The translations under genes and the position numbers were made by a program. From contig OZ244585.1 in assembly GCA_965218105.1 (NCBI GenBank), positions 2,960,597-3,024,596 on the forward strand: a DNA stretch of 64,000 nucleotides. Reading direction: 5' to 3'. Below the pieces are notes generated by a model that was not told the DNA's origin, ran no database searches, and saw only the letters and a program-made list of their open reading frames with translations. Source of the DNA: Pyrinomonadaceae bacterium (GTDB lineage: Bacteria; Acidobacteriota; Blastocatellia; Pyrinomonadales; Pyrinomonadaceae). This document shows, in pieces, positions 1 through 64,000 of the stretch. The stretch's first letter is position 1. Every line of letters starts with the position of its first letter.

Positions 1-720
1 GTGGGCTTTTATCTTTTCGAGTTCATCTTTCCACATCTGCAAATTCGCGTCTTGCGGACGATAAATTTTATCGAATTTGAGCAAATCTCTTTCGCCCATA
101 AAGCGCGCGTATGAAAAATCAGTCGTCGGTTTTTTTATCGCTTCAAACATCATTTCGCGCGGAATCCAACTGCCTTCGACCAGACACAAAGCGACTTTAT
201 TTTTTTCCAATTCTTCAAATGTCCAGTCAATCAGCCATTGGCGCGCGCGAAATTCGACGGCGAAACGAATCTCTTTCGGCAGATTTTGCAAAAATTCGCG
301 CAGATTTTGCGCGTTTTCTTTGTTCGCTTCAAACTGCGGCGGAAGCTGAATCAAAACCGCGGCGAGTTTTTCTTTGAGCAGCAAAATTCTCTCGCAAAAT
401 TCTTCCAAAATCACAAAAGACTGTTTTCGCAAAGAAAGATTATGAGTAATTTCCTGCGGCAGTTTTAATGAAAACGTAAAATTTTCAGGCGTTTTTACAT
501 ACCAATTTTCAACGCTCGCGCCTTGCGGAATCGCGTAAAAAGTCGAATCAACTTCAATCGTGTCAAACATTTTCGCGTAAATTTCCAGCATTTCGCCGGA
601 CTTGGTGCCGCGCGGATAAAAAACGGCTGCGCCGTCCGCTTTGGTTATCCAATCGTCATAATTCCAACCCTGACAGCCGATTTGGGTTTTGGAATTTGGA
701 ATTTGAGATTTAGATTTCAT
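1..720 (-). CDS. DUF72 (UPF0759/YecE-like) family protein. The C-terminus runs off the window edge.
   Basis: My own minus-strand translation from the ATG at 720 gives MKSKSQIPNSKTQIGCQGWNYDDW...FYPRGTKSGEMLEIYAKMFDTIEVDSTFYAIP...LIQLPPQF, the typical DUF72 pattern. It is open to position 1 and absent from the ORF track because it has no stop in the window. Confidence 0.75.
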   Translation of the reverse strand, partial: MKSKSQIPNSKTQIGCQGWNYDDWITKADGAAVFYPRGTKSGEMLEIYAKMFDTIEVDSTFYAIPQGASVENWYVKTPENFTFSLKLPQEITHNLSLRKQSFVILEEFCERILLLKEKLAAVLIQLPPQFEANKENAQNLREFLQNLPKEIRFAVEFRARQWLIDWTFEELEKNKVALCLVEGSWIPREMMFEAIKKPTTDFSYARFMGERDLLKFDKIYRPQDANLQMWKDELEKIKAH

Positions 721-878
721 TGGTCGTCAATCTAAAATTAGAATGCCTTTAAATAGTTAAACAAACGAAAGCGACAACTGAGTTTCGCGGATGTTTTCGA
801 CAATCGCGCCGTCAAACTTAATGCGTACGTAAGGAATTGTGTCATATTTTCGTGATAAATAATTCGTGTAAAAGTTTT

Positions 879-1427
879 TTATTCAAACAGATCGTCAACC
901 GCCATTCGCCATTCGGGAACGGCTGGTTCGGCTTCGGCAAATTCACTGCGCCCGTAAATTTTCGGATTTTCGGGTTCGGCGGCGCGATACACTTTGACGA
1001 CATCTTCGCTCAACAAATCAACGTCCCAAACGACCAGCGTTCCCGCCGCGAAATAATCGGCGCGTTTTTGCGCCATCGCTCGTTCGGCGCGATTGCCGTA
1101 ATCGCCTTCGCTGCGAACTTCCACCGCAAAAACCGGCGCGCTGCTGAAAAATTTCATCCCGGCGCGTTCTCCCGTAAAAAAAGCCGCGTCGGGACTGAAC
1201 GATTTTCGGTTCGGCAAATTCACTTTGAACGCTTTGTTATCGCCGATGGCGCGACCTTTTCCCGTACGTTTCGCATATTCTCGTAAAGATACAAAAATTT
1301 CATCTCCGGCGTAACCGGGTTCGTCTCCTGTCGGCGGCATAAAAACTATTTCTCCATTGACAATTTCAGCTTTCGAATCAATTTTTTCCAAATCTTCGAT
1401 GGTCGCTTCGCGCACACTTATAATCAT
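879..1427 (-). CDS. Uma2 (DUF820) family PD-(D/E)xK endonuclease
   Basis: 182 aa with SPDAAFF ... FAVEVRSEGD core typical of Uma2. Confidence 0.8.
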   Translation of the reverse strand: MIISVREATIEDLEKIDSKAEIVNGEIVFMPPTGDEPGYAGDEIFVSLREYAKRTGKGRAIGDNKAFKVNLPNRKSFSPDAAFFTGERAGMKFFSSAPVFAVEVRSEGDYGNRAERAMAQKRADYFAAGTLVVWDVDLLSEDVVKVYRAAEPENPKIYGRSEFAEAEPAVPEWRMAVDDLFE

Positions 1428-1454
1428 TTTTATTACCTCACAGAAATCATTTTA

Positions 1455-3125
1455 TCATACTTTTTTGACCGGATTTCGCCGATACTTATGCGTCACCGGA
1501 CGACGGCGACCGATGCCGATGGCGTTTCGGGAAATTATCAGCGTCGGCGGAAGCTGTCGGCGTTTGAATTCGTTTGCCGGAGATTCGACTTTGTTCAATA
1601 AACTGTAAACTAATTCAGGATTATGTCCTTTGGAAATAATCTCTTGCGGCGAAAATTTGTCTTCAAAATAAAGTTTCAAAATCGGATCTATCAATTCATA
1701 CGGCGGCAGCGAATCCTGGTCAAATTGATTCGGCGCGAGTTCGGCGGACGGTGCTTTTTCGATGATTTCAACCGGAATTATTTCACGTTTCGCGCTTTCG
1801 TTGATGTGGCGCGACAGCGCGTAAACTTCGGTTTTCAGAACGTCGCCGATGACCGCCAAACCGCCGTTCGTGTCGCCGTAAAGCGTACAGTAACCGACGG
1901 CTAATTCCGATTTGTTGCCGGTTGCCAGCACCAATCTGCCTTCAGCGTTGGAAATCGTCATCAAAATCACGCCTCTGAGCCGCGACTGCATATTTTCCGC
2001 CGCCAAATTTTCTCCGCCGTGCGTCGGTTTGTGGAGATTTAATTGTTTGAGCAGAACTTCAAACGCGGCGGAAATCGGTTCGATGCGCGAATCGCAACCG
2101 AGATTTTTGATTAGTTTTTGCGAATGTTTGATACTTCCTTCCGACGAAAAAGGCGACGGCATCATCACTGATAAAACATTTTCCGCGCCGATGGCTTCGG
2201 ACGCGAGAGCGGCGACGATTGCCGAATCAATGCCGCCGGAAAGACCGAGAACGGCTTTGGTGAAACGATTTTTGCGCGCGTAATCTTTGATTCCCAAAAC
2301 CAACGCCTGCCGAATCGCTTCGAGTTCGCCGCCGGTAATTCCGCGCGAATCCGGCTTGCGAACGTCGAGTTCAACCGTTTCGACGAATTCTTCAAACGCC
2401 GCTGCCTGCAAAATTATGTCGCCTTCTTCGTCCGCGATTAAACTCGCGCCGTCGAAAATAATGCCGTCGTTGCCGCCGACTAAATTGACGAAAATGATCG
2501 GTTTTTTCTGCTGTCGGGCGCGATGCGCGACCATATCGCAGCGGAGTTTAATTTTGCCCTTGTTAAACGGCGAAGCGTTGATGGCGACGATCAAATCCGC
2601 GCCGCGCATAATCAGTTCGTCCGCCGGATCAACGTCGTAAAGTCTTTGTTTCCAGAAAGTTTTGTCGTTCCAAAAATCTTCGCAGACGACCACGCCAATC
2701 TTTTGCCCGTTTATCTCAAACATACTGCGCGTCGGCGACGGCTCAAAATATCGCGGATCGTCAAAAACGTCGTATTCGGGCAGCAGAGTTTTATCGGCAA
2801 AACCCAACGATTTGCCGTCGCTCATCACCGCCGCCGAATTAAAAAGCCGGCGCCCGTCGTTTTCTTCGTTGCGCCGAATCGTGCCGACGATGACGATAAT
2901 TCCTTTCGACGCGTCAACTATTTTTTGCAGATGCTCGTCCGCAGTTTCGATAATATCTTTGTCCAAAAACCAATCCTGCGAAGTGTAGCCGTGCGTGGCG
3001 ACTTCGGGAAAAACGATCAAATCCGAACCGTCGTTTTTGGCTTTTTCGATTGCCGACAAAATTTTGGCGACATTGCCTTCAAAGTCGCCGTTCGTCGTGT
3101 TGATTTGTCCGATGGTTACTTTCAT
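1455..3125 (-). CDS. nadE: Glutamine-dependent NAD+ synthetase
   Basis: 556 aa. N-terminal CN-hydrolase domain (FPEVATHGY, VVCEDFW) plus C-terminal PP-loop LGLSGGIDSA NAD synthase domain. Confidence 0.92.
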   Translation of the reverse strand: MKVTIGQINTTNGDFEGNVAKILSAIEKAKNDGSDLIVFPEVATHGYTSQDWFLDKDIIETADEHLQKIVDASKGIIVIVGTIRRNEENDGRRLFNSAAVMSDGKSLGFADKTLLPEYDVFDDPRYFEPSPTRSMFEINGQKIGVVVCEDFWNDKTFWKQRLYDVDPADELIMRGADLIVAINASPFNKGKIKLRCDMVAHRARQQKKPIIFVNLVGGNDGIIFDGASLIADEEGDIILQAAAFEEFVETVELDVRKPDSRGITGGELEAIRQALVLGIKDYARKNRFTKAVLGLSGGIDSAIVAALASEAIGAENVLSVMMPSPFSSEGSIKHSQKLIKNLGCDSRIEPISAAFEVLLKQLNLHKPTHGGENLAAENMQSRLRGVILMTISNAEGRLVLATGNKSELAVGYCTLYGDTNGGLAVIGDVLKTEVYALSRHINESAKREIIPVEIIEKAPSAELAPNQFDQDSLPPYELIDPILKLYFEDKFSPQEIISKGHNPELVYSLLNKVESPANEFKRRQLPPTLIISRNAIGIGRRRPVTHKYRRNPVKKV

Positions 3126-3692
3126 TTAATTTTCTTCGGCGGAGAGTTTTCTGACTAAATTTATCAAAGATTCAGTTGTTTTTGGTGACGCTCCTCGAAA
3201 TATACCGCGCACTTTTCCGTCTTTTATCACAAAAGATTGGGGAACACCATGGAATTTTGAAATGTTAATAAATCCACCTATGAACTTTCCATTTGCCCAA
3301 CCTGATTGAAATTCAACTTTGAAATCATTGACGAATTTCTTAAAGTTTTGCAATTCACTTTTATCATCATCGGGATCAACGGCAATTATTCGCACGTTTT
3401 TCAGGTTTTCGGAATGAAGTTTACCTAACTTTGAAGTTATTGTTTTTGCAGATACTACCCACTCCGTAACAAAACACAAAACAATTGTATCGCTGTTATA
3501 ATCAGCCAATTTTATTTTTTCATCGTCTGTCAGAACGATTTCAGAATTCAACAATTCTTCTGGAACGTCAGGATATTCCTTCAATAATATTTCGTCGGAC
3601 GTTTTAACGGAAGAATTTTCCACCGTTTGCGCGTGAAGATTTTGAAAAGAGAAGATAACCAAAATGATAAGGGATAAATAAATTGTTTTCAT
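3126..3692 (-). CDS. Secreted thioredoxin-fold (TlpA/redoxin-like) protein lacking the CXXC motif
   Basis: Signal peptide, then CFVTEWVVSAKT where redoxins carry WCxxC. Its stop directly abuts the nadE start. Confidence 0.55.
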   Translation of the reverse strand: MKTIYLSLIILVIFSFQNLHAQTVENSSVKTSDEILLKEYPDVPEELLNSEIVLTDDEKIKLADYNSDTIVLCFVTEWVVSAKTITSKLGKLHSENLKNVRIIAVDPDDDKSELQNFKKFVNDFKVEFQSGWANGKFIGGFINISKFHGVPQSFVIKDGKVRGIFRGASPKTTESLINLVRKLSAEEN

Positions 3693-4495
3693 ATACTTTC
3701 TATTTTATCTGATTTTTTGACCATTGTCAGGCGATTTCCGCGTTCGTTGTATTTTACTTCGTCCATTATGTTGTGAATTATCAGTACGCCGCGACCGGAA
3801 GTTTTGAAGAGATTTTCGGGATTGGTCGGGTCGGGAATTTCGGCGACGTTGAAGCCTTCGCCTTCGTCTTCGATGGTGAAACGCGCTTCGGTCGGCGAAA
3901 CTTCCGCCGCGATGCGGACGATTTTGCTCGCGTCAAATTTGTTGCCGTGTTTGACGGCGTTGACGAAGGCTTCGTCTAAAGCGATGAAAAGATTGGAGTT
4001 TTCCGCGTCAACGATGCCGTTTTTTTCGACGCGCTTCATTAAATAATCCAAAATGCTGTGCATCAGCGAAATCGCGCTCGGAAATTCAAATTCGATTTTT
4101 TCCCGAATATATTTGACGGAATTTGTTTTATCAACGAATTGCGCCTTGTAATTGAGAATGGTTTCAAAAAGATTTTTAAGCTCGGTTTCGTCGAAATTGT
4201 CGCGGCGAAAATTGATCGCGCAAATCTTAAAGGCTTTGACGAAACTGCGTTCAAAATCTCCGGCATCTTCGGTTGGCAAACAACTATCGGCGACGCTGTC
4301 GTTTTTTTCTTCGGGAAACGCTTTGTCGCCGTCGAGGTCGGTGATAATCAAATCAAACTCATCGGATTTGTCGAGTTCGACGGCTTCCCGGCGGCTTTCC
4401 GTAGATTTTACAAAATAACCGGTGCGGCTGAAAACCTTTGTTAAAACAGTTTTCAGGTCGTCGTGGTCATCAACAATTAAAATTTTTTTCTGCAT
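3689..4495 (-). CDS. Response-regulator receiver fused to an RsbW/SpoIIAB-like HATPase (anti-sigma Ser/Thr kinase-like) domain
   Basis: N-terminus KKILIVDDHDDL...DLIITDLDG (REC). C-terminus NAVKHGN...IEDEGEGF...GRGVLIIHNIMDEV (GHKL ATPase). Confidence 0.75.
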   Translation of the reverse strand: MQKKILIVDDHDDLKTVLTKVFSRTGYFVKSTESRREAVELDKSDEFDLIITDLDGDKAFPEEKNDSVADSCLPTEDAGDFERSFVKAFKICAINFRRDNFDETELKNLFETILNYKAQFVDKTNSVKYIREKIEFEFPSAISLMHSILDYLMKRVEKNGIVDAENSNLFIALDEAFVNAVKHGNKFDASKIVRIAAEVSPTEARFTIEDEGEGFNVAEIPDPTNPENLFKTSGRGVLIIHNIMDEVKYNERGNRLTMVKKSDKIESI

Positions 4496-4820
4496 CTTCG
4501 CGCTTCGGTTTTCAAAATCGCCGGTTTTGTTTTAACCTTTGTAAAATCTACGTCAGAATAGTGTATTTTGTTGCAAATAATCAATCGTCCGCAAGAATTT
4601 CAGCAAAGTTTATTTGTCGGATTAATAAAATTCCAGCATTGAAAATAAAAACTGACCTTTGATTAATTTCGTTGGTCAAATTCTAAACTGCTTGTCCGCT
4701 ATCTTCAAATTATAAACGGTGAATCATTTTATATTTCTTTTTATCTTCGCGTCCAAAATTTACTTTTCGCGCAACACTAATTATACTTCACTAGACAATC
4801 CAAAGATTTGGAGTAAATGA

Positions 4821-5423
4821 ATGAAATTGAGTTTTTATAATAAAATTATTACCGCCGTTTTGTTGATTTCGGCATTTCTGAGTTTCGCGTGTCAGAAACA
4901 ACCGGCGGAAAAAAGCGCGACACCGCCGACGGAAACCGTCAAAACGAGTTCGCCGACCGAAGCCTACAAAATGCTTTATGCCGCCGTCAAAGCGAAAGAT
5001 AAAGATAAAATCAGACAATTAGTGTCGAAGAGTTCGATGGGTTTGGCGCAAATGTCCGCCGCGCAGCAAAAGATAGATGTTGATAAATTTCTGGAAAACG
5101 GTTTTACCGCCACGAATTTTTCGCCGACTTTGCCGGAAATTCGTGATGAGCGAATAAAAGATAATTTCGGCGCGGTGGAAGTTTATAATTCAAAAGAAAA
5201 TCGCTGGGAAGATTTGCCGTTCGTGTATGAAGACGGCAGTTGGAAACTTGCCGTCGGCGACTTATTTCAAGACACATATAAATCGCCGGGCAAAGGAGAA
5301 GCGGAAAAGGAGCGTGATGCTTCGGGAAATAACAATATGATGATGATGCCGCCGCCGAATTCTAATTCCGCTAACATCAACAAAATGAATCAAATACCGC
5401 CGGTCAACAAAGCGAAAAAATGA
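4821..5423 (+). CDS. Hypothetical lipoprotein
   Basis: Signal peptide with lipobox LSFAC. 200 aa. 4-nt overlap with the next ORF. Confidence 0.6.
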   Translation: MKLSFYNKIITAVLLISAFLSFACQKQPAEKSATPPTETVKTSSPTEAYKMLYAAVKAKDKDKIRQLVSKSSMGLAQMSAAQQKIDVDKFLENGFTATNFSPTLPEIRDERIKDNFGAVEVYNSKENRWEDLPFVYEDGSWKLAVGDLFQDTYKSPGKGEAEKERDASGNNNMMMMPPPNSNSANINKMNQIPPVNKAKK

Positions 5424-5740
5424 TTGATTCAGAACAGATTCAAGAAATCTTGAAACAATATCAAAGACACGGCTGGAATTTAAGCCGTGTTTTGCTTTCT
5501 GTACCGACCAAAGATGTGTTGTCGGGTTCGCTTAAAAGTCTCTTCGGCGATGCGGAAATAATTACAGCGGAAATAGACGCGGCGTGGTTTTTTCGCGCTT
5601 CCGGCAAAGGCGGCGAGGCTTGGGAATTGCGGCGTTTGAGCGAAACGCCGTTCGCGCTTTTTGAAGTTTTTGATGAGGACGACGACGAAGAACTTAGGGA
5701 AGAAACTCGGCAAGAAATGCAAACGCGGATGAACAAATGA
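5420..5740 (+). CDS. Hypothetical protein with acidic C-terminus
   Basis: 106-aa ORF coupled to the upstream gene by an ATGA overlap. No recognised motif. Confidence 0.5.
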   Translation: MIDSEQIQEILKQYQRHGWNLSRVLLSVPTKDVLSGSLKSLFGDAEIITAEIDAAWFFRASGKGGEAWELRRLSETPFALFEVFDEDDDEELREETRQEMQTRMNK

Positions 5741-5827
5741 GCATCGAAGCAGACTAAATCGGAAATTTGCCGTTAATTTCGATTTACAGAGTTTCGCATT
5801 TGCCGCAAACTGATTTTTTATAAAAGG

Positions 5828-6445
5828 ATGACGATTAAAGATTTAGGCGCGCGAGTCAACAGTGTTTGGGAAGACTTGCGCCCGATGACCAAAAAAATGC
5901 TGGTTGGCGTGTGGCAGGCAAGTCGCGGAACGCAGATGCCCGCGCCGACTCAAAAATTTTCTTACGACGCTCACGCCGATTGGGAACTCAGCCGCCTGCT
6001 GTCAGCGTTGGATGAGCAGACAAAGGACGCAGATGTAAAGAAAAGCGCGGAAAAATTGAGCGAAATAAAGCAATTATCGGAAACCTGTTCGGCGGTTTTG
6101 CAGGCTCAAACCGAATCAGCCGAAGTCTTTATCCAGCTCGCCGAACGAATGCTGTCGCTCAATGATTTCAACAAATTTGACGCTTTAGCCGATGTTTTGG
6201 TCAAGCGATTTCCAGCCGCTGAAATTGCGGAAATTATCAGACAAACCGATTTGGCGCAAATTCGCGCCGTCGCTTTTGAAACTTTGGCAATTACGCCCGT
6301 TTCAAAAATTCTGCCGCTGCTCGACGATCCGATTTATCACGAAATCGCGCACATTGTTCTCGAACAGCAAGCCTTTGAATTTGAAAATCAGGACGCGCAG
6401 ATGATTTTGGATCAGTTGGATTTGGACGAGTTGGACGATTTCTAA
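5828..6445 (+). CDS. Hypothetical helical protein
   Basis: 205-aa ORF with coding-like composition. No recognised motif. Confidence 0.5.
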   Translation: MTIKDLGARVNSVWEDLRPMTKKMLVGVWQASRGTQMPAPTQKFSYDAHADWELSRLLSALDEQTKDADVKKSAEKLSEIKQLSETCSAVLQAQTESAEVFIQLAERMLSLNDFNKFDALADVLVKRFPAAEIAEIIRQTDLAQIRAVAFETLAITPVSKILPLLDDPIYHEIAHIVLEQQAFEFENQDAQMILDQLDLDELDDF

Positions 6446-6447
6446 TC

Positions 6448-6553
6448 GTCGGAACCGTCTGCGGTAGCGGACGGTTTAACTTTGCGCCCTTGAGTGCTTG
6501 CCGTAATGTCAAATGTTAATCTTCAACCGTCCGCTACCGCAGACGGTTCCGAC
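6448..6553. repeat. MITE/REP-like palindromic element, family 1, copy 1
   Basis: About 29-bp terminal inverted repeats, gtcggaaccgtctgcggtagcggacggtt ... aaccgtccgctaccgcagacggttccgac. Second copy at 19591-19699 in inverted orientation. Confidence 0.8.
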
Positions 6554-6561
6554 ATTTCTTT

Positions 6562-7020
6562 ATGAAAGAAGTTACAATCGTTTGCGACGGTTCGAGTCTC
6601 GGAAACGGCAAAGGCGTGATGCGGGCGGCGGCGGTTGCCGTGCTTGGTTATCGCGGTTATTGGCGCGCTTTCGGTGAATATCTCGGCAGCGCGACAAATC
6701 AGCAGGCGGAAATCGCGGCGGCGTGGATCGGGCTGAAAAGTTTGAGCGAACCGTGCAAAGTCAGACTTTTAAGCGATTCGCGTTACGTCGTGCAGACGAT
6801 GACGGGAAATTTTCGCAAAAAAGCTAATCTCGACTGGTGGGAAAAGTTGGAAAAGTCCGCTCAAAGGCATCAAATAAAATGGGAATGGGTCAAAGGACAC
6901 GCCGGACACGAAGTTCAGGAAGTCGCCGATAAAATGGCGCGGACAATGGCGGAACTCGGACGAGTTGACGCGGTGATTTTAGACGAAGCAGTCGCAGAAA
7001 TCGGAGTTGTAGAAATCTGA
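6562..7020 (+). CDS. rnhA: Ribonuclease HI
   Basis: 152 aa. CDGSSLGNG, QQAEIAA, LLSDSRYV, VKGHAGHEVQEVADKMA. Confidence 0.9.
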   Translation: MKEVTIVCDGSSLGNGKGVMRAAAVAVLGYRGYWRAFGEYLGSATNQQAEIAAAWIGLKSLSEPCKVRLLSDSRYVVQTMTGNFRKKANLDWWEKLEKSAQRHQIKWEWVKGHAGHEVQEVADKMARTMAELGRVDAVILDEAVAEIGVVEI

Positions 7021-7091
7021 AAACGGAAGACGGAAAACAAAAGACGGAAAATGGAAAACGGAAAAAATATTTTTCGTTTTTTCGTTTTCCC

Positions 7092-9071
7092 GTGTCTTTT
7101 TTTGTCGCGCTGGTAGTTTTTACGGCACTCTGGACTTCGGACTTCGGACTTCGGACTCAAAAAGTTTTCGCGCAGAAAAGAAATTCTCTCGGCTGGGTTT
7201 GGCAAAATCCGCTGCCGCAGGGCAATCCGTTGTATGCGGTTCATTTTGCAAAAGACAAAGAAACAGGTTTTGCCGTCGGCGCGGACAGCACGATTTTGGC
7301 TACGACGGACGGCGGTTTTAATTGGCAAAAACAGATTTCGCCGGTTGATTCCGTATTTTCGGGCGTTTTTGTCAAAGACAATCGAAACGCGATAGTTGTC
7401 GGCGCGCGCGGCACGATTATTTCAACTATCAACGGCGGCAAAGACTGGAAGCAGGTCGAAATTCCGACTAAAGATCATCTTTACAGCGTTACTTTTGCGG
7501 GCGATGAGCTAAATACGGGTTGGGCGGTCGGAACTTACGGTCAAATATTAAAAACAACGGACGGTGGTTCAACGTGGAAATCGCAAGCGAGCGGAACGAG
7601 TGAACAATTATTAAAAGTTTCCGCTTTCGACGCGGAACGAAGCGTCATCGTCGGAACCAACGGAACGGTTTTGACCACCGGAAACGGCAGAAAAACGTGG
7701 AAGGAAAATAAACCGTGCGGAAATGTTTTAATGGCGAGCGCGGCATATCTTTCTGCGGAAAAAATCCTCGTCGCCGGTTACGGCGGCTGTGTTGCCGAAA
7801 GCGCGGACGGCGGCGAAACTTTTCGCAAAATAAATATTTTCAGCCGCGCCGATTTTCTTTCGCTGAGTTTCTCCGACGAAAAAAACGGTTCGATGACCGA
7901 TGCGGGCGGAATGATCTGGCTGACGGGCGACGGCGGAAATACCTGGCTGCCGTTTAATGTGCGGACAAATCCGCGCCTTGTTTCGATGTATTTTGCCGAC
8001 CAATATACCGGTTGGGCGGTCGGCGAAAACGGTTTGATAATCCGCACCGACGACGGCGGCTACAGTTGGCAGCGTCTTTCCGACGGCGGGCGTGAAGATG
8101 TCAACGACCTCGCTTTTTTTGATGAAAGCATCGGCATCGCAGTCGCTTCGCGCGGCAAAACCTGGATTACCAACGACGGCGGCAGAGATTGGATTCCTGT
8201 CTATTCGGGCGTTGAAGAAAACTTGAACGCGCTGGATTTTACCGATTCGGAACACGGAATCGTCGTCGGCGACAAAGGGACGATTCTGCGGACAATCAAC
8301 GGCGGCGCGAGTTGGGGAAAAGGTTTCTCCAACGTCAAAGAAGACCTTCTCGGAACATTTTTTCTCAACGAAAGAAACGGTTTTGCCGTCGGCGCGACCG
8401 GCATAATTCTGCGTACGGATTCGGGCGGCATTTATTGGGGACAAGTTGAATCAGGCACGAAAGCCTGGTTGGAAGATATAAAATTCGTCAATGAAAAAAT
8501 CGGCGTGACAGTCGGCGATAAAGGGACGATTTTGCGGACGGAAGACGGCGGCGCGACTTGGAAAAGCATCACTACGAATCTGAAGGAAAATCTTTACAAA
8601 TTAGATTTTTACGATGAAAAAACCGGTTACGCCGTCGGTGCGGGCGGCACGATTTTGCGGACGGAAGACGGCGGCGAAACGTGGCAGGATCAGGAATCGG
8701 CTTTAAAGATAAATCTTTATGCGATAACGGTTTACAAACGCGACGAAGCGATTGTCGTCGGCGAAAAAGGCGCGGTTTTGCTGACTGCGGATGGCGGCAA
8801 AACCTGGGAAACTCAGCCGAATATCACAAGTAATTCATTGCAGGCAGTCGTTTATCGCGGCGGCACAAATTTGTGGGTTGCCGGACGCGGCGGCGCGATT
8901 CTCAAGCGTTCCGAAACTTTTTCGACCATTAGAACTTCGTCCCCGCTGAAACTTCCGCCGATTTTACGACCCGGCGCGTCCAGAAATAAGTCGAAATCGC
9001 GCACTCCGTTATTGACGATAACCGATGACGGCGACATTTTACCCGCCGTGCCGCCGAAAAAAGATAATTAA
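7092..9071 (+). CDS. BNR/Ycf48-like beta-propeller repeat protein, secreted
   Basis: 659 aa with more than 12 iterations of T(T/I)DGG.(T/N)W motifs. Non-ATG start implied by the track. Confidence 0.8.
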   Translation: MSFFVALVVFTALWTSDFGLRTQKVFAQKRNSLGWVWQNPLPQGNPLYAVHFAKDKETGFAVGADSTILATTDGGFNWQKQISPVDSVFSGVFVKDNRNAIVVGARGTIISTINGGKDWKQVEIPTKDHLYSVTFAGDELNTGWAVGTYGQILKTTDGGSTWKSQASGTSEQLLKVSAFDAERSVIVGTNGTVLTTGNGRKTWKENKPCGNVLMASAAYLSAEKILVAGYGGCVAESADGGETFRKINIFSRADFLSLSFSDEKNGSMTDAGGMIWLTGDGGNTWLPFNVRTNPRLVSMYFADQYTGWAVGENGLIIRTDDGGYSWQRLSDGGREDVNDLAFFDESIGIAVASRGKTWITNDGGRDWIPVYSGVEENLNALDFTDSEHGIVVGDKGTILRTINGGASWGKGFSNVKEDLLGTFFLNERNGFAVGATGIILRTDSGGIYWGQVESGTKAWLEDIKFVNEKIGVTVGDKGTILRTEDGGATWKSITTNLKENLYKLDFYDEKTGYAVGAGGTILRTEDGGETWQDQESALKINLYAITVYKRDEAIVVGEKGAVLLTADGGKTWETQPNITSNSLQAVVYRGGTNLWVAGRGGAILKRSETFSTIRTSSPLKLPPILRPGASRNKSKSRTPLLTITDDGDILPAVPPKKDN

Positions 9072-9223
9072 GAAGCTGTGTTCAAACTCGTTTTTAGTGG
9101 ATTTGTAACCACCAATCTACACTAAAAAACACCAAATAAAACAAAGAAGACAAATTTCGTGTTTAGTAGTGTGCTTTAGTGGTTAAATTTCTTCTCATTG
9201 TCGAGTTTTCAAACAGCTTCTAA
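9069..9223. repeat. MITE-like element, family 3, copy 1 (about 155 bp)
   Basis: Terminal inverted repeats agaagctgtgttcaaactcg ... cgagttttcaaacagcttct. The whole element recurs inverted at 35844-35997. Confidence 0.8.
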
Positions 9224-9258
9224 GTGATAAGTGAAAGGTAATTTGATAAAATAGAATT

Positions 9259-9804
9259 ATGGAAAACAAGAATTTGGAAACAGCAACTTTGGCAGGCGGA
9301 TGTTTTTGGTGTACGGAAGCGGTTTTTGACAATGTGCGCGGCGTTGAAGATGTCGTGTCGGGCTATTCCGGCGGACACACATCAAATCCAACGTATCAGC
9401 AAGTTTGTTCGGAAACGACCGGACACGCCGAAGCCGTGCAGATAAAATTTGATCCGAACGAAATTTCTTACGAGGAAGTTTTGCAGATATTTTTCGGCAC
9501 GCACGACCCGACGACGCTGAACCGACAGGGAAACGATGTCGGCTCGTCATACCGTTCGGCGGTTTTTTATCACTCGCCCGAACAAAAAGAAACCGCCGAA
9601 AAGGTCGTCAAAAATTTGACGGACGAAGACGTTTTCGGCAAACCGATTGTCACTGAAATCACGAAGTTCACAAACTTTTATCCGGCGGAAGATTATCATC
9701 AGAATTATTTTGAAAACAACCCGAACCAGCCGTATTGCGCGGCGGTCGTGTCGCCGAAAGTCGGTAAATTCAGACAGAAATTTGCGGACAGACTGAAAAA
9801 TTAA
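9259..9804 (+). CDS. msrA: Peptide-methionine (S)-S-oxide reductase
   Basis: GGCFWC active-site motif. 181 aa. Confidence 0.93.
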   Translation: MENKNLETATLAGGCFWCTEAVFDNVRGVEDVVSGYSGGHTSNPTYQQVCSETTGHAEAVQIKFDPNEISYEEVLQIFFGTHDPTTLNRQGNDVGSSYRSAVFYHSPEQKETAEKVVKNLTDEDVFGKPIVTEITKFTNFYPAEDYHQNYFENNPNQPYCAAVVSPKVGKFRQKFADRLKN

Positions 9805-9812
9805 AAAATAAA

Positions 9813-10937
9813 ATGTCAATGGTTTTAGATGAAGTAAAAACGGTAAATATCGAAGATTATCTGGCGATGTCGGACGCGGAACTCGACGAACGCATCGAAG
9901 CGGCGCGGGAAAAATTGGGTTCGCGCGTCGTCATTCTCGGTCATCATTATCAGCGCGATGACGTGATTAAACACGCCGATTTAACGGGCGATTCTTACCA
10001 ATTGTCGGTGATGGCTTCGCAGACCGACGCGGAATTTATCGTTTTCTGCGGCGTTCATTTTATGGCGGAATCGGCGAATATTCTGGGAAAACCGAATCAA
10101 AAGGTAATTTTGCCGGATTTGGGCGCGGGCTGTTCGATGGCTGATATGGCGAATATCGAACAGGTCGAAGACGCGTGGGAACAATTACAAGAAATCAGCG
10201 TGGTCAGCGAAACTTCAAAAGTCGCGCCGATGACTTATATGAATTCGACCGCCGCCATTAAAGCGTTTTGCGGGCGCAACGGCGGTGTCGTCTGCACTTC
10301 GTCGAACGCCGTTCCGCTGTTCGACAAATATTTGAAGGAATACGACAAAATGTTTTTCTTTCCCGACCAGCATCTCGGCAGAAATACGGGTTTGAAGTTC
10401 GGCATTCCGCTCGACAAAATGGCTCTGTGGAATCCGCACGAGGAACTCGGCGGCAGCACGGAAGAAGAATTGCGCGACGCGCGGCTGATTTTGTGGCGCG
10501 GACACTGTTCGGTTCACGGCAGATTCAAACCGTGGCACGTTGATCAAGTTCGCAAACAAACGCCGGAAATCAAAGTTCTCGTCCATCCCGAATGTATGTA
10601 TGAAGTCGTCGAAAAATCAGATTTAAATGGTTCGACTTCGTTCATTATCAAAACCATCGAAAACGCGCCGAGCGGTTCAAAATGGGCGGTCGGCACGGAA
10701 GTAAATTTGGTAAACCGTTTGCAGGAACGCTTTCCCGAACAGGAAATTCGCCTGCTCGCGCCGGATTTATGTATGTGCGCGACGATGTATCGCATCGCGC
10801 CGCAAAATCTCGCGTGGGCTTTGGAGAATTTAGTCGCCGGACGCGTCGTCAACGAAATCGTCGTTGACGAAGAAACAAAAAATCAGGCGTTAGTCGCGCT
10901 TGAACGAATGATCGAATTTACGGAAAAAGGTCAATAA
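9813..10937 (+). CDS. nadA: Quinolinate synthase
   Basis: 374 aa. VILGHHYQRDDV, FCGVHFMAES, VHPEC motifs. Confidence 0.92.
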   Translation: MSMVLDEVKTVNIEDYLAMSDAELDERIEAAREKLGSRVVILGHHYQRDDVIKHADLTGDSYQLSVMASQTDAEFIVFCGVHFMAESANILGKPNQKVILPDLGAGCSMADMANIEQVEDAWEQLQEISVVSETSKVAPMTYMNSTAAIKAFCGRNGGVVCTSSNAVPLFDKYLKEYDKMFFFPDQHLGRNTGLKFGIPLDKMALWNPHEELGGSTEEELRDARLILWRGHCSVHGRFKPWHVDQVRKQTPEIKVLVHPECMYEVVEKSDLNGSTSFIIKTIENAPSGSKWAVGTEVNLVNRLQERFPEQEIRLLAPDLCMCATMYRIAPQNLAWALENLVAGRVVNEIVVDEETKNQALVALERMIEFTEKGQ

Positions 10938-10940
10938 AAC

Positions 10941-11012
10941 AGCCGCGAACAAGTACGAAAATTCACGAAATTTAAGCACTTTTTTCGTGAAACTTCGTGT
11001 TTGTTCGTGGCT
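10941..11012. other. Long imperfect hairpin downstream of nadA
   Basis: The roughly 30-nt arms agccgcgaacaagtacgaaaattcacgaaa / tttcgtgaaacttcgtgtttgttcgtggct differ at only a few positions. Confidence 0.6.
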
Positions 11013-11021
11013 AAAAAATTA

Positions 11022-11255
11022 ATGGCGGAAATTCAAGATAAGTTGCCGGAAAATACGCGCGGAAGATTCTACGTTGATAGAATGTGTATTGACTGCGACG
11101 TATGCCGCGACACCGCGCCGGAAAATTTTACCCGCGAAGACGAAAACGGTTATTCGTATGTTTACAAACAGCCGGAAACGCCTGAAGAATATGAACTTTG
11201 TGAAGAATCTGTGATGGCGTGTCCGGTTGAAGCCATCGGCGATGACGGAAAATAA
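11022..11255 (+). CDS. Small ferredoxin with a single [4Fe-4S]/[3Fe-4S]-type cluster
   Basis: CIDCDVCRDTAP ... CPVEAI. Start moved to the ATG at 11022 because the track's upstream extension lies inside the hairpin. Confidence 0.8.
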   Translation: MAEIQDKLPENTRGRFYVDRMCIDCDVCRDTAPENFTREDENGYSYVYKQPETPEEYELCEESVMACPVEAIGDDGK

Positions 11256-11261
11256 AAAGTA

Positions 11262-11298
11262 AAAAAGCGGTGACTTCGATTAGAAATCACCGCTTTTT
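11262..11298. terminator. Bidirectional stem-loop terminator
   Basis: aaaaagcggtga ... tcaccgcttttt between convergent genes. Confidence 0.75.
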
Positions 11299-11322
11299 TA
11301 CAATTGAATCCAATCTGACGGA

Positions 11323-12669
11323 TTATTTTTCTTTTGCGCCAAAATCAAAAAATTTGAAATCTGAAATTTGGGGTCTGGAATCTAATCTCGGTTGATTCAG
11401 CGGCGGCGGAACGAAGCTGTCGGGCAGAAAACCGAGCGCGGTCGGGAAGTTCGCGGCAGTCGGTTTTGTTTGTGTTCTGACCCAATTGTCAATCGCCGTT
11501 ACGGATGCGACGAGTTGTTCGCCCGTAAAGTTGCAGTGTCCGTTGCCGTTCGTGTAAGTCTGATACAGAAAGTTGGTGCGTCCCGCTTTCGTTACGGTTT
11601 CGAGATATTCGCGTTCCTGCGTAACAGTGACGAGCGGATCGTAAAGCGTGTGCAGAGTCAAAACCGGGTCTTCAATCCGTCCGCTGTAATCGGCGTTTCG
11701 GCTCAGATAAAAGCGCGTATAAAATGGCGGAAAAATAGTCCGTTCGGCGTTGAGCGCAGCCAGCCAGCCTTCGATGGTCGCGGCGGGAACGCCCAATGTA
11801 ACGAGATAGGCTTTTTCCGTGTCGGTCAGCTCGTAAATGTGATCAATATTTCGTACGATTGGACCGCGGGCGCGGCGTTCGAGTTCGGCGCGGGCTTCGG
11901 TCGAGAAAAACATATCGGTAAAAACCCAGCCCGGATAAAAGTTCGGCGGCGCGGGCGGCGTAATGCCGCGTCCGGGCGTGCCGGTGACGAGACGAATAAA
12001 TTCAAATTTCGGAAAATTCGCCTGATTGCTGACTTCCGCGGTTAATTTCGGCTGAACTTCAGTTTCAAAATCCAAGTCGTCGCGCACATTTCCGGGCGTT
12101 CCCCAACTTGCCGGCATTCCGAAAAGTTTATCGTAAGCCAAAGCCAAATCGCCTGACGCGTCCCACGACCGGGTTGCGCCCGCGCCGACCGCGCAGCCCG
12201 CCAGCGCGCCGTCGTAGAGATTGGCATATTGTTCCATACTTTTGAAAGTAATCACGCTGCCCATTGAAAATCCCCACAAAATCGTGCGCTGCGGCGTGGC
12301 GACGTTTGATTTAAAAAACATCGCCAAATTTTTTATGTCATCTGTGCCTTCTTCGACCGCCCAACCGTTGTTGCGGTAAGCAGAACCGGCGAGCGCGTAG
12401 CCTTGGGCGAGCAAAACAGGTTCGAGAGCCGCGCTCGGCGCGATTTCAGCGGTGCGGTTGTCAACTTCGCCCGGATGATCGGCGCGATCACGATAGCCGT
12501 GTGTGTAAATGAACAAAGTGCCGTTCCAATTTGCCGGAACGCGAATGCGATACGGCGCGCCGAGCAAATCTCCCGACAAATCAACTTCCGCTGACGGCTG
12601 CGCGGCGTTGGCAAACTGCAACGAAAACACGAGTGAAAAAAACACGACGCAGACTACTTTCTTTAACAT
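11323..12669 (-). CDS. Secreted alpha/beta-hydrolase-fold protein
   Basis: Signal peptide and GFSMGS nucleophile elbow. 448 aa. Confidence 0.65.
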   Translation of the reverse strand: MLKKVVCVVFFSLVFSLQFANAAQPSAEVDLSGDLLGAPYRIRVPANWNGTLFIYTHGYRDRADHPGEVDNRTAEIAPSAALEPVLLAQGYALAGSAYRNNGWAVEEGTDDIKNLAMFFKSNVATPQRTILWGFSMGSVITFKSMEQYANLYDGALAGCAVGAGATRSWDASGDLALAYDKLFGMPASWGTPGNVRDDLDFETEVQPKLTAEVSNQANFPKFEFIRLVTGTPGRGITPPAPPNFYPGWVFTDMFFSTEARAELERRARGPIVRNIDHIYELTDTEKAYLVTLGVPAATIEGWLAALNAERTIFPPFYTRFYLSRNADYSGRIEDPVLTLHTLYDPLVTVTQEREYLETVTKAGRTNFLYQTYTNGNGHCNFTGEQLVASVTAIDNWVRTQTKPTAANFPTALGFLPDSFVPPPLNQPRLDSRPQISDFKFFDFGAKEK

Positions 12670-12978
12670 AGTTCAAACCTCCTAAAGTTCAAGTGATAAT
12701 TTTGATTTTCATTCGGAACGCCGTCCAACACTGGAAATTTTTCCGTTTGAGATATTATTGAAATCAAAAAAGTGTTTTTCGGCAAAATTGGGAACTAAAT
12801 TTTCTTGCGAATGAAAAGATATTTCATCTTCTCGCTTTGCGGCTTTAAAGTCAACGCGATTTATCGCCCGAATAAAATGAATTCGCCGCCGACAAAAATC
12901 GCCGGTTTCGGTTAAAATGCTTTTTGTTGGTAAACTGAACAATTAAAATAAGATTGACCGCTGAAAATTTATCTGTTT

Positions 12979-13650
12979 ATGATCAAAGCATTTATTTTCG
13001 ACGTTGACGGAACGTTGATTGATTCCAATGATTTTCACGCCGAAACGTGGCAGAAAGCACTCGAAAAATACGGATTTGAAGTGCCGCTCGATAAAATTCG
13101 TGTGCAAATCGGCAAAGGCGCGGATAATTTTTTGCCGGAATTTTTAACCGAAAAAGAAATCGAAGAATTCGGCGACAAAATAGCCGACGCGCGCGGCGAC
13201 ATTTTCAAAAAAGAATATATGCCGCGCGTCAAACCGTTTCCGAAAGTGCGCGAACTTTTCGAGAAAATAAAAGCCGACGGCAAAAAAATCGCGCTCGCCT
13301 CTTCGTCAAAAGAAGATGAAGTCGAAGAATATAAAAAGATCGCAAATATCGAAGATTTGGTCGAAAAATCAACTTCGACGGACGACGCGGACAATTCAAA
13401 ACCCGATCCCGACATTTTTCAATCCGCGCTGAAACTTTTGGGAAATCCCGATTTAGAAAATGTTTTGGTCGTCGGCGACACGCCTTACGATGCGGAAGCG
13501 GCGACGAAAGCGAAACTCAAAATCGTCGGCGTTTTGTGCGGCGGTTTCCCCGAAAAAGAGCTGCGCGAAAAAGGCTGTCTCGCCATTTACCGGAATCCGG
13601 CGGATTTATTGGAAAATTATGAACAATTGGTAATGATAACCGAGAAATAA
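12979..13650 (+). CDS. HAD-IA family hydrolase
   Basis: FDVDGTLIDS motif I, SSS motif II region, VGDTPYD motif IV. Confidence 0.85.
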   Translation: MIKAFIFDVDGTLIDSNDFHAETWQKALEKYGFEVPLDKIRVQIGKGADNFLPEFLTEKEIEEFGDKIADARGDIFKKEYMPRVKPFPKVRELFEKIKADGKKIALASSSKEDEVEEYKKIANIEDLVEKSTSTDDADNSKPDPDIFQSALKLLGNPDLENVLVVGDTPYDAEAATKAKLKIVGVLCGGFPEKELREKGCLAIYRNPADLLENYEQLVMITEK

Positions 13651-13683
13651 AGCGTTCAAATTAACTTTTAACGTGCCGCAGCT

Positions 13684-13869
13684 TCAGAGTTTGTTCGCTT
13701 CAATCAAAACGGCTTTTCCGTCTTTCCAAGCCGCCACCGGATTTCCGCCGCGCTTGTGCATTTCAACAGCTTCGCGCACGGCGATTTGTAAAATTTCGGT
13801 GATTTGGTCTTCGTCCGACAGTATTTTTTTTATTTTGTCCTTTTTGTTTCTCTTGATTTTCTTATCCAT
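13684..13869 (-). CDS. Small putative antitoxin partner of the zeta-like kinase
   Basis: 61-aa ORF overlapping the upstream toxin-like gene by 8 nt. No recognised motif. Confidence 0.4.
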   Translation of the reverse strand: MDKKIKRNKKDKIKKILSDEDQITEILQIAVREAVEMHKRGGNPVAAWKDGKAVLIEANKL

Positions 13870-14437
13870 ATTTTTCCTGCAAATTCTGCCAAAGTTTTTC
13901 GTTGAAAACTTTTTCTACTTTGCGCGATTTTCCTTTTGCGATCAAACTTAAATCGTAAATATCAGAGTTGTCGTAAAAATACCAACTGTCAGCAATCGGT
14001 TGATAAAGCCGAAAGAAATTCTGCAAACCTTTTTCGTAACGTCTCTCAATTACTTCAATAGGAATATTGTGTCCGCCGCGCCGCACCCTTTCAGCAACCC
14101 GCAAAACTGCTAGTTCCGAACTTACCAGCCACAAGAAAAATAATGAAAATTCATAACCGTTTTCACGCATTTCTTGCAGGCGCGGAACAAAACTTCTGGT
14201 TGAAAGCGTCGTTTCAAAAGCAAAATCTTTTTTGCTCTCAGCTAATTCGTTCAAACGCAAGAGCATAATTTTGCCCGCCGAAATAGCTGCGGTTTCGGGC
14301 GAAAAGGCGGATAAACCCTGCGCCAGAGTATCGGCGTTAACGAATTCGGACACGCCGAGTTTATCGCGCAAAAGAAACGGCGCGACAGTTGATTTTCCCG
14401 CGCCGTCGGCTCCGGCAATAATAATTATATGAGGCAT
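13862..14437 (-). CDS. Zeta-toxin/COG4185-like P-loop kinase
   Basis: IIIIAGADGAGKST Walker A at the N-terminus. 191 aa. Confidence 0.72.
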   Translation of the reverse strand: MPHIIIIAGADGAGKSTVAPFLLRDKLGVSEFVNADTLAQGLSAFSPETAAISAGKIMLLRLNELAESKKDFAFETTLSTRSFVPRLQEMRENGYEFSLFFLWLVSSELAVLRVAERVRRGGHNIPIEVIERRYEKGLQNFFRLYQPIADSWYFYDNSDIYDLSLIAKGKSRKVEKVFNEKLWQNLQEKYG

Positions 14438-14438
14438 A

Positions 14439-14786
14439 TCAAACCAAAATTTTTATCAAATCATCTTCAACAATAACTTCATAAGATTCAACCGAGCAGC
14501 CGGCTTTCTTAAAACAATCGCCGTTTCGGACATCGAAACGCCAGCCGTGCAGGTCGCATTCGACTTCGTGACCGGAAAGTTTTGAATCAGCGAGCGGATA
14601 ACCTTTGTGCGGGCAGAAATTCTCTATCGCGTAAAATTTGCCGCCGACGTTAAACAGTGCGATTTCGCCGCCGTTTTTTAATTTGACGGTCGCGCCGCGT
14701 CCTTCCGGCACGTCGCCGACTTTGCCGACGGTCGTTAATTTCCCTTTGCGTTTCGGTTTGTGTTTGTTTTCGTAAAGTTTTCCCAT
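14439..14786 (-). CDS. Rieske [2Fe-2S] protein, NirD-like
   Basis: CPHKG ... CDLHGW cluster ligands. 115 aa. Confidence 0.8.
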   Translation of the reverse strand: MGKLYENKHKPKRKGKLTTVGKVGDVPEGRGATVKLKNGGEIALFNVGGKFYAIENFCPHKGYPLADSKLSGHEVECDLHGWRFDVRNGDCFKKAGCSVESYEVIVEDDLIKILV

Positions 14787-14912
14787 ACTTAATTTGGATT
14801 TTAGATTTTAGATTTTGGATGTGCAAATCACGAGTCGAAATTTTCCCGCTTGCATTATTTGTCCCGGTCAAACAAAATTATAATAATTAGAAAAATAAAG
14901 AGGTCGTTAAAA

Positions 14913-15377
14913 ATGAGTGAAAATAAAATTTCGGAAAACGCGCGCCGCCGCTGCCGCGAGATTATGACGGGCGATGTCAAAACGGCGAACCGCGAAATGA
15001 GTTTGCAGGAAATTGCCGTTTTAATGCGCGAAGGCGATATGGGCGCGATGCCGGTCGTCGAAGGGGAAAAACTCGTCGGCATCGTTACCGACCGCGATAT
15101 TGTCGTTCGCGCGATTGCCGAAGGGAAAAATGCCGACACGAAAATCGGCGATGTGATGACGACGGAAATTTTCTCGGTCAAACCGGACGATTTCGTTTTT
15201 GAAGCCGTGCGTTTGATGGGCGACAAACAGGTGCGCCGCATTCCTGTTACAACTGAAACGGGCGAACTCGCCGGAATTATCGCAATGGCGGACATCGCGC
15301 TCGAAATGGAAGACGAACGCGAAATCGCCGAAACTCTGGAAGATATTTCAAGCGGAAAAGCATTTTGGAATAAATAA
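14913..15377 (+). CDS. CBS domain pair protein
   Basis: Tandem CBS signatures (MPVVEGEKLVGIVTDRDI, IPVTTETGELAGIIAMADI). Start placed at the ATG at 14913, which has an upstream aagagg. Confidence 0.85.
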   Translation: MSENKISENARRRCREIMTGDVKTANREMSLQEIAVLMREGDMGAMPVVEGEKLVGIVTDRDIVVRAIAEGKNADTKIGDVMTTEIFSVKPDDFVFEAVRLMGDKQVRRIPVTTETGELAGIIAMADIALEMEDEREIAETLEDISSGKAFWNK

Positions 15378-15565
15378 TTGCGAGAAAGAAACAGATGACA
15401 GAAGATCAAGCAAATGACATGCTCGAATTGATGAATATGTTTACTGAGGAAATTGACAGACTAGCACTTAAACTTGATAAATTTAACCAAAAACATGAAA
15501 AGGACTGGACTGTCGAAAAATGATTTTTTTGAGCAAAAAAATGCGATGTAAATTGTAAACAAAAT

Positions 15566-15997
15566 ATGAAGATTCAAATCAGTAAAATTTTATTGTGCCT
15601 GTTTATAATTTTCTCGTGCTTTGTCATTAAAGCACAGGAAAAAACTGATTTGCCAATTCCTCCATTGGTAGATGATGAATGGGAATGTGGTTTAACTGCT
15701 ACTCCGCTTGTAGAAATTTATGTTTCAGTTTTGAGCAGTAAAAAGGGTAATTTGAAAAACCTAACTTACAAAGATTTTGAAGTTTATGACGAAAAAGAGA
15801 TTCGGGAAATTGAGTTCTTTAAGTATGACGAACTGAAAAATCAGTACAAGATTGGTTTTTTTCAAGATGAGAATATCTCGGAGAACAGTTGGCGCAACGT
15901 GAAAATTAAACTCAAATTATCAAAAGAGAAAACGAAGGATTTCGGTAAAATTTCAATTAAAGCGCAAAAAGGATATTTTCAAAAATCCAAAATCTAA
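15566..15997 (+). CDS. Hypothetical secreted protein
   Basis: N-terminal signal peptide. 143 aa. No recognised motif. Confidence 0.5.
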   Translation: MKIQISKILLCLFIIFSCFVIKAQEKTDLPIPPLVDDEWECGLTATPLVEIYVSVLSSKKGNLKNLTYKDFEVYDEKEIREIEFFKYDELKNQYKIGFFQDENISENSWRNVKIKLKLSKEKTKDFGKISIKAQKGYFQKSKI

Positions 15998-16013
15998 AAT
16001 CCAAAATCGAATT

Positions 16014-16379
16014 ATGGCAAAATCAATCAATCGTTACTTTCATTTTCTGGCTTCGTCGAAAGCCACCAAGCCTTCGAGCCGACTTTGGTATCCGTCGGCG
16101 GATATTTATCAAACGCCGGACGGCTGGCTCGTTAAAGTCGAATTGGCGGGCGTTTCGGCGGAAGAAATCGAAATTGATATTCAGGGAAACGTGCTTTATA
16201 TCGCCGGTTGTCGAAGAGACAAATCGTGCGCGGCGGGCGTTTCGTTTCATCAGATGGAAATTACTTACAGCCGTTTTGAGAAAACTTTACAGTTTCCCGC
16301 ATCAATCGAAGGCGCGAGCATCGAACATAACTTTGACAATGGTTTGCTGATTATTCGTCTTTGGAAAGGAGAAAAATAA
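16014..16379 (+). CDS. Hsp20/alpha-crystallin small heat-shock protein
   Basis: P.DIYQTPDGWLVKVELAGV...GLLIIRL pattern. Confidence 0.88.
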   Translation: MAKSINRYFHFLASSKATKPSSRLWYPSADIYQTPDGWLVKVELAGVSAEEIEIDIQGNVLYIAGCRRDKSCAAGVSFHQMEITYSRFEKTLQFPASIEGASIEHNFDNGLLIIRLWKGEK

Positions 16380-16380
16380 T

Positions 16381-17109
16381 ATGCCCGAAGTTTTAGAGCA
16401 AAATCAAACGCGAAATTTTCCGCCGCAAAATGCTGAAAATTACACTTCGACAATTTATGACGGCGTTTATTATCCCGAAGAACGCGAGGACGATATGGGC
16501 GAAACATCAACTCACGCAAAACTCATCAACAAACTTTTGGCGATGCTTTTGCATTATTTTGACGGGCGCGATGATGTTTTCGCAACCACAAATATGAATC
16601 TCTACTTTGAACCGGGAAATCCGCGCCGCTGGTATGCGCCGGATTTACTGGTCGCGTTCGGCGTTCCGAATGTTGAGCGTTCGAGTTATCTGCTGTGGCG
16701 CGAAAAGATTTTTCCGCAGGTAATAATCGAAATAGCGTCGGAAAAAACGTGGAGAAATGACATTGATGAAAAACTCCGAATGTATGAAGAATTCGGCGCG
16801 GAAGAATACTACGTTCTTGATTCCGAATTTGCATATTTGCCCGCGCCGATGATGGTTTTTCGGCGGCAAGGCGCAAATCTCGTGGAAATAAATGTAACTG
16901 ACGACAAAATTTTCTCGCCGCGTTTGGGTTTGGAAATCTTGCGGACGGAAAATACTTTTCGCTTTTTTGATCCGCAGACGAATAAATTTCTTCTAACTCT
17001 GGAAGAATCTGAGGAACAGAAAAGCGAATATAAACTGAGAGCGGAATTTGCCGAAAATGAAATTGAAAGATTAGATGCGGAACTTGAAAGATTAAAATCA
17101 CAAAAATAA
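16381..17109 (+). CDS. Uma2 (DUF820) family endonuclease with a C-terminal coiled coil
   Basis: YAPDLLVAFG ... QVIIEIASEKT core. Lies between hsp20 and lon with gaps of 1 nt and 5 nt. Confidence 0.8.
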   Translation: MPEVLEQNQTRNFPPQNAENYTSTIYDGVYYPEEREDDMGETSTHAKLINKLLAMLLHYFDGRDDVFATTNMNLYFEPGNPRRWYAPDLLVAFGVPNVERSSYLLWREKIFPQVIIEIASEKTWRNDIDEKLRMYEEFGAEEYYVLDSEFAYLPAPMMVFRRQGANLVEINVTDDKIFSPRLGLEILRTENTFRFFDPQTNKFLLTLEESEEQKSEYKLRAEFAENEIERLDAELERLKSQK

Positions 17110-17114
17110 ATTAT

Positions 17115-19580
17115 ATGGCTGAAGAAAATACACAAAATCAAACGGAAAACAATTCACAGACAAGTTCGCCGGAACAATTTGAGATTGCGATTTTGCCGTT
17201 GCAAAATACGACGCTTTTTCCTGAAACGGTCGTGCCGCTGGCGGTCGGGCGCGCGCGTTCGGTGAAAGCGGTGGAGTTCGCGCTGGCGACCGAAGAAAAA
17301 CTTCTCTGCTGCGTGACGACCAAAACCGAAGGCGTAACCGGCGACGACGCGAAAACGTCCGATCTTTACGAAATCGGCACCATCGTCAACATCAAAAGAA
17401 TGATGAAAGCCGAAGACGTGATGCAGTTGATCGTGCAGGGCGTTGACCGCGTGAAAATTCTTAATTGGTCGCAGGAACAGCCGTTTTTGAAGGCGAAAGT
17501 CGAAGTTCTGCCTGATTTGACGATTGTTGATAATGAAGAAGTCGAAGCGTTAAAACGCAACATTCAAAGTTTGGTACAGCAGGCGTTGGCGATGCTGCCG
17601 AATGTGCCGCCGGAAATCAGAATGGCGGTTATTTCGCAGAATAATCCGGTGCAACTTTCTTATTTTCTCGCGTCGGTGCTTGATTTGGGCGTTGAAACCG
17701 AACAGAAAATGCTCGAAGCGAAAACGGTTGACGAACTGCTGAATTTGTCGCACGCCGCGCTCGCCCGCGAAGTTGACATTATGCAGATTCGCTCGAAAAT
17801 TGCCACCGAAGCGCAGACCGAAATGGACAAAGCGCAGCGCGATTACGTTTTGCGCCAGCAGTTAAAAGCGATTCAAAAAGAACTCGGCGATGACGAAGGC
17901 GGCGAAAAAGCCGAAGCTACGCAGCTTCGTGAAAGACTCGAAACCGCCGATTTGCCGGACGACGTGCGAAAGGAAGCCGAACGCGAACTCAAGCGAATGG
18001 AACAGCTTCCCCAAGCCGCGCCCGATTATCACGTCATTCGCACGTATCTCGAATACGTTCTCGAACTTCCGTGGAAAAAGGCAAGCGAAGAAAAACTTGA
18101 CTTGAACGAAGCGCAAAAAATCCTCGACGAAGATCATTACGGTCTGGAAGATGTCAAAAAACGCATTTTGGAATCGCTCGCGGTCGTCAAACTGCGTCCC
18201 GATTCAAAAAGTCCGATTATGCTTTTTGTCGGACCTCCGGGCGTTGGTAAAACTTCGCTCGGACGCTCGATTGCGCGGGCTTTGGGACGCGAATTCGAGC
18301 GAATGAGTTTGGGCGGAATGCGCGACGAAGCCGAACTGCGCGGACACCGGCGCACGTATATCGGCGCGATGCCGGGACGAATAATTCAATCGCTGCGCCG
18401 CGCCGGAGTCAATAATCCGGTGATGATGCTCGACGAAATTGACAAACTCGGCAACGATTATCGCGGCGATCCGTCGTCCGCGCTTTTGGAAATTTTAGAC
18501 CCGCAGCAAAATGATACGTTCCGCGATCATTATTTAGATTTGCCGTTCGATTTGTCGAAAGTCTTTTTTATTGCGACGGCAAACCAACTCGGACCGATTC
18601 CCGCGCCGCTGCGCGACAGAATGGAAATTATCAATATCGCCGGTTACAGCGATCAGGAAAAACTGCACATCGCCAAGCAGTATCTCGTGCCGCGCCAGAT
18701 TAAGGAAAACGGTTTGCAGCCCGATCAAGTTGAAATTACCGACGACGCGATAAATCTTTTGACGGCGCGTTACACACGCGAAGCCGGCGTTCGCCAATTG
18801 GAAAGAACCATCGGAAATCTGGCGCGAAAAGTCGCTCTGAACGTCGCGCAGGGCAAAACCGATAAAGTCAAAATTACTGAAAATGAAGTGAAAGATTATC
18901 TCGGCGCGCCGAGATTTTATCCTGAAAAGGCGCGTGACGAACTTCCGGCGGGCGTGGCGACGGGAATGGCTTGGACGGAAATGGGCGGCGAAGTTTTGTT
19001 TATCGAAGCGACGATGCTGCCGGGTGGTTCGGGTTTGACTTTGACCGGACAACTCGGCGAAGTGATGAAGGAATCGGCGATGGCAGCGCGGTCTTATCTG
19101 TGGTCGCACGCGATTGAATTAGGAATCAATCCCGAAGAAATCAAATCGAACGGCGTTCACGTACACGTTCCCGCCGGGGCGATTCCAAAAGACGGTCCGA
19201 GCGCGGGCGTGACGATGGCATCGGCTCTCGCGTCACTTTACACGGGCAGAAAAGTTCGTTCCGATACTTCAATGACGGGGGAAATTACGCTTTCGGGTTT
19301 AGTTTTTCCGGTCGGCGGAGTCAAGGAAAAAGTTCTGGCGGCGCACCGCGCGGGAATTCGGCGAATAATTATGCCGCACCAGAACGAATCGGTAATTGAG
19401 GAAATTCCCGAAGATGTGCGCGGCGAACTCGAATTTGTTCTGGCGCACAGAATTGATGATGTTTTGGAAGCCGCGCTTGAAAAAGAGCAAAGCGTCCCGA
19501 AAGGCGAAAATTACGTCATTCAGGATGTTGAAACGCATTCCGACGGCAGAAATGAGCGTTTGATTGCCAAAGAAAAATAG
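17115..19580 (+). CDS. lon: ATP-dependent Lon protease
   Basis: 821 aa. GPPGVGKTS Walker A and PKDGPSAGV catalytic serine motif. Confidence 0.95.
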
Positions 19581-19590
19581 TTTTTGTTAA

Positions 19591-19699
19591 AGTCAGAACC
19601 GTCTGCGGTAGCGGGCGGTTGAAGATTGGCTTTTAAGATTGCTGATAAACGCTCGAAACGCCTGCGTTAAACCGTCCGCTACCGCAGACGGTTCTGACT
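19591..19699. repeat. MITE/REP-like palindromic element, family 1, copy 2
   Basis: agtcagaaccgtctgcggtagcgggcggtt ... aaccgtccgctaccgcagacggttctgact. The interior resembles the reverse complement of the copy 1 interior. Confidence 0.8.
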
Positions 19700-19707
19700 G
19701 AAAAACT

Positions 19708-20190
19708 ATGGATTATCAATTATTAGTTCGTGAAGCGCGAAAGGCGGACATTGCGGCAATCGCCATTTTGATTCGGGAATTCGCCGAATTTGAGCAGCTT
19801 TCCGATTGGTGCGAAGTAACCGACGACGATCTGCACGAAGCGATTTTCGGCAAAAATAGTTTCGTCAAGGCGTTGGTGGCGATGGCGGGCGAGCGTTACG
19901 CCGGTTACGCGCTTTATTATCCGGTATTCAAGAGTTTTCGCGGCGAGCGCGGTATTTTTCTCGAAGATTTATATATCACGCCCGATTTGCGCGGCAACGG
20001 TTTGGGTCTTGTGATGCTGCGCGAAGTTGCCAAATATGCGAAAGAGCAAGGTTTCACGCGAATGGACTGGCAGACGCTCAAATGGAACGAACCGGCGATA
20101 AATTTTTACAAAAATCTCGGCGCGGAAGCGGACGATGAAAATTACGATTTTCGTCTGCGCGGCGCGGCTTTCAACGCATTAATCGGCTGA
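19708..20190 (+). CDS. GNAT family N-acetyltransferase
   Basis: RGNGLGLVML acetyl-CoA binding motif. 160 aa. Confidence 0.85.
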   Translation: MDYQLLVREARKADIAAIAILIREFAEFEQLSDWCEVTDDDLHEAIFGKNSFVKALVAMAGERYAGYALYYPVFKSFRGERGIFLEDLYITPDLRGNGLGLVMLREVAKYAKEQGFTRMDWQTLKWNEPAINFYKNLGAEADDENYDFRLRGAAFNALIG

Positions 20191-20216
20191 ATTTCAAAAT
20201 CACAAAAATAGTTTCT

Positions 20217-21191
20217 TTAATCGGCAGCCTTCGATTTTTGATTTTCCGCCTCTCTTTCTATTCGAAGCGGACCTTCCTGCGTCATCAAAACCATATGCGG
20301 ATACGGCATATCAATGCCTGCTTCGTCGAGCGAGTTTTTAATTCCTGTCGCCACGCGGTCGCTGGTTTTACGGATGTTTGACTGTACCGGTTCAGCCCAG
20401 AATAAAACTCTCAAATTAACTGAATTATCTGCCAGTTCAACGACGTTGACATCCGGCGCGGGGTCTTGCAAAACGCCTTCCGTTTTACTTAACATATTCA
20501 AAAGTGCCTGCCGCGCTTCTTCTATCGAGTTGCCGTAATTGATGCCGACAGTGAATTTAACGCGCCGATACTGAAAAGCGGTTCTGACTAAAACCGAGTT
20601 CATATACAGTTCGCTGTTTGGAATCACGACTCTTTCGCCGTCATACGTTTTCATATTCGTGGCGCGAACGGAAATATCTTCCACCGTGCCTTCAAAATCT
20701 TTGATTTTTATCTGGTCGCCGATGTGAAAAGGTCTGTATAAAAGGATCAAAAATCCGGCAAAAAGATTTTGCAGAACATCCTTAAAAGCGAAACCGAGAG
20801 CCACCGAACCGATGCCCAAACCGGCAATCAAACTGCCGGGTGTAACCGTCGGAAAAATAACGGCAATAGAAACAAAAATGCCGATAACGACAGTGATAAA
20901 ATAGCTGATGCGCGCCAACAGCGACGACAGCATCGAATCCATTCCGGCTTTTCCGGCTGCCGTCGAAACAATTTTTCTGACACCGTAAGCAATGCCGAGA
21001 AAAATTATAAAGACAATAATTCCCACCGCAATCACAGGAAGTTTTGCAAAAAAGCCGTTTGCCATATCAACAATAGTATTTTTAGCCGCCTGTCCGGCAC
21101 CGACAAATTCTTCGCCGGCTTTTTTTGCTGATTGATTCGTGTTGGATAATTCCTGATTAGCGTTTTGCAGAAATAGTAAAAATGAAAACAA
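20217..21191 (-). CDS. MscS-family mechanosensitive channel
   Basis: TM helices followed by LYRPFHIGDQIKI...GTVEDISVRATN beta-domain signature. Confidence 0.85.
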   Translation of the reverse strand: MFSFLLFLQNANQELSNTNQSAKKAGEEFVGAGQAAKNTIVDMANGFFAKLPVIAVGIIVFIIFLGIAYGVRKIVSTAAGKAGMDSMLSSLLARISYFITVVIGIFVSIAVIFPTVTPGSLIAGLGIGSVALGFAFKDVLQNLFAGFLILLYRPFHIGDQIKIKDFEGTVEDISVRATNMKTYDGERVVIPNSELYMNSVLVRTAFQYRRVKFTVGINYGNSIEEARQALLNMLSKTEGVLQDPAPDVNVVELADNSVNLRVLFWAEPVQSNIRKTSDRVATGIKNSLDEAGIDMPYPHMVLMTQEGPLRIEREAENQKSKAAD

Positions 21192-21378
21192 AATTTGCTC
21201 CTTAACGTCCTTGTTATTTTTATTTGGGTTTATATTAGCACAGGATTTGGAAAATATTTAAAGTGATGATTTGAAGAGGCGAAGGCTGACATCTTGATCT
21301 AATCTTCGTCGTCAAATTTCTTTCGTCGTAATCAAAATTTTAATTTCATCACGCTCGAATGTAACCTTTCCGTTTGAT

Positions 21379-21567
21379 TTACCCGCGTTTCTTTTCCGGT
21401 CTGACTTTAATCGGCGCGCTCTGTTTCGGTAAATTATGTTCCGCTTTGAAAGTTTGGTCGCCATCCGCCTCATTTATTGCTTTGGCGGTCGCTAATAATT
21501 TTGAATCACTAAGTATTTTTAACGCCGCTTTCGCATTTTTGCTCAATCTCTTTTTTTCTTTTGCCAT
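21379..21567 (-). CDS. Possible small basic protein
   Basis: 62-aa lysine-rich ORF in an otherwise empty gap. No motif support. Confidence 0.3.
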   Translation of the reverse strand: MAKEKKRLSKNAKAALKILSDSKLLATAKAINEADGDQTFKAEHNLPKQSAPIKVRPEKKRG

Positions 21568-21625
21568 TATTTTTTCTTTATTTTCCTTTTTACAAATTTG
21601 TTATTTTACAAAATCGTCACTGTCT

Positions 21626-22744
21626 TCAAAGTTTTACAATCCAGCCGCCGCCGACGCATTCTTCGCCGTCGTAAAAAACGGTCGCCTGTCCGGGCGTGAT
21701 GGCGGATTGCGGTTCGTCGAAAACTATTCGGGCGCGATTGTCGGCGAGCGCGTGAATCGTCGCGGGCGCGGGATCGTGGCGATAACGCACTTTGACGGAC
21801 GCGCGAACGGGTTCGTCGGACGCGTCGAACGCCACCCAGTTTACGCCTTTGGCGATGAATTCCATTGCGTCTAATTCTTCTTTTTCGCCGACGATAATTT
21901 GATTTTTGGCGCGTTCGATTTGCAGCACGTATAACGGTTTTTCGTGCGCGATGCCGAGTCCGCGCCGCTGTCCGATGGTGTAACGATGAATTCCCGAATG
22001 CTCGTTTAATTTTTCGCCTTTCGCGTTGACAATATCGCCCGTTTTCGGCAACTCGTCGGCGCGGTTTTCGTGGTTCAAATAACGATCAATAAATTCGGAA
22101 TATTTGCCGTCGGGAACGAAACAGATTTCCTGCGATTCCTGTTTTTCGGCGACGTAGAGATTGTTTTCCCGCGCGATGTCGCGGACTTCCGATTTTAACA
22201 TTTCGCCGAGCGGAAAATACGCGCGGGAAAGCTGATCCTGCGTTAATTCCCACAAAAAATAGCTCTGGTCTTTCCAGTGATTTTTCCCGCGAAAAAGACG
22301 ATAACGATTTGCCGTTTCGTCATATTCGACGCGGGCGAAATGTCCGGTCGCCACTTTGTCGCAATCCAAACTGCGCGCCATTTTGTCGAGCGACGCGAAT
22401 TTCAGACGCGAATTACAGGCGACGCACGGAATCGGCGTTTCGCCGTCCAGATAACTCTGCACGAAAGGTTCGACGACGGATTTTTCAAATTCCTGTTCGA
22501 GATTCAGAACGTAAAACGGAATGCCGATTGATTCGGCAACGCGCCGCGCGTCATAAACGTCGTCGAGCGAACAGCAGCGGCTGGGAAGCGGATCGCCGTT
22601 TTCGTCCACTGAAATGCCGCGCCGCTGATTCCAGAGCTGCATCGTAAATCCGACGAGTTCGTGTCCCTGTTCTTTCAAAAGTGCCGCCGCGCTCGAAGAA
22701 TCTACGCCGCCGCTCATTGCTACCGCTATTTTCATTTTGTTCAC
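21626..22744 (-). CDS. mnmA: tRNA-specific 2-thiouridylase
   Basis: [15 protein letters not shown]-loop. 372 aa with typical MnmA layout. Confidence 0.93.
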
Positions 22745-22827
22745 CGATAATTTTCTTTGATGCTATTTTTTCAAAAGCAATTTATAATTATAACAGACCG
22801 TTACAAAATATCAGAGATCAACCGTTT

Positions 22828-23040
22828 ATGAAAAGATGTCCGAAATGCGGCAGTGTTTATGAAGATGACGTTCGTTTTTGCGCGACTGACGGAACGCCGG
22901 ACGAAATTGACGTTCTGCCGGTTGATGACCGCATCACTATCGAAAGACGCGAAAACGAAAAAAGCCCGTGGTATTATGTCACCTGCGAACACGGCGCGAG
23001 CGGCTGGATGCACGGCAACACGATTGAATTCACGCAATAA
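22828..23040 (+). CDS. Small zinc-ribbon protein
   Basis: MKRCPKCGSVY...FCATDG. Start moved to the internal ATG at 22828. Confidence 0.5.
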   Translation: MKRCPKCGSVYEDDVRFCATDGTPDEIDVLPVDDRITIERRENEKSPWYYVTCEHGASGWMHGNTIEFTQ

Positions 23041-23043
23041 AAA

Positions 23044-23145
23044 AGTACCGCAGTCGTCCCGACTGCTGTCTTGAGTGCGTCTCGCGCTCAAGATTGCCGG
23101 GAAGCGAGACGCTTCTCGGACGGCAGTCGGGACGACTGCGGTACT
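23044..23145. repeat. MITE/REP-like palindromic element, family 2, copy 1
   Basis: agtaccgcagtcgtcccgactgc ... gcagtcgggacgactgcggtact. Related inverted copy at 46821-46914. Confidence 0.8.
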
Positions 23146-23163
23146 CTTTTTTCTACGATATGA

Positions 23164-26100
23164 TTATTCGTCTAATTGAATATCGTCCATATTATCTTCC
23201 GATTCCGAAACATCAATCAGCGACGCGCTCGTAACCATATCGCCGTCGTTCATCCGAATCAGCGTTACGCCCTGTGCGCTTCTGCCGGTTTTGCGGATTT
23301 CTCCGGCTTCGAGACGAATAAGTTTCGCCTGCTGAGTGATAATAATTACTTCCGAATCAGGATCAACCGGGAAAACGGCGACGACTTTGCCGGTTTTCTT
23401 CGTCGTTTTCATATTTATCACGCCGACTCCGGCGCGTGACTGCAAGCGATATGTGCCGACGGTGGTTTGTTTGCCGAAACCCTGTTCGGAAATCGAAAGC
23501 ATATTTTCGGTTTCTTCTTTCGAGACGGCGCACGCCGACACGACGTAATCGCCTTTGCGAAGTTTGATGCCGCGTACGCCGCGCGCGACGCGACCGAGCG
23601 GGCGCGTGTCCGTTTCGTCAAAACGAATCGCCATTCCGTCGTGTGACGCGATGAAGATTTGTTTTGTCCCGTCGGTTTCAAAAACGTTCAGCAGTTCGTC
23701 GTCATCGTCAATATTTATCGCATTGATGCCGTTGGCGCGAATGTTTTGATATTCGGTCAAAGCCGATTTTTTGACGATGCCTTTTTTCGTCACCATCGTA
23801 ACGTAAACGTCGTCGGTAAAATCTTTAACCGCCAAGACTTCGACGAGTTTGCGTTCGGTCGGAATGCTTATCAAATTGACCAACGCTTTGCCGCGAGCCG
23901 CTGTGTCGGCTTCGGGGATTTCGTGGACTTTGATTTTGAAAACTTGTCCGTCGTCGGTGAAAATCATCAGAAACGCGTGCGTCGAAGCGGTGAAAAGATG
24001 ATCTATAAAATCTTCATTTTTCGCTTTTGCGCCGAAGCGACCTTTGCCGCCGCGAATCTGCGTCGAATAAGCGGAAACCGGCGTACGTTTGATGTAACCA
24101 GCTTTGGTGACAGTAATTGCGACTTCTTCGTCGGGGATCAAATCTTCAATTTTCAGTTCGATTCCGGCATCAACGATGACCGTTTTGCGTTCGTCGCCGA
24201 ATAATTTTCTGACTTCCTTGAGTTCGTCAACGATTACTTGTCGAAGCAGCTGTTCGTTTGCCAGAATTGATTCCAGTTCGCCGATAAATTTCAAAATTGA
24301 TTCGAGTTCGTCAATGATTTTCTGACGTTCGAGCGCGGACAAGCGGCGAAGCTGCAAATCTAAAATCGCCTGCGCCTGAATATCGGAAAACTGTAAGTCA
24401 CTAATGACTTTCTCCAGTTCTGTAACAAAACCGGCGGTCGTCTTTTCGGCGGAAATGCCGCGCCAAGTGTTGATTTCATTGATGTTCGCAAAAGTTCCCG
24501 TCAACCAAGATTTCGCTTCATCAATCGAACGCGAATTGCGAATCAGCGGAATAATATAGTCGAGCGCGTCAATCGCTTTGTTCAAACCTTCCAAAATATG
24601 CGCCCGCGCCCGCGCCTTTCGCAGTTCAAATTCGGTGCGGCGGCGCACGACTTCGCGGCGAAATTCGACAAACGCTTCGAGCATTTGTTTGAGATTCAAA
24701 ACCTGCGGCTGTCCGTCAACAATCGCAATGCTGATGATGCCGAACGACATCTGCAGTTGCGTCATTTTATAGAGTTTGTTGAGAACAATCTGCGGCACGG
24801 CATCGCGTTTGAGTTCGATGACGACGCGAATTCCTTCGCGGTTCGATTCGTCACGGATTTCCGAAATGCCGTCGAGTTTTTTCTCGTTGACGAGTTCGGC
24901 GATGCGTTCGATCAACCGCGATTTGTTCAACTGATACGGAATTTCGGTAACGACCACCGCGTCGCGTTCAGTGTTTCCGCGCCCGACGCGATCAATCGCG
25001 GCTTTCGCCCGCATCTGCAAAATCCCGCGTCCTTCACGATAAGCGCGGTGAATTTCTTCGCGCCCGTAAATAAATCCGCCGGTCGGAAAATCCGGTCCGG
25101 GAACGATTTCGATCAGTTGATCTATCGTAATCTTCGGATTTTTAATCAATTCAATCGTCGCCGTCACGATTTCCGTCAAATTATGCGGCGGAATCTTCGT
25201 CGCCATTCCGACGGCGATGCCTTCCGAACCGTTGACCAGCAGATTCGGAAACCGCGCCGGCAAAACTTTCGGCTCCGACAAAGATTCATCGTAATTCGGC
25301 TGAAAATCCACGGTTTCCTTTTCAATATCCGCTAAAAGCTCGGAAGTAAGTTTCTGCATTCTTATTTCCGTATATCGCATTGCCGCCGCGTTATCGCCGT
25401 CTATTGAGTTATGGACGAATACGCCGTCAGCTAAGAGAAAGTTGTGATGCTCGTCAACTGTGATGTCGTAAACATCCACTTTTTCTTCAAGCCGTCGAAT
25501 TTCAGCTATTTTGTGATTATAGTTTTCAGAAACACTTATAAATTCATCAAAAGAATCAAAGTAAACCGCCACTTTTTCAAACTTTGGAATCCAGTTGGCA
25601 TCGCGCTGAGATTGGTAAAGTTCGGGCGTAATTTTCTCGCGTCCGAATTCGCCAATCAAAATTGAGCCGTAACGCGAAATTCGCTTTCGCATAACTTGCT
25701 TTTTATAAGCTTCATTTTTCCATTTATTTCGCAGCGAAACTGCGGCGATCTTCGCCATTTCGCTCATCATATTCGGATTTTCGAGCAGCCTTTTTTCGTT
25801 GCTTGATTTTACGCCGCGAATTTGCGCTTCGACAAAAGCAGAATTTTTTCTCTGATTTTTAATTTTTTCACGATGAATTTTGACGGCTTGCGGTTTCGAC
25901 CAAAAAGCATTCGCCATATTTGAAAAATGATTTCCGTCATATTTGGCGCGATATTCTTCCGTTTGCCACAGACGCTTTGAATTTTCGCTCATTTTTGAGC
26001 GGACTTCTTCGGAAGCCAGAGCGCGGGAAATCGCTTCGACAATTTCGCCGCGTTTCGCCTCGTCCTGCCACATCGCTTTGCTTTTCTCGGAAATAATTTT

Positions 26101-27294
26101 TGCGACGCGTATCTTTTCTTGCGCTGATAATTCTCGTTTTTCAATATCCGCTAAGGCTTCGCTCATTTTTCGGCGGTAATCTTCATCAGCCCACAACGAC
26201 TTCATTCGTTCCGAAATATCTATCGCCAATTGTGGGTTTTCAGCGTGGCTTCGTTTTAATCCTTTGGAGACGCGCTTTCCGTTTTCCTGTCGAAACTTTT
26301 CATCTCTATTTTGTTCGACAAAGCGTTTTTTGCGTTCTTCTAAAACTTGCGGATTCTCAGCGTAATAATCCCGCACACCTTCTCTTTGTGCTTGACGAAA
26401 TTCTTCCGACTTCCAAAGTTCGCCGATTTGTTCGGCGTGAAGATGCAGATGTTCGAGAAAATCCATTCGTTCGATGTTCGTTGGGCGATTATCAAAACGA
26501 TTAAAGTTTTTATGATGACGAACAAGCGCGCCGTTGAAATTTTTTGCCAAACCTTTTTCTCGATTAAATTGGTCGGCTAAACAATGCACGAATTCGTAAC
26601 TTTCGGAGTTCGGCTGCCAAACTTGTAGATAATCATTCAAGCCCGGTTTAACCGGCGCGTTTTGAAAATAACCCGCCATCAAACTGTCTTCGACGGTTAA
26701 ATCTTCGGCTTGCTTATAAGTTCCACCGCGAAGCAAAAAACGATGGTCAGGCGTACAGCGAATTTTCGCCCCGTTATCTAAAACGACTTCAATAATTTCC
26801 GCTTTTCGTTTCGTAATTCGTGAATTTCGTCCTTCGCCAACGACAATTTTGCCGGTTTTATCAACCGAATAAACGTGAAAAATCTCGTTTTTCGGCAATT
26901 CGGCTAATTCGGCGAATGTCTTTTCCGTTCCGTCAAGCAATTTAATTTTCGTGTCGCCCGTAAAACAGCCGAAATTTCCTTGTCCGTCAACGAGCATATA
27001 ACGCATCGAAAATTCCTGCGCCATTCGGACAATTGTTTCGTAAACGGCAGTGTCGCCGTGCGGGTGATATTTTCCGATACAATCGCCGACGACACGCGCT
27101 GATTTTTTGTACGGGCGATTGTAATAATTGCCGAGTTCCTGCATCGCCCATAAAACGCGGCGATGAACGGGTTTTAGACCGTCGCGCACGTCGGGCAGGG
27201 CGCGTCCGATGATGACGCTCATTGCGTAATCGAGATACGATTTACGCATCTCGTCTTCGATGTTTACCTGATTGCGTTCTAATGCTGAATCCAT
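23164..27294 (-). CDS. gyrA: DNA gyrase subunit A, interrupted by a 520-aa intein
   Basis: 1376 aa. After removal of residues 110-629 the junction reads [25 protein letters not shown], the conserved GyrA active-site region. Confidence 0.95.
   Translation of the reverse strand: [1376 protein letters not shown]
25408..26967 (-). mobile_element. GyrA intein with an HNH-type homing-endonuclease domain
   Basis: Starts CFTGDTKI (block A), CTPDH (block B), ends [23 protein letters not shown] (blocks F/G). The interior has [25 protein letters not shown] (HNH) and about 6 repeats of W..(E/D)(E/D)(Y/F)R-type helices. Confidence 0.85.
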
Positions 27295-27530
27295 TTGTTT
27301 TTCCTTAAAATAATTTTGCTAAAGTAGTTGTGAAACTTTTGTAAAAGGCGTGGACATAAATAAAAGTCTGGACATTTAAATGATTTAAAATGTATTATTA
27401 TTTTACAGGTAAAACGCCTGTTTAGCAACTGTCGAAATCTTTGCAAGACACTCAAAAAAAACCATTTCCCGATAGTTTTAGCTGCAATTTTTCAAACACT
27501 CTTAAATCAAAATAATTTCAGAGGTAGATT

Positions 27531-28289
27531 ATGATTTCATCTCCTGCGACGGAAAGCGAAAACCGTCGGATTCAAAGAATGTCGCTGACCTTGCCGATTC
27601 GCGTCGAATCGCACGTCAATGAAAATACCGCTTGGAATGAAGTAACGCGGCTGAACGACGTTTCCGCTTTCGGCGCGGGTTTTAATCTGAGCCGTCCCGT
27701 CAAACGCGGACGACTTCTTCAAATGACGATTCCGATGCCGCGCAAATTACGCAGTTTTGATTTTACCGAGCCGCAGTACAAAGTTTGGGGTTTGGTGAGA
27801 AGCTGTATCACCAGAAAAAACGGTTCTTCACCCGACACTTACGCGGTCGGAACGGCTTTTATAGGAAAAAATCCGCCTAAAATTTATTATAACGATCCGG
27901 CGATGCTGTTTGACATTTCGCACCGCGGCGACGGAAGTATGTGGCAGGTCATAACCGCTCAAAGTAATCCTGACGAAAGCAATCTGCCGAAGGAACTGCG
28001 CCGCCATTCGAGATATTCGATTCCGGCTAATGTAATTGTCGAGGTTATGGATGAAGAGGGAAACGTATCGGCGAGCGAGCCGACCTTTACCGAAAATCTG
28101 AGTTTGAGCGGCGCGGCACTTTTTACCACGCTCGCCGCCGAAGTCGGCTCTTTCGTGCGCGTTAAAAGCGAACAGTATAATGTTTCGATTATTGCGGTAG
28201 TTCGCGGCAGACGCGACGGACGGGACGGAATTCCGCGTCTGCACGTCGAATTTGTTGATCGTTTTTTCCCGCTCGAAGGCATCGTATAA
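27531..28289 (+). CDS. Tandem PilZ-domain protein (c-di-GMP receptor-like)
   Basis: Two RxxxR ... (D/N)xSxxG pairs: RRIQRMS/NDVSAFGAGF and RRHSRYS/ENLSLSGAALF. Confidence 0.75.
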   Translation: MISSPATESENRRIQRMSLTLPIRVESHVNENTAWNEVTRLNDVSAFGAGFNLSRPVKRGRLLQMTIPMPRKLRSFDFTEPQYKVWGLVRSCITRKNGSSPDTYAVGTAFIGKNPPKIYYNDPAMLFDISHRGDGSMWQVITAQSNPDESNLPKELRRHSRYSIPANVIVEVMDEEGNVSASEPTFTENLSLSGAALFTTLAAEVGSFVRVKSEQYNVSIIAVVRGRRDGRDGIPRLHVEFVDRFFPLEGIV

Positions 28290-28383
28290 AGGCAAACTTG
28301 TCAATACTCGAAAAAAAGTGTTTAATGATAGTTTGCTCTGTCAAACCGACAATCAGGAGTAAAAGGGAGTGTGAGAGGAAAAA

Positions 28384-28620
28384 GTGGCTTTTATATCACT
28401 AAATAACAACGAATCAATTGAAAATGCGCTTCGTCGTTTTAAGCGCAAAGTAATTACCGAAGAGATTATCAAAGATTTGAAAAAGCACGCGCATTTCGTG
28501 CCGCCCGGACAAAAGGCGAAACTGAAATCGGCAAACGCCCGCAAGCGTAATCGCAAGCGTTATCGCCCGTCAACGCGCAGCTTTAACAATAACGCCGGTG
28601 GAAACACAGGCGGCAGATAA
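28384..28620 (+). CDS. rpsU: 30S ribosomal protein S21
   Basis: NESIENALRRFKRKV signature. GTG start per the track. Confidence 0.85.
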   Translation: MAFISLNNNESIENALRRFKRKVITEEIIKDLKKHAHFVPPGQKAKLKSANARKRNRKRYRPSTRSFNNNAGGNTGGR

Positions 28621-28710
28621 GTAAAAAGACAAAAGTAAAAACAGAGAAATATCGGATGTTTCACAATGAAACTTTTACTTGAGTGCTTAATCTAAATATT
28701 CAAATTTGTG

Positions 28711-28768
28711 ATGCGTGATGCTGAAAAGTTTTTATTTCAAAACTTTGGCATCACGCATTTTTTATTTT
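28711..28768 (+). terminator. Rho-independent terminator after rpsU
   Basis: atgcgtgatgctgaaaagttt ... aaactttggcatcacgcat followed by a T-run. Confidence 0.7.
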
Positions 28769-29530
28769 ATGAGTTCGGAAAAAATTCGCATTTTATTGAC
28801 CAACGACGACGGTTATCATTCGGAAGGAATCATCGCGCTGGAAAACGCGCTGCTTGAAATCGGCGATGTGTACGTCGTCGCGCCCGCGTCGGAAATGTCG
28901 GGCGCGTCGCACAGTTTAACGCTTTCCAGACCGTTGCGGATTCGGCAGATTGACGCGCGCCACTGGACGGTTGACGGAACGCCGACCGATTGCGTAACGC
29001 TCGCCCTGAATCAGATTTTACCGATTGAGGAACGACCGCATATTTGCGCTTCGGGAATAAATCACGGCGCGAATTTGGGCGATGACGCGACTTATTCGGG
29101 AACGGTCGCCGGCGCGCTCGAAGCGACGATTTTGGGCGTTCCCGGATTAGCTTTTAGTTTAGTTGCGAACAGAAATCAGGATTTTACCGAATCGGCTAAA
29201 ATTGCCCGACAAATGACGGAAAAAGCGATCAGAGAAGGTTTGCCCGAAGAAACTTTGTTAAATATTAACGTGCCGAAAGGCGTGCCGAAAGGCATTCGCG
29301 TTACAAAACAGGGTTTCAAAAACGCGCGTCCGGTCATCAGCGAGCATCTTGATCCGCGCGGGAAATTGTATTACTGGATCGGCGAAGAGCGAAGCGGTTT
29401 TCACGCCGAAGGCGGCACGGATTTTGAAGCGATTGACGAAGGTTTCGTGTCGGTTACGCCGATGCGAAGCGATTTGACGAATCATAAGGCGATTGAAATT
29501 TTACAGAACTGGAATGAAGTTTCCGCGTGA
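28769..29530 (+). CDS. surE: 5'/3'-nucleotidase SurE
   Basis: ILLTNDDGYHSEGI. Start moved to the ATG at 28769, downstream of the terminator. Confidence 0.9.
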   Translation: MSSEKIRILLTNDDGYHSEGIIALENALLEIGDVYVVAPASEMSGASHSLTLSRPLRIRQIDARHWTVDGTPTDCVTLALNQILPIEERPHICASGINHGANLGDDATYSGTVAGALEATILGVPGLAFSLVANRNQDFTESAKIARQMTEKAIREGLPEETLLNINVPKGVPKGIRVTKQGFKNARPVISEHLDPRGKLYYWIGEERSGFHAEGGTDFEAIDEGFVSVTPMRSDLTNHKAIEILQNWNEVSA

Positions 29531-29559
29531 TATTTTTTGTAATCTCCGGTTAAAATTGT

Positions 29560-30096
29560 ATGTCAGACGAAATCGAAAATTACACACCGCAAATTGTTCT
29601 AAGAAATCAGAAAGGACAAGCGTTTACGGTTTGGGGAATTTTCGGGTTTTTGATCGCCGGATTGATTTTTTTGATTCTGCTCGCGCCGCTCGCCGAAGCC
29701 AATAATTTAACCGGCATTTCAAATCCGATTTATAAATTTTTCAGTTTTATCTGCCATCAAATGCCGTCGCGTTCGTTTCATCTGGAAAATCACAGTTTCG
29801 CCGTTTGTTCGAGATGCTTCGGAATTTATGCCGGTTTGTTCGCCGGTTTTTTGGCTTATCCTTTTTTTCGCTCAATCGAAGAAGTTGAACCGCTGCCGCG
29901 ATTTTGGCTGTTTTTGGCGTTGATTCCGATGGGCGCAGATTGGTCGCTCGGGTTTTTCGGCATTTGGGAAAATACTCATTTTTCGCGTTTTCTGACCGGA
30001 TTAATTTTGGGAATAACCTGCGCGATTTTTATAATTCCGGCGTTGGTCGAACTTGCCCGACTTATTTCATATAAAATAAAAAGGCTGTCATATTGA
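29560..30096 (+). CDS. DUF2085 membrane protein
   Basis: CHQMPSRSF ... CSRCFGIY with 4-5 TM segments. Confidence 0.75.
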   Translation: MSDEIENYTPQIVLRNQKGQAFTVWGIFGFLIAGLIFLILLAPLAEANNLTGISNPIYKFFSFICHQMPSRSFHLENHSFAVCSRCFGIYAGLFAGFLAYPFFRSIEEVEPLPRFWLFLALIPMGADWSLGFFGIWENTHFSRFLTGLILGITCAIFIIPALVELARLISYKIKRLSY

Positions 30097-30104
30097 CAGC
30101 CTTT
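30080..30104 (+). terminator. Stem-loop overlapping the DUF2085 stop codon
   Basis: aaaggctgtca tat tgacagccttt. Confidence 0.6.
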
Positions 30105-30411
30105 AAGTATCTAAATTTATTTATTGATACTGATTTTTGATATTTTGTTGGCGACGTACTAAAACTCTTTATTGCGTCCCGTGATAGTTAAAAATCAGTA
30201 TAACCAATTTTTGTAACACTTGGCAAGTTTCGCCGGTTTTTTGTTTCAAACGATGCAAAAATACGCAAGCGACTGAAAATAAATAAATTAGCTTTGTAAA
30301 ACGCGAAAATCATCTGATGAAAGTCTCGACGCGTAATTATTCTTTCGTTGACTAATCGGGAAAATTAACGCAAAATTAGCAATACATCCGACAAATAAAA
30401 AATAATAAATT

Positions 30412-30693
30412 ATGAGTTTGAACAAAGACAGCGCAGTTGAAAAAGCAAAAAAGGATTTGGCAGATCGTTTGGGCGTTGCGGAAAAGGAAATTGAAACGGT
30501 TTCCGTCAGTGAAAAAGATTTTCCCGATATGTCGCTCGGCGCGCCGACCGAAGATGAAATGTCGGCGCAGATGATTTCGAGCGGCTGGGAGATAAATTTG
30601 AGTGCCGACGGCAAAAAATACGATTATCGCGCCGACAAATATCAGCTTCGACTACACGGATACAAAGGAAAAAATTACGTTGTCGAATCGTAA
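30412..30693 (+). CDS. Hypothetical protein
   Basis: 93-aa ORF. No recognised motif. Confidence 0.45.
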   Translation: MSLNKDSAVEKAKKDLADRLGVAEKEIETVSVSEKDFPDMSLGAPTEDEMSAQMISSGWEINLSADGKKYDYRADKYQLRLHGYKGKNYVVES

Positions 30694-30739
30694 TTCGACG
30701 ACCTAATAGAAAGTAAAACTTTTCAAGGAGTTTGAAAGA

Positions 30740-32167
30740 ATGAATCGAAATAATTTTTGGATGCATTTAGGCATTGCGATGCTTTTAATCGGAATGGCGG
30801 CAATTATCGGACAAATAGTTCGCTGGGAATCTCAGATGTCCGCTTCAAAACATTCAGCCTGCAAATTGGTGCCGAAACCGCTTGCCCTTAAACGCTCGGA
30901 TGCCGAACGTCAGCCGGAAGTTTTGGTTAAGTTCCGTCCTGATGTAAGTTTGGCTGAAATCAAAAAAATCGTCTGGAAAAACAACGACCGCATCGAAGAC
31001 GTTTTTCAGCAGGAAAAAGGTTGGTTTTCGATTGACGATCTGGACAACAGAGATATGGAAACGGTCGCCGAACAATATCGCGCAATGAGCGGCATTGTGG
31101 CTTACGCCGAACCGAATAATGAAATAAAACTCGATGATCCGGCGGATTTTTCAGCACCTGATAAATTTTTCAGCGAAGATTCGACAAATCCGCTAACGCC
31201 GAACGATCCGATGTTTGATGAGCAGTGGGCGTTAAATAATGCCGGACAAGGCGGCGGAAAAGAGAAAGCCGACATCAGAGCGTTGTTGGCGTGGGCAAAA
31301 AATCAGGGAAGCAGCGATGTCGTCGTTGCCGTTTTAGACAGCGGCGTTGATTACACGCATCCTGATTTGGCGGCGAATATGTGGTTTCGTCCCGACAATG
31401 TTCCGCAATACAAAGACGACGAACTCGGCGCGTTCAATGATTTACACGGTTTCAACGCCGCTGATAATCAAAGCGATCCGATGGACGACAACGGACACGG
31501 AACACACTGCGCCGGAATTATCGGCGCGGAAGGCGACAACGACGAAGGCATCGCCGGCATCAACTGGCACGTTCAGATTATGCCGCTCAAATTTATGGGA
31601 CGCGGCGGATTCGGCACGACGAAAGACGCGATTGAAGCGATTAATTACGCGATTGACCGTAAACAGAAAGGTGTCAACGTCCGTGTGATAAATGCGAGTT
31701 GGGGTTCAACGCAGTATTCAAAAGCATTGGAAGATTCGATTCGCGCCGCCGGTGAAGCCGGAATTTTATTTGTCGCCGCCGCCGGAAACAACGGCACGAG
31801 CAACGATAAAAGTCCGCATTATCCGTCAAATTACAATTTGCCGAATGTCATCAGCGTCGCCGCGCTTGACCGCGCCGATCAGCTCGCGTCGTTTTCAAAC
31901 TTCGGTCCGAAAACCGTCCACATTGCCGCACCGGGCAAAGATATTCTTTCAACCTGGCTTGGCGACAATTACCGCGAAGCCTCTGGAACTTCGATGGCGA
32001 CACCTTATGTTGCCGGAACAGCCGCTTTGATTTTGGCAGGCGAACCAAAACTTTCGGTCGAAAAATTGCGCGAGAGAATTTTGTCGTCGGTTGATAAACT
32101 CGATTCGCTAAACGGCAAAGTCGAAAGCGGCGGGCGTTTGAACGCGGCAAAAGCGGTAGGAAACTAA
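30740..32167 (+). CDS. Subtilisin-like S8 serine peptidase
   Basis: Catalytic triad contexts VLDSGVD, HGTHCAG, GTSMATPYVAG. Confidence 0.9.
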   Translation: MNRNNFWMHLGIAMLLIGMAAIIGQIVRWESQMSASKHSACKLVPKPLALKRSDAERQPEVLVKFRPDVSLAEIKKIVWKNNDRIEDVFQQEKGWFSIDDLDNRDMETVAEQYRAMSGIVAYAEPNNEIKLDDPADFSAPDKFFSEDSTNPLTPNDPMFDEQWALNNAGQGGGKEKADIRALLAWAKNQGSSDVVVAVLDSGVDYTHPDLAANMWFRPDNVPQYKDDELGAFNDLHGFNAADNQSDPMDDNGHGTHCAGIIGAEGDNDEGIAGINWHVQIMPLKFMGRGGFGTTKDAIEAINYAIDRKQKGVNVRVINASWGSTQYSKALEDSIRAAGEAGILFVAAAGNNGTSNDKSPHYPSNYNLPNVISVAALDRADQLASFSNFGPKTVHIAAPGKDILSTWLGDNYREASGTSMATPYVAGTAALILAGEPKLSVEKLRERILSSVDKLDSLNGKVESGGRLNAAKAVGN

Positions 32168-32168
32168 T

Positions 32169-32252
32169 GTAAAGGCGAAAGGATGAAGGCGAAAGGCGAA
32201 AGGTAAAATAAGAGAAACTCTTTACCTTTCGCCTTTCGCCTTTCGCCTTTAC
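32169..32252. terminator. Bidirectional hairpin built from GGCGAAA heptamer repeats
   Basis: gtaaaggcgaaagg..ggcgaaaggcgaaaggtaaa / tttacctttcgcctttcgcctttcgcctttac between convergent genes. Confidence 0.7.
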
Positions 32253-32255
32253 CCT

Positions 32256-34349
32256 TTATTTGACTGCCGCCGTCGTTTCTTTCTCTCTCGGATCATACGG
32301 CGTAGCGAGATATTTTTGAACAGCCTGCTGCGCGTTGTCGTAATCATCGCCGAGATTTTGGGCGCGTTTATAAGCGGCGACGGAACGAACGCGATCACCT
32401 TTTGCGTCGTAGGCGTTGCCCATTTTGATATTTGCCCAAACCGCCAGCCACGCCGGACTCAAATCTCCGCCTAACACGGCTTTGAAATTATCAATCGCCA
32501 GATCGTAATTGCGCTGTTCCAAAAAGAGCAAACCCAAATGATAATAAACCCAAGAATTTGAACGGTCTAATTTGAGCGCGGCTTCAAACTGCTGTTGCGC
32601 TTCGACGTAATTTCCTTCTTTGAACTGTTCTATTCCGCGCCGCGCGATGGAAGAAATTCGCAAATCGTCGGAAATTCGTAAAATTTTATAGTTCGGATCA
32701 ATAATGACGGCGAGCGGTTTGCCGGTTGATTCGATGTTAAAGTCCGCGCTGGAATCGTCAATCTGAACCGTTTCGGTTTTCAGACCGTTTTCGCCTTCGG
32801 CGCGAAGCTGCAATTCGAGCGGCAAATGCAGATTGTCGTAATTTTCTTTGACCGTGCCGCGCGTGATAAATTTGCCGGCGCGGGTGCGAATAATTTGATA
32901 ATCCGCCTGAAATTCGGGAACGCCCGTGCTTTCGACCCAGCGCGCGAAAAAGTAGCGCATCGGTCGTCCGGCAATTTGCGTCGTCAGTTTTTCAAAATCG
33001 TCAATCGAAGCGTTTTTGCCGCGATATTGCTGTAAATATGTTCGAAGCAGTTGGTTAAATTTCTGTTCGCCGAGCGTGTCGCGCAAAAGTTTGAACACAA
33101 ACGCGCCTTTGCCATACATTATGTATTGATACGCCACCGATTGGTCGTCCAAAACTGCCGGTGTGCGCGAAAGCGACGCGGTTTGTTCAAATGTCAGCGA
33201 TTTTTCGAGCAGTTCGCGGCGCGCTCCATCAAGCTGCGCGCCGGAAAGCATACTTTCGCGCAGCGAAAACGCGCTGTATTCCGCCAAACCCTGCGATAGC
33301 CACGCATCGTCAAAAGATTTCAAACCGACGGTCAAACCCCACCATTGCAGAGCGGCTTCGCGCTGAAGTCGTTCTTCCGTAATTTCGCGCGGCTGACTGA
33401 ACAACTTGTCAGCCATAAAAATCATTCCCTGTGTTGAATAAAAATCGAGACTTTGGTCATCAATCTGCGCGATAATCAGTTTTTTGCCGCCTTCGGTCGC
33501 GCCGTATCTTTTGGTGTAAAATTCGAGCGCGCGTCCCAAAGTTTCGGCGTAAGCGGCAGCCTGCGCGTCATTTCCGACTTTTGTAAAAAACTGCAAATCG
33601 TATTCGCCGAATTTGAGATTTTTATTGACATATTTTCCGTAAGCGAAATTTCCGACCAAACTCGACTGTGTGCGGACAAAATGATATTTTCCGCCGGTTT
33701 GCGAAACGGGCGTATCGCTGAAACCGACGATTTGAAAACCGCCCGGAATCGAGATTGAAATATCGGATGTCGCCTGATCCGCCGCATATTCGTGAAACGG
33801 AAACCAACGCGACGCGTACATCAAATAGCCGTCGTTCGGTCCGATATATGCGAGTCTTTTCGTCAAAAGCGGTCCGCCGGAAGGCGAAACCAGAACGCCG
33901 TTATATTTGAAACGAAGCGTAACCGGCGTGCCTTTCGTGACTATATCGCCCAAATCAATTTTCACGCTCGGACCTATGTCGGACACGCCGACCTGATCCT
34001 GAATAAAAGTTATCTGATTCGGCGCGGTTGATGCCGCAGTTTTGCCTTTTGTTTGCGGCGCGGATGCGACGGAGGAATTTTGGCGCGTGATGCTTTCAAT
34101 TTTCAGCGAACCGTTTAATTCAAAAGTTACCGTTCGAGTGTCTTCGAGCGGCGTAAACATTACGTCAACCGTCGCGTTCAATTTATTTTCGTTCGGCATA
34201 AGCTGAACGTCCATCACATAATTTGACACATCAAACTGTGAGCGTTTGACCTGTTGTGCCGCCGCCGCCAATGAAAATAGACAAAAAACTAAACTCAGAC
34301 CAAACAAGCGGAAGGTGTTTTTCTTAAATTTATTCATTATATTTCGCAA
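32256..34349 (-). CDS. M1-aminopeptidase-like protein with degenerate zinc site and C-terminal TPR repeats
   Basis: 697 aa. REAALQWWG in place of HExxHQWFG and WLSQGLAEY in place of WLNEGFA.Y. TPR-like C-terminus. Confidence 0.78.
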   Translation of the reverse strand: MRNIMNKFKKNTFRLFGLSLVFCLFSLAAAAQQVKRSQFDVSNYVMDVQLMPNENKLNATVDVMFTPLEDTRTVTFELNGSLKIESITRQNSSVASAPQTKGKTAASTAPNQITFIQDQVGVSDIGPSVKIDLGDIVTKGTPVTLRFKYNGVLVSPSGGPLLTKRLAYIGPNDGYLMYASRWFPFHEYAADQATSDISISIPGGFQIVGFSDTPVSQTGGKYHFVRTQSSLVGNFAYGKYVNKNLKFGEYDLQFFTKVGNDAQAAAYAETLGRALEFYTKRYGATEGGKKLIIAQIDDQSLDFYSTQGMIFMADKLFSQPREITEERLQREAALQWWGLTVGLKSFDDAWLSQGLAEYSAFSLRESMLSGAQLDGARRELLEKSLTFEQTASLSRTPAVLDDQSVAYQYIMYGKGAFVFKLLRDTLGEQKFNQLLRTYLQQYRGKNASIDDFEKLTTQIAGRPMRYFFARWVESTGVPEFQADYQIIRTRAGKFITRGTVKENYDNLHLPLELQLRAEGENGLKTETVQIDDSSADFNIESTGKPLAVIIDPNYKILRISDDLRISSIARRGIEQFKEGNYVEAQQQFEAALKLDRSNSWVYYHLGLLFLEQRNYDLAIDNFKAVLGGDLSPAWLAVWANIKMGNAYDAKGDRVRSVAAYKRAQNLGDDYDNAQQAVQKYLATPYDPREKETTAAVK

Positions 34350-34448
34350 ATCTCGCTTAAAAATTTTCTTAAAACTTGTGCTGTTTATGATGTATAAAAA
34401 CTTTGAATCGTTGGCTTTTTCAAATTTTGGCTTTAATTTTAATTACGC

Positions 34449-35384
34449 TTAGGTTTTCATCAAATCATGTAATTCCGCAGTGTCTGGAAGGGAAGTTCGC
34501 GCTCCGATTTCGCGGCATTTGAGCGCGGCGACGGCGTTTGCCATTTTCGCCGAATTTTCCACCGATTCGCCCTTGAGCAAACCGTATAAAAGCCCGACGC
34601 GAAAAGCGTCGCCCGCGCCGGTTGTGTCTTGGCAGCCGTTCGGCACAGCGTAACCTTTCGTTTCGATAAACTCGTTTTCACACAAAATCAGCGAACCGTT
34701 CGCGCCCAAAGTCATTCCGACAACCGGACAGCCGAAACGCGACTTTATCTCGCGGAGTGAATCTTTTTTGTCTTTGATGCCGAGCAGTTTTTCGGGAAAC
34801 TCGGCGGACGAAATAAAAATATCAATCAGCGGAATCATTTCTAAAAGTCCGTCAAAAATATTGTCAACGTCAATTGAAACAATCGCGCCGCTTTTCTTCG
34901 CTTCCCGCGCCATTTTCGCGCAGGCGCGCGTGTCGTGCGGCGTGGCGTGAAAAATTTTCGTTTTTCGCAAAATCTCAAGCGGCGCGTCTTCCGGCGCGAA
35001 AGCCAATTTTTTATCGCGCTTCCAGATAACCGTTCGTTCGCCGCTGATTTTATCAATAATAATAAAAGCGATTTGTGTTTGCGCGCCTTCGATTTGCCGC
35101 GCAAACGCCACATTTACGTCTTCGTCAATCAAAGTCTGCAAGCCGAAATCTCCCGCCTGATCGTTGCCGAAACTTCCGATATAGGCTGTTTTCAAACCTA
35201 AACGCCGCAGTCCGACCATCGTCGAAGCAATTTCCCCGCCGGCGAGCTGCGTGTAATTTTCGAGTTCGATTTTTGAATTAAATTCGGGATATTTCGGCAC
35301 GACGATCAAGTAATCAACGGCGTTCGTGCCGAAACCGACGACATCAAATTCTTTGTTTTCAGCCAGTTTCAGGGGAAATTGCAT
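34449..35384 (-). CDS. PfkB-family carbohydrate kinase
   Basis: DTTGAGDAF motif. Start placed at the internal ATG (MQFPLKL) because the track extension covers the low-complexity leader. Confidence 0.85.
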   Translation of the reverse strand: MQFPLKLAENKEFDVVGFGTNAVDYLIVVPKYPEFNSKIELENYTQLAGGEIASTMVGLRRLGLKTAYIGSFGNDQAGDFGLQTLIDEDVNVAFARQIEGAQTQIAFIIIDKISGERTVIWKRDKKLAFAPEDAPLEILRKTKIFHATPHDTRACAKMAREAKKSGAIVSIDVDNIFDGLLEMIPLIDIFISSAEFPEKLLGIKDKKDSLREIKSRFGCPVVGMTLGANGSLILCENEFIETKGYAVPNGCQDTTGAGDAFRVGLLYGLLKGESVENSAKMANAVAALKCREIGARTSLPDTAELHDLMKT

Positions 35385-35593
35385 TTTTTTTATTTTTGAT
35401 TTGAAATTTGAAATTTTAGTCAATAATATCTAATAATTATTGATAGAGAACAAATTAAAACTGACCGGATTTTTTTGCAAATAACTCTTGTCAAACGGTT
35501 CTCAAAAAAGTTAAATTGAAAAAATGATAAATTTCGCTTGATATTTAAGCGATATGAAATAAAAATAACTGAAATTATCTGGAGAAAAGTAAA

Positions 35594-35788
35594 ATGCCAA
35601 CAACAGCTTGTCCCGAATGCAGCGAAGACGTTTATGTAGATGCCGAATCAGAACAAGGCGATATTATTACTTGTGATGAATGCGGTTCGGAATTGGAAAT
35701 CGTCGGACTCGACCCGATTGAACTCGATATTTACGCCGATGATATTGACGATCTTGACGACGACGAAGAAGACGAAGATTTTGAGTAG
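35594..35788 (+). CDS. lysW: LysW-like amino-group carrier protein
   Basis: CPECSEDV...CDECGSELEIVGLDPIELD zinc ribbon plus acidic tail ending in Glu, as in Thermus LysW. Confidence 0.72.
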   Translation: MPTTACPECSEDVYVDAESEQGDIITCDECGSELEIVGLDPIELDIYADDIDDLDDDEEDEDFE

Positions 35789-35843
35789 TAATTTGCAATT
35801 GGTAATTCGTAATTCGTTTATAATTTAAAAACTGAAAAATTTC

Positions 35844-35997
35844 TAAGAAGCTGTTTGAAAACTCGACAGTGAGAAGAACTTTAACCACTAAAGCACACTA
35901 CTAAACACGAAATTTGTCTTTTTGTTTTATTTAGTGTTTATTAGTGTAGATTGGTGGTTCCAAATCCGCTAAAAACGAGTTTTCAAACAGCTTCTAA
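35844..35997. repeat. MITE-like element, family 3, copy 2
   Basis: Near-identical to the reverse complement of 9069-9223 along its whole length. Confidence 0.8.
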
Positions 35998-36064
35998 TAT
36001 TTGCCGTAAATAATATTCTGTTTTTCAAATTACGAATTCCGAATTACAAATTACAAAAAAAGAC

Positions 36065-37132
36065 TCATTGTTCAGCTTCATATCCCGACCGATTTTGTTT
36101 TATTTGCAAACCTTTTGAAACTTCAATCCGAACCTCGTGAAACTTACCGTCGCGGCGATCTTCGTCTTTTGGATAAAAAGCCAAAACATACGAAGAAGTT
36201 ATCTCTTCCGCTAAAGATTTAAACAGCGGCTCAAAATTTTTCTGCGTGGCGTAAAAAGCGCGTCCGCCCGTTTTGTCGAGCAATCCGCTGGCTTCGAGCG
36301 GCGTTAAAAGCGGTTTTTTGTCCATTTGCAGACGCGAAAAAGAAGGCAGCAGAACCGAATAGACGGTTGTTTCCGCCTGATTAGCGCGTTCGATAACGGT
36401 TTTCGGCGAAACCGTGTCGCCGACCGGAAAACCGTCCGTAATTAAAATAATGGCGCGTTTCGGAATTTTTTGATTGACCGTCGGCGGCGATTTTTTTTTG
36501 ATAAGTCTGATCGCGTCATCAACCGCGTCGTAAGAATGCGTGGATAATCCGTCCTGTTCGCGCAGAATTTTATCAATTGATTTTTCGAGTTTTTCCGGGC
36601 GATTTGTAAAAGACTGAATAGTTTTGACCTGCATTCCGAAAGTCATTATGGCGAAATAAGAATTGTAATCGGCAAGTTTTCTGACAAAATCCTGCAGCGC
36701 TTCGTGAATTCGCACCAGTTCGGCGGAAGTAACGCTTCCCGAAACATCGAGCGCGAAAACTACGCTCAACGGGCGGCTTTCATCACTTTTTCTGAGCGGT
36801 TCAAAAAACTCAATCGGACGTTCCGCGCCGTTTTCAAAAACCTTAAAATCCTTTGCTTCAAGACCGCGCACGGGATCGCCTTTTTTGTCGGTGACGGACA
36901 CTTCAAAAGGAATTAAATTTGTTTCGACGCGAACTACTTCTTCATTGTTTTGAGCGTAAACGGACGAACAAAAACCGATCAAAATCAAACAGGATAACCA
37001 CAAAGCGCAAAATTTGAGAAACTTTTGACTCTCGATACTAAAGTTAAAAACTCGCCGGACGAGTGCGGCGCGTCCGCCGCAAAAGTCAGGACAACCGGCA
37101 TTGCTTCGCTTTTGTGTTGCTTCTTGGTTCAT
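36065..37132 (-). CDS. Secreted von Willebrand factor A domain protein
   Basis: MIDAS VVFALDVSGSV. The true start is possibly internal. Confidence 0.8.
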   Translation of the reverse strand: MNQEATQKRSNAGCPDFCGGRAALVRRVFNFSIESQKFLKFCALWLSCLILIGFCSSVYAQNNEEVVRVETNLIPFEVSVTDKKGDPVRGLEAKDFKVFENGAERPIEFFEPLRKSDESRPLSVVFALDVSGSVTSAELVRIHEALQDFVRKLADYNSYFAIMTFGMQVKTIQSFTNRPEKLEKSIDKILREQDGLSTHSYDAVDDAIRLIKKKSPPTVNQKIPKRAIILITDGFPVGDTVSPKTVIERANQAETTVYSVLLPSFSRLQMDKKPLLTPLEASGLLDKTGGRAFYATQKNFEPLFKSLAEEITSSYVLAFYPKDEDRRDGKFHEVRIEVSKGLQIKQNRSGYEAEQ

Positions 37133-37476
37133 CTTTTCAAAGTTCGGAGCGGTTTAAAATTTTACTTGTATATGAAACTTTTATCCGATTTATGAGTTGC
37201 CTCTAAAATATGATTATAACTTAAATCTTCCTCAATTTGATAGATAACTATCATTTTGAATAGTCAAATTGACTGATTTGTTGCCGGCTGAGAATTGTGA
37301 TTGTCGGAATTACCAGCATTCAGTTGACTTTTCGATTCATTATTTTTTGGCACAAAAATTGAATTAGGTCTAATAGACTTAATTTGTAAGTCGTTTTGAA
37401 AAACTAGATTCGCGCGGAAATAATTCCAGCTTACACAGTTGATTAAACCTCTATATTCAAAAGTTACTTTAACAAA

Positions 37477-39990
37477 ATGAAACAGTTTGACTTCTCAATT
37501 TACAATCTGCAAACGAAAATTTACTGGTGCGCGATGTTTTGTTTGTCAATCATCGCGTGCGGTTTTGCAATTTACGAAATCGCCGAATTTTCATTCGTGA
37601 AACTCTTGTTTTTGGGCGGTTCACTGGTCGTTTCGCTGCTCATTAACAAATATCAATTTAAGATTAAGGGAACTCAAACGGTAATTTCCGCCAAAGAGTT
37701 GGTGATTTTTTGGGGAATAATCTGGCTGGGCGTTCCGGGCGCGATTTTACTTGCCGCCAGCGCGTCTCTAACAAAATTCGATTTGGCAAAAAAATCGCCG
37801 CGCCAATGGCTGTTCGATACTTATGTCAACATTGTTTCGACCTGCGCGGCGGCATCTGTTTTTTATTTAACTCTTTATTATTCAGTCGGATTTGCGGACA
37901 ATCGGATTGCCGGACTTCAGATTGATAAAGGCTGGCTTTTATTTGCCGCCGGATTGACTGCTTTCACCCATTTCTTTTTGTTTGCGTTTATTCACTCGAC
38001 TTTTCTCGCAATTGAAGGCAAATATCAGTTTTGGGAACTTTGGAAAAATAACTTCGGCTGGACGGTCGCCGCTTATTTCGTCGGCGTAACTACCGCGCTT
38101 TTGCTGCATTTCATTTTTCTGTCTTTCGGCATAGGTTTCGGATGGATTGTTCTTCCGATGGTCGTTACGGGTCATTTTGCATATCAAATTCATCTGCGAA
38201 GACTGGCGCAAAAAACCAGAGAAATTTGCGAAGCCAGCCGCATTCATTTGGCGACCGTTGAAGCACTCGCCACCGCGATTGATGCCCGCGATCAGGTCGG
38301 CATCGGTCACGTCCGCCGCACACAAATTTACGCTGTCGGCATCGGTAAAACCTTAGGTTTGTCTGATGATGAACTTCACGCGCTCAACGCCGGCGCGCTG
38401 CTTCACGACATCGGAAAACTCGCCGTTCCCGACAATATTTTGAACAAATCCGGCAGATTAACGCTCGCCGAGATGGAAAAAATAAAAATTCATTCGTCCG
38501 TCGGCGCGTCAATTCTCGAAAAAATTGATTTTCCGTATCCGGTAATTCCGACCATCAAATATCACCACGAAATGTATGACGGCAGCGGTTATCCCGAAGG
38601 CTTAAAAGCAGACAATATCCCGTTGACGGCGCGTATTCTGGCGGTTGCCGATGCTTTCGATTCGCTGCGCGGCGCACGTCCGTATCGTCCGGCGGTTTCG
38701 CGTGACGAAGCCAGAAAGTTTCTTTTAAATGGTGCGGGAAAACAGTTTGATCCAAAAGTTGTTGATGTATTCCTACGCAATTTGCAAACATTTGAAGCGG
38801 AAGTCAGCGAACAGGGATTTTCGTATAAGTTTGACGATTTGGATAAAAATGAAATAAATACGCTTGTTGATGATAATTCCGACCAAAACTACGTCGAGCA
38901 AATCAAACGCGCCAACCGCGAAGTTTCCTCGCTTTACGAGCTGGCGAGAGTTTTCAGTTCGTCGTTAAATTTACAGGAAACGCTTTCTCTTTTTGTTGAT
39001 AAAGTCGGCGAATTTGTCCCTTTTGACACTTGTATTGTTTATCTTTCGGAAGAAGATAAAGAATTTGCCAAAGCCGCGTTTACATCCGGTAAAAACAGTT
39101 CGACGCTCAGAAATAAACGAGTCAAAGTCGGTGAAGGCGCGACCGGATTTGCGTTGAAAAATCAGCAGCCGGTTCATAAAGTCGAACCCGGACTCGATTT
39201 TACGTTTCACCAACTCGAATTAGCGGAAGAATATACGGCGATGGCTTCGCTGCCTTTGATGTCGGAAGAAAAACTAATCGGCGCGATTTCACTTTATTCC
39301 TGTGAAATGAAAAATTACGAAGAAGAGCAGATGCGTCTTTTGGAAACGGTTTCACGCATCGCGTCGGACGCGATTTGTATGGCGTTGCAACACGCCGAAT
39401 CCGAAACGCGAGCGTTGACCGATCCGATGACCGCGCTGCCGAACGCCCGCAGTTTGCAGATGCAGTTTGAAAAAGAAGCGGGACGCGCCGGTCGGAATAA
39501 CGGAACATTTCAACTTTTGATGCTTGACCTCGACGGCTTCAAAGCGATCAACGACACTTTCGGTCACAAAGTCGGCGACGCGCTGCTGCGCGAGGTCAGC
39601 AAAGTGATGCGCGGACAGCTTCGTGATTACGATTTTCTGGCGCGTTACGCCGGTGACGAATTTGTCGCCATCGTGCCGGAAACCGACGACGAAGGAATTC
39701 GTGAACTATGTCAGCGAATGGAAAAAGCCGTTTCCGACTTCGCTCTGCCGGTCGGCGACGGCGAATTCGCGCGGGTCGGTGTCAGTTTGGGTGCCGCCTG
39801 TTTTCCGCGCCACGGCGAATCGCTCGATCAAATCGTGATTACCGCCGACAAAGCGATGTATGTTTCAAAAGCATTGCGGAAACAGCGGCAAAAACAGCCG
39901 GTTTCCGCCGCTTCGGACAAGAATTTTTCTGAGAACAATTACGTTGTTGAACTCGACGAAAGCCACATCGTTTCGTCAGCGATCAATTAA
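37477..39990 (+). CDS. Membrane-anchored HD-GYP / GAF / GGDEF composite c-di-GMP signalling protein
   Basis: N-terminal TM region, HDIGKL ... HHEMYDGSGYPEGL (HD-GYP), GAF-like middle, RDYDFLARYAGDEF (I-site RxxD plus AGDEF). Confidence 0.88.
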   Translation: MKQFDFSIYNLQTKIYWCAMFCLSIIACGFAIYEIAEFSFVKLLFLGGSLVVSLLINKYQFKIKGTQTVISAKELVIFWGIIWLGVPGAILLAASASLTKFDLAKKSPRQWLFDTYVNIVSTCAAASVFYLTLYYSVGFADNRIAGLQIDKGWLLFAAGLTAFTHFFLFAFIHSTFLAIEGKYQFWELWKNNFGWTVAAYFVGVTTALLLHFIFLSFGIGFGWIVLPMVVTGHFAYQIHLRRLAQKTREICEASRIHLATVEALATAIDARDQVGIGHVRRTQIYAVGIGKTLGLSDDELHALNAGALLHDIGKLAVPDNILNKSGRLTLAEMEKIKIHSSVGASILEKIDFPYPVIPTIKYHHEMYDGSGYPEGLKADNIPLTARILAVADAFDSLRGARPYRPAVSRDEARKFLLNGAGKQFDPKVVDVFLRNLQTFEAEVSEQGFSYKFDDLDKNEINTLVDDNSDQNYVEQIKRANREVSSLYELARVFSSSLNLQETLSLFVDKVGEFVPFDTCIVYLSEEDKEFAKAAFTSGKNSSTLRNKRVKVGEGATGFALKNQQPVHKVEPGLDFTFHQLELAEEYTAMASLPLMSEEKLIGAISLYSCEMKNYEEEQMRLLETVSRIASDAICMALQHAESETRALTDPMTALPNARSLQMQFEKEAGRAGRNNGTFQLLMLDLDGFKAINDTFGHKVGDALLREVSKVMRGQLRDYDFLARYAGDEFVAIVPETDDEGIRELCQRMEKAVSDFALPVGDGEFARVGVSLGAACFPRHGESLDQIVITADKAMYVSKALRKQRQKQPVSAASDKNFSENNYVVELDESHIVSSAIN

Positions 39991-40048
39991 ACAAACAGCA
40001 ATCGCCCGATGTGATTGCCATTGACGATTTCGATTCAATAAAATATCG

Positions 40049-40816
40049 TCAAATTTCTATTTTTTCGCCGTCCCGCGCTTCGATGACTTCGCCGGACGGC
40101 GAAAATTTTGCGACTTCCGCCGCGAAATCAACCGCGTCCCATTCCGGGTAAAGATGCGTCAGAATCGTTTTTTTCGGCTTGGCGTAACGAATTAAATACA
40201 TCGCTTCGCTGAGAGTGAGATGCGTTTTGACCGGACTTTTCTCGAAAAACGAACATTCCATCACCAGCAAATCAACTTCCCGCGCCAGCGTTCCCAAATC
40301 TTTGGTGAATCCGGTGTCCGACGTGTAAACGAATGTTTTTTCGTTTACATCTCTGATGTGAATCGCCAAACTTTCTTCCGTGTGCGGCGTTTTGACGACG
40401 ACGGCTTCGACTTCGGGCAGAATTTCAAACTTTTCGAGCGGTTCGACTTCGACAATTTCAAGCGGAAACGGCTGTTCAAAAAGTTCGTAATCGGCGGCAT
40501 CGTCAAATGCTTTAAGCAGATTTTTTAAACCTTTCGCGCCGAAAATTTTCAAAGGCTTTTCTCTGTTCTGAGTTTCCGGCGCGTATTTCGTGCCAAACAA
40601 AAACGGCGCGATTCCGCCGACGTGATCGAGGTGAAAATGCGAAATCCAAATCGCGTCCAAATTCGCCCAATCGCAGTTTTCCCGCGCCATCTGATGAACC
40701 GCCGAAGCCGAACAATCAAGCAGCAGCGAACTATTTTCAGTTTCCAGCCAAAAGCCCGACGAACTTCTTTTCGGGTGCGGAACGGAAGTTCCCGAACCGA
40801 GTATTGTAAATTTCAT
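40049..40816 (-). CDS. MBL-fold metallo-hydrolase (RNase Z/ElaC-like)
   Basis: HFHLDHVGG motif. Start at the internal ATG (MKFTILGSG) directly after the TGGAAT-repeat leader. Confidence 0.8.
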   Translation of the reverse strand: MKFTILGSGTSVPHPKRSSSGFWLETENSSLLLDCSASAVHQMARENCDWANLDAIWISHFHLDHVGGIAPFLFGTKYAPETQNREKPLKIFGAKGLKNLLKAFDDAADYELFEQPFPLEIVEVEPLEKFEILPEVEAVVVKTPHTEESLAIHIRDVNEKTFVYTSDTGFTKDLGTLAREVDLLVMECSFFEKSPVKTHLTLSEAMYLIRYAKPKKTILTHLYPEWDAVDFAAEVAKFSPSGEVIEARDGEKIEI

Positions 40817-40939
40817 ATTCCAGATTCCAAATTCCAGATTTGCCAGAATCTTTTCTTGACAACTAAAATCGAACAAATATAATTATAAACTTTTTCAATT
40901 AAAAGTTTGGAATATGAAATTTGGAATTTGGAATCAAAA

Positions 40940-41677
40940 ATGGAAATAGACATCTTGGCAATTTTCGCGCATCCCGACGATGTGGAACTGACGGTCGGCG
41001 GAACGCTTCTGAAAATGAAATCGCTCGGCTACAAAACCGGCGCGCTCGACGTGACGAAAGGCGAAATGGGAACGCGCGGAACGGTTGAAGGTCGCGCCGC
41101 CGAAGCCGGAGAAGCGGCGAAAATTCTGAAACTGGATGTGCGCGAAAATCTCGAACTGCCCGACGGTCACGTTTGGGTGACGGAAGAAACGCGCACGAAA
41201 CTGGTCAGAGTGTTGCGGCGTTTGAAGCCGAAAGTTTTGCTGACGCACCAAGCCGGCGATCCGCACCCGGATCACAATCATATCGTTCAATTAGTGCGCG
41301 AAGCGGCGCGATTGTGTTCGATGCAGAAATACGATTTTGATTTCGGGCAGGAAAGAACGGATGTGCCGATTGTCGCGCACAATATTTTTTCGCAGCGCGT
41401 TACGCCGTCGTTTATCGTAGATATTTCGGATTTTCTCGACGAAAAAACCGCCGCGATTCGCGCTCATAAATCACAGTTTTACAACCCGAACGCGGGCAAA
41501 GACGAACTCGAAACGCGTCTGACGAGCGAAGGATTTATTGACGAACTCGAAAATCGTTCGCGTTATTTCGGCAGTTTAATCGGTGTCGCGGCGGGCGAAC
41601 CGTTTTTCGTGCGTGAGGCGTTAAATGTCGAAGACCCGATTGCGCTTTTAACCGGACCGATGAATCTTTATTCGTAA
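40940..41677 (+). CDS. PIG-L/LmbE family deacetylase (BshB1-like)
   Basis: ILAIFAHPDDVELTVGG ... DVTKGEMGTRG. Start at the ATG at 40940. Confidence 0.82.
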   Translation: MEIDILAIFAHPDDVELTVGGTLLKMKSLGYKTGALDVTKGEMGTRGTVEGRAAEAGEAAKILKLDVRENLELPDGHVWVTEETRTKLVRVLRRLKPKVLLTHQAGDPHPDHNHIVQLVREAARLCSMQKYDFDFGQERTDVPIVAHNIFSQRVTPSFIVDISDFLDEKTAAIRAHKSQFYNPNAGKDELETRLTSEGFIDELENRSRYFGSLIGVAAGEPFFVREALNVEDPIALLTGPMNLYS

Positions 41678-41681
41678 AAAA

Positions 41682-42209
41682 TTAGATTTGCCGTCCGAGT
41701 TCGGGAACGATGTAGAGCAGCCACCACAAAAGTATCTGAATCGCCAGAACGATAAAACTCAGAAAAAAGCTGACGAGAGCGAATTTGCGTCCGCCGAGTC
41801 GCGGATTACGCAAATAATTTAAATAGCCGAAACTGCTGACGATAAAAGTGAACGGCACGAATAAAATTCCCAGATACGGCACGAGCGAATAGACAAAACA
41901 CGCCCAAGCCATTTGCGAAAACGTATTTTCGTTGCGTTCAAACAGATTTTTGACTTCTTCGCTTTTGGAATTTTCGATTAAAAAAGACTGTCCCTGCAGC
42001 CGATAAGAAGCCCGCAAACTGTCGAGCGGCTGATAATCTTCTTTGAGAAGTTTTCCGCAAATCAAACAAAATTTTGCATTACCGCGCCGTTTTTCCGCGC
42101 CGCAGGCGGAGCAATTTTTTTCAACAGACAATGAAATTCGAGAAACGGGAAATTGTTCGCGCTCAAAATCGCGCTCCGAATTTTCCGTTTTTCGTTTTCC
42201 GTTTTCCAT
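41682..42209 (-). CDS. Zinc-ribbon membrane protein
   Basis: CSACG...CLICG ribbon followed by about 3 TM helices. Its start overlaps the NurA-like stop (TAATG). Confidence 0.55.
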   Translation of the reverse strand: MENGKRKTENSERDFEREQFPVSRISLSVEKNCSACGAEKRRGNAKFCLICGKLLKEDYQPLDSLRASYRLQGQSFLIENSKSEEVKNLFERNENTFSQMAWACFVYSLVPYLGILFVPFTFIVSSFGYLNYLRNPRLGGRKFALVSFFLSFIVLAIQILLWWLLYIVPELGRQI

Positions 42210-43420
42210 TATCTTCGTCGTCCTTTGCTCGCCGCTTTTCGCGCGACGCTGAAGTTTAGTTTTTCACGTCCGGCGAAGTCTTGTAAAGCTCCGAGAAAAA
42301 CTTCGCGGTCGCGCATCGTAATGACCGCCGTTTGATCGGCGGTTTCGAGCGCGTAAGGATAACCCAAACCGATGACGCATTCGGCGCGGACGACATCCAA
42401 AACTTCGTTTAAAAGTCCGGCTTCGTAAACCCACGTCGGAACGTCGAGCCGCGCCGGTGCGGAATCGGAAGTCGTTTGCAGATATGTAAACCCGACGATT
42501 GAACGATTCGTTTCCGCATCAATAAACGCGCTCAAACCGCGTCGTTTTGAATAACAAAAACAAGTTCGGTCGCCCCAATTTGTCAAAACCTGCTTAAAAT
42601 TTGTCGTCGCCGCGTGAAGAATTGTCGCGTCATAAAGCGTTCTGACGTTTGATAACGCGCTGTCGCCGAAATTGTCGAGCAAAGTCAGCAAATCACGCGC
42701 GTAACTGCGGTCAACGTAACCGACGAGCGGGACTTTCGCGGCGATTGAAATCCGCGCGAGTTCGACTAATTTATTGGTAAAGCTGACTTGCAGACTCGTC
42801 TGCGGATGCGGCGTTGACAATAAAAGCGTGCCGTCGTAAAAAGCCAGCGGCATTCGTTCGCCGCGTTCCTGCCAGCCTTTTTTCTTTTGCAAAAAATCTT
42901 CAACGCGATCAATTTCCGCTTCAAAGCGAAACTGTCCGACCTTCGTTTCGGGAATCACGGGTTCGTCCTGCGAAAGCAGTTTTTCGGGCGAAAGCACCGA
43001 GAATTTCGCGTTTTTTTCGTAAGACTGTTCTAAATTATGCGGATTTTCAAACCAGCCGATTTGAATCGCCGCGACCGGCAGCGAAGTTTCCTTTTCGGCG
43101 TAAAGCTGGCTTCCGTCCGCCGCGAAAGTCGTGCGGTTTTGCAGAATCTCGTTCGCCCACGCCCGCGCTTCTTCGTGATTACGCCATTTTTCTGTGAAAT
43201 TAAACGAAAAAGATTTCGTTTCGTTTAATTCATCGGACGGCAATGCGCCCGCGTCATCTCTATCCTGCAATTTCTCCCAAATTTCCGCGCTCGGCGTATC
43301 ACAGAGAGATTGCAGTTTTCCCAGATAATCCGTCAAATCGCCGAATTGCGTTTCGGTAAAACGCTGAAAATCGGCGCGCTGGTTGTGAAGTTCGGATGTT
43401 AAAAGTTCTCGAAAAAGCAT
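42209..43420 (-). CDS. NurA-like nuclease domain protein
   Basis: 403 aa. FAADGSQ, AFYDGTLL and GLGYPYALETADQTAV resemble NurA motifs (DGS, DGsL, GYPy.L..AH). Confidence 0.65.
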   Translation of the reverse strand: MLFRELLTSELHNQRADFQRFTETQFGDLTDYLGKLQSLCDTPSAEIWEKLQDRDDAGALPSDELNETKSFSFNFTEKWRNHEEARAWANEILQNRTTFAADGSQLYAEKETSLPVAAIQIGWFENPHNLEQSYEKNAKFSVLSPEKLLSQDEPVIPETKVGQFRFEAEIDRVEDFLQKKKGWQERGERMPLAFYDGTLLLSTPHPQTSLQVSFTNKLVELARISIAAKVPLVGYVDRSYARDLLTLLDNFGDSALSNVRTLYDATILHAATTNFKQVLTNWGDRTCFCYSKRRGLSAFIDAETNRSIVGFTYLQTTSDSAPARLDVPTWVYEAGLLNEVLDVVRAECVIGLGYPYALETADQTAVITMRDREVFLGALQDFAGREKLNFSVARKAASKGRRR

Positions 43421-43430
43421 TTTTTTTATT

Positions 43431-44105
43431 TTACAAAGTTAGTTCGGCATACCAGAAACTCGCCATCTCGCCCGACGGAAAAACCGGCGCGTGATTGTAG
43501 ATTTGAGCGATTTTGTAATTGACCGGATTTTCAAAAAGTTTGCCGTCAAAAACAAAAGTATGAAACTCGCCGTTTTCGCCGCAGGCATCTACGCCCTCCG
43601 GCAAATCTTTGACAAATTGCTCATCAAAAACGCGCCCGCAAAACTCTTTGGGAAGATATTTTTCATTGACGCAAATGACGACCGAACGAAAACCTTCGCG
43701 CCAGAATTCATTGACCAAACCCAGACGATTTTCGTTCCACAACGGCAATATCGCTTCAATTCCCGCCGCCGCGCAAACATTTTCTTCCCAATCGCGGTGC
43801 GCTTGCAAATCAATATCGCCGAAAATCGCCGCGTCGAAATTGTGCGCCTTCAACCGTTTCAATTCATCAACAAAAACCGTTTCGTAACTCTCCCACGACG
43901 CGTTCGGCGTAATTAATTCCAAATAGAGCGCGTCGGCTTGCGCCCGCATTACTTCCCGCGAAACCGAATGCGAACGGGAACGCAAACCCGTCTCGTCAAA
44001 CATCGTCAAAAGATGCGTCACTTCACAGCCGTTTTCAATGGCGCGGTTCAAAGCGAGACAAGAATCTTTGCCGCCGCTCCACGAACAAAATGCTTTTTGT
44101 TTCAT
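43431..44105 (-). CDS. PP-loop ATPase of the MJ0570/Dph6-like (ATP_bind_4) family
   Basis: CSWSGGKDSCLAL PP-loop. 224 aa. 10 bp upstream of the NurA-like gene. Confidence 0.78.
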   Translation of the reverse strand: MKQKAFCSWSGGKDSCLALNRAIENGCEVTHLLTMFDETGLRSRSHSVSREVMRAQADALYLELITPNASWESYETVFVDELKRLKAHNFDAAIFGDIDLQAHRDWEENVCAAAGIEAILPLWNENRLGLVNEFWREGFRSVVICVNEKYLPKEFCGRVFDEQFVKDLPEGVDACGENGEFHTFVFDGKLFENPVNYKIAQIYNHAPVFPSGEMASFWYAELTL

Positions 44106-44192
44106 TCAAATTCCCCGTGATTGTTCGCGCTCTGTAAGAAACCAAGACAAACTGCGCCAAATTTTCCAGATCAATTAAATTCGGGCTGCTGT

Positions 44193-44657
44193 CTATAAAT
44201 AATCGTTCGGATTTTCAACTGCCAAACCTTCGGCTTTTGCAGCATCGTTTGACTCATTGTCGGCGGAAACGAAAACTAACGCGCTTAAATTATCGGTCAA
44301 TCTTTTGCGGTTTGTCTCCAAAGCTGTTGCAAGTTGGATCGCATCATAACCGCGAAGCGCATAAGTTTCGGTCAATTTAACAGCTTCGTTGATAATCGAA
44401 TCAGTCACGTCAACTTTTCTAAAATTACTGCTGAAATTGCGGCGAAATCGTGAAACCGCTTTTTTCGCCTCCTGCCCGCTGATAACCAAACCTTTCTGTT
44501 TTCGGGAAAATGCGGCGCACACCTCCGCCTCAGTAATTTTTGAAGAATAAACGCGGCTTCCAGCCGAAGGGCGAAGCAATTTGATTATAAATTTCGTTCC
44601 CTTTTCGACGGAATACCTTTTGACCAGCGAACTGCTGTCGAAATACAGCGCGTTCAT
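44193..44657 (-). CDS. vapC: PIN-domain toxin VapC
   Basis: YFDSSSLVKRY, TEAEV, GYDAIQLA acidic PIN residues. Confidence 0.85.
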   Translation of the reverse strand: MNALYFDSSSLVKRYSVEKGTKFIIKLLRPSAGSRVYSSKITEAEVCAAFSRKQKGLVISGQEAKKAVSRFRRNFSSNFRKVDVTDSIINEAVKLTETYALRGYDAIQLATALETNRKRLTDNLSALVFVSADNESNDAAKAEGLAVENPNDYL

Positions 44658-44948
44658 TTACTGCCGCTCCCGAATAATCATTTCCGAAAGCGGCTCACCT
44701 TCAAACTTAACCGGCTCAAAATTGTCAAATTCTTCGTCCGTTTCGACACGCGTCGGAATACTGCCGATAAATCCTTCGGCAAAAAGTCTGCGTTCAAATT
44801 CATCTTCACGCGCTTCAATTTCGTCTTCTGAAAGTTCTTGAACAACCTCAATCTGTTCGACTTTTCCAGCAATTTCGACGAGCGTTTTCAAGTCTTCATT
44901 TGATATTATTACCTGATTTTCGCCGTAATTTCTTGTTTGTATGTTCAT
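44658..44948 (-). CDS. VapB-type antitoxin
   Basis: 96 aa, directly abutting the vapC start. C-terminal GEPLSEMIIRERQ tail is common in this antitoxin class. Confidence 0.6.
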   Translation of the reverse strand: MNIQTRNYGENQVIISNEDLKTLVEIAGKVEQIEVVQELSEDEIEAREDEFERRLFAEGFIGSIPTRVETDEEFDNFEPVKFEGEPLSEMIIRERQ

Positions 44949-44955
44949 ATTTTTC

Positions 44956-46284
44956 CTACTTTACGCGGCTCGTCCGGCGTTTCATAAAATCCATCAAAAC
45001 AAACTGCGTCAAGTTATTCGGATTGGCGAAATACGCTTTGCCGCGCGTCATCGCGGACATTTGTTTGACGAATTCGACGAGATAATAATCGCTCGCCAAC
45101 ATAAAAGTGTTTATCATAATGCCCGATTTGCGGCACGCCTGGACTTCCTTCATCGTTTCCGCCATTACGAACGGGTCGTTGCCCATCGAATTTTTGTAGA
45201 GCATTTTCTTTTCGCTTTTGACATCCCGCGAGTAGCGGCGGTGCGAGAGATAAGCGGCGTTGGACGGTTCGATGTAACACGCCGTCGGTTTGCCGTCCGT
45301 CACCATCACGATCTGCTTCATATCTTTGCGCTGCGCGTTTAAGATTCGGCGGGCTAATTTCAAACCTTCCGCCGTGTTCGTGTGATACGGTCCGACCTGC
45401 GTCGTCGCCAGTTTTGCCAGCGGCAATTCTTCCGCGCCGTCGTGAAACAGCACGATTTTTAATGAATCACCGGCGTATTGCGTCCGAATCAGATGCGCGA
45501 GCGCAAGCGCGACTTTTTTGGCGGGCGTGAAACGGTCTTCGCCGTACAGAATCATCGAATGCGAGCAGTCGAGCATCACGACGGTCGCGCACGACGATTG
45601 ATAATTCTGCTGATAAACGTGCAAATCTTTGTATTCCAAATTCAGCGGAACGCCCAAACCTTCGCGCGTAATCGCCGATAAAAGCGTCGAATTGACATCC
45701 AGATTGATCGTGTCGCCGAATTCATACTGTTTCGACGCTTGCGCGGCTTCGATTCCGGTGTCGAGATAATGCGTGTCGTGTCTGCCGATGGTGGATTTGC
45801 CCATCGAACCGAGCAGTTTTTGCAGAGTTTTGTAGCCGAGAAAATCCAAACCTTTTTCGGTTACTTCAAAACGAATGTCGCGCGGCTGCGCTTCGCCGAC
45901 TTCGCCCTGTCCCTGACCGTTTTGCCGCTGCTGCGACTGCGGTTTTTCGACTTCTTTTAAATTTAAATAACCTTCTTCGACCAATCTTTCAATCAATTGA
46001 TTAATTAATTCTTCCAGCAGCGAACCTTTAAATTTTCCGTCATTATCGCCGAGCATTTTTTCGACATCCTGCTCGTCTAAAATTCCCTGCTCCATCAACG
46101 CTTCGAGCAGTGCCTGACGCAGCGCGTCCATCGAATCGTCCATTTGATTACGCTGGCGCGTCCAGTAATAATCTTCGTTATAGCCGGAATCGAGCATCAT
46201 ATCCGACAGCGAATTCATCAGATCGCCGAGATTGATGTCCGACACATTAAAACCTTTGAATTTTGAATAGCGAATAAATTTCAT
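44956..46284 (-). CDS. VWA domain protein (CoxE-like)
   Basis: 442 aa. [15 protein letters not shown] in the C-terminal half. No MoxR ATPase partner in the window. Confidence 0.72.
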
Positions 46285-46440
46285 TCTTTTATCTTCCTTT
46301 GCAACCTGTTTTTTCGACTTGCCATCTGAGACGCTAAAGTTTATCTTTGAAGTTGCAGACTTTCCCCCAAATTTTTACTTTCCCAAAACTTAGTATATTT
46401 CACTCTCCCCATAAATTAAAAAACCAAGGAGTGAAAGATT

Positions 46441-46812
46441 ATGAAAAAGTTTCTAGCAAGCGTTCTTATTTTGTTCGTTTTTATGATTACGGTTCCGCTG
46501 ACGGCTTCGGCGCAGTGTTCACGCACAAGGCGTTCGGTCAGAAGAACGACCGTCAGCCGAAGTTACGCGCGAACGCGAACGGCGCGTCGTCCGGTTTATT
46601 ATCAAGCGCGCGGTTACAGTTACCGGCGACCGTCGTTTTATCAGCGTCACAAACACGTTATTGATGTCGGCATCGGAACGGGCGCGGGCGCGTTGATCGG
46701 AGGACTTCTCAAAGGGAAACGCGGCGCAGGTTGGGGCGCGTTGATCGGCGGCGGCAGCGGCGGACTTTACACGACGGTTTTAAAACCTAAAAACCGAAGA
46801 ATTTATCGTTAA
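46441..46812 (+). CDS. Secreted glycine-zipper protein
   Basis: Signal peptide, Arg-rich linker, GIGTGAGALIGGLL...GALIGGGSGG. Confidence 0.55.
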   Translation: MKKFLASVLILFVFMITVPLTASAQCSRTRRSVRRTTVSRSYARTRTARRPVYYQARGYSYRRPSFYQRHKHVIDVGIGTGAGALIGGLLKGKRGAGWGALIGGGSGGLYTTVLKPKNRRIYR

Positions 46813-46820
46813 AATTCAAC

Positions 46821-46914
46821 GTAGCGCAGTCGTCCCGACTGCCGTCCGGCGGGCATCTTGCCTGCCGATGTTCAAATGCGAGACGCACTTGAGACGGCGG
46901 TCGGGACGACTGCA
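46821..46914. repeat. MITE/REP-like palindromic element, family 2, copy 2
   Basis: gcgcagtcgtcccgactgcc ... ggcggtcgggacgactgc. The interior matches the reverse complement of the copy 1 interior (cgtctc.agtgcgtctcgc...). Confidence 0.75.
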
Positions 46915-48759
46915 TTACTCGTAAATTTTCTCGATAATGTCGTGATATTTTTCACTGACAACGCGCCGTTTGACTTTCAAAGTCGGCGTTAATTCGCCGC
47001 CTTCGACCGTCAGTTCATTTTCGAGAAGCGCGAATTTTTTGACTTTTTCGTAACGCGAAAGATTTTTCGACAGTTCGGCGATTTGTCTCTCAATCAAATC
47101 AATAATTTGCGGATTTCGGCAAAATTCCGCCGGAGTTTGAATCTCCAAATCTTTGTGTTTGGCGTAACTTTCAAGCTGTTCAAAATTCGGCACGATCAGC
47201 GCGGCGGGGAATTTTCGCCCGTCGCCGACAAGCACGACCTGACTGACGAAGCGCGAACCCAAAATCAACTGTTCAATCGGCGACGGCGCGATGTATTTGC
47301 CGCCGGAAGTTTTGAAAAGCTCCTTTTTGCGGTCAGTAATTTTCAAAAATCCGTTTTTATCAATCGCCCCGATGTCGCCGGTTTTAAACCAGCCGTCTTC
47401 GGCGAAAACTTCGCGCGTTGCTTCCGGTTTGTTGTAATAACCGAGCATCACGTTCGGACCTGAAACTTCGATTTCGCCGTCTTCGGCAAGGCGAATTTCG
47501 ACGCTCCGAATCGGTTTTCCGACCGTTCCCAATTTCGTGTGCATCGGCGTATTCGATGTCACCACGGGCGCGGTTTCGGTCAAACCGTAACCCTGCAAAA
47601 TCGCAATGCCCGCGCCGGTGAAAATCAAATAAATTTCGTCCGACAACGGCGCGCCGCCCGTGATGCAGAAACGCAAATTTCCGCCGAAGAATTCGCGCAG
47701 TTTCGAGAAAACGATTTTATCGGCGATGCTGTGCTGAACGGCTAATATTCGCGGAACAACTTGTTTCTTTTCAACCAGTTGCGCGTATTCTTTACCGACT
47801 TCAATCGCCCAGTCGAAAATTAATTCTTTGGCGCGGCTTTCCTGCGCGGCTTTGACTTTTGCTTTGGCGTAAACTTTCTCGAAAATTCGCGGCACGCCGA
47901 CGAAAATTGTCGGCGAAACTTCGCGCAGATTATCCGCCGCTTTATCAATTGATTCGGCGTAATAAACCGCCATTCCGTTCAAAATATAGACATACATTCC
48001 CGAACGCTCGAAAACGTGCGACAGCGGCAGCACCGAAAGTGCTTTGTCTTTGCGCGTAAAACTGTAATCGGTCGCCGAATTGACCGCATTTGAAATTAAA
48101 TTGGTGTGCGTCAGCATCACGCCTTTCGGTTCGCCGGTCGTTCCCGACGTGTAAATCAGCGTGGCGACATCATTCGGTTCAACCGATTTTAGTAACGTTT
48201 CGATTAGTTCGGGATTTTCGATTTTGAGTTTCGCGCCTTCTTTTTCCAGATCAGCTAGTGAAATTATGTTCGGTTCGGCAACATTTGAAGAATCAAAAAG
48301 AACAATTTTTTTCAGCGTCGGACAATTTTGCAAATTTTCCTCGACGCGCTCTAAATATTCGCTGTTTTGCACAAAGAAAATCTGCGCGCCCGAATCTTTG
48401 ATGATGTATTCGACCGAATTCGGCGCGAGCGTCGTGTAAATCGGCACATCAATTATTCCGACAAATTGACAAGCCGCGTCGGTCAGAGTCCATTCCGGCG
48501 AATTCGGCGCGAGCAGCGCGATTTTATCGTCCTTCCGCAAACCGAGCGAATAAAGTCCGAGCGCGATGTTTTCGATGCGCGAAAGCATTTCATCGGACGA
48601 AATCGCCCGCCATTCGCCGTCTTTTTTGAAATTCAAAGCGTCTTTGCGATTGTGATTTGCCGCCGCCTGCCGAAATAATCCCGCCAGTGTTTCCGGCGCG
48701 TCCGCCGTCGAGTAACGCCTGACGGTTTGTTTAATTCGATTTTTTATTTCGCTTTGCAT
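46915..48759 (-). CDS. Long-chain fatty-acid--CoA ligase (AMP-forming)
   Basis: YTSGTTGEPKGV AMP-binding motif. 614 aa. Confidence 0.9.
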   Translation of the reverse strand: MQSEIKNRIKQTVRRYSTADAPETLAGLFRQAAANHNRKDALNFKKDGEWRAISSDEMLSRIENIALGLYSLGLRKDDKIALLAPNSPEWTLTDAACQFVGIIDVPIYTTLAPNSVEYIIKDSGAQIFFVQNSEYLERVEENLQNCPTLKKIVLFDSSNVAEPNIISLADLEKEGAKLKIENPELIETLLKSVEPNDVATLIYTSGTTGEPKGVMLTHTNLISNAVNSATDYSFTRKDKALSVLPLSHVFERSGMYVYILNGMAVYYAESIDKAADNLREVSPTIFVGVPRIFEKVYAKAKVKAAQESRAKELIFDWAIEVGKEYAQLVEKKQVVPRILAVQHSIADKIVFSKLREFFGGNLRFCITGGAPLSDEIYLIFTGAGIAILQGYGLTETAPVVTSNTPMHTKLGTVGKPIRSVEIRLAEDGEIEVSGPNVMLGYYNKPEATREVFAEDGWFKTGDIGAIDKNGFLKITDRKKELFKTSGGKYIAPSPIEQLILGSRFVSQVVLVGDGRKFPAALIVPNFEQLESYAKHKDLEIQTPAEFCRNPQIIDLIERQIAELSKNLSRYEKVKKFALLENELTVEGGELTPTLKVKRRVVSEKYHDIIEKIYE

Positions 48760-48824
48760 CGCTTTCAGATTTCAGATTCCAAACGTCTGACTTTGAAATT
48801 TTTCTTCCAATTTGGAATTTGGAA

Positions 48825-49439
48825 TCATTTGTTAACGCCGCCGAAAAACACCTTCAAAACTTCATTCGCCATCGGTTTTAAGGCGTAAGATTTTTTCGAT
48901 AAAATCCAATTCGTGACCATTTCATCCAGCGCGCCGTAAAGAATTTTCGCGCCGACGACCGGCTTCAAATCCTTGCGAAAAACTCCGCTTTTTTGTCCGT
49001 CTTCAATCGTCTGCTGAATGATTTTCAGATAATCGGCAAAACCGGCGGCGGAAAATTCTTCCATAAATTTGGTCGAACCGCGCAGTTCGATTTGAAAAAC
49101 AATCGCCAGATCACGATCCGCGCCGAGTTTTTCCAGATGCAGTTCGGCAATTCGCCGCAATTTTTCCTGCGGTTCTTCGAGTTCGGTAATTTCGCGCTCG
49201 CCTTCGCTGATAAAATCATCCATCGCGCGGTCAAAAATCGAATGCAGAATCTCGTCTTTGCTTTTGAAATAAAGATAAACCGTGCCGTCGGCGATTCCCG
49301 CCGCGCCCGCAATATCGGCGACTTTTGAATTAAAATAACCCTTCTGCGCGAAAACTTTGATCGCCGCGCGAAGAATCGCTTCGCGTTTATCGGCGACGAC
49401 GGCGCGACCTTGACCATTTGAACGAACTAAACGGGACAT
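48825..49439 (-). CDS. TetR/AcrR family transcriptional regulator
   Basis: AAIKVFAQKGYFNSKVADIAGAAGIADGTVYLYFKSKDEIL HTH. Confidence 0.9.
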   Translation of the reverse strand: MSRLVRSNGQGRAVVADKREAILRAAIKVFAQKGYFNSKVADIAGAAGIADGTVYLYFKSKDEILHSIFDRAMDDFISEGEREITELEEPQEKLRRIAELHLEKLGADRDLAIVFQIELRGSTKFMEEFSAAGFADYLKIIQQTIEDGQKSGVFRKDLKPVVGAKILYGALDEMVTNWILSKKSYALKPMANEVLKVFFGGVNK

Positions 49440-49533
49440 AGTAATTTTGGATTTTAGATTTTGGATTATGGATTTGAAGAAATCGTCAATAATTTACCTC
49501 AAAAACCTTGTCACCAAAAATCGAAAACGATTA

Positions 49534-49551
49534 TGAATGAAGATTCATTCA
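49534..49551. promoter_or_regulatory. Candidate TetR operator palindrome
   Basis: Perfect 8-2-8 palindrome tgaatgaa ga ttcattca, about 95 bp upstream of the TetR start. Confidence 0.45.
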
Positions 49552-49634
49552 GTTTTTCTATAAGGTTATAACAGAGCGGAAAGGAAAATCAACAGAAATT
49601 TTGCGAAAGCGGAATTTTGCGTTGAAAATGAAAT

Positions 49635-49662
49635 GCGATTTCGGAAAAAAATCCGAAATCGC
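49635..49662 (-). terminator. Stem-loop terminator now following only the truncated tRNA copy
   Basis: gcgatttcgga aaaaaa tccgaaatcgc. On the minus strand it is followed by a T-rich tract and lies immediately 3' of the attL tRNA fragment. Confidence 0.6.
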
Positions 49663-49687
49663 AAATCTAAAATCCAAAATAAAAATG

Positions 49688-49746
49688 TGGCGGAGAGAAC
49701 AGGAGTCGAACCTGCATAGGCTTACGCCCGGTAGTTTTCAAGACTA
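49688..49746 (-). repeat. attL: 59-bp duplicate of the tRNA-Ser 3' half
   Basis: Base-for-base identical to 63802-63860. Lacks the tRNA 5' half. Confidence 0.9.
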
Positions 49747-49880
49747 AAAACGCCCTTTTTTAACCAATAAACATACCCGCTTCAAACCCTATTACAAATC
49801 CTGAAATACTTGTCAATGAATAACTTACGAGATATTTCAATTGTTTAGAACAATTGCCCGAAAAGTGTCAACTATTTAAT

Positions 49881-49904
49881 TTTGGGGTAAAAAACGGGGT
49901 AACG
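49881..49904. repeat. 24-bp island-internal direct repeat, left copy (possible arm-type integrase site)
   Basis: tttggggtaaaaaacggggtaacg, identical at 63722-63745. Contains an internal GGGGTAA duplication. Confidence 0.6.
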
Positions 49905-50005
49905 TTTTTTTTCATATAATACAGGAAAAATAAGGCTTTTGCGTGTTTTTAATAACTAGAACGGGTTGAAAAAAACTCGAATAAATTAAAAATGGAGCAA
50001 ACGCT

Positions 50006-51157
50006 ATGAGCAAAAAAATTAGAAAATACAAAGAAAGAGGCATTCGAGCCGAATTTTCGGCGGTCAATAATTTAGGAGTCAGAGAATACGAAGCAAAGAC
50101 TTTTAACGAACATAATACTCAAAAACGTAACGAGCGTTCGGCAAACGACTGGTTAAATAAAACAGCTAAAATTTTTCAGGCGAAAGGCACATTGCAAAAT
50201 GAAGACCTAACTTTTGCCGCTTATGTCGAAATGAAGAAAAAAACTCATTTGAAGGAAGCCGTCATCAATAACGGGAAACGAGTTTCGGGCTTAAAAGGCT
50301 TTGACGCACACGGAATATACTATTTGAATCCGTTAGTCGAAAAATTCGGGAAAGCGAAAATTCGGCTTATTACGGCGCACGAAATTGACGTTTATCGAAA
50401 TGAGAGATTAGACGATAAGAAAGATTCGGGAAAAACCTATAAAGGCACAACACGAACGATTGCGACTGTGAACCGTGAATTATCACTATTGAGAAAAATC
50501 TTTAATCTTGCGTTACAAGACAGAGTAATAAATTTTACGCCGAAATTCTCAATTTCGATGGCAGATGAAAATTCACGGGAACGAATTTTAGACTATGCCG
50601 AACAAGCAAGGTTAATAGAAGCATTCGACTATCGCAACAAACAAGGCAGACAAACCGTGTTGCATCTCAAACCAGTTATTATTTTCTTACTAGACACGGC
50701 TTGCAGATTCGGCGAAATGAAAAAATTGGAATGGAGGGATGTCAATTTTGACACCGGCATTATTACGCTTAGGGCATCGAATACCAAAACAGCCAAAGAA
50801 CGCATTATACCGATGTCGGAGCGTGTAAAGAGTGAGTTAAATAAATTATACGAATCAAAAATAAATGAATCGGTCTTTAACATCACGGAAGCTAGACGCG
50901 GTTGGAAAACACTCTGCAAAGCCGCCGACATTACCGGATGCCGCATCCACGATTTACGTCATACGGCAATCACTAATTTTGTTCGTTCGGGAATGCGAAC
51001 GGAGATAGCAATGGCAATTTCAGGTCATACCGAACTGCGAACTTTTCGCCGCTATTTGAACTTTATGAAAGATGATTTTATAAATGCTTTTGAAAGTTTC
51101 CAAACTCATTACATCGCACAGCAAACGCCCGAAATTGTCAGTGTGGCTAACAACTAA
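50006..51157 (+). CDS. int: Tyrosine recombinase/integrase
   Basis: TACRFGE (Arg), HDLRHT (HxxR), GHT, RRY (Tyr). 383 aa. Confidence 0.92.
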   Translation: MSKKIRKYKERGIRAEFSAVNNLGVREYEAKTFNEHNTQKRNERSANDWLNKTAKIFQAKGTLQNEDLTFAAYVEMKKKTHLKEAVINNGKRVSGLKGFDAHGIYYLNPLVEKFGKAKIRLITAHEIDVYRNERLDDKKDSGKTYKGTTRTIATVNRELSLLRKIFNLALQDRVINFTPKFSISMADENSRERILDYAEQARLIEAFDYRNKQGRQTVLHLKPVIIFLLDTACRFGEMKKLEWRDVNFDTGIITLRASNTKTAKERIIPMSERVKSELNKLYESKINESVFNITEARRGWKTLCKAADITGCRIHDLRHTAITNFVRSGMRTEIAMAISGHTELRTFRRYLNFMKDDFINAFESFQTHYIAQQTPEIVSVANN

Positions 51158-51182
51158 TCGTTTCCAGAGGGAAAACGTAGGG

Positions 51183-51216
51183 AAAGCCGTCTAAAAGGCA
51201 AAATGGACGGCTTTTA
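51183..51216 (+). terminator. Stem-loop terminator after int
   Basis: aaagccgtc ... gacggcttt followed by T. Confidence 0.6.
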
Positions 51217-51325
51217 ATAAGAGTTTTAATAACAGTTTTTGAAAATCTTTCACGCACCTATTTAATGCAAAGTAGCATCTGAAAAAACTTTTTATCAAAA
51301 CGACTATTACAAATAAAGTAACAAC

Positions 51326-51547
51326 TTGTCAGAGGCAAAACCAATTATGTTTGATGATACTGGAATCGTAGAATACGAAATCGAAAGGGAAAAGTGGAAC
51401 GACCAACCCGAAACGAACTTTGATGCAATTCAAACAAAGTCAGGTTACGGCGGATGCGGATGTTTGAGTTTGAAGGCTTTTTTATTATTTTTTGCCGGAA
51501 TGATGCTTTTCCGTCTGTTCGGCGACGTGCTAAAATTTATTTTTTAG
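51326..51547 (+). CDS. Small protein with a C-terminal TM helix
   Basis: 73-aa ORF (possibly starting at the internal ATG). Hydrophobic tail LKAFLLFFAGMMLFRLF. Confidence 0.4.
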   Translation: MSEAKPIMFDDTGIVEYEIEREKWNDQPETNFDAIQTKSGYGGCGCLSLKAFLLFFAGMMLFRLFGDVLKFIF

Positions 51548-51627
51548 CAATATTGTTTGTATCTGACATTGGAATTTTTTATTGTAAATTTAAGTATTAA
51601 ATATTAGCTTCAACCCAAGATAAAGTT

Positions 51628-52833
51628 ATGGATAAACTCTCATTTTCTCTACCAAAATATGATTTTGCTTTTAACAATTTTTATAACGATTTATACGATG
51701 ACCTACATTTACAAGATGAACTTTTGAGAAGATTTCCGCCTAAGTTAATGGCTCATTCTGGAACAACCAGATGGCTTAGTAAGCCCGATGTTTTAGAAGC
51801 CCCTTATAGACAACATAAGAATACTACAAGCGGTGAAATTGAAATTATTACTAAAACCGATGCCCTTAAATTTAAGGAGTTTTTACAGAATTTGATAATT
51901 CCTATAAGAGATAAGGTTAAAGAACACACAATAGAAAATATTAACCAAACCTGTGAGATGACGGGAAATAAAGTAGATGCCGTAAATCAAAATGTTTGGG
52001 ATGCTTATATCGAAGCCATTGAAAAAATGAAAATGGTTTTCGATGAAGATGGCAATCCGAATTTTTTGATTCATCCGCCGGAGTTTTACGAAAAACTTTC
52101 AAAAACCGACCCAACAGTTGACCAGAGAAATAAAATTGGAAAAATCTTTGGGAGAAAGAGAGAAGAATATATTTTAAGAAAAGGTTCTCGAAAATTAACC
52201 AAATCAAATCGCAAATCCAGACAAGTAGTTTCTGAATTAAATGTTGATGTTAGTTCCCTTAAATTTAATTTATCTTTACCTCAATATGAATTGGCAATAA
52301 CTCAACTACTTAGAGATGTAAATAATGGATATGAACAATTAGATCCTATTTTAAGTCAAGTCCAGAAAGTCCCCGTAGCTCACGATGGCTTTACTCGTCA
52401 GGTGAGCGAACCTACTATTCTTGAAACCCCAATGAAAGATTATTTAGTAGATACTTCAATAAAGTTAGATTGTTTCCGTAATACAGATACCGAATATTTT
52501 CGGGATTTTCTTTGGAAAATGCTAGAAGAAATTAATGGTGAAGTAAAAAAGCATATATTTGAGACGATTTCTCAGACTTGCGATGCTACTGGAAATAGTG
52601 TTGACGCAGAAGGAAAAAACTTTTGGGATTCCTACAATGAAATGTTAGAAACTGCTGATATGCGTTTTGATGAAAACGGAAACCATAATTATAAAATTTA
52701 TATCCACCCCGACAGGCGCAAAGATATTGAGGCTAATCCACCATCAGAAAAACAATTAACAAAAAGTAAAGAAATTATCGAAAGGAAGAAGCAAACTTAT
52801 TATGCTCAGAAACGCACTCGAAGATTATCTTAA
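51628..52833 (+). CDS. Unknown protein made of two homologous halves of about 190 aa (cargo gene A)
   Basis: 401 aa. Residues 4-190 and 210-400 align, for example INQTCEMTGNKVDA/ISQTCDATGNSVDA. No family recognised. Confidence 0.7.
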   Translation: MDKLSFSLPKYDFAFNNFYNDLYDDLHLQDELLRRFPPKLMAHSGTTRWLSKPDVLEAPYRQHKNTTSGEIEIITKTDALKFKEFLQNLIIPIRDKVKEHTIENINQTCEMTGNKVDAVNQNVWDAYIEAIEKMKMVFDEDGNPNFLIHPPEFYEKLSKTDPTVDQRNKIGKIFGRKREEYILRKGSRKLTKSNRKSRQVVSELNVDVSSLKFNLSLPQYELAITQLLRDVNNGYEQLDPILSQVQKVPVAHDGFTRQVSEPTILETPMKDYLVDTSIKLDCFRNTDTEYFRDFLWKMLEEINGEVKKHIFETISQTCDATGNSVDAEGKNFWDSYNEMLETADMRFDENGNHNYKIYIHPDRRKDIEANPPSEKQLTKSKEIIERKKQTYYAQKRTRRLS

Positions 52834-54415
52834 CTCAATAATTGAAAGAGATTTCGATTATCCACTTACTTCGCTTTTACAAGCTAAGGGATTTTACGAC
52901 ATTCATTTTACTCACGGTAGAAATGAAATTGGAAAGGACTTTATAGCAAAAAAACTCGAAAATGGAATTGAATATCAGTATGCAATTCAATCTAAAAGGG
53001 GAAATATAGGTCAGCCAGACCTTGACAAAATACAAGGTCAATTACTATTAGCCTCAATTTCTGGATTGTCCCATCCGCAATTTAATAAAAGTCTGGAACG
53101 CCGAGTTATATTAGTAACAACTGGAAGGCTTATTGGGAATGCTCCAATAATTCTTCAAGATTTTAATGATGTATTAGAAAATGAATATCAAAAAAATGGA
53201 ATTGAATTTTGGGGACAGGAGCGACTTATTCAAGATGCAGACGAATTTGGTTTTTCGGGCATACATCAAAATACTGCCAGAGAATTAAAAGGAATCAGTC
53301 AGTTTTACCTAACATACAGCAAAGCTATTGAGGGTAATTTATCCGACAGAGAAATTGAAGAATTTTCACAGCTTTGGTTAGATGAAAAATTAGATTATAA
53401 GAAAAGAATTTTTAGAGCATCAATAGAAGCAGAAATCATTGCGTCTAAACTTATTGAAGGTGAACAACTCTATGAAGCAATGATAACGTATTTAAGTCTT
53501 GCTAGAGTTGTAATGCAAGTAACTTACGAAACCGATGATAATTTTGTTATTGAAATTTATAAAGAAATTCTAAATGAGAAAATCCTTACATTTTGTAGAA
53601 AATTCATCAATCAAATAAAAACAGAATGGGAACAGGTTGGGCGTTCATTATTACACCTCTGTTTAAGACATAGTTCTTTTCCTATGCTTCATTATATTAT
53701 TTGGTGTGTGAGGGTATCTGAAATAGCTTCTCTAAACTATTTTCTAACTCAAGATGAATCCGAAAAAAATGAGGTTATAGAATTTATAAAGAGTTTTAGT
53801 GAAACGGAAGAAGGTTTCGGGCATCTTCCAAGTGATAGATATGCAGTTTCTTTGGTTTGGATAATACTTGCTTTACTGCAATCTGATAAGCGAGAAGAAG
53901 CAATTGAAATAGTAAGGGAAAGCGCAATATGGCTTTTTGACCGTGTTGAAAATGGGTTTGGATTAGCTCGTTATGAAGCAGACGAACAAACAGAAACTAA
54001 CACTTTACTCGGTTATCCTTTTGACTTTGTAAATGTTCAAAAAAATACAAGTTCTTTCCTTGCTACAATTCTTGCTGACCTCGCCGCTTTTATTGGCGAC
54101 AAAGAATTTTACAGCGATATTATAAATGATATTCAGGCTTGTGAAATTTCATACAACTATTGGCAATTTCCAGATACAAGAGCAATTTTCACAATTTTGA
54201 CGGAAGAGTGTAGAAACTTTTCAAATATTCCACATCAAGATTCAATAAACAATTTCGATGATTTTGAATATGCCTCACATTTAAAAGATGAGCCAAAATC
54301 ATTTCAAATTACTGATAAAGTAGGAAACGAAAGTCTGATTTTGTTATCTGTCTTACTCAAAGATAGATATTTTCCTACAATGTGGAAACAAATAATTTCA
54401 AGCAAAAGAATTTAA
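52802..54415 (+). CDS. Mrr-cat-like PD-(D/E)xK nuclease domain fused to an unknown helical domain of about 380 aa (cargo gene B)
   Basis: FDYPLTSLLQAKGF..GRNEIGKDFIAKK..YAIQSKRGNIG..VILVTTGRL matches the Mrr catalytic-domain pattern. Overlaps gene A by 32 nt. Confidence 0.72.
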   Translation: MLRNALEDYLNSIIERDFDYPLTSLLQAKGFYDIHFTHGRNEIGKDFIAKKLENGIEYQYAIQSKRGNIGQPDLDKIQGQLLLASISGLSHPQFNKSLERRVILVTTGRLIGNAPIILQDFNDVLENEYQKNGIEFWGQERLIQDADEFGFSGIHQNTARELKGISQFYLTYSKAIEGNLSDREIEEFSQLWLDEKLDYKKRIFRASIEAEIIASKLIEGEQLYEAMITYLSLARVVMQVTYETDDNFVIEIYKEILNEKILTFCRKFINQIKTEWEQVGRSLLHLCLRHSSFPMLHYIIWCVRVSEIASLNYFLTQDESEKNEVIEFIKSFSETEEGFGHLPSDRYAVSLVWIILALLQSDKREEAIEIVRESAIWLFDRVENGFGLARYEADEQTETNTLLGYPFDFVNVQKNTSSFLATILADLAAFIGDKEFYSDIINDIQACEISYNYWQFPDTRAIFTILTEECRNFSNIPHQDSINNFDDFEYASHLKDEPKSFQITDKVGNESLILLSVLLKDRYFPTMWKQIISSKRI

Positions 54416-54665
54416 TTTTGTTAAATTTATTGGATTACATTCTATATTGCTCTCTCATATCTCTATAACTCTGCTCATCCATTCCTGATTTGAGTTCTGG
54501 AAACTTGTTTGTTTCATAGAATTGGTTTTCACCCATTTTGCAAATACTTGAGTATTCATTACCTTTAATATCTTTATAAGAGGCTGCAATCATTTCCCCT
54601 TTTATCATAAACGGTAATTCGACTATTCCATTGGAGGCAATAGGATAAAAAGAAATTTGAGTTCC

Positions 54666-54917
54666 CTACTTATCATCTGAATCTTTGAGGGAAAATATAA
54701 TTGACATTGCAACGCCTTGACCGACGTTTTTAATTTGCCACGTTTCTGTTCTTATCCGAGAGAAAACTAACACAGGCATAATACTGGCTTTCTGCGTTTT
54801 GTAAAAAGAATAATACGAAAAGCCGAATGCAAAAAGAGACACAATCAAAGACAAAAGTGCAATTGATAATTCCATAATCAAACTTAATATGGAGTTAATT
54901 ATATTGGAAATCATCAA
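54666..54917 (-). CDS. Small 2-TM membrane protein
   Basis: 83 aa with two hydrophobic helices. The same frame reopens immediately after its TAG stop. Confidence 0.5.
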   Translation of the reverse strand: MMISNIINSILSLIMELSIALLSLIVSLFAFGFSYYSFYKTQKASIMPVLVFSRIRTETWQIKNVGQGVAMSIIFSLKDSDDK

Positions 54918-55203
54918 CTTTGTCGAGATTCTGACAAAGCCGTTTCACCGGCATTTACTATTTCTATCAGAAGAGATTTTATATGTAAATGGTTTTTCAA
55001 TTGAGAGTTTCAAGAATTTTTAGGTCTTCATTATTAAAGACAGTAACGATTTTAAGATTTTCATAATTTAATTTTGTTTTTACGAATTTAACGAACTTAT
55101 TGTAAAGTATTTAATAACAATTCAGAAACGGTTTTTATAAACTTAGTAACTCAATCTGAGCGATTACGAATGAAGTATTCGTAAAACATAATAAAGTAAA
55201 AAA

Positions 55204-57435
55204 ATGGACAAATTATTTTCAGACTTTGATTTTTCATCACTCGATTCACCCGATTTCAAAGAAGATTCGGTTCGAGAAGATTTGATAATGCCGATTCTTA
55301 AAGAACTCGGTTATTCATCACAGAGCGAAAATAAAATAATTCGTAGTAAATCTGTTCGGCATAAATTAGTTCAAACAGGTTCGGGCAAACACAAATTAAA
55401 TAGTATTCCAGATTATTTATTAGAAGTCGGCGGAAAATACGTTTGGGTATTGGACGCAAAAGCACCGAACGAAGACATAAAGACCGGAAAGAATGTTGAA
55501 CAAACTTATTTTTATGCGATACATTCGGAAATTCGAGTAGAGTTTTATGCTGTTTGCAATGGTAGGGAATTTATTCTTTTTCACATTAGCCAACCCGAAG
55601 CCGTTCTTTATTTTTCACTTCCTGAAATCGAAAAACACTGGCACGAATTAGAAAAACATCTTTCGCCGAGTGCTTTTGATAAGTCGCAAAATAAATTTGA
55701 AAGAACCAATGCAGAAATTGAATTTGACTACCTTTCTAAAAATGTTCTGAATGAAATTAAAAGTATTAAAAAACAATCTTCAAAAAGACATTTCGGAGTT
55801 CACGGTTATTTTACAAAACAGGCATTTCAAATTCTTCAAAAATATATTGAAAATTTCACGAAGCCAAACGATTTAGTTCTCGACCCATTCGGCGGAACGG
55901 GTGTAACACTAATTGAATCTTTGATACTTGGAAGAAGGGCAATTCATATTGACTTAAATCCTTTATCAGTATTTTGGGTAAGAACTTTGATTGAGCCTGT
56001 AAATTTTGAAAGCATCTTTAATGAATTTGACAGAATAAAAAATGAGTTCAACTCGAATAAACCGACAACTAAAATTGCTATTGAAAGATTTCTTGAAAAA
56101 TATCCGTTTCCAAGCGGAATAAAACTTCCGAAAACATCAGATGTTGACACAATAGAGAAATTGTTTAGTAGAATTCAGTTATCACACTTGGCATATCTCA
56201 AGCACTTGATTTTACAAGTTAAGGATAAAAAAGTTAGAAACCAATTATTACTTGCGTTTTCCAGTTCTCTTAATAAATTTAATTTAACTTTTCATTATAC
56301 AAAATCAGACGGTGGCGGCGATTCTGCTGTGTTTCGTTACTATCGTTATCGAATTGCGCCAAGTCCGGGCATTTTGGATTTAATGAATATCTTTGAAACA
56401 AAACTAAAGAGGCTGATTTCGGCAAAAAAAGAAATCTTACCTTTAATAAACACAAAAACAATTCAGAACTCACAAATTGAAAAAGGCACAGCAACGAACC
56501 TAGATAAAATAGAAAATGAATCCGTAGATTATATTTATACAGACCCACCCTATGGAAAGAAAATTCAATATCTCGACCTTTCGATTATGTGGAATTCTTG
56601 GCTTGATTTTGAAGTTTCCGAAGCAGATTACGAATTAGAAGCTATTGAAGGCGGCGAACACAAAAAGACAAAAAATGACTATTCAAATTTAATTGCCGAA
56701 TCAATTAAAGAAATGTATAGAGTTTTGAAATTTGACCGTTGGATGTCGTTTGTTTTTCAACATCAAGACCCTGCATACTGGCATTTAATTGTAGATACGG
56801 CGGAAAAAGTCGGTTTTGAATATGCGGGAGCAGTCAAACAAAACAACGGGCAATCAAGTTTCAAGAAAAGACAGAATCCTTTCACAGTTCTTTCCGGTCA
56901 ACTAATTATCAACTTCAAAAAAGTTCGTAACCCAAAATCAATTATGAAAGCAGATTTAGGGGCAGACATCACCGATTTAATTACTCAGTCAATCGAAGGT
57001 ATAATTGCTAAAAACAACGGCGCAACGGTTGATGATATTAACAATGAATTGATTATTAGAGGCTTAGAACTTGGCTTCTTAGATGTTTTGAGTAAAAATT
57101 ATGCAGATATTACACCATTTTTATTAGCTAACTTTGATTATCACGAAGACACACAAACCTATCACCTAAAGAAAAATACAAAATTTAAGGCACATATCCC
57201 GGTTGAAGTGAGAATAAAATATTATGTTGTTTCGATGATGCGGAGACTAGCAAGACAAAATGAATATCCGAGTTTTGATGATATAATTTTAGAAATTATG
57301 CCGCTTTTGCGTAATGGTATAACACCCGAACATCAAACAATTCTCACAGTTTTAGAAGACATTGCAATTCAAGTCGGCGGCGACCAATGGAAATTAAAAG
57401 AATCAGGTCAGGGAAATTTATTTGACTTAGTATAA
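55204..57435 (+). CDS. HsdR_N-type PD-DxK nuclease fold fused to a DNA (N6-A/N4-C) methyltransferase (cargo gene C)
   Basis: IPDYLLEV..VWVLDAKAP (residues 68-88), LVLDPFGGTGVT (AdoMet motif I, residues 224-235), IYTDPPYG (motif IV, residues 445-451). 743 aa. Confidence 0.82.
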   Translation: MDKLFSDFDFSSLDSPDFKEDSVREDLIMPILKELGYSSQSENKIIRSKSVRHKLVQTGSGKHKLNSIPDYLLEVGGKYVWVLDAKAPNEDIKTGKNVEQTYFYAIHSEIRVEFYAVCNGREFILFHISQPEAVLYFSLPEIEKHWHELEKHLSPSAFDKSQNKFERTNAEIEFDYLSKNVLNEIKSIKKQSSKRHFGVHGYFTKQAFQILQKYIENFTKPNDLVLDPFGGTGVTLIESLILGRRAIHIDLNPLSVFWVRTLIEPVNFESIFNEFDRIKNEFNSNKPTTKIAIERFLEKYPFPSGIKLPKTSDVDTIEKLFSRIQLSHLAYLKHLILQVKDKKVRNQLLLAFSSSLNKFNLTFHYTKSDGGGDSAVFRYYRYRIAPSPGILDLMNIFETKLKRLISAKKEILPLINTKTIQNSQIEKGTATNLDKIENESVDYIYTDPPYGKKIQYLDLSIMWNSWLDFEVSEADYELEAIEGGEHKKTKNDYSNLIAESIKEMYRVLKFDRWMSFVFQHQDPAYWHLIVDTAEKVGFEYAGAVKQNNGQSSFKKRQNPFTVLSGQLIINFKKVRNPKSIMKADLGADITDLITQSIEGIIAKNNGATVDDINNELIIRGLELGFLDVLSKNYADITPFLLANFDYHEDTQTYHLKKNTKFKAHIPVEVRIKYYVVSMMRRLARQNEYPSFDDIILEIMPLLRNGITPEHQTILTVLEDIAIQVGGDQWKLKESGQGNLFDLV

Positions 57436-57585
57436 AATCTTGAAAGTATAAATTTACTAGAGGTTTCGTGATATTGGAGCTTTTAACTTTGTCGGATTAG
57501 ATGAAAATTTTTGGCTTTGTGTCTAAAGTCGATTTTGAAACGGACTTTTGAGATTGGTTAAGCAAGTTTTGAAAAAAACAAAAAT

Positions 57586-57643
57586 AAATGGAGGGGCAAC
57601 TGCCCTCCATTTAAATAAACGGAGGGCAGTTGCCCCTCCATTT
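57586..57643. terminator. Nested-palindrome bidirectional terminator
   Basis: aaatggaggggcaactgccctccattt aaat aaacggagggcagttgcccctccattt. Each arm is itself near-palindromic. Confidence 0.7.
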
Positions 57644-57783
57644 ATAGGTTAAGTTGCTAACTATATTAACCCGTTCGGTTTTCTGTGAAATCTCTTGACA
57701 AACAAAAAGCAAACAATTAACATCTAAGTATTGTCCGAAGATGTTATTTCTAACATCTTCGGGATTACCGTGAAGTTATTTAT

Positions 57784-57942
57784 CTAAGGATTTTTATCAA
57801 AAAACTTGTTAAGGTTGTCTAGAGCCATAGCAAGTTTTTTTTCTTGATGCTTCTTTTTAGAAAAGTGAATTACTTCAAACACCAAGAAAGTGAATCCAAA
57901 TCCGTAGTAAACGAAAGCGGCAATGATATGGATATATTCCAT
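57784..57942 (-). CDS. Small membrane protein (52 aa), not in the ORF track
   Basis: My own translation is MEYIHIIAAFVYYGFGFTFLVFEVIHFSKKKHQEKKLAMALDNLNKFFDKNP. GGAGGT lies 8 nt upstream of the ATG. Confidence 0.45.
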   Translation of the reverse strand: MEYIHIIAAFVYYGFGFTFLVFEVIHFSKKKHQEKKLAMALDNLNKFFDKNP

Positions 57943-58260
57943 TATTTTACCTCCGCATTTAGTGCGATTTGTAGCTCACAGAACAACGGGACAATCCCAT
58001 TGCCCCGAACATTCATTATATTAAATGAAATTTTTAAGATGTGCAAAATAAGAGGTAATTATAAATAAAAACAGTGCATTGAAATGTTTGCTAACCTTTC
58101 GGCAGATGCTTTTTCCTAAAACCTTTAGATTTCACTCAATAAAATTACTTCAAAACTAAATTATGAAAACTTCAATTCTTAAAATACTTTTCGTGTGTTT
58201 ATTTGTGTCTAGTGCAAGTTACGGACAAAAATCTTTGTATTCAAATTATTCCATTACAGT

Positions 58261-58533
58261 TCAATAATCCGATAATCCTTTTACCATTCGGCTTGTCGGT
58301 AAATCCGACAATTTATCCGGCAAATTAGATAGTAAGTCATCTATTAAATTTGGAGATTCAAAATTATTAACAGCCTCGCAAAACAGGCAGGCGAAGCGGC
58401 AAAAATTAAATATAGCTACGTTATTTATTATTAAAATCTGCGAATCAAGACAAACTTTTCCCAAAAATTTATGGCATTTTTTGCACTTGAAATTGTAATC
58501 CCGAAATCGTAAAGGTTTGTCGTAATTGTCCAT
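58261..58533 (-). CDS. Small zinc-ribbon protein
   Basis: KCKKCHKF ... CLFCEAV cysteine pairs. 90 aa. Confidence 0.5.
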   Translation of the reverse strand: MDNYDKPLRFRDYNFKCKKCHKFLGKVCLDSQILIINNVAIFNFCRFACLFCEAVNNFESPNLIDDLLSNLPDKLSDLPTSRMVKGLSDY

Positions 58534-58876
58534 ACAAAATTTTTGAGCCTGTAAATCTCACGCAGATAGAGAGTTAAGCTATATTTTTTAGTAGTTTATA
58601 AACTCTTAATACCAATATAAGCAGTAAGTGAAAATATAGCTTAAATTAGTGTGTGTAAAGGTTTTATCCGTTCATTTTTGATGTCGGTAGTTTGGTATAT
58701 CAGAATTTGGTATATCCGTATTTCACCGGAAAAAATTTTTTTTGGTGGAGTTTTCAGCCACCCTTTTATCAGGAGCGTGATTTTTGTTGCGGACACAGAC
58801 ACAGGCATATACCAGAATAAATAAGCCCTACCCTTTGTAAAATGATGACGGCATCGAAAAAACAGTCTTTCCAAAA

Positions 58877-59245
58877 TCAGTAATTTTTTTGGAGTTGTTT
58901 TTCAAACTCTAATTTGCGCTGTGCATTTCGTTTCGTTGTGGCATTTTTGACTTGTATTTGAGGCACAAGGGTTTTTTCAAGTTCAGCCCTTATCACCAAT
59001 CGTTTTATTTCTGCCAAGCTACGCTCCACCGCAAAATTTTCATCTAAATCTGGAATGCCGGTAGAGTCTTCGATGTAACCAGAATCTGAAAAACTCGCAA
59101 ATTTCGATTGAGATTCAAATTTTCGCTTCAATTCTGCTAATCTGCGTTTGCGCTCCGAATCGTCAATACTCGAATTTAAGTAATCGAAGTGAGATTTTTG
59201 CGAAAGATATTTTGCTAATTCAATTTTATTCATCATTTGTAACAC
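58877..59245 (-). CDS. Coiled-coil hypothetical protein
   Basis: 122 aa, charged heptad-like sequence. Overlaps the upstream ORF by 20 nt. Confidence 0.5.
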   Translation of the reverse strand: MLQMMNKIELAKYLSQKSHFDYLNSSIDDSERKRRLAELKRKFESQSKFASFSDSGYIEDSTGIPDLDENFAVERSLAEIKRLVIRAELEKTLVPQIQVKNATTKRNAQRKLEFEKQLQKNY

Positions 59246-59621
59246 CCGTTAATTTATTGAGTTTTGCCGTCAAGATTTTCAAATCTTTTCGGTCTTGAGA
59301 AACGCCTTGTTCAAAAAAAGAAAGTTCAAGATTTGCTTGATTAAGTTGTCTTTGCGCCGCTTCAATTTGAGGTTCGATAATCCGCACGGCATCTATTTTA
59401 CCTTTTATCGTTTGCAATAATTGTTCACGCTTTTCACCCGAATTCGATTGACGGTTTTTTATTTCGGCAATTTCACGCTCTAAAGTTTGAACTTCGCTAC
59501 TACTCTGATTTTTGAGTAAACTTTCACGCTCCAAAATCAGTTTTTCGTATTTATCACGATTTTCAGATGTTTTGAAAATCGAAGATATTTGTTTATCTAA
59601 TTCTGTAATATCTGTATTCAT
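59226..59621 (-). CDS. Coiled-coil hypothetical protein
   Basis: 131 aa, Glu/Lys/Gln-rich heptads. Confidence 0.5.
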   Translation of the reverse strand: MNTDITELDKQISSIFKTSENRDKYEKLILERESLLKNQSSSEVQTLEREIAEIKNRQSNSGEKREQLLQTIKGKIDAVRIIEPQIEAAQRQLNQANLELSFFEQGVSQDRKDLKILTAKLNKLTGVTNDE

Positions 59622-59638
59622 AATTTTTTATTTTCAGA

Positions 59639-59983
59639 TTATCCGAATCTGTTTTTACCTCGTATTCCGTCGAATTTTGAACCGATAAAAATATCACGCT
59701 GTTTTTCTATTTCGGCAATTTGAGAGCGAAGGTTACGAACATCATTTTCAGCTAAGTATTTTAATGCTGTCCAACCGGCGTGTAATTTTGTCATTTCTAC
59801 AAATTCAATTGTCATTTCATCAATTTCAACAGCTAAAGAATCCATAGATTTTTTATGTGTTTGGGCAAGTTCGAGTTTGTTTTCAATCTCTAACTCTAAT
59901 CCCATAATCATTCGCTGAAATGCCAATTTCTTTTCTCCAAAACTATTGGCTTCGACTTCTTGACGCTCCGATTCGTTTTCCAT
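59639..59983 (-). CDS. Coiled-coil hypothetical protein
   Basis: 114 aa, helical. Confidence 0.5.
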   Translation of the reverse strand: MENESERQEVEANSFGEKKLAFQRMIMGLELEIENKLELAQTHKKSMDSLAVEIDEMTIEFVEMTKLHAGWTALKYLAENDVRNLRSQIAEIEKQRDIFIGSKFDGIRGKNRFG

Positions 59984-60199
59984 TTTTGATTTGCTCCATT
60001 TATTAAAATTTGGACGGAGCGAATAGTTGAAATAAACGCTCCGAGTCCGGCAAAGCCAACTGAATAAGAAGAATTATATTTGTTCAATTGGTTAATTAGA
60101 ATGTAGCATTTTGGGCAGTAGAAGTCAAGATAAATTGTGCAAACAAAGGAGTTAGTATATCAGGATAAATAATACATCGTAGTTTTGAGTAAGTCGTTA

Positions 60200-61171
60200 T
60201 TAATTCAAACCAATACAAGTTTGCTCCAAAATCAAATAGTCTGCCAAATCAAAGCCGTCGGTTAGTTCTTTACTGGTTGCGTTGTCTTTAATCAGTTTTG
60301 AGATAGTTACATCAAATCCATTCTTACGAGCCGTTTTAGTTACTTCATTCCATTCGTCAAAACCGTCTGCGTCCGGGTAAAGAATTATTTTCTTTTCACG
60401 TCCGAGCCTATTGAGTTTTTCCGGCTTCAAATTCTGTTTTGCGCCGATAGAGAGCCAAATGTATTCGGGAAAACAAATTGAGGCAATGACGGCTGTTTTT
60501 TCAGCTTCGACAATACAGATATTTTTATTTGAATTATTACGAATTAGATGTTCGCCAAAAAAGCATTGCTTCAAATTAAAATCGTTTCTAACTTTTTTGT
60601 ATTTTTTGAGTTCGGTGTGTATCCAATTCGGTTCTATTGATTTGATACGTTTTCCGGTCTGCGAATCATAGGCAATTATTTTTCCCGTGCGGATTCGCAT
60701 ATTTTTATCAATTTGCCAGAAACAAGTTTTGCCGTCCGGTGTAGTGCCTATAAAATAATCTTTGACAGCGATTTGAATTTCATCAAGAAAATTCGGGAAA
60801 AGATTTATCAGAAATTGCACAAATGAGTTTTGTTCATAATTTTGCAGAGAATCGAATAAATATTTGTTTTCAATAAAGTCGCATCTTTTCCGCAAAATTT
60901 GAGCTTCATATTTTGTCTGTGAGCCGTTTTTGTTATTAAAGTAAGGGTTTAATATTCGTTTGTTTTTAGCTTCGACACGGGCTTGCGGATTATTGGCAAA
61001 ATACATTTTCGGCTTAAAATGATAGCCGCATTTGCTTTCTCTGTCGCACCGTCCGACATCATCAGATACATAGTCGCCTGTATTGTTATCCACATACCGC
61101 ACAAAAGTTTTTTGTGAACAATCCGGGCAAATATATTTTCTTGAGCCTTTTTCTAATGGAAATCTATACAT
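60200..61171 (-). CDS. Zinc-finger/Toprim DNA primase-like protein
   Basis: CPDCSQ...CDRESKCGYH zinc finger. CIVEAEKTAV (Toprim Glu) and LYPDADGFDEW (DxD). GGAG upstream of the ATG. Confidence 0.78.
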   Translation of the reverse strand: MYRFPLEKGSRKYICPDCSQKTFVRYVDNNTGDYVSDDVGRCDRESKCGYHFKPKMYFANNPQARVEAKNKRILNPYFNNKNGSQTKYEAQILRKRCDFIENKYLFDSLQNYEQNSFVQFLINLFPNFLDEIQIAVKDYFIGTTPDGKTCFWQIDKNMRIRTGKIIAYDSQTGKRIKSIEPNWIHTELKKYKKVRNDFNLKQCFFGEHLIRNNSNKNICIVEAEKTAVIASICFPEYIWLSIGAKQNLKPEKLNRLGREKKIILYPDADGFDEWNEVTKTARKNGFDVTISKLIKDNATSKELTDGFDLADYLILEQTCIGLN

Positions 61172-61185
61172 TTTTCTTTCTCCGA

Positions 61186-61343
61186 GTGTTCACGGTGTTC
61201 ACGCCTATCGTGAACGTGAACACTATGTTTTTTATTTAATCAATACATTAAATTTTGATATTTCATATATTTACAAAGATTGCGAATTTATGTTCACAGT
61301 GTTCACGTTCACGGCAAGTGTGAACACCGTGAACACCGTGAAC
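61186..61343. promoter_or_regulatory. Iteron-like GTGTTCAC/GTGAACAC clusters flanking a 67-bp AT-rich spacer (candidate ori and/or operator)
   Basis: Cluster 1 at 61186-61223 (2 forward plus 2 reverse copies). AT-rich spacer at 61224-61290. Cluster 2 at 61291-61343 (3 forward plus 3 reverse copies), mostly at 9-bp spacing. Confidence 0.65.
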
Positions 61344-61345
61344 GC

Positions 61346-62452
61346 TCAACTTTTTAGATATTTATTGACCGCTCCCACAGAAATACCTAATTCATCCGCT
61401 ATTTTTCTTTGACTTTCTCCCATCGCCGAAAGTTTTTTTGCTTGCTCAATCAATTCGTTGCGGTCTTTTTCTGTAATCACTTTCAAATGTTCGCTTTCAC
61501 GGGCGAAGCCTTCAAAAGAAAATCTGAGAAAATTATCCGGCTTTTCAATCTGGCAAAGATGCACATTTCCCGCATCAAACTTCATCTCGACATTTCTAAC
61601 TTTGATTTGTTTGAGGTAGCGCAACCCGTTTTCCCGTGAACTTTTACCAATCGAAAAAGACGAATCGCAAAAATTCATCAGCATTTTCGAGCCTTGCAAA
61701 TCATTGTTAGTGATTGGTTTTGACGAATCTAGTTTCGGTGTATGTGCGAGGGCTAAAATTGAAAGGTTATATTTGTTTTTTAGTGCTTTAAGATGTTTCA
61801 TCAAAGGCAGAGCGTCCTTTGCCCTTTCGTTTTCATTCTTTAGGTAAGTAAGATTATCAATAATTAAAACTTTCGCACCCGTTTCGGCAATCGTTCGATT
61901 AAGCGAATGATTGAGGTAATCTTCAAAAGTTGCAAAACCCTTTTCAATATCGGCGTTTGGATTGATTTCCGCACGAATGAAATTTTCATCAAAATTAAAG
62001 TGGTTTGTGAAATAACTATTGCCGATTAGTTTTTCCGAATAACGTGCTTCAAACTGTTTATCGGATAATTCAAAGTCAAAATAAATAACTTTTTGTTTAT
62101 CAGTTTCAATCTCTATATTTCCGATGTTCTCACCTTTTGAAATTGCGTCGGCTATTTGCACGGCTAAAATTGATTTGCCGATATTGGTATCAGCAAACAA
62201 AATACATATTTCACCTTCAAACCAAAATTCACCGAAAAGCATTTTCGGCACAGGTCTTTTTTTTGCATCTTTAAGCCAGTTGTTCGCCGTTTGAGTCTTG
62301 AAGAGATTTGGAAAATCTTCGTCTTCAAATACTCGTGTTTTGCCGCTTGAGTTAAAATTCTCTTCGGCTTCGGCACGGATGGCATCAGAGTCTATTAGTT
62401 GTTTTGTTTGACCGCTTGTGGAAATTACGGTATCATTATTTTGATTATTCAT
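61346..62452 (-). CDS. RepA/AAA_25-like RecA-fold ATPase with a C-terminal HTH
   Basis: Walker A FADTNIGKS, Walker B KVLIIDNLTYL, C-terminal SQRKIADELGISVGAVNKYLK. Start set at the internal ATG (MNNQNND), which has an upstream GGAG. Confidence 0.78.
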   Translation of the reverse strand: MNNQNNDTVISTSGQTKQLIDSDAIRAEAEENFNSSGKTRVFEDEDFPNLFKTQTANNWLKDAKKRPVPKMLFGEFWFEGEICILFADTNIGKSILAVQIADAISKGENIGNIEIETDKQKVIYFDFELSDKQFEARYSEKLIGNSYFTNHFNFDENFIRAEINPNADIEKGFATFEDYLNHSLNRTIAETGAKVLIIDNLTYLKNENERAKDALPLMKHLKALKNKYNLSILALAHTPKLDSSKPITNNDLQGSKMLMNFCDSSFSIGKSSRENGLRYLKQIKVRNVEMKFDAGNVHLCQIEKPDNFLRFSFEGFARESEHLKVITEKDRNELIEQAKKLSAMGESQRKIADELGISVGAVNKYLKS

Positions 62453-62930
62453 TAAGTTTTTACTCCATATAGAAAAATTTAGTGGTAACGGCAAAAACAA
62501 GTATCATTTTCGGTAATCTGTTTTTGCCAAACATTCAGGACAAAAAATGTATCCGTCGTCGCTCCAACTTCGTCGGATATTTTTTTGCTTTCTAGTATTA
62601 TATTAAGATATTCGAGATATGTCGAATTAAATCTTTTGTTTTCTTATATTTACATCAGGAAAAATAATAACAGTCAAGGTAAAATTTGCACAAAAAAAAC
62701 AGCCTAGATAATTAAGCCGAATATATTTAGCGTTTCGTTTTTCAGCAACTGTTTTTAATCAGATACTCTTTTCAAATCGTTAAGCATTTCTCATCTATTT
62801 ATTCACAATGTAAAACATAGTTATACTAAACTAAATACTATTAGTTATCGCTCAAATGTGTTGTTTGCTTGCGACAAAAACAAAATTACTAAATTGAGTT
62901 GAAATTGTCAAGGAATTTTTGAAATCGCCT

Positions 62931-63134
62931 TTATTTATCGGCGTTTGAGAGTTTTTTTGGTCTGCCGACCTTGCCATAAACTTTTACTTTTTCCGCATCC
63001 GTTCGCTTAATCATATTCACACGCCCGAATTTTGTAGCCGGAATAATGCCGTCAATTATCATTGTTCTAACCCGTCCATCTGACAAGTTAAGAAGTTTTG
63101 CCGTTTCTTGTGTTGTTAAAAGTTTTTTATCCAT
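62931..63134 (-). CDS. xis: Excisionase-family (MerR-like) HTH protein
   Basis: LLTTQETAKLLNLSDGRVRTMIIDGIIPATKFGR. Start at the internal ATG. Confidence 0.68.
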   Translation of the reverse strand: MDKKLLTTQETAKLLNLSDGRVRTMIIDGIIPATKFGRVNMIKRTDAEKVKVYGKVGRPKKLSNADK

Positions 63135-63311
63135 ATTCACAGAATATAACCAATAATCCGATACTTCCAAAATAAGACGGAAGAGTTTTATAAAACAATT
63201 GAATTATTTAAGACGAAAACGTCTTATTTTTGAAATAACACAGTCATTATAACTTTATATTTAATAAGAGGTTAGATAAATAACCCAAAAATTAAAACGG
63301 AGCTAAAAACA

Positions 63312-63581
63312 ATGATTGAATTAAATAAAGAAAATATCGAAAAAGCCATCGAAAAAGCACGGGCAACAAAACCACTGGTCAAAATTATTGAATTTCGCCG
63401 ATACAGCGTAACCAATCGAGAAACGGGCGCAAACTACACGGTCAATTTTTACAAAATCGGAGGTCGGAAGTTCGGCGAATGCGACTGCAAATGCGGTCAA
63501 CAAGGTAAGTATGTTTGCAAACACATCGCCGCTAGTTTGCCGATACACTTGGTTTTGGCATCGCAAGCACAAGCGATATAA
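63312..63581 (+). CDS. SWIM zinc-finger protein
   Basis: CDCKCGQQGKYVCKHIAA matches CxCx(n)CxH. Confidence 0.7.
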   Translation: MIELNKENIEKAIEKARATKPLVKIIEFRRYSVTNRETGANYTVNFYKIGGRKFGECDCKCGQQGKYVCKHIAASLPIHLVLASQAQAI

Positions 63582-63721
63582 GCCGAATGAGAAAAGGCTC
63601 TCTAATCAAAAGACAGTCTTTGTTTTTTATTTCAGATTAAATTATAAATGTGAGTAGTTCTTTGAAAACGTGCAAAGGTTAAGTAGATTTTCCAATATCG
63701 AAAAAAGTAAAAATTTAAGAC

Positions 63722-63745
63722 TTTGGGGTAAAAAACGGGGTAACG
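63722..63745. repeat. 24-bp island-internal direct repeat, right copy
   Basis: Identical to 49881-49904. Confidence 0.6.
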
Positions 63746-63801
63746 GGCAAAATAATCGGGTATTCCAAAAAGTAAAACCTTCGTGAAATACCCGTAAATA
63801 C

Positions 63802-63886
63802 TGGCGGAGAGAACAGGAGTCGAACCTGCATAGGCTTACGCCCGGTAGTTTTCAAGACTACTGCAATACCATTATGCGATCTCTCC
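63802..63886 (-). tRNA. tRNA-Ser (anticodon UGA)
   Basis: GGAGAGA acceptor pairing with TCTCTCC, G73 discriminator, encoded CCA. Anticodon stem GTAGT/ACTAC with loop CTTGAAA, long variable arm, TTCGACT T-loop. Confidence 0.9.
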
Positions 63887-64000
63887 GCATTTTCCGGCGG
63901 AAATAAAAAATATAGCGCAAATTCAGGCGAGAAACAAATCAAATTTATTAATTCGACACTGATTTTCGCCAAAACAAAAGCATAGCTTATTTTGCGACGG

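Follow-up and report, generated by a model that had tools for sequence, protein, structure and literature searches.

The window analysed here is a 64,000-nucleotide stretch from the genome of a Pyrinomonadaceae bacterium (Acidobacteriota). In it, six genes of interest lie on the minus strand:

41682-42209, minus strand: ZnTM, a small membrane protein of 175 aa with a four-Cys zinc ribbon, its start overlapping the nurA stop
42209-43420, minus strand: nurA, a 403-aa NurA nuclease with an RNase H/PIWI-like fold (PF09376 and fold search)
43431-44105, minus strand: a PP-loop ATP pyrophosphatase of 224 aa with the motif CSWSGGKDS (PF01902, 9.4e-42)
44193-44657, minus strand: a PIN-domain protein, candidate VapC-like toxin (PF01850, 7.7e-10)
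44658-44948, minus strand: a 96-aa ORF abutting the PIN gene, candidate antitoxin by position only
44956-46284, minus strand: a VWA-domain protein of 442 aa (PF13519, 3.5e-08)

A preliminary description of this DNA had noted that the first three genes are co-directional and tightly packed, and the junction letters agree: the PP-loop frame ends in TAA and is followed by 10 nt (aataaaaaaa) and the nurA ATG, and the letters TAATG hold both the nurA stop and the start of the Zn-ribbon gene. It had also placed a vapBC pair and a VWA gene upstream. PIN and VWA domains are indeed encoded there on the same strand, but the 96-aa partner has no Pfam, NCBIfam, or PADLOC match. Promoter-like and terminator-like sites in 41300-46900 show no excess over shuffled expectation, and PADLOC-DB v2 returned no family at E <= 0.01 for the PP-loop, NurA, ZnTM, PIN, 96-aa, or VWA proteins.

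The 403-aa product had been called NurA-like, and both family and structure searches uphold this. It matches PF09376 over profile positions 2-254 of 254 (Pfam scan; E = 1.7e-25; 90.4 bits against a cut-off of 21). Its AF2 model (pLDDT 94.6) aligns in the VIA fold search with Sulfolobus NurA 2ygk_A (Z 20.1, rmsd 3.6, 285 residues aligned) and with NurA of the T. kodakarensis HerA-NurA complex (Z 19.3), the match spanning residues 1-400 with the N-terminal helical domain included. The top ten fold matches are NurA-family chains only (Z 20.1 down to 12.2), followed by Argonautes at Z of about 10-11. At the sequence level, neither the single query nor a 48-sequence profile matched a solved NurA chain, the profile matches being at chance level (E of at least 0.12). 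In 48 relatives, D102 and G103 of motif I (AADGS), E169, and D196 of motif II (FYDG) are invariant, and position 362 in motif III (LETADQTAV) varies between D (36 relatives) and H (12 relatives). Published forms of these motifs, as given in a 2026 review, are ..DG for motifs I and II and LxxAHxxxA/V for motif III (PMC13748450). The preliminary description had pointed out AD in place of the usual AH; the letters are as it read them, and by the alignment D362 is a family variant within an ordinary D/H alternation. We predict that D102, E169, D196, and D362 are the catalytic residues. By family, fold, and conserved residues, the protein is an ordinary NurA DNA-end nuclease, its activity being a prediction.

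On its upstream side nurA borders a variable slot. The distance from the VWA gene to nurA ranges from 10 to 4135 bp in the 50 loci measured, and the occupants across loci include MazF, ParE, BrnTA, Fic, nucleotidyltransferases, DinB, DUF4440, peptidases, and APH. The VWA gene, which stands 5' of nurA in 53 of 80 Pyrinomonadaceae-like loci, is the conserved upstream border of the slot. Among the same 80 loci, a homologue of the PIN gene is present in the slot in two and one of the 96-aa ORF in six. We therefore regard the PP-loop gene and the vapBC-like pair as mostly passengers of the variable slot, not as parts of a NurA machine. For the AAA gene that stands 5' of nurA in 23 of the 80 loci, several slot ORFs, and the proteins A and B discussed below, Pfam and NCBIfam gave either no family or AAA matches below threshold.

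We find that the apparent lack of a HerA motor is a property of the window and not of the genome. As the preliminary description stated, there is no HerA or FtsK-type gene in the window, as far as 53 of its 57 ORFs of at least 90 aa were scanned; however, the genome-wide search that it suggested locates herA at C1:2755714-2757408, 245 kb from nurA on the same chromosome. This protein carries DUF87 (4e-41) and HerA_C (1.7e-5), and its best solved relatives are HerA of the T. kodakarensis HerA-NurA complex (2.5e-48) and Sulfolobus HerA (1e-34), with defence-type HerAs behind. NurA is found in 10 of 401 genomes of the phylum; within its own family, 6 of the 27 genomes sampled have it. A HerA orthologue (at least 62% identity) is present in 15 of the 401, namely all 10 NurA-bearing genomes and 5 of the 391 others (PF09376 was not found in these 5); the sample is one phylum set of related genomes, which are hence not independent. 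None of the 80 Pyrinomonadaceae-like loci has HerA within 8 kb of nurA.

In distant relatives the genes stand together. The gene order in metagenome loci is mre11-rad50-nurA-A-herA. Of 80 loci, 44 have Rad50 5' of nurA and 25 have Mre11, while A was found in 33 and HerA near nurA in 29-30 depending on the query set. Pfam confirmed Metallophos, SMC_N, and Rad50_zn_hook on a subset of these operons. Where at least 2.6 kb of downstream sequence was available, nurA-A-herA occurs in 20 of 41 loci; in 21 of the 41 assessable loci neither A nor HerA lies within 7 kb. Protein A itself has no Pfam or NCBIfam family. The 25 best-ranked VIA matches of its AF2 model (pLDDT 87.5) are N-terminal regions of HerA-family ATPase chains, TdpA among them (Z 12.3 to 9.5), and by this modelling A is a stand-alone copy of the HerA N-terminal HAS-barrel. 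It is present in all 15 HerA-bearing genomes, and whole-genome searches of 10 members of the same family that lack HerA did not find it. Its occurrence thus tracks HerA and not NurA, which argues that A is a subunit or regulator of HerA, a finding that goes beyond routine annotation. Among the literature matches listed on HAS-barrel and NurA proteins and on bacterial HerA/NurA/Mre11/Rad50 operons, titles and abstracts mention neither a stand-alone HAS-barrel partner nor a link to PF01902.

All of these parts have counterparts in the genome under study. In order along contig C1, A is at 0.401 Mb, an Mre11 homologue at 1.086 Mb, a Rad50 homologue at 2.311 Mb, herA at 2.756 Mb, and nurA at 3.003 Mb (tblastn), so that nurA, A, and herA are separated by 0.25 to 2.6 Mb. 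The Mre11 and Rad50 homologues show 36% and 29-32% identity, respectively, and may be ordinary SbcCD. Based on these data, we propose that nurA probably encodes the nuclease of an archaeal-type Mre11-Rad50-NurA-A-HerA DNA-end machine whose operon has been broken up here, and that the window genes flanking nurA do not belong to that machine. In the Pyrinomonadaceae, the mre11-rad50-nurA-A-herA operon would have been dispersed, leaving its parts apart on the chromosome. Solved complexes from Sulfolobus, Thermococcus, and Deinococcus suggest, by homology, that the HerA ring would receive a NurA dimer on its HAS-barrel face and would pump duplex DNA into both active sites of NurA for digestion. 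The outcome could be resection for recombination or the destruction of linear foreign DNA. The physical NurA-HerA complex, its activity, and its biological role are what we infer from the better-studied systems.

Several observations sit uneasily with this proposal. The link between NurA and the distant HerA comes from co-occurrence among related genomes, half of the assessable metagenome loci have nurA apart from A and HerA, and the Mre11 and Rad50 matches may belong to SbcCD. HerA and A are both retained in five genomes where NurA was not found, and HerA therefore has a NurA-independent life; NurA could likewise have a life independent of HerA. In 18 of the 52 loci where this could be measured, ZnTM and the nurA stop share 1 or 4 nt, which suggests a co-translation that the passenger reading leaves unexplained. 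Lastly, the PP-loop genes adjacent to nurA and to herA share one subfamily, which a pure passenger view does not predict. The window NurA belongs to an already known system and the proposed three-gene operon is unsupported. The case illustrates that a dismantled operon can mimic a new “orphan nuclease” system, and that the known machine reappears once the search takes in the whole genome and other genomes.

Among known systems, the closest are the archaeal HerA-NurA pairs of mre11-rad50-herA-nurA clusters (S. solfataricus 2YGK/4D2I; T. kodakarensis 9X1L-9X1P; P. furiosus 3TAI). The likeness lies in the NurA fold, in the presence of the DG motifs I and II and of motif III, in a HerA closest in sequence to archaeal HerAs, and in relatives of the window NurA that sit in mre11-rad50-nurA-...-herA operons. 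In contrast to the archaeal pairs, the set described here is bacterial and dispersed over the chromosome, has D instead of H in motif III, lacks a sequence-level match to solved NurA chains, and includes an extra stand-alone HAS-barrel gene that accompanies herA. The NurA-HerA systems of Deinococcus radiodurans (7F6D, 7WRW/7WRX) and Thermus thermophilus likewise combine a bacterial NurA with a HerA-type motor, but the fold similarity to D. radiodurans NurA is lower (Z 12.2 to 7f6d_G) and D. radiodurans HerA is absent from the sequence matches of our HerA at E up to 0.001. The 2026 review calls the DG motifs of bacterial NurA degenerate (PMC13748450), whereas both are intact in the window NurA. 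TdpAB (8WFD), in which HerA-like TdpA partners NurA-like TdpB, shares the NurA-like fold (Z 14.8) and a HerA-like ring; the fold match is however weaker than to NurA proper, and among the sequence matches of HerA, TdpA ranks last (5.4e-4). The same review counts just two bacterial NurA proteins characterised to date (PMC13748450). An archaeal-type, fully intact NurA/HerA set in soil Acidobacteriota is a usable new model, a second point that exceeds routine annotation.

The same parts might serve another role. NurA and HerA could be an accessory that destroys incoming linear DNA of phages or plasmids and not core recombination-repair proteins, a possibility that we take seriously but lean against. 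Consistent with it are the patchy distribution of NurA in the phylum and in its own family, the failure to find it in the five genomes that keep HerA, and the position of nurA beside a slot rich in toxin-antitoxin modules. In addition, bacterial NurA-HerA is described as mainly degrading foreign dsDNA, and the same is suggested for T. kodakarensis, in the 2026 review (PMC13748450). However, the relatives' genes share an operon with Mre11 and Rad50, which is the repair arrangement, the PADLOC search gave no match, and neither a modification gene nor a sensor gene was identified. The HerA of one distant locus (L156) is also nearest to the NCBIfam “DNA double-strand break repair helicase HerA” models, which score above anti-phage HerA models, although all are below cut-off.

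We next consider the PP-loop gene. Its product had been described as a Dph6-type ATPase. The PF01902 family assignment holds (residues 5-205), and the domain and the SGGKDS motif are shared with Dph6 and other PF01902 proteins (MJ0570), but the protein scores only 96.9 bits against the Dph6 equivalog TIGR03679 (cut-off 197.3) and is far under the NCBIfam Dph6, PAB0415, and TTX_0299 cut-offs; it does not qualify as a Dph6 equivalog. To our knowledge, bacteria lack the diphthamide target. The gene is found in 99 of the 401 phylum genomes and in 4 of the 10 that bear NurA; in three of these four it is on a different contig from nurA, and it was not found in G171, G181, and G211, all of which have NurA and HerA. 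The occurrence of the PP-loop gene is independent of NurA. Co-occurrence does not support the three-gene system of the preliminary description. The full trio of PP-loop gene, nurA, and Zn-ribbon gene is found in 9 of 80 loci, all of them Pyrinomonadaceae-like, which largely amounts to the refuting outcome that the description itself had named.

Could the PP-loop enzyme nonetheless be a facultative NurA/HerA accessory, one that adenylates a protein or nucleic-acid substrate tied to DNA-end processing, so that its adjacency is functional? We think this rather unlikely. In its favour, the gene is co-directional with nurA, and in 8 of the 11 loci that have it within 1 kb 5' of nurA (among 80 related ones) its frame ends 2 to 37 nt before nurA, compared with 10 nt in the window. 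On a FastTree phylogeny with flagged long branches, the 12 copies next to nurA group as a single clade (local support 97), and this clade and L123 share a support-99 group with a clade of L115 and the herA-adjacent genes of L156, L157, and L162; eleven other acidobacterial PP-loop genes lie outside the group. However, 11 of 80 is a small share of nurA loci, and at least seven gains or losses are needed among 10 occurrences on the NurA tree. The three herA-adjacent loci look like one organism, group members L115 and L123 show no NurA or HerA genes within 1.5 kb, the slot houses many unrelated genes too, and the gene was not found in three NurA- and HerA-bearing genomes. A broader version, in which the bacterial Mre11-Rad50-NurA-HAS-barrel-HerA machine recurrently has a distinct PF01902 subfamily as an optional accessory, strikes us as improbable as well. 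If true, the subfamily would add ATP-dependent adenylation or amidation to DNA-end processing or to self/non-self marking. The weak association has one faint echo: the PP-loop gene, just 5' of nurA in some Pyrinomonadaceae, has a relative directly 3' of herA in one distant lineage.

On the other side of nurA, the zinc ribbon attributed to ZnTM falls under the Pfam family cut-off (17 vs 27 bits), but all four of its cysteines (C33, C36, C48, and C51) are invariant in an alignment of 29 homologues, as are P61, D63, and R66, and the motif EDYQPLDxLRASYRLQG is conserved. A 19-residue Kyte-Doolittle profile does not show the three transmembrane helices claimed; it gives two hydrophobic stretches, centred at about 109-122 (possibly one or two helices) and 147-163. 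ZnTM stands 3' of nurA in 67 of 80 loci, all from one family; outside that bacterial family other genes take this place. It is also kept in seven genomes where NurA was not found, and three of four such loci viewed closely have the order PolB_exo2-ZnTM-A-B, with A not detected in the fourth. By these gene orders, ZnTM is specific to one family, in which it separates nurA from A, and is not tied to NurA. The model of the preliminary description, in which NurA acts as a stress or defence nuclease independently of HerA, with the Zn-ribbon protein as its membrane tether, draws on the TAATG overlap, the frequent 3' position of ZnTM, its strongly conserved cytoplasmic motif ahead of the membrane segments, and the adjoining vapBC-like pair, but is very improbable given that every sampled NurA-bearing genome has a HerA orthologue, that ZnTM persists where NurA was not found, that nurA has other 3' neighbours outside one family (in distant relatives directly A and herA), and that none of the six proteins has a PADLOC match.

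A MoxR/VWA-NurA system, raised by VWA-nurA gaps of 10-51 bp in 9 of 50 loci, was set aside because two genomes in which no NurA was found (L131 and L134) still have VWA close to ZnTM, and because the distant operons lack VWA. The MoxR-like AAA+ gene that is the usual neighbour of VWA is located in this genome at C1:2361317-2362786 (tblastn).

Three minus-strand ORFs were recovered from the window at exactly the coordinates first proposed for them:

43431-44105, minus strand: PP-loop protein, 224 aa, with CSWSGGKDS
42209-43420, minus strand: 403-aa protein, NurA
41682-42209, minus strand: 175-aa Zn-ribbon membrane protein, here ZnTM

Their junctions, read directly, are also as first reported. 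Between the PP-loop stop codon and the nurA ATG there are 10 nt (aataaaaaaa), and the last A of the nurA TAA is the first base of the next ATG (TAATG). The same-strand genes upstream are a PIN gene, a 96-aa ORF that abuts it and a VWA gene. Sites resembling promoters or terminators are no more frequent in this region than expected from shuffling, and the six proteins of the stretch gave no match to PADLOC models.

The preliminary description assigned the 403-aa protein to NurA, and profile, structure and conserved residues all agree with this. The protein matches PF09376 (1.7e-25, entire profile covered), and the best 10 structural matches of its AlphaFold model, built from 48 relatives (pLDDT 94.6), are NurA-family chains throughout: Sulfolobus NurA (Z 20.1) and the T. 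kodakarensis NurA within the HerA-NurA complex (Z 19.3), with P. furiosus NurA, TdpB, TM1739 and D. radiodurans NurA next. Argonautes rank after these chains (Z about 10-11). Plain sequence searches of the protein against solved structures found no NurA chain. Residues D102, G103, E169 and D196 are invariant across the 48 relatives and match motifs I and II of NurA, and LETAD corresponds to motif III, as set out in a 2026 review (PMC13748450). The replacement of AH by AD in this protein, which had been singled out as unusual, is real but common, since 36 of the 48 relatives have D at this position and 12 have H; it is ordinary alternation and no lesion. By source names, the NurA subfamily also has members in a bacterium of the Chloroflexi and an archaeon of the Promethearchaeota.

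The locus had also been called HerA-less. No gene for HerA, the hexameric motor partner of NurA, was indeed found among the 53 scanned window ORFs of 90 aa or more, but the genome carries one 245 kb from nurA (contig C1:2755714-2757408; DUF87 4e-41 plus HerA_C). By sequence, the solved proteins closest to it are HerA from the T. kodakarensis HerA-NurA complex (2.5e-48) and Sulfolobus HerA (1e-34), with defence-type HerAs ranking behind both. Among 401 genomes of the phylum Acidobacteriota, the NurA query matched 10, and HerA orthologues (62-100% identity) occur in 15, namely all 10 NurA-bearing genomes and five others, all from a single genus, where a PF09376 search also found nothing; 16 further genomes have weak partial HerA-like matches only. 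No genome of this sample has NurA without a HerA orthologue; because the sampled genomes are related to one another, this count is suggestive and does not amount to a statistical test. Just downstream of herA (C1:2749420-2755675) we also observed two extra copies of its 3' end (last ~45 codons; C1:2749454-2749594 and 2754852-2754977), 79-83% identical and one with TGA, which flank VapBC-like, nucleotidyltransferase-like and unknown genes. This block looks like serial insertions into the herA 3' end, each restoring the end of the frame.

To examine the wider subfamily, we analyzed 80 metagenome loci seeded from more distant relatives of NurA, which share 33-41% identity with the window NurA. 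Rad50 is directly upstream of nurA in 44 of these loci and Mre11 is found in 25; directly downstream is a protein, here called A, in 33, followed by HerA in 30 (with one query set) or 29 (with queries from our genome). Where at least 2.6 kb of downstream sequence is available (n = 41), the order nurA-A-herA occurs in 20 loci, and neither A nor HerA was found within 7 kb in the other 21. Pfam searches on a subset of loci identified Metallophos (Mre11) and SMC_N plus the Rad50 zinc hook. After herA come a GHMP kinase in five loci and a PF01902 gene in three, probably from one organism. The window's NurA subfamily is thus normally set in Mre11-Rad50-nurA-A-herA surroundings. The GHMP-family kinase directly follows herA in L174, L176, L181, L183 and L184 (5/30 HerA-bearing metagenome loci), and a homologue 37% identical lies in our genome at C1:2388132-2389148.

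A tblastn search of the genome with the operon proteins of one metagenome locus found every part, each at a separate place on C1 (identities refer to these queries):

C1:1086351-1087577: Mre11-like, 36%
C1:2311339-2313999: Rad50-like, 29-32%, full length
C1:2755771-2757408: HerA, 47%
C1:400935-401501: A, 37%
C1:3002808-3004016: NurA, 38%

The Mre11-like and Rad50-like genes, adjacent in the related metagenome operons, are 1.2 Mb apart here. The 403-aa gene is a new, well-preserved bacterial NurA of the known NurA/HerA machinery whose operon has been broken up, and this dispersal is in line with published statements.

Protein A (about 195-197 aa; C1:400935-401528, L156:8184-8774, L183:8189-8773 and others) is strongly conserved and matches no Pfam or NCBIfam family. 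The best 25 structural matches of its model (pLDDT 87.5) are solely to the N-terminal ~150 residues of chains from HerA-family ATPases, TdpA among them (Z 12.3-9.5), followed by F1-ATPase N-terminal barrels (Z 8-9); this identifies A as a stand-alone HAS-barrel protein. It lies between nurA and herA in 29/80 metagenome loci and is present in all 15 HerA-bearing sample genomes, among them the five that lack NurA. Whole-genome searches of HerA-lacking members of the same family found it in 0/10, and another three HerA-lacking genomes have the ZnTM-B backbone without A (B being the secreted-looking protein that follows A). Given this match in presence and absence, A follows HerA, not NurA.

In the mechanism that is most likely by homology to solved complexes, a NurA dimer would dock onto the HAS-barrel face of the HerA hexamer, which would feed duplex DNA to both NurA active sites, and A would act with HerA, whether as adaptor, cap or regulator. 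The machinery may serve recombinational repair, as suggested by the Mre11-Rad50 operon context and by a related HerA, which fits NCBIfam repair-type models better than anti-phage models, all below cut-off. It may instead have an accessory, defence-like role in destroying foreign linear DNA, a view consistent with its patchy occurrence (10/401 genomes), with the five genomes that retain HerA but lack NurA, and with how bacterial NurA-HerA is seen in the literature.

We next consider the neighbours of nurA in 80 related loci from species-representative genomes titled Pyrinomonadaceae, Blastocatellia, Acidobacteriota or similar (NurA identity 44-96%); upstream counts are incomplete for five loci with <700 bp upstream of nurA.

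Genes near nurA in the 80 related loci
Directly downstream of nurA: ZnTM, 67/80
Next downstream after the ZnTM position: A, 70/80
After A: B (~200 aa), 65/80
Upstream: VWA, 53/80
Upstream: MoxR-like AAA+ gene, 23/80
Upstream: PolB_exo2-type exonuclease, 15/80
Upstream: PP-loop gene, 11/80
Upstream slot: VapB-like, 6/80, and PIN, 2/80
Within 8 kb: HerA, 0/80

The order nurA-ZnTM-A is still contiguous in most of the family; in the window and its closest relatives (L034-L036, L068), the genes that come after nurA-ZnTM are bshB1 and one for an MBL-fold protein, with A-B elsewhere. The VWA-to-nurA distance ranges from 10 bp to 4135 bp (50 loci with both ends), and the ORFs found in this interval, toxin-antitoxin modules among them, include MazF, ParE, BrnT/BrnA, Fic, nucleotidyltransferases, DinB, recurring DUF4440/SnoaL proteins, M1/M23/M48 peptidases, APH kinase and DsrE, as well as the PolB_exo2 exonuclease (15/80 loci) or the PP-loop gene (11/80). 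This places both the PP-loop gene and the vapBC-like pair in a slot of variable content (window 44106-44955; equivalent slot in L034-L113). For the VWA gene (window 44956-46284), the usual MoxR-like AAA+ neighbour (~490 aa; C1:2361317-2362786), adjacent or nearby in 23/80 related loci, sits 640 kb away, a second split gene pair at the nurA locus.

The PP-loop protein, described as Dph6-type, does belong to PF01902 (9.4e-42) but scores far too low for the NCBIfam models of Dph6 and its archaeal cousins (96.9 bits vs a cut-off of 197.3), and we therefore assign it at the PF01902 family level. Its gene occurs in 99/401 genomes, yet just 4 of the 10 NurA-bearing genomes have it, three of them on a different contig from nurA; its phyletic distribution is independent of NurA. 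PP-loop gene, NurA and ZnTM occur together in 9/80 loci. In a FastTree analysis (long branches flagged), the 12 nurA-adjacent PP-loop genes, including the window's, form a single clade, with which the three herA-adjacent copies group, separately from another 11 PF01902 genes of Acidobacteriota; around two members of this PP-loop group, no NurA/HerA genes lie within 1.5 kb. On the NurA tree, where PP-loop/nurA adjacency occurs in 10 of 68 rows, at least 7 changes are needed to explain it, and it is thus gained or lost often. These data give a weak hint of a facultative link to NurA/HerA, which we consider doubtful, and not of an operon partner. The proposed novel, HerA-less three-part system is unsupported as an interpretation, although the underlying observation was largely right; the locus looks novel through its dismantled operon and its variable gene slot.

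ZnTM has four invariant Cys and a conserved EDYQPLDxLRASYRLQG motif among its homologues, and two hydrophobic stretches where three TM helices had been counted. It overlaps the nurA stop by 1 or 4 nt in 18/52 measurable loci, and outside the family genes other than ZnTM come after nurA. Its profile has good matches in 12 family genomes, 7 of them without detected NurA, and three of four closely inspected NurA-less ZnTM loci have the order PolB_exo2-ZnTM-A-B. Protein B (C1:401495-402130, L013:6209-6811 and homologues) starts with a hydrophobic segment that resembles a signal, matches no family, and stays beside ZnTM even where A, NurA and HerA are all missing.

Elsewhere in the window, GyrA (1376 aa; 23164-27294, minus strand) has an intein splicing domain between residues 118 and 629 (PF14890 1.5e-21). 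Scattered among housekeeping genes are two genes for putative restriction endonucleases of the Uma2 family and one for a zeta-toxin-like kinase (879-1427, minus; 16381-17109, plus; 13862-14437, minus). Lastly, a low-GC block (50006-64000; 0.32-0.37 vs about 0.47) starts with a tyrosine integrase gene (50006-51157).

Follow-up and report, generated by a model that had tools for sequence, protein, structure and literature searches.

A probable modular integrative element, recently acquired and apparently intact, in tRNA-Ser(UGA) of a Pyrinomonadaceae bacterium

The window analysed here, a 64-kb stretch of DNA from a soil acidobacterium of the Pyrinomonadaceae, very probably holds a recently acquired and apparently intact 14.1-kb site-specific integrative element in tRNA-Ser(UGA), built as a mosaic of three modules. 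The first is an Acidobacteria-specific integration module, with integrase, attP, paired arm sites on both sides and a substitute hairpin. The second is a replicon of a type also widespread in Bacteroidota, comprising excisionase, a helicase with HTH, an iteron origin and a DUF6371 protein. The third is cargo of defence type, namely orf401 together with an Mrr-like nuclease gene, and a fusion of nuclease and methyltransferase. The element is a genomic island of a well-known kind.

Results

The element is inserted in tRNA-Ser(UGA), and its borders could be placed exactly with the following features:

49634-49663, minus strand: native intrinsic-terminator hairpin of tRNA-Ser, host DNA (terminator scan, fold, comparison with locus L001)
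49688-49746, minus strand: att core copy 1, the displaced 3' 59 nt of tRNA-Ser from anticodon stem to CCA, with the host terminator still attached
63757-63794, minus strand: element-borne hairpin, probable replacement terminator (fold)
63802-63886, minus strand: intact tRNA-Ser(UGA) (ARAGORN; Rfam tRNA, 57.1 bits)

A repeat search over the 64-kb window gave an exact 59-bp direct repeat, its copies 14,114 bp apart at 49688-49746 and 63802-63860. The insert between the copies has 14,055 bp (49747-63801) and forms, together with one copy of the core, the element proper. Copy 2 is the 3' 59 nt of the intact tRNA-Ser(tga), the sole tRNA in the window, whose sequence is identical in five related genomes; copy 1 was not called as a tRNA by ARAGORN or Rfam. 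GC content was 34.0% in the insert versus 46.3% at 1-49687, and the lowest value of any 14-kb stretch of the flank was 44.7%. In 1-kb bins, the insert maximum (36.5%) stayed below the flank minimum (37.2%). By gene, GC was 39% for the integrase, 42% for the SWIM gene and 32-34% for the cargo. A sequence-only reading of this DNA had described an identical part of the tRNA occurring twice, the copy on the right belonging to an intact tRNA and the left one lacking the 5' part, with AT-rich DNA in between, and all of this was borne out. The span that it gave to the element, 49635-63886, needs correction: a real insert lies inside it, but host DNA forms both of its ends, the displaced terminator on the left and the tRNA's 5' part on the right.

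The native hairpin has 12 pairs, six of them G-C, and the tail TTTCATTTTC in the terminator scan. Its fold of -22.8 kcal/mol (z = -7.0) was reached by none of 200 shuffles. The closest relative in the genome collection, L001 (OZ244558.1, a Pyrinomonadaceae MAG; flanking FadD-like protein 96% identical), shows at the homologous place the upstream flank, an intact tRNA-Ser(tga), the hairpin, tetR and fadD, and no insert. There the hairpin directly follows the 3' end of the tRNA, and its stem differs from that of the window by a single compensatory change, C-G to T-A. This empty site, found by the comparison with related genomes that the sequence-only reading had called for, establishes the insertion and identifies the left hairpin with its T-tract as the original tRNA terminator displaced by integration, as had been suspected. 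Among 80 syntenic relatives, 54 have the tRNA at a distance of 680-1740 bp upstream of fadD; a second tRNA fragment or insert was absent from all 54. Acquisition was therefore recent, and some horizontal transfer has taken place.

On the other side, the element-borne hairpin begins 8 nt past the CCA end of the rebuilt tRNA, with AUUAUUUUG behind it. The hairpin folds with -20 kcal/mol (z = -3.06; one of 200 shuffles was as good), and an analogous hairpin with a T-run is present in locus L185. It is the probable replacement terminator for the rebuilt tRNA.

The integration module occupies both ends of the insert:

49881-49904, plus strand: arm-type site on the integrase side, 2 x GGGGTAA in a 12-nt register, 135 bp inside the core
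50006-51157, plus strand: tyrosine integrase, 383 aa (Pfam Phage_integrase 4.8e-20; PHROG_1 1.4e-41)
62931-63170, minus strand: excisionase-family HTH, recombination directionality factor (Pfam HTH_17 1.5e-08)
63312-63581, plus strand: small SWIM zinc-finger protein (Pfam SWIM 23.6 bits, cut-off 19.6)
63722-63745, plus strand: arm-type site on the tRNA side, an identical 24-mer, 57 bp from the core

The integrase lies at the end far from the tRNA. Decay of its motifs, which had been named as a possible counter-sign, was not seen: ACRFGE (R), NTKTAKER (K), HDLRH (H..R), SGHT (H) and RRYL (Y) are complete, with every catalytic residue present. Its homologs number only 255 at E<=1e-20, the close ones all acidobacterial; the closest, at 67-82% identity, all belong to Pyrinomonadaceae or Acidobacteriota. 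The excisionase also matched NCBIfam TIGR01764 'excise' (37.9 bits, cut-off 28.8) and PHROG excisionase families. The SWIM gene is divergent from xis and in a circular form would point through the att core to the integrase gene; homologs were found in eight related elements, beside xis or att.

The attP core is identical to the tRNA over its 59 bp, identity ending at the anticodon stem and loop. The arm 24-mer occurs twice in the 64 kb and not at all in shuffles, and the only four GGGGTAA copies of the window all lie inside the two arm sites. Relatives with 67-80% identical integrases occupy tRNA-Ser(UGA) with identical layout and orientation. [quoted passage not shown] The att layout is thus conserved with related integrases at the same tRNA.

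The replication module precedes the excisionase gene on the map:

60200-61171, minus strand: primase-like protein with Zn-ribbon and DUF6371, PG0870 family (Pfam DUF6371 1.3e-50, Zn_ribbon_16 1.1e-26; NCBIfam PG0870_Nterm)
61184-61347, no strand: putative replication origin between the helicase and primase genes (inverted repeats I1, I5)
61346-62500, minus strand: initiator/helicase-like RecA-fold ATPase (AAA_25, DnaB_C) with C-terminal HTH (Pfam, PHROG, AlphaFold, Foldseek)

The putative helicase, so assigned from fold and family similarity, matched AAA_25 (2.7e-19), DnaB_C (27.8 bits) and, at residues 342-383, HTH families of Pfam, as well as primase/helicase and DnaB-like helicase families of PHROGs. 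Its AlphaFold model (pLDDT 75) gave KaiC, T7 gp4 and DnaB as best Foldseek matches, at a TM of about 0.4. The true start is probably the ATG at 62452, giving 368 aa, the length of database copy P0001. More than 6,500 homologs were found, and many of the named ones are Bacteroidota at 60-70% identity. The DUF6371 protein is a candidate primase; a crAss-like phage protein annotated 'DNA primase/helicase' aligned over 94% of the length with 27% identity. Its single-sequence structure model reached a pLDDT of 37.

The putative origin consists of two clusters of inverted and direct GTTCACG iterons flanking a 67-nt AT-rich spacer, and contains 8 of the 15 GTTCACG copies of the window. Iterons of GTTCAC or TGTAACA type occupy the same helicase-primase intergenic position in 10 relatives; the position of the block is conserved and its motif varies by lineage. 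The gene pair itself is linked in 61 of 88 loci. Mobilizable transposons of the Bacteroides Tn4555 type carry it, as do small elements, circular or integrated, that have small or large terminase genes. Terminal overlaps identified L108 (4.66 kb, with only integrase, excisionase, helicase and primase genes), L110, L117 and L136 as circular assemblies.

Defence-type cargo makes up about half of the element; the genes here and further small ones are:

51628-52833, plus strand: orf401, tandem duplication of an uncharacterised domain of about 190 aa (470 cluster representatives at E<=1e-3)
52802-54415, plus strand: Mrr-like restriction-endonuclease domain (residues 15-81) fused to a C-terminal region of about 450 aa without assigned family (Pfam Mrr_cat 1.1e-05)
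54435-54917, minus strand: two small ORFs of 57 aa and 83 aa, the latter hydrophobic (ORF list)
55204-57435, plus strand: DNA methyltransferase, 743 aa, with N-terminal PD-(D/E)xK-like nuclease domain (Pfam N6_N4_Mtase 6.5e-20)
57584-57645, no strand: bidirectional terminator between two convergent gene blocks (inverted repeat I3; terminator scan)
58261-59983, minus strand: orf114, orf131, orf122 (coiled-coil-like) and orf90 (Cys-rich), downstream of the primase gene

Homologs of orf401 are mostly single-domain proteins of about 190 aa that match either half; Pfam, PHROGs, PADLOC and NCBIfam gave no family match. Since the two genes overlap by 32 nt, orf401 and the following Mrr-like gene (25.9 bits for Mrr_cat, cut-off 21) are probably one operon. 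The 57-aa and 83-aa ORFs had no match in family searches; beside them a promoter scan found a near-consensus promoter-like site at 54926-54898 (11 of 12 matches). The methyltransferase translation carries IPDY...LDAK, DPFGGTG and DPPYG. It showed weak HSDR_N (2e-4) and MmeI_N matches in Pfam, PglX/MTase_II matches down to 3e-41 in PADLOC, and PDB matches to MboIIA, DpnA and CcrM. By these similarities the fusion is a candidate single-chain restriction-modification enzyme. The bidirectional terminator has 30-nt arms, 97% complementary, with 20 pairs.

The four 'late' genes, orf114 to orf90, stand where relatives have mob or terminase genes. None had a significant family match in Pfam, PHROGs, PADLOC or NCBIfam, hhalign showed no similarity between them and the relatives' clusters of TerS, DUF5681 or coiled-coil proteins, and orf114 found only itself among 5.8 billion clusters. 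These genes are orphans, so nothing in the present copy points directly to a transfer route. Among ORFs of at least 50 aa, Pfam, PHROGs, NCBIfam and PADLOC contained no match to relaxase, conjugation, capsid or terminase families. Family searches thus agreed with the sequence-only reading on this absence as well as on the integrase, the Xis-like HTH, the replication genes and the presence of cargo, for which Pfam and PADLOC returned restriction-type families. Absent from that reading were the arm-type sites, the replacement hairpin, the iteron origin, the mosaic make-up of the modules and the relatives with terminase or relaxase genes. Neither an excised circle nor an attP junction nor a close copy of the element was found. 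The exact element proteins are on record only on one 4.27-Mb contig.

Discussion

We propose that integrase and excisionase would release the element as a circle of 14,114 bp, which would make the SWIM gene, attP and the integrase gene contiguous. The helicase HTH may then bind the iterons, opening the AT-rich spacer and recruiting the primase, and the circle would be amplified. Lacking genes for relaxase, terminase and capsid, the element must hitchhike between cells, and how it would do so is where the readings below diverge.

A tentative possibility is a phage satellite, similar to PICI/SaPI or marine virion-encapsidated integrative elements, in which a helper would induce excision, followed by replication from the element's own origin and packaging into helper capsids. 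The orphan coiled-coil genes after the primase would then serve interference or packaging. Size and layout match, with integrase, excisionase, initiator helicase, an AT-centred iteron origin, a primase and no structural genes, and satellites are known to carry defence genes (PMC9618062). Relatives with 61-73% identical helicases have packaging genes right after the primase: a small terminase in L123 and in L092 (PHROG 2538, 5e-10; primase 56%, SWIM protein 45% and integrase 39% shared), and a large terminase in seven loci (PHROG_2 8e-35; above cut-off for Pfam Terminase_6N and 6C), with TerS or DUF5681 in front of it. L110 and L117, circular at 8.7 kb, have genes for helicase, primase, DUF5681 and TerL and no recognisable capsid gene, and DUF6371 homologs occur in 6-13-kb 'Bacteriophage sp.' records and a crAss-like phage. 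The window copy, however, lacks TerS, TerL, a capsid-remodelling gene and a recognisable master repressor, and its small ORFs do not resemble the packaging genes that relatives carry. No helper phage is known, and the integrase, the attP junction and the arm 24-mer were absent from IMG/VR. Moreover, the replicon serves non-satellite elements too, so the lifestyle cannot be read from replicon kinship.

Such elements are the starting point of an unlikely alternative, a relaxase-less integrative mobilizable element of 'MGI' type, which would descend from an NBU/Tn4555-type backbone of Bacteroidota and have a cryptic oriT that is recognised in trans by the relaxase of a conjugative element in the same cell. 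The Tn4555 core, xis, AAA ATPase and DUF6371 (PMC13183296), is a gene block common to the window element, whose helicase and DUF6371 protein are 41% and 35.5% identical to the Tn4555 pair. In Bacteroides fragilis the circular 10,057-bp CP103138.1 carries AAA ATPase, DUF6371, a mobilization protein, cfxA, HTH, integrase, transposase and xis. A MobV relaxase follows DUF6371 in a B. xylanisolvens element, and the order is the same in MTnBf8 (PMC13597742). The 3' ends of tRNA-Leu and tRNA-Ser are the integration sites of NBU1 and NBU2, and IMEs that lack a relaxase have been described (PMC5704250). Yet no Mob homolog was found in the window (E<0.05) or in 80 metagenome relatives, the annotations of nine contexts from closer relatives list no relaxase family, and no oriT was identifiable. 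The Mob-bearing elements are also the most distant relatives, at about 40%, versus 61-73% for the terminase-bearing ones.

It is similarly doubtful that we are dealing with an island still able to integrate and excise but no longer to transfer by itself, kept for restriction cargo that protects the host and spread by chance through transformation, vesicles or generalised transduction. The absence of every kind of transfer gene, the unique 'late' genes, the large share of defence-type cargo and the single copy on record would fit. Against this stand the perfect repeats, full-length core genes, intact motifs, identical arm sites and well-preserved iterons, none of them a sign of decay, and the recent acquisition deduced from the 54 syntenic relatives.

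A remnant of a prophage or conjugative element that lost its structural or transfer genes is highly improbable: integrase, excisionase and replication module occur in temperate phages too, and PHROGs match integrase, excisionase, helicase and methylase, but the element holds no pseudogene or leftover piece of a capsid, portal, tail, terminase, lysis, T4SS or relaxase gene and has no nucleotide match to 50,697 phage records, and the compact two-block layout, clean bidirectional terminator and equally small relatives of 4.7-9 kb show that small size is native to the element family. An assembly or binning artefact, joining a low-GC contig of another organism to the acidobacterial chromosome via a shared tRNA, can practically be discounted: the source is probably a metagenome-assembled genome, GC jumps abruptly and replicon relatives are mostly Bacteroidota, but the junctions are exactly as integration predicts (a truncated tRNA beside the host terminator at one, a rebuilt tRNA at the other), the junction-adjacent integrase is acidobacterial, and L185 and L187 show the same two-junction structure in independent assemblies.

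Going by analogy with the nearest relatives of this integrative element, capture by a helper phage in the manner of satellites would have a slight edge in probability over a conjugative element mobilising it in trans, and the element may also be immobile apart from excision. All in all, it is the terminase- or relaxase-bearing relatives that narrow its possible transfer routes.

Insertion at the tRNA-Ser(UGA) gene

An exact direct repeat of 59 nt was located by the repeat finder at 49688-49746 and 63802-63860, with a spacing of 14,114 bp. ARAGORN and Rfam recognised a single tRNA in the region, a tRNA-Ser with anticodon UGA at 63802-63886 on the minus strand, and the right repeat therefore corresponds to the 3' 59 nt of this intact gene, from the anticodon stem to CCA. 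The left repeat is a fragment of the tRNA that lacks the 5' half. GC content was 34.0% over the 14,055 bp between the repeats; the 49.7 kb to the left had 46.3%, and no 14-kb stretch there fell below 44.7%. On the tRNA strand, 24 nt past the left fragment, a hairpin with a 12-bp stem and a T-rich tail was found at 49663-49634 (fold −22.8 kcal/mol, z = −7.0). This arrangement of repeat, tRNA and hairpin is far beyond chance. The sequence-only reading had described the repeat, the intact tRNA at the right end and the AT-rich interior, and all three were recovered here by the repeat finder, ARAGORN and the GC profile. Shorter stretches of 1-3 kb in the host flank also dipped to 37-40% GC (3001-5000, 15001-16000, 30001-31000 and 35001-38000).

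The FadD-like protein encoded just left of the insert was used as query against a species-level genome collection and gave 229 relatives; the best 80 of these 229 were used, with titles mostly of Pyrinomonadaceae, Pyrinomonadales, Blastocatellia or Acidobacteriota. The closest relative, L001 (OZ244558.1), has a FadD that is 96% identical and a tRNA-Ser(tga) 937 bp upstream of fadD. It represents an empty site: it aligned uninterruptedly with the right flank of the window (63887-64000), the tRNA, and then the left-flank hairpin, the intergenic region and tetR. The hairpin had been proposed, before any search, to be the original tRNA terminator displaced by integration, and in L001 the same hairpin does follow the tRNA, with one compensatory exchange of C-G to T-A in the stem. 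A tRNA-Ser(tga) lay 680-1740 bp upstream of fadD, next to tetR, in 54 of the 80 loci, and no second tRNA fragment was present in these 54 syntenic relatives. After a recheck of duplicated tRNA matches, a true second copy was seen only in L185, a locus with a related integrase. The comparison with L001 and the syntenic relatives thus demonstrates that the element was inserted, where exactly its borders lie, and that the native terminator was orphaned. By the same comparison, the element was acquired recently.

The tRNA-Ser(UGA) of L001 (8980-9064) deviated from the consensus at five T-arm positions (GTGGG...CCCTC vs GCAGG...CCTGT) in spite of very similar flanks, and this variant was found in one other genome as well. 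One reading of this T-stem difference would be that the host tRNA had been overwritten by element DNA. We rejected this: the window variant is the commonest among the relatives and L001 is the odd one out. For the same reason, the identity of both repeat copies needs no special explanation.

A further observation in the left flank concerned an array of ATTTTGG heptads at 49444-49475, just upstream of tetR, with an inverted imperfect partner at 49649-49688 between the terminator and the tRNA fragment. The 40-nt arms were 83% complementary. Both are host DNA and conserved in L001, and may act as an operator or a promoter element for the tetR-fadD operon.

Integrase, arm sites and the rebuilt tRNA

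The features of the element to which we refer below are the following.

Features of the element (coordinates, strand, description)
50006-51157, plus: tyrosine integrase (Phage_integrase 4.8e-20, PHROG_1 1.4e-41)
51628-52833, plus: orf401, an uncharacterised domain of ~190 aa present in two copies fused head to tail
58261-59983, minus: four small orphan genes, after the primase gene
60200-61171, minus: Zn-ribbon/DUF6371 protein of the PG0870 family, primase-like (family searches)
61346-62500, minus: RecA-fold AAA_25/DnaB_C ATPase (helicase) with a C-terminal HTH (Pfam, PHROGs)
62931-63170, minus: excisionase-family HTH (xis; TIGR01764 above cut-off)
63312-63581, plus: SWIM zinc-finger gene, between xis and the tRNA
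63794-63757, minus: element-borne hairpin (−20 kcal/mol, z = −3.06), between the right arm site and the tRNA

The integrase has the complete catalytic set R-K-H-R-H/W-Y, with ACRFGE, NTKTAKER, HDLRH, SGHT and RRYL located in the translation. An identical 24-mer, TTTGGGGTAAAAAACGGGGTAACG, occurred exactly twice in the 64 kb and in the same orientation, once 57 bp inside the right core and once 135 bp inside the left core. These two copies account for all four GGGGTAA of the window. After excision, one copy would stand on each side of the core in the circle, which is how arm-type integrase sites are placed. Relatives of the integrase were few (255 at E<=1e-20), and the close ones, 67-82% identical, were all acidobacterial. 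Two loci with such related integrases had the same layout at tRNA-Ser. In L187, whose integrase is 80% identical, four AGGGTAA repeats occupy the arm position, and a tRNA-Ser 3' fragment of 55 nt lies 285 bp upstream of int. L185, with an integrase 67% identical, holds a complete 9.1-kb element bounded by an intact tRNA-Ser(tga) at one end and, at the other, by a 67-nt exact repeat adjoining int, and there pairs of GGGGACA in a 12-nt register were found on both sides of the core and nowhere else in the element. This conserved layout, with an arm motif that changes together with the integrase, supports the reading as arm sites. In L185 and L187, too, tRNA identity stopped at the anticodon loop, TTTTCAAG, which indicates a crossover at this loop since the identity ends there in all three elements.

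Immediately past the rebuilt tRNA, the element-borne hairpin was directly followed by AUUAUUUUG, a U-rich tail. An equivalent hairpin with a T-run was present at the same place in L185 (about 18830-18878). This hairpin probably provides the rebuilt tRNA with a substitute terminator, in place of the displaced host one. The integrase had no relatives in IMG/VR, and neither the attP junction pattern nor the 24-nt arm site gave a match there. Rfam at a permissive threshold returned the tRNA and otherwise only sub-threshold 'microRNA' matches, which are due to the long inverted repeats at the origin and at the bidirectional terminator.

Gene content

The element consists of two convergent gene blocks with a bidirectional terminator between them (57584-57645). 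The plus-strand block encodes the integrase, orf401, a 537-aa Mrr-type protein and a 743-aa DNA methyltransferase; the minus-strand block encodes the excisionase-family HTH, the AAA_25/DnaB_C ATPase, the DUF6371 protein and the four small orphans. An integrase, an Xis-like HTH, a replication module and cargo had all been read from the sequence, and family searches confirmed each of them. The same holds for the reported absences: among ORFs of at least 50 aa, searches with Pfam, PHROGs and NCBIfam gave no relaxase, coupling protein, secretion, capsid, portal, tail, lysis or terminase family. Likewise, Tn4555 Mob, MobV relaxase, TnpA, TnpC and DUF3987 gave no tblastn match in the window.

In the cargo, the 537-aa protein carries an N-terminal Mrr-type nuclease domain (Mrr_cat 25.9 bits, just above the cut-off of 21). 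Its gene is overlapped by orf401 by 32 nt, and because of this overlap the two may form a two-gene defence cassette. An exhaustive search for the orf401 domain gave 470 cluster representatives, nearly all of them single-domain proteins. The 743-aa enzyme is a methyltransferase by N6_N4_Mtase (6.5e-20), by DPPYG and DPFGGTG in the translation, and by matches to PADLOC MTase_II and PglX and, in the PDB, to MboIIA, DpnA and CcrM. Its N-terminus is nuclease-like, with PD...DAK readable in the sequence and an HSDR_N score of 21.6 bits, below the cut-off of 25.1. The first gene past the primase gene, orf114 (59639-59983), matched only itself among 5.8 billion protein clusters.

The replicon and its relatives

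The helicase and primase genes are 174 bp apart, and in this interval two clusters of GTTCACG, in direct and inverted orientation, surround a 67-nt AT-rich spacer; 8 of the 15 copies of this heptamer in the window lay within 156 bp of the interval. Iterons occupied the same intergenic position in ten relatives and were of GTTCAC or TGTAACA type depending on the lineage. The ATPase was modelled by AlphaFold from an alignment with 45 homologs (pLDDT 75), and the model matched KaiC, T7 gp4 and DnaB. PDB sequence searches gave no matches for either helicase or primase. The DUF6371 protein is a putative primase. This assignment is based on its Zn-ribbon, on a 27% match over 94% of its length to a crAss-like phage protein annotated as primase/helicase, and on the annotation of the equivalent MTnBf8 gene as 'Toprim primase' (PMC13597742).

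The helicase had more than 6,500 homologs at E<=1e-10, and many of those at 60-70% identity bear Bacteroidota names such as Pontibacter, Ginsengibacter and Draconibacterium. The core of xis, AAA_25 and DUF6371 genes recurred across nine annotated contexts and 80 metagenome loci, and the helicase-primase pair was linked in 61 of 88 loci. Members vary in integrase, cargo and site, the sites including tRNA-Val, -Arg, -Asn, -Ser and the 3' side of mnmE; the cargo of one of them, L091, includes an MmeI-family restriction enzyme. Three kinds of partner were seen after the primase gene. In Bacteroides a relaxase follows, as in the Tn4555-like arrangement (PMC13183296): CP103138.1, circular and 10,057 bp long, carries AAA ATPase, DUF6371, mobilization protein, cfxA, HTH, int, transposase and xis, and a B. 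xylanisolvens element has a MobV relaxase in this slot. A second group (L092, L123, L110, L113-L120) carries packaging genes. Of these, L092, at tRNA-Arg, has a small terminase and shares helicase (73%), primase (56%), SWIM (45%) and integrase (39%) with the window element; L123 has a small terminase also, and in seven loci TerS or DUF5681 precedes a large terminase. In a third group, to which the window element, L091 and Pontibacter roseus belong among others, neither a relaxase nor a packaging gene follows.

Four family contigs are circular assemblies, as shown by their terminal overlaps of 123-127 nt: L108 (4,659 nt), L110 (8,737 nt), L117 (8,866 nt) and L136 (8,017 nt). Family members thus exist as circles; such contigs are known only for these other members and not for the window element. 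The L108 circle encodes only int, xis, helicase and primase. The circles of L110 and L117 encode SWIM, helicase, primase, DUF5681 and a split TerL, with neither an integrase nor a recognisable capsid gene.

Some observations on individual relatives may be added. L116, a single 10-kb contig, contained two different family helicase genes (1007-2086 and 8781-9875), each with its own neighbours, which suggests two related elements in tandem. The elements of L091 (7454-16890, on a 4.5-Mb metagenome chromosome) and L099 (6454-about 16500, Pontibacter roseus) both lie directly downstream of mnmE (trmE), a site also used by SGI1-type islands in Proteobacteria. DUF6371 homologs of 33-35% identity were present in MT836643, MT839118, MT836828, MT837912 and MT836838, unannotated 'Bacteriophage sp.' records of 6-13 kb from human faeces; these five may be circular Tn4555-like elements or satellites rather than phages.

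Comparison with known elements

Williams reportedly established, in 2002, a classification of tRNA-integrating tyrosine-recombinase islands that includes a sublocation at the anticodon loop. The element shares with islands of this kind the identity block from the anticodon stem/loop to the tRNA 3' end, the rebuilding of the tRNA from element DNA and the displaced fragment that stays with the host terminator, and we found no difference in kind. An integrase at the end far from the intact tRNA was also seen in L185 and L187, of the same lineage, and in L092, L123, L133, L148 and L157, of the helicase-primase family. In its catalytic set, its direct repeats and the unoccupied site of related genomes, the element conforms to a tRNA-integrated tyrosine-recombinase island, and it works like a small site-specific island that brings its own replicon. 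The initial interpretation as an integrative element in tRNA-Ser is supported.

SaPI/PICI, P4-like elements, marine VEIMEs and PICMI resemble it in size (about 14 kb), in an integrase at one end, and in the excisionase, initiator helicase and primase genes. Like them, it is without structural genes, carries defence-type genes and has the plan of an autonomous replicon with an iteron origin; in SaPIs, iterons around an AT-rich centre lie beside the replication genes. Relatives of the element carry TerS or TerS with TerL. The element itself, however, has no TerS, no capsid-size gene (Cpm/Sid-like) and no Stl-like repressor; the likeness of its replication proteins to SaPI Pri/Rep or P4 alpha is one of gene plan, and no helper phage is known for the element. 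It therefore matches the general PICI-type plan but lacks a packaging gene.

With the Bacteroidota integrative mobilizable elements ('mobilizable transposons') of the Tn4555, NBU1-NBU2 and MTnBf8 type the element has in common a tyrosine integrase, an HTH_17 excisionase, a size of 10-15 kb, the carriage of cargo and, as predicted for the element, a circular intermediate. As in Tn4555, an AAA_25 ATPase gene and a DUF6371/Toprim-like gene lie adjacent downstream of xis (41% and 35.5% identity to the Tn4555 pair). NBU1 and NBU2 use tRNA gene 3' ends, NBU2 that of tRNA-Ser (PMC5704250). Tn4555/NBU-type elements nevertheless differ in having their own Mob relaxase, TnpA and TnpC, all three of which are missing here, and in their Bacteroidota hosts as opposed to an acidobacterial one. 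The Tn4555 integrase is unrelated outside the catalytic domain (25% local identity) and has low site specificity, whereas the element uses a tRNA site with a 59-bp core. The element shares the defining gene pair of this type but lacks the relaxase that defines it.

Relaxase-less MGIs such as MGIVflInd1 (PMC5704250) and the tycheposons of marine cyanobacteria (mentioned in PMC9618062) are likewise small islands that carry an integrase and occupy conserved tRNA or gene 3' ends, with modular cargo that includes restriction-modification genes and with a transfer that depends on other elements. What defines MGIs, however, is an oriT resembling the one of a known helper ICE; no such oriT was identified in the element, which has no sequence relationship to MGIs or tycheposons.

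An integrative conjugative element was rejected for want of relaxase, coupling protein and type IV secretion genes and for the size of 14 kb, which is too small. A prophage was rejected as well: capsid, portal, terminase, tail and lysis genes were all absent (PHROGs, Pfam, ORFs of at least 50 aa), and the whole element gave no megablast match to phage records.

Proposed mechanism and transfer route

For this element, the data establish that it is integrated at the tRNA, that its recombination and replication genes are intact and that its cis elements are conserved. From these we propose that Int would bind core and arm sites and, together with Xis, excise the element as a circle of 14,114 bp, which would bring the SWIM gene, attP and int into collinear order. 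The initiator helicase could then bind the iterons via its C-terminal HTH, open the origin and recruit the DUF6371 protein as primase, so that the excised circle would be amplified. The cargo would act as a restriction-type defence.

The 'late' genes of the element, in the slot after the primase gene, are orphans with no similarity to the genes of relatives: a comparison of eleven small or unknown ORFs of the window with the relatives' TerS, DUF5681, coiled-coil and other conserved clusters gave hhalign probabilities that were all below 2%. Nothing in the window copy decides the transfer route. A phage-satellite lifestyle is a tentative possibility. Helicase identity is 61-73% for relatives with terminase genes and about 41% for those with a relaxase; because the former are closer, we rank this lifestyle above the other two routes, even though a packaging or capsid-redirection gene is missing from the window element. 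Mobilisation in trans by a conjugative element is unlikely; in addition to the negative tblastn search for Mob in the window, no Mob was found in the 80 related metagenome loci, where genes were called by a crude longest-ORF rule with BLAST clustering that unfamiliar relaxase types may escape, a caveat from which the nine contexts with precomputed Pfam annotation are exempt. That the island no longer transfers on its own seems improbable to us as well, by the same ranking on helicase identity.

Implications

The data do not overturn current understanding, since tRNA islands with integrase, excisionase, replication module and defence cargo are common. What they add is a clean anatomy, cross-phylum mosaicism and a hint of a backbone that alternates between relaxase and terminase partners. 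To our knowledge, few mobile elements have been characterised in the Acidobacteriota, a dominant soil phylum. Because it is fully delimited, with an empty-site control, an att core, arm sites and a candidate origin, the element could be used as a model in Pyrinomonadaceae, or an integration vector for them could be built on it. The combination of a replicon 60-70% identical to Bacteroidota versions with a lineage-specific integrase illustrates how modules cross phyla and are refitted with local integration machinery. That one replicon occurs with a relaxase, with a terminase or with neither is relevant to how hitchhiking elements come to alter their mode of transfer.

A wider reading, which we offer as speculative and rather doubtful, is that Bacteroidota and Acidobacteriota share a large undescribed family of small hitchhiking replicons, to which the window element would belong and in which one backbone (xis, AAA_25-HTH initiator, iteron origin and DUF6371 primase) would be combined interchangeably with a relaxase, with TerS (and TerL) or with neither, the relaxase set riding conjugation as Tn4555/NBU-type elements and the TerS/TerL set, circular or integrated, riding phage packaging. 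The 'neither' slot, filled in the window by orphan coiled-coil genes, could then be a new helper-exploitation module. If this reading is true, a single replicon changes back and forth between the two principal ways of hitchhiking, and a major class of phage satellites in Bacteroidota and Acidobacteria would have gone unrecognised.

Follow-up and report, generated by a model that had tools for sequence, protein, structure and literature searches.

Organization of the island

The window analysed in this study, i.e., the whole stretch of 64,000 nucleotides, carries an island of 14.1 kb in which the GC content falls from about 0.47 to 0.33 and whose borders are marked by a perfect 59-nt direct repeat overlapping tRNA-Ser (Table 1). 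The GC drop and the repeat bear out the initial annotation, in which the genes described here were regarded as cargo of a tRNA-integrated mobile element, and the five ORFs that it had listed (73-aa ORF, A, B, 83-aa ORF and C) were all present.

Table 1. Features of the island and its borders, with positions in the window
Feature	Position	Strand	Characteristics
Left attachment repeat, copy of the 3' part of tRNA-Ser	49688..49746		59-nt repeat with 63802-63860; GC drop begins here
Tyrosine integrase of the island	50006..51157	+	Phage_integrase, 4.8e-20
73-aa ORF, hydrophobic C-terminus	51326..51547	+	Hydrophobic segment at residues 44-73
Gene A, 401 aa	51628..52833	+	Two fused paralogous A-units of ~190 aa, halves 35% identical, both matching the A-unit HMM
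A-unit 1 of gene A	51628..52200	+	Tail motif RKGSRKLT after basic helix
A-unit 2 of gene A	52255..52830	+	Tail motif KRTRRLS after basic helix
Dual-coding 32-nt junction	52802..52833	+	C-terminus of A, YAQKRTRRLS-stop; N-terminus of B in the +1 frame, MLRNALEDYL
Gene B, 537 aa	52802..54415	+	Mrr_cat and helical domain
N-terminal PD-(D/E)xK nuclease domain of B, aa 1-155	52802..53266	+	E15, D33, E42, K45-D46, Q63-x-K65
Acidic alpha-helical domain of B, aa ~156-450, plus small alpha/beta C-terminal part	53267..54415	+	AlphaFold model, charge
57-aa ORF, unsupported	54435..54608	-	No family match; no homologue among loci
83-aa hydrophobic ORF	54666..54917	-	No credible family; no homologue among loci
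Gene C, 743 aa, stand-alone fusion	55204..57435	+	HsdR_N-type PD-(D/E)xK, aa 18-126 (D70, D84, K86); amino-methyltransferase; C-terminal domain of ~170 aa
Hairpin with 20-bp stem 3' of gene C, likely terminator	57585..57638
tRNA-Ser(TGA)	63802..63886	-	63802-63860 is the right attachment repeat (59-nt direct repeat)

Family profile searches found no helicase or translocase (ResIII/SNF2), specificity subunit, PglZ/BrxC or DrmA/B among the island proteins, and no Walker A motif was detected in A, B or C by motif search. As had been proposed, the locus is therefore unlike type I and type III restriction-modification (RM), BREX and DISARM, whose helicase, specificity or PglZ components are missing.

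The 73-aa and 83-aa ORFs had been described as a tail-anchored and a two-TM protein, respectively, and strongly hydrophobic segments were indeed seen in both. The 73-aa ORF matched no family in Pfam, NCBIfam, PADLOC or PHROG, and the 73-aa, 83-aa and 57-aa ORFs had zero homologues across the ~109 fetched loci. Neither the 83-aa nor the 73-aa ORF is linked to the two modules discussed below, and the latter may not represent a real gene.

Gene A and its overlap with gene B

Gene A and the A-unit family, which comprises ~1,950 clusters at 50% identity, are not covered by any model in Pfam, NCBIfam, PADLOC or PHROG, and Foldseek returned no structural match for the A-unit, predicted to be of mixed alpha/beta type. 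The earlier view that A lacks a recognisable family and is built from two homologous halves was confirmed, the A-unit profile matching the halves at 2e-73 and 5e-75. Fused forms of A were confined to two 50%-identity clusters, which are the closest relatives, while separate A1 and A2 genes were present in five loci (L002, L004, L005, L010 and L087). The single unit is the ancestral form, which in this lineage was duplicated and then fused, and this duplication and fusion argue for a dimer as the normal working form of A.

Gene B starts 32 nt inside gene A. Of 74 related loci, 50 showed the 32-nt overlap and the remaining ones had the same frame relation, a conservation far beyond chance. Shine-Dalgarno-like purine runs precede the start of B. 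The tails of A, at the ends of its two units, carry net charges of +7 and +9, and the tail motif [KR][KR]RxR[KR]L was retained in the sole locus without overlap (L009) as well as in non-overlapping upstream A1 copies.

The A-B arrangement was recovered in ~75 loci, spread over at least 10 phyla. An A-unit lay immediately upstream of B in ~70 of these; the others end at a contig edge where the upstream DNA is missing, so that A stands directly upstream of every B with upstream DNA. This holds also for divergent A-units and for a Rhodococcus plasmid. A third gene conserved beside A-B was not found, the commonest neighbour family occurring in at most 5 of ~73 loci, and among the neighbour families across loci there was likewise no conserved cognate methyltransferase. 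A and B are an autonomous, strictly linked pair. Since both the overlap and the co-occurrence were kept across phyla, the translational coupling suggested previously gains weight, and the two genes are probably coupled through the conserved out-of-frame overlap. A functional link between A and B is likewise supported by these sequence comparisons.

The predicted nuclease encoded by gene B

An N-terminal Mrr-type PD-(D/E)xK core with D46 and Q63-x-K65 had been assigned to B, and the profile and conservation data agree with it. Mrr_cat (PF04471) was matched at residues 15-81 (E-value 1.1e-5, 25.9 bits compared with a gathering threshold of 21), and among 51-53 homologues D46, Q63 and K65 either never varied or were conserved to at least 95%. 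The same level of conservation (at least 95%) was seen for E15, E42, K45, D46, Q63 and K65 across homologues 24-68% identical, and the active site was the most conserved part of the protein (51 homologues, 24-68% identity). Foldseek aligned the nuclease domain with the cleavage domain of FokI (probability 1.00, rmsd 4.0 over 156 columns). The remaining ~380 aa, previously noted as unrecognised helical sequence, were mainly helical in the AlphaFold model (pLDDT 88, pTM 0.88); the helical domain has a net charge of -21 and gave weak TPR, 14-3-3 and ARM-like matches only in Foldseek. B is thus a predicted Mrr/FokI-like nuclease with an acidic helical domain, and it would be expected to cleave DNA. 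The protein is also highly conserved (52-83% identity over 120 proteins), which is atypical of fast-evolving immune sensors.

B has the catalytic fold of Mrr and other type IV enzymes, together with their D...QxK motif. However, its catalytic domain is N-terminal rather than C-terminal, the Mrr_N winged helix is absent, and a large helical domain and an obligate small partner gene are present. The order of an N-terminal nuclease followed by helical repeats is shared with Avs/STAND proteins with Mrr- or Cap4-like nucleases, but the central STAND NTPase and its Walker A motif are absent from B (no NTPase match in Pfam), which has 537 aa and an obligate partner gene.

Gene C

Gene C had been read as a fusion of an HsdR_N-type nuclease fold with an amino-methyltransferase, and this reading is supported by the profile matches and the invariant motifs. 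A split N6_N4_Mtase (PF01555) match was obtained at 6.5e-20 together with a weak HSDR_N match at 2e-4, while MmeI_N (0.008) fell below the cut-off and neither N6_Mtase nor Eco57I was matched in Pfam. The best PADLOC match was PglXI (3.3e-41), covering the methyltransferase part only. FGG (motif I) is located at about aa 229-231 and DPPY at aa 447-450; both motifs, as well as D70 and D84-x-K86, were invariant in 11 full-length homologues. With its N-terminal domain, a stand-alone HsdR_N protein encoded by a Nostoc plasmid shared 52% identity.

Like the type IIG/IIL enzymes such as MmeI, gene C stands alone and encodes a single protein made up of an N-terminal PD-(D/E)xK domain, an amino-methyltransferase and a C-terminal domain. 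It differs from them in its methyltransferase, which is N6_N4_Mtase (PF01555) and D12-like, with motif I preceding DPPY by ~200 aa, and not of the gamma-class N6_Mtase/Eco57I; the MmeI/Eco57I-type architecture (MmeI_N, gamma-class N6_Mtase and TRD) was not found. Gene C can be described as a candidate for a type IIG-like RM enzyme in a single polypeptide.

Full-length homologues of gene C (55-74% identity) were found in 22 metagenome loci with variable and never conserved neighbours. A and B were present in none of these loci, and gene C was absent from ~85 other A-B loci; even the closest genome (L085), whose A is 71% identical, lacks it. Gene C is independent of A-B. The five genes had originally been taken as one defence system; on such a model, self DNA would be methylated by C, with A-B directed against foreign DNA. 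Their adjacency within one island and the joint presence of nuclease and methyltransferase functions fit such a system, but the mutual absence of C and A-B from each other's loci contradicts it, the small ORFs have no homologues in the fetched loci and the 83-aa ORF lies on the opposite strand, so that a single five-gene system is hardly credible. The initial annotation saw a paradox in an Mrr-like nuclease standing beside a methyltransferase; as these are parts of separate modules, the paradox disappears.

Probable relationship of the A-B pair to Olokun

Olokun (Millman et al. 2022) is a poorly understood anti-phage system consisting of OloA and OloB. The PADLOC profile of OloB (PDLC03926) was matched by 21 of 32 diverse B homologues, with a best value of 7.3e-16. 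The alignments were colinear (e.g., residues 16-436 against profile positions 17-453 of 556) and extended over up to ~420 residues, through the nuclease into the helical region. The B of the window itself did not reach an OloB match at E<=0.1 with the PADLOC profiles, and it is by transitive homology through its relatives and the PADLOC profile that the B family appears to be a remote, colinear relative of OloB. The earlier statement that no named system fits can therefore be kept for type I, type III, BREX and DISARM but not in full, as the B family appears remotely related to OloB.

Olokun and A-B are both two-gene operons with a PD-(D/E)xK nuclease of ~540-556 aa and a non-NTPase partner; the partner of the Olokun nuclease lacks a Walker A motif (bioRxiv 10.1101/2025.07.10.664194). 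A dimeric logic is plausible in both, given the 2:2 Olokun complex with adjacent nuclease domains (bioRxiv 10.1101/2025.07.10.664194) and the duplicated and fused A-unit here. On the other hand, the partner in A-B is a ~190-aa protein of predicted mixed alpha/beta structure and not an adaptin-like solenoid as OloA, and PADLOC profiles gave no OloA match for the A of the window, for any of 124 A-units or for two further A-units. OloA would be of ~680 aa, a size that we estimated from the mass of the 2:2 complex (278 kDa). Under PADLOC rules the locus would not be classed as Olokun, and neither the conserved 32-nt dual-coding junction nor the invariant basic tail was found described for Olokun. 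OloB has been described with an N-terminal helical domain (bioRxiv 10.1101/2025.07.10.664194), which sits oddly with the alignment of the first ~155 profile positions to the nuclease domain of B.

Possible function of the A-B pair

In 7 of 9 annotated A-B loci, as a raw count, defence-type genes were located no more than 8 kb away. They included type I and type IIG RM, ThsB-TIR with SLATT, TIR_2, nSTAND3-Mrr and an OLD-like endonuclease; mobile-element genes (integrase, resolvase, transposase) were also common near A-B. The best explanation, to which a probability of about 0.6 is given, is that the 14.1-kb tRNA-Ser element carries two independent defence-type modules, namely A-B as an Olokun-like nuclease cassette with a novel small partner and C as a type IIG-like enzyme. 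By analogy with Olokun, we infer an anti-phage role for A-B and a complex in which an A dimer (here a pseudo-dimer) would bind two B subunits. The invariant basic C-terminal tail of A may dock on the acidic helical domain of B, and the complex would either hold B in check or target it, leading to cleavage of invading DNA.

Alternatively, A-B could serve mobile elements as a toxin-antitoxin or addiction module, with A as a proteinaceous antitoxin that binds and neutralises the nuclease toxin B; once A was lost or degraded, B would be released, and the outcome would be stabilisation of the element or abortive infection, not selective cutting of foreign DNA. The small upstream A overlapping the larger B with fixed coupling, the strict co-occurrence without a third partner and the frequent location on integrative elements or plasmids are all consistent with this, as is one extended A-unit variant (P0299) with an Xre-type HTH such as many antitoxins possess. 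Mutations in the active site of the Olokun nuclease break the complex (bioRxiv 10.1101/2025.07.10.664194), which would fit a partner near the active site. However, the other 123 of 124 A-units have no DNA-binding or known antitoxin domain, and for a type II toxin, a length of 540 aa together with a large conserved helical domain would be atypical. In vitro, the related Olokun complex degrades phage DNA but not host DNA, and does so as a complex (bioRxiv 10.1101/2025.07.10.664194). We consider this alternative unlikely, although it overlaps with the preferred explanation in that abortive infection is defence too.

It is less probable still that A-B is a two-subunit restriction enzyme, either of type IV (modification-dependent) or otherwise sequence- or structure-specific, in which the basic A dimer would recognise DNA and B would cleave it. 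The Mrr_cat domain of B, its label 'restriction endonuclease' in the source databases, the lack of a conserved cognate methyltransferase, the highly basic C-terminal helix of A and a dimeric partner that would suit a FokI-like nuclease needing dimerisation could all be cited for it. However, no modification-reading domain (Mrr_N, SRA or similar) was detected in A or B with Pfam or NCBIfam, nor was a recognisable DNA-binding fold such as a winged helix found in A, for which Foldseek was also empty. Moreover, the Mrr fold is present in modification-independent effectors like FokI and Cap4, and a requirement for modified DNA does not follow from the Mrr/FokI/Cap4 fold alone.

Several observations count against a defence role altogether, i.e., the unusually high conservation of B, the absence of B homologues from IMG/VR viral contigs and the housekeeping genes (ATP synthase, NrdR) that flank many A-B loci. 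They could point to another function, e.g., in DNA repair, in recombination or in the life cycle of mobile elements. Yet the patchy cross-phylum distribution and variable neighbours are typical of horizontally moving accessory genes, RM, TIR, STAND and OLD genes are frequent neighbours, and the B family appears homologous to the validated defence nuclease OloB; a non-defence function is regarded as quite improbable.

Within the preferred explanation of two defence-type modules, A-B may tentatively be seen as a new cross-phylum family of immune nucleases related to Olokun, in which a ~190-aa partner of unseen fold replaced the adaptin-like OloA and in which the basic C-terminal tail gates the DNase; this more specific proposal, drawn by analogy, is possible rather than probable. 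In that reading the tail encoded in the dual-coding junction with the nuclease N-terminus would be a tether or an inhibitory peptide, and the pair, if the proposal is true, would offer a minimal model for the control of Olokun-type nucleases.

Genomic island and predicted genes

All five open reading frames that the initial annotation had proposed as one defence locus were recovered exactly where it had placed them. They lie in a 14.1-kb island with a GC content of 0.33, against approximately 0.47 in the flanking DNA, and the ends of the island are formed by a perfect 59-nt direct repeat. Besides the cargo, the domain scan showed a tyrosine integrase, a DUF6371/zinc-ribbon primase-like gene and an AAA_25/DnaB_C-like gene. 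Just within both island ends lies another perfect direct repeat, of 24 nt (TTTGGGGTAAAAAACGGGGTAACG), whose copies may represent arm-type binding sites of the integrase. The hairpin directly 3' of gene C has a 20-bp stem and T-rich flanks and probably acts as a bidirectional terminator that sets the cargo apart from the replication module. Three adjacent small ORFs, E/K/Q/L-rich and coiled-coil-like, separate the cargo from the primase-like gene; they had no PHROG match.

Positions of predicted genes and sequence features in the island
Feature	Position	Strand	Description
59-nt direct repeat, first copy	49688-49746		island end
24-nt direct repeat, first copy	49881-49904		
73-aa ORF	51326-51547	+	predicted ORF
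Gene A	51628-52833	+	401 aa
Gene B	52802-54415	+	537 aa; start 32 nt inside A
83-aa hydrophobic ORF	54666-54917	-	predicted ORF
Gene C	55204-57435	+	743 aa
Hairpin	57585-57638		
Coiled-coil-like ORFs	58877-59983	-	122, 131 and 114 aa
24-nt direct repeat, second copy	63722-63745		
59-nt direct repeat, second copy	63802-63860		island end; 3' part of tRNA-Ser(TGA)

Linkage and distribution of A and B

Profiles of gene B and of the A-unit, a protein family of about 190 aa, were built and run on loci from a scan of 185,579 species genomes and metagenome contigs. An A-unit was found directly upstream and on the same strand of every B homologue with upstream sequence, the few exceptions being contig-end starts or weak, partial nuclease-only matches. 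Behind divergent A-units (22-25% identity) there was likewise a B gene of 540-551 aa that overlaps them. According to record titles, the loci belong to Acidobacteriota, Chloroflexota, Eremiobacterota, Bacillota, Actinomycetota, Ignavibacteria, Bacteroidota, Planctomycetota, Myxococcota, Verrucomicrobiota, Nitrospira, Gemmatimonadota and Proteobacteria, together with one bin labelled Nitrososphaera, an assignment given by the metagenome bin label only. On the basis of this comparison A-B is a conserved module, i.e., a large, unannotated and strictly linked nuclease cassette, and the co-occurrence of the two genes that the initial annotation proposed to test is borne out.

When the ORFs lying up to 6 kb from A-B in about 73 loci were clustered all against all, no third component emerged: no family occurred in more than five loci. 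No B homologue was found in the viral contigs scanned. The annotation of a pair on the Rhodococcus plasmid pdjl-6-4 reads 'hypothetical protein' and 'restriction endonuclease', and tblastn of plasmids for canonical OloB with two B homologues returned only this same locus. No description of the pair was found in literature searches.

Gene A and the A-unit family

Gene A was initially described as having no recognisable family and as consisting of two homologous halves, and both statements hold: Pfam, NCBIfam, PADLOC and PHROG searches gave no family, and the halves share 35% identity. Only 13 close homologues of gene A were found, compared with at least 312 of gene B, nearly all full length. 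In the contigs of B homologues with approximately 65% identity, two separate genes of about 190 aa lie upstream, the second ending 32 nt inside B, and they align respectively with the two halves of gene A; the upstream gene of one such locus, L002, shares 61% identity with the N-terminal half. Judging from these alignments, gene A is a fusion of two A-units. Most A-B loci have a single A-unit in the profile search, for example that of Paenibacillus baekrokdamisoli (NZ_AP019308.1, region 4387463-4409055), two separate copies are present in L002, L004, L005, L010 and the distant lineage L087, and fused forms are confined to two 50%-identity clusters. In L087, far from the lineage of the window, the tandem A-units and B are located at 204-806, 796-1383 and 1349-2971, and the profile of the A-unit recognises the upstream copy at 2e-31. 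The duplication of the partner is therefore either old or has happened more than once.

The exhaustive profile search gave 1,953 A-unit clusters at 50% identity (990 at E<=1e-10), with members labelled from more than 10 bacterial phyla and one archaeal bin. No model for the family exists in Pfam, NCBIfam, PADLOC or PHROGs, no structural relative of it was found, and none of 124 sampled members had a credible Pfam or PADLOC match. The predicted structure of gene A, of only moderate confidence (pLDDT 70.5, pTM 0.48), had no Foldseek match in PDB or BFVD, and profile searches of PDB sequences gave no match for A or B. Among the family members, a domain fusion was seen only in the 279-aa A-unit protein P0299, with an N-terminal Xre-type helix-turn-helix (HTH_31, 2.6e-11), which hints at autoregulation. 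A domain of this type in one A variant would also suit a toxin-antitoxin or addiction module with B as the toxin and A as the antitoxin, a possible but unlikely reading of the pair.

The A/B junction

The 32-nt overlap encodes YAQKRTRRLS and the stop codon in the frame of A and MLRNALEDYL in that of B. The overlap has this length in 50 of 74 loci and is mostly 35, 41, 44, 50, 53, 56 or 59 nt in the others, with the frame relation always unchanged; one locus has a 16-nt gap instead. Nearly everywhere B retains its own start codon with an upstream purine-rich run, which points to coupled re-initiation and agrees with the translational coupling suggested initially. A programmed frameshift fusing A to B was rejected because of this start codon and purine-rich run and because of the gapped locus. 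The basic tail motif [KR][KR]RxR[KR]L is present in the non-overlapping locus as well as in A1 copies that lie further upstream and have no overlap with B, and the tail is therefore under selection in its own right.

Gene B and its relation to Olokun

The sole domain match of gene B, Mrr_cat at residues 15-81 (E 1.1e-5), supports the N-terminal Mrr-type nuclease reported initially, and the active site is the best-conserved block among 51 homologues of 24-68% identity (E15, H35, E42-x-G-K45-D46-F, Q59, Q63-x-K65). The helical domain also has conserved W, R, D and E residues at scattered positions. The model predicted from 53 sequences (pLDDT 88, pTM 0.88) comprises an alpha/beta nuclease domain (1-150), an all-helical part (about 159-446) and a small mixed C-terminal part. 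Foldseek against PDB found no overall relative, with no match better than E 0.036; the nuclease domain matched the FokI cleavage domain (probability 1.00, rmsd 4.0 over 156 columns) and also Cap4, and the helical part weakly resembled TPR, 14-3-3, ARM and designed repeat proteins. No Walker A motif occurs in A, B or C, and a STAND/Avs-like reading of B was rejected for want of an NTPase. A 503-aa protein in another locus (L082, 1679-3190) has the reverse domain order, with a helical N-terminal region and a C-terminal Mrr-like nuclease of the EFGKDF type; it adjoins an Eco57I-type methyltransferase and has no A-unit.

Olokun, consisting of OloA and OloB, is an anti-phage system that has been validated but is poorly understood. 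The B protein of the window gave nothing beyond a weak nuclease-only match in PADLOC. The PADLOC OloB model was matched by 21 of 32 diverse B homologues (best 7.3e-16), in alignments colinear from the N-terminus (residues 5-148 with profile positions 4-155, 38-381 with 39-401, and 16-436 with 17-453 of 556). Thus the B family is, by profile similarity and at the family level, a remote relative of OloB, and the initial statement that no named defence system fits needs to be qualified. The partner differs: A, a far smaller protein, shows no resemblance to OloA, and the locus in the window is therefore not Olokun as defined. It looks like a new Olokun variant with a novel minimal partner.

According to a 2025 preprint (10.1101/2025.07.10.664194), OloA, described as adaptin-like, forms with OloB a 2:2 complex of about 278 kDa in which the PD-(D/E)xK domains are adjacent; mutation of the nuclease active site abolishes the complex, and in vitro the DNA of T7, SECphi17 and SPO1 is degraded while that of E. 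coli or plasmids is not. By analogy, A-B plausibly works in a similar way. We infer a complex in which a dimer of A, in the window a fused pseudo-dimer, would bind two B subunits. The helical domain of B has a net charge of -21 and the last 42 residues of the two A-units of +9 and +7, and the basic tail may dock on the acidic domain. In this arrangement the FokI-like nuclease domains would be restrained or guided to invading DNA for cleavage, and the overlap would set the ratio of A to B protein. That A-B is rather a two-subunit type IV-like restriction enzyme, A itself reading the DNA, seems improbable.

The genomic context is consistent with a defence role. Defence-type genes, including type I or IIG restriction-modification, ThsB-TIR with SLATT, TIR_2, nSTAND3-Mrr and OLD-like genes, lie within 8 kb of A-B in seven of nine annotated loci, and integrases, resolvases or transposases are also near many of them. 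The 148 flanking ORFs in the pooled Pfam and PADLOC scans were a mixture of defence, mobile-element and housekeeping genes, which gives a qualitative picture and not an enrichment; a role of A-B outside defence is considered quite improbable. One A-B locus (L086) is flanked by an Mrr_cat/NA-iREase1 protein (1-309) and by an nSTAND3 protein that carries an Mrr-like domain (8321-10882), so that Mrr-fold effectors are densely clustered within one island.

Gene C and the five-gene hypothesis

Gene C was initially described as an HsdR_N-type fold joined to an amino-methyltransferase, and this architecture was recovered as a weak HSDR_N match (residues 18-126) and a split N6_N4_Mtase match (SAM motif residues 162-253, DPPY near residue 447); its best PADLOC matches were PglXI and type II methyltransferases. 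Homologues of C, many of them full length with 55-74% identity, were found in 22 metagenome loci, and neither A-units nor B nor other genes of the island were present in any of these. Conversely, C was missing from all of the approximately 73 clustered A-B loci, including the closest genome (A 71% identical), where the genes after A-B encode a TPR protein, an AAA_15/21 ATPase and SRAP. The 73-, 83- and 57-aa ORFs had no homologues across about 109 fetched loci. A single five-gene system is contradicted by these comparative data and is very improbable; of the initial interpretation the A-B pair is retained and the five-gene set is not, while the underlying observations stand.

D70, D84-x-K86, FGG and DPPY are invariant among 11 C homologues, and the gene neighbourhoods vary, with GlnRS, NUDIX and thioesterase in one locus and Prim-Pol and AAA_22 in a second. 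With its invariant motifs, varied neighbours and lack of A-B partners, gene C is therefore an autonomous gene for a predicted nuclease-methyltransferase fusion. Its N-terminal nuclease-like domain (aa 18-126, window 55255-55581) is 52% identical to a stand-alone gene on the Nostoc plasmid NZ_CP026686.1 (39974-40405), annotated 'HsdR N-terminal domain', which makes the fusion a modular one. In logic gene C is most similar to type IIG enzymes, from which it differs in its methyltransferase, of PF01555 type; it is an ordinary-looking candidate for single-gene restriction-modification.

Implications

Based on these results, the object of interest is the A-B pair and not the five-gene set. Candidate nuclease-based defence pairs are common, and A-B is useful as a testable lead because of its unannotated partner family, its conserved dual-coding junction and its link to Olokun. 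Current annotations give B-type genes as 'restriction endonuclease' or 'hypothetical' and those of A type as 'hypothetical'; a joint A-B model would enable defence-finding tools to detect the cassette. Gene C adds a conserved HsdR_N-methyltransferase fusion family. The A-unit family is unannotated and yet locked to a nuclease gene, and the link of the pair to Olokun offers a hypothesis on how that system works, with the A-unit as a far smaller partner that structural and genetic studies could take apart.
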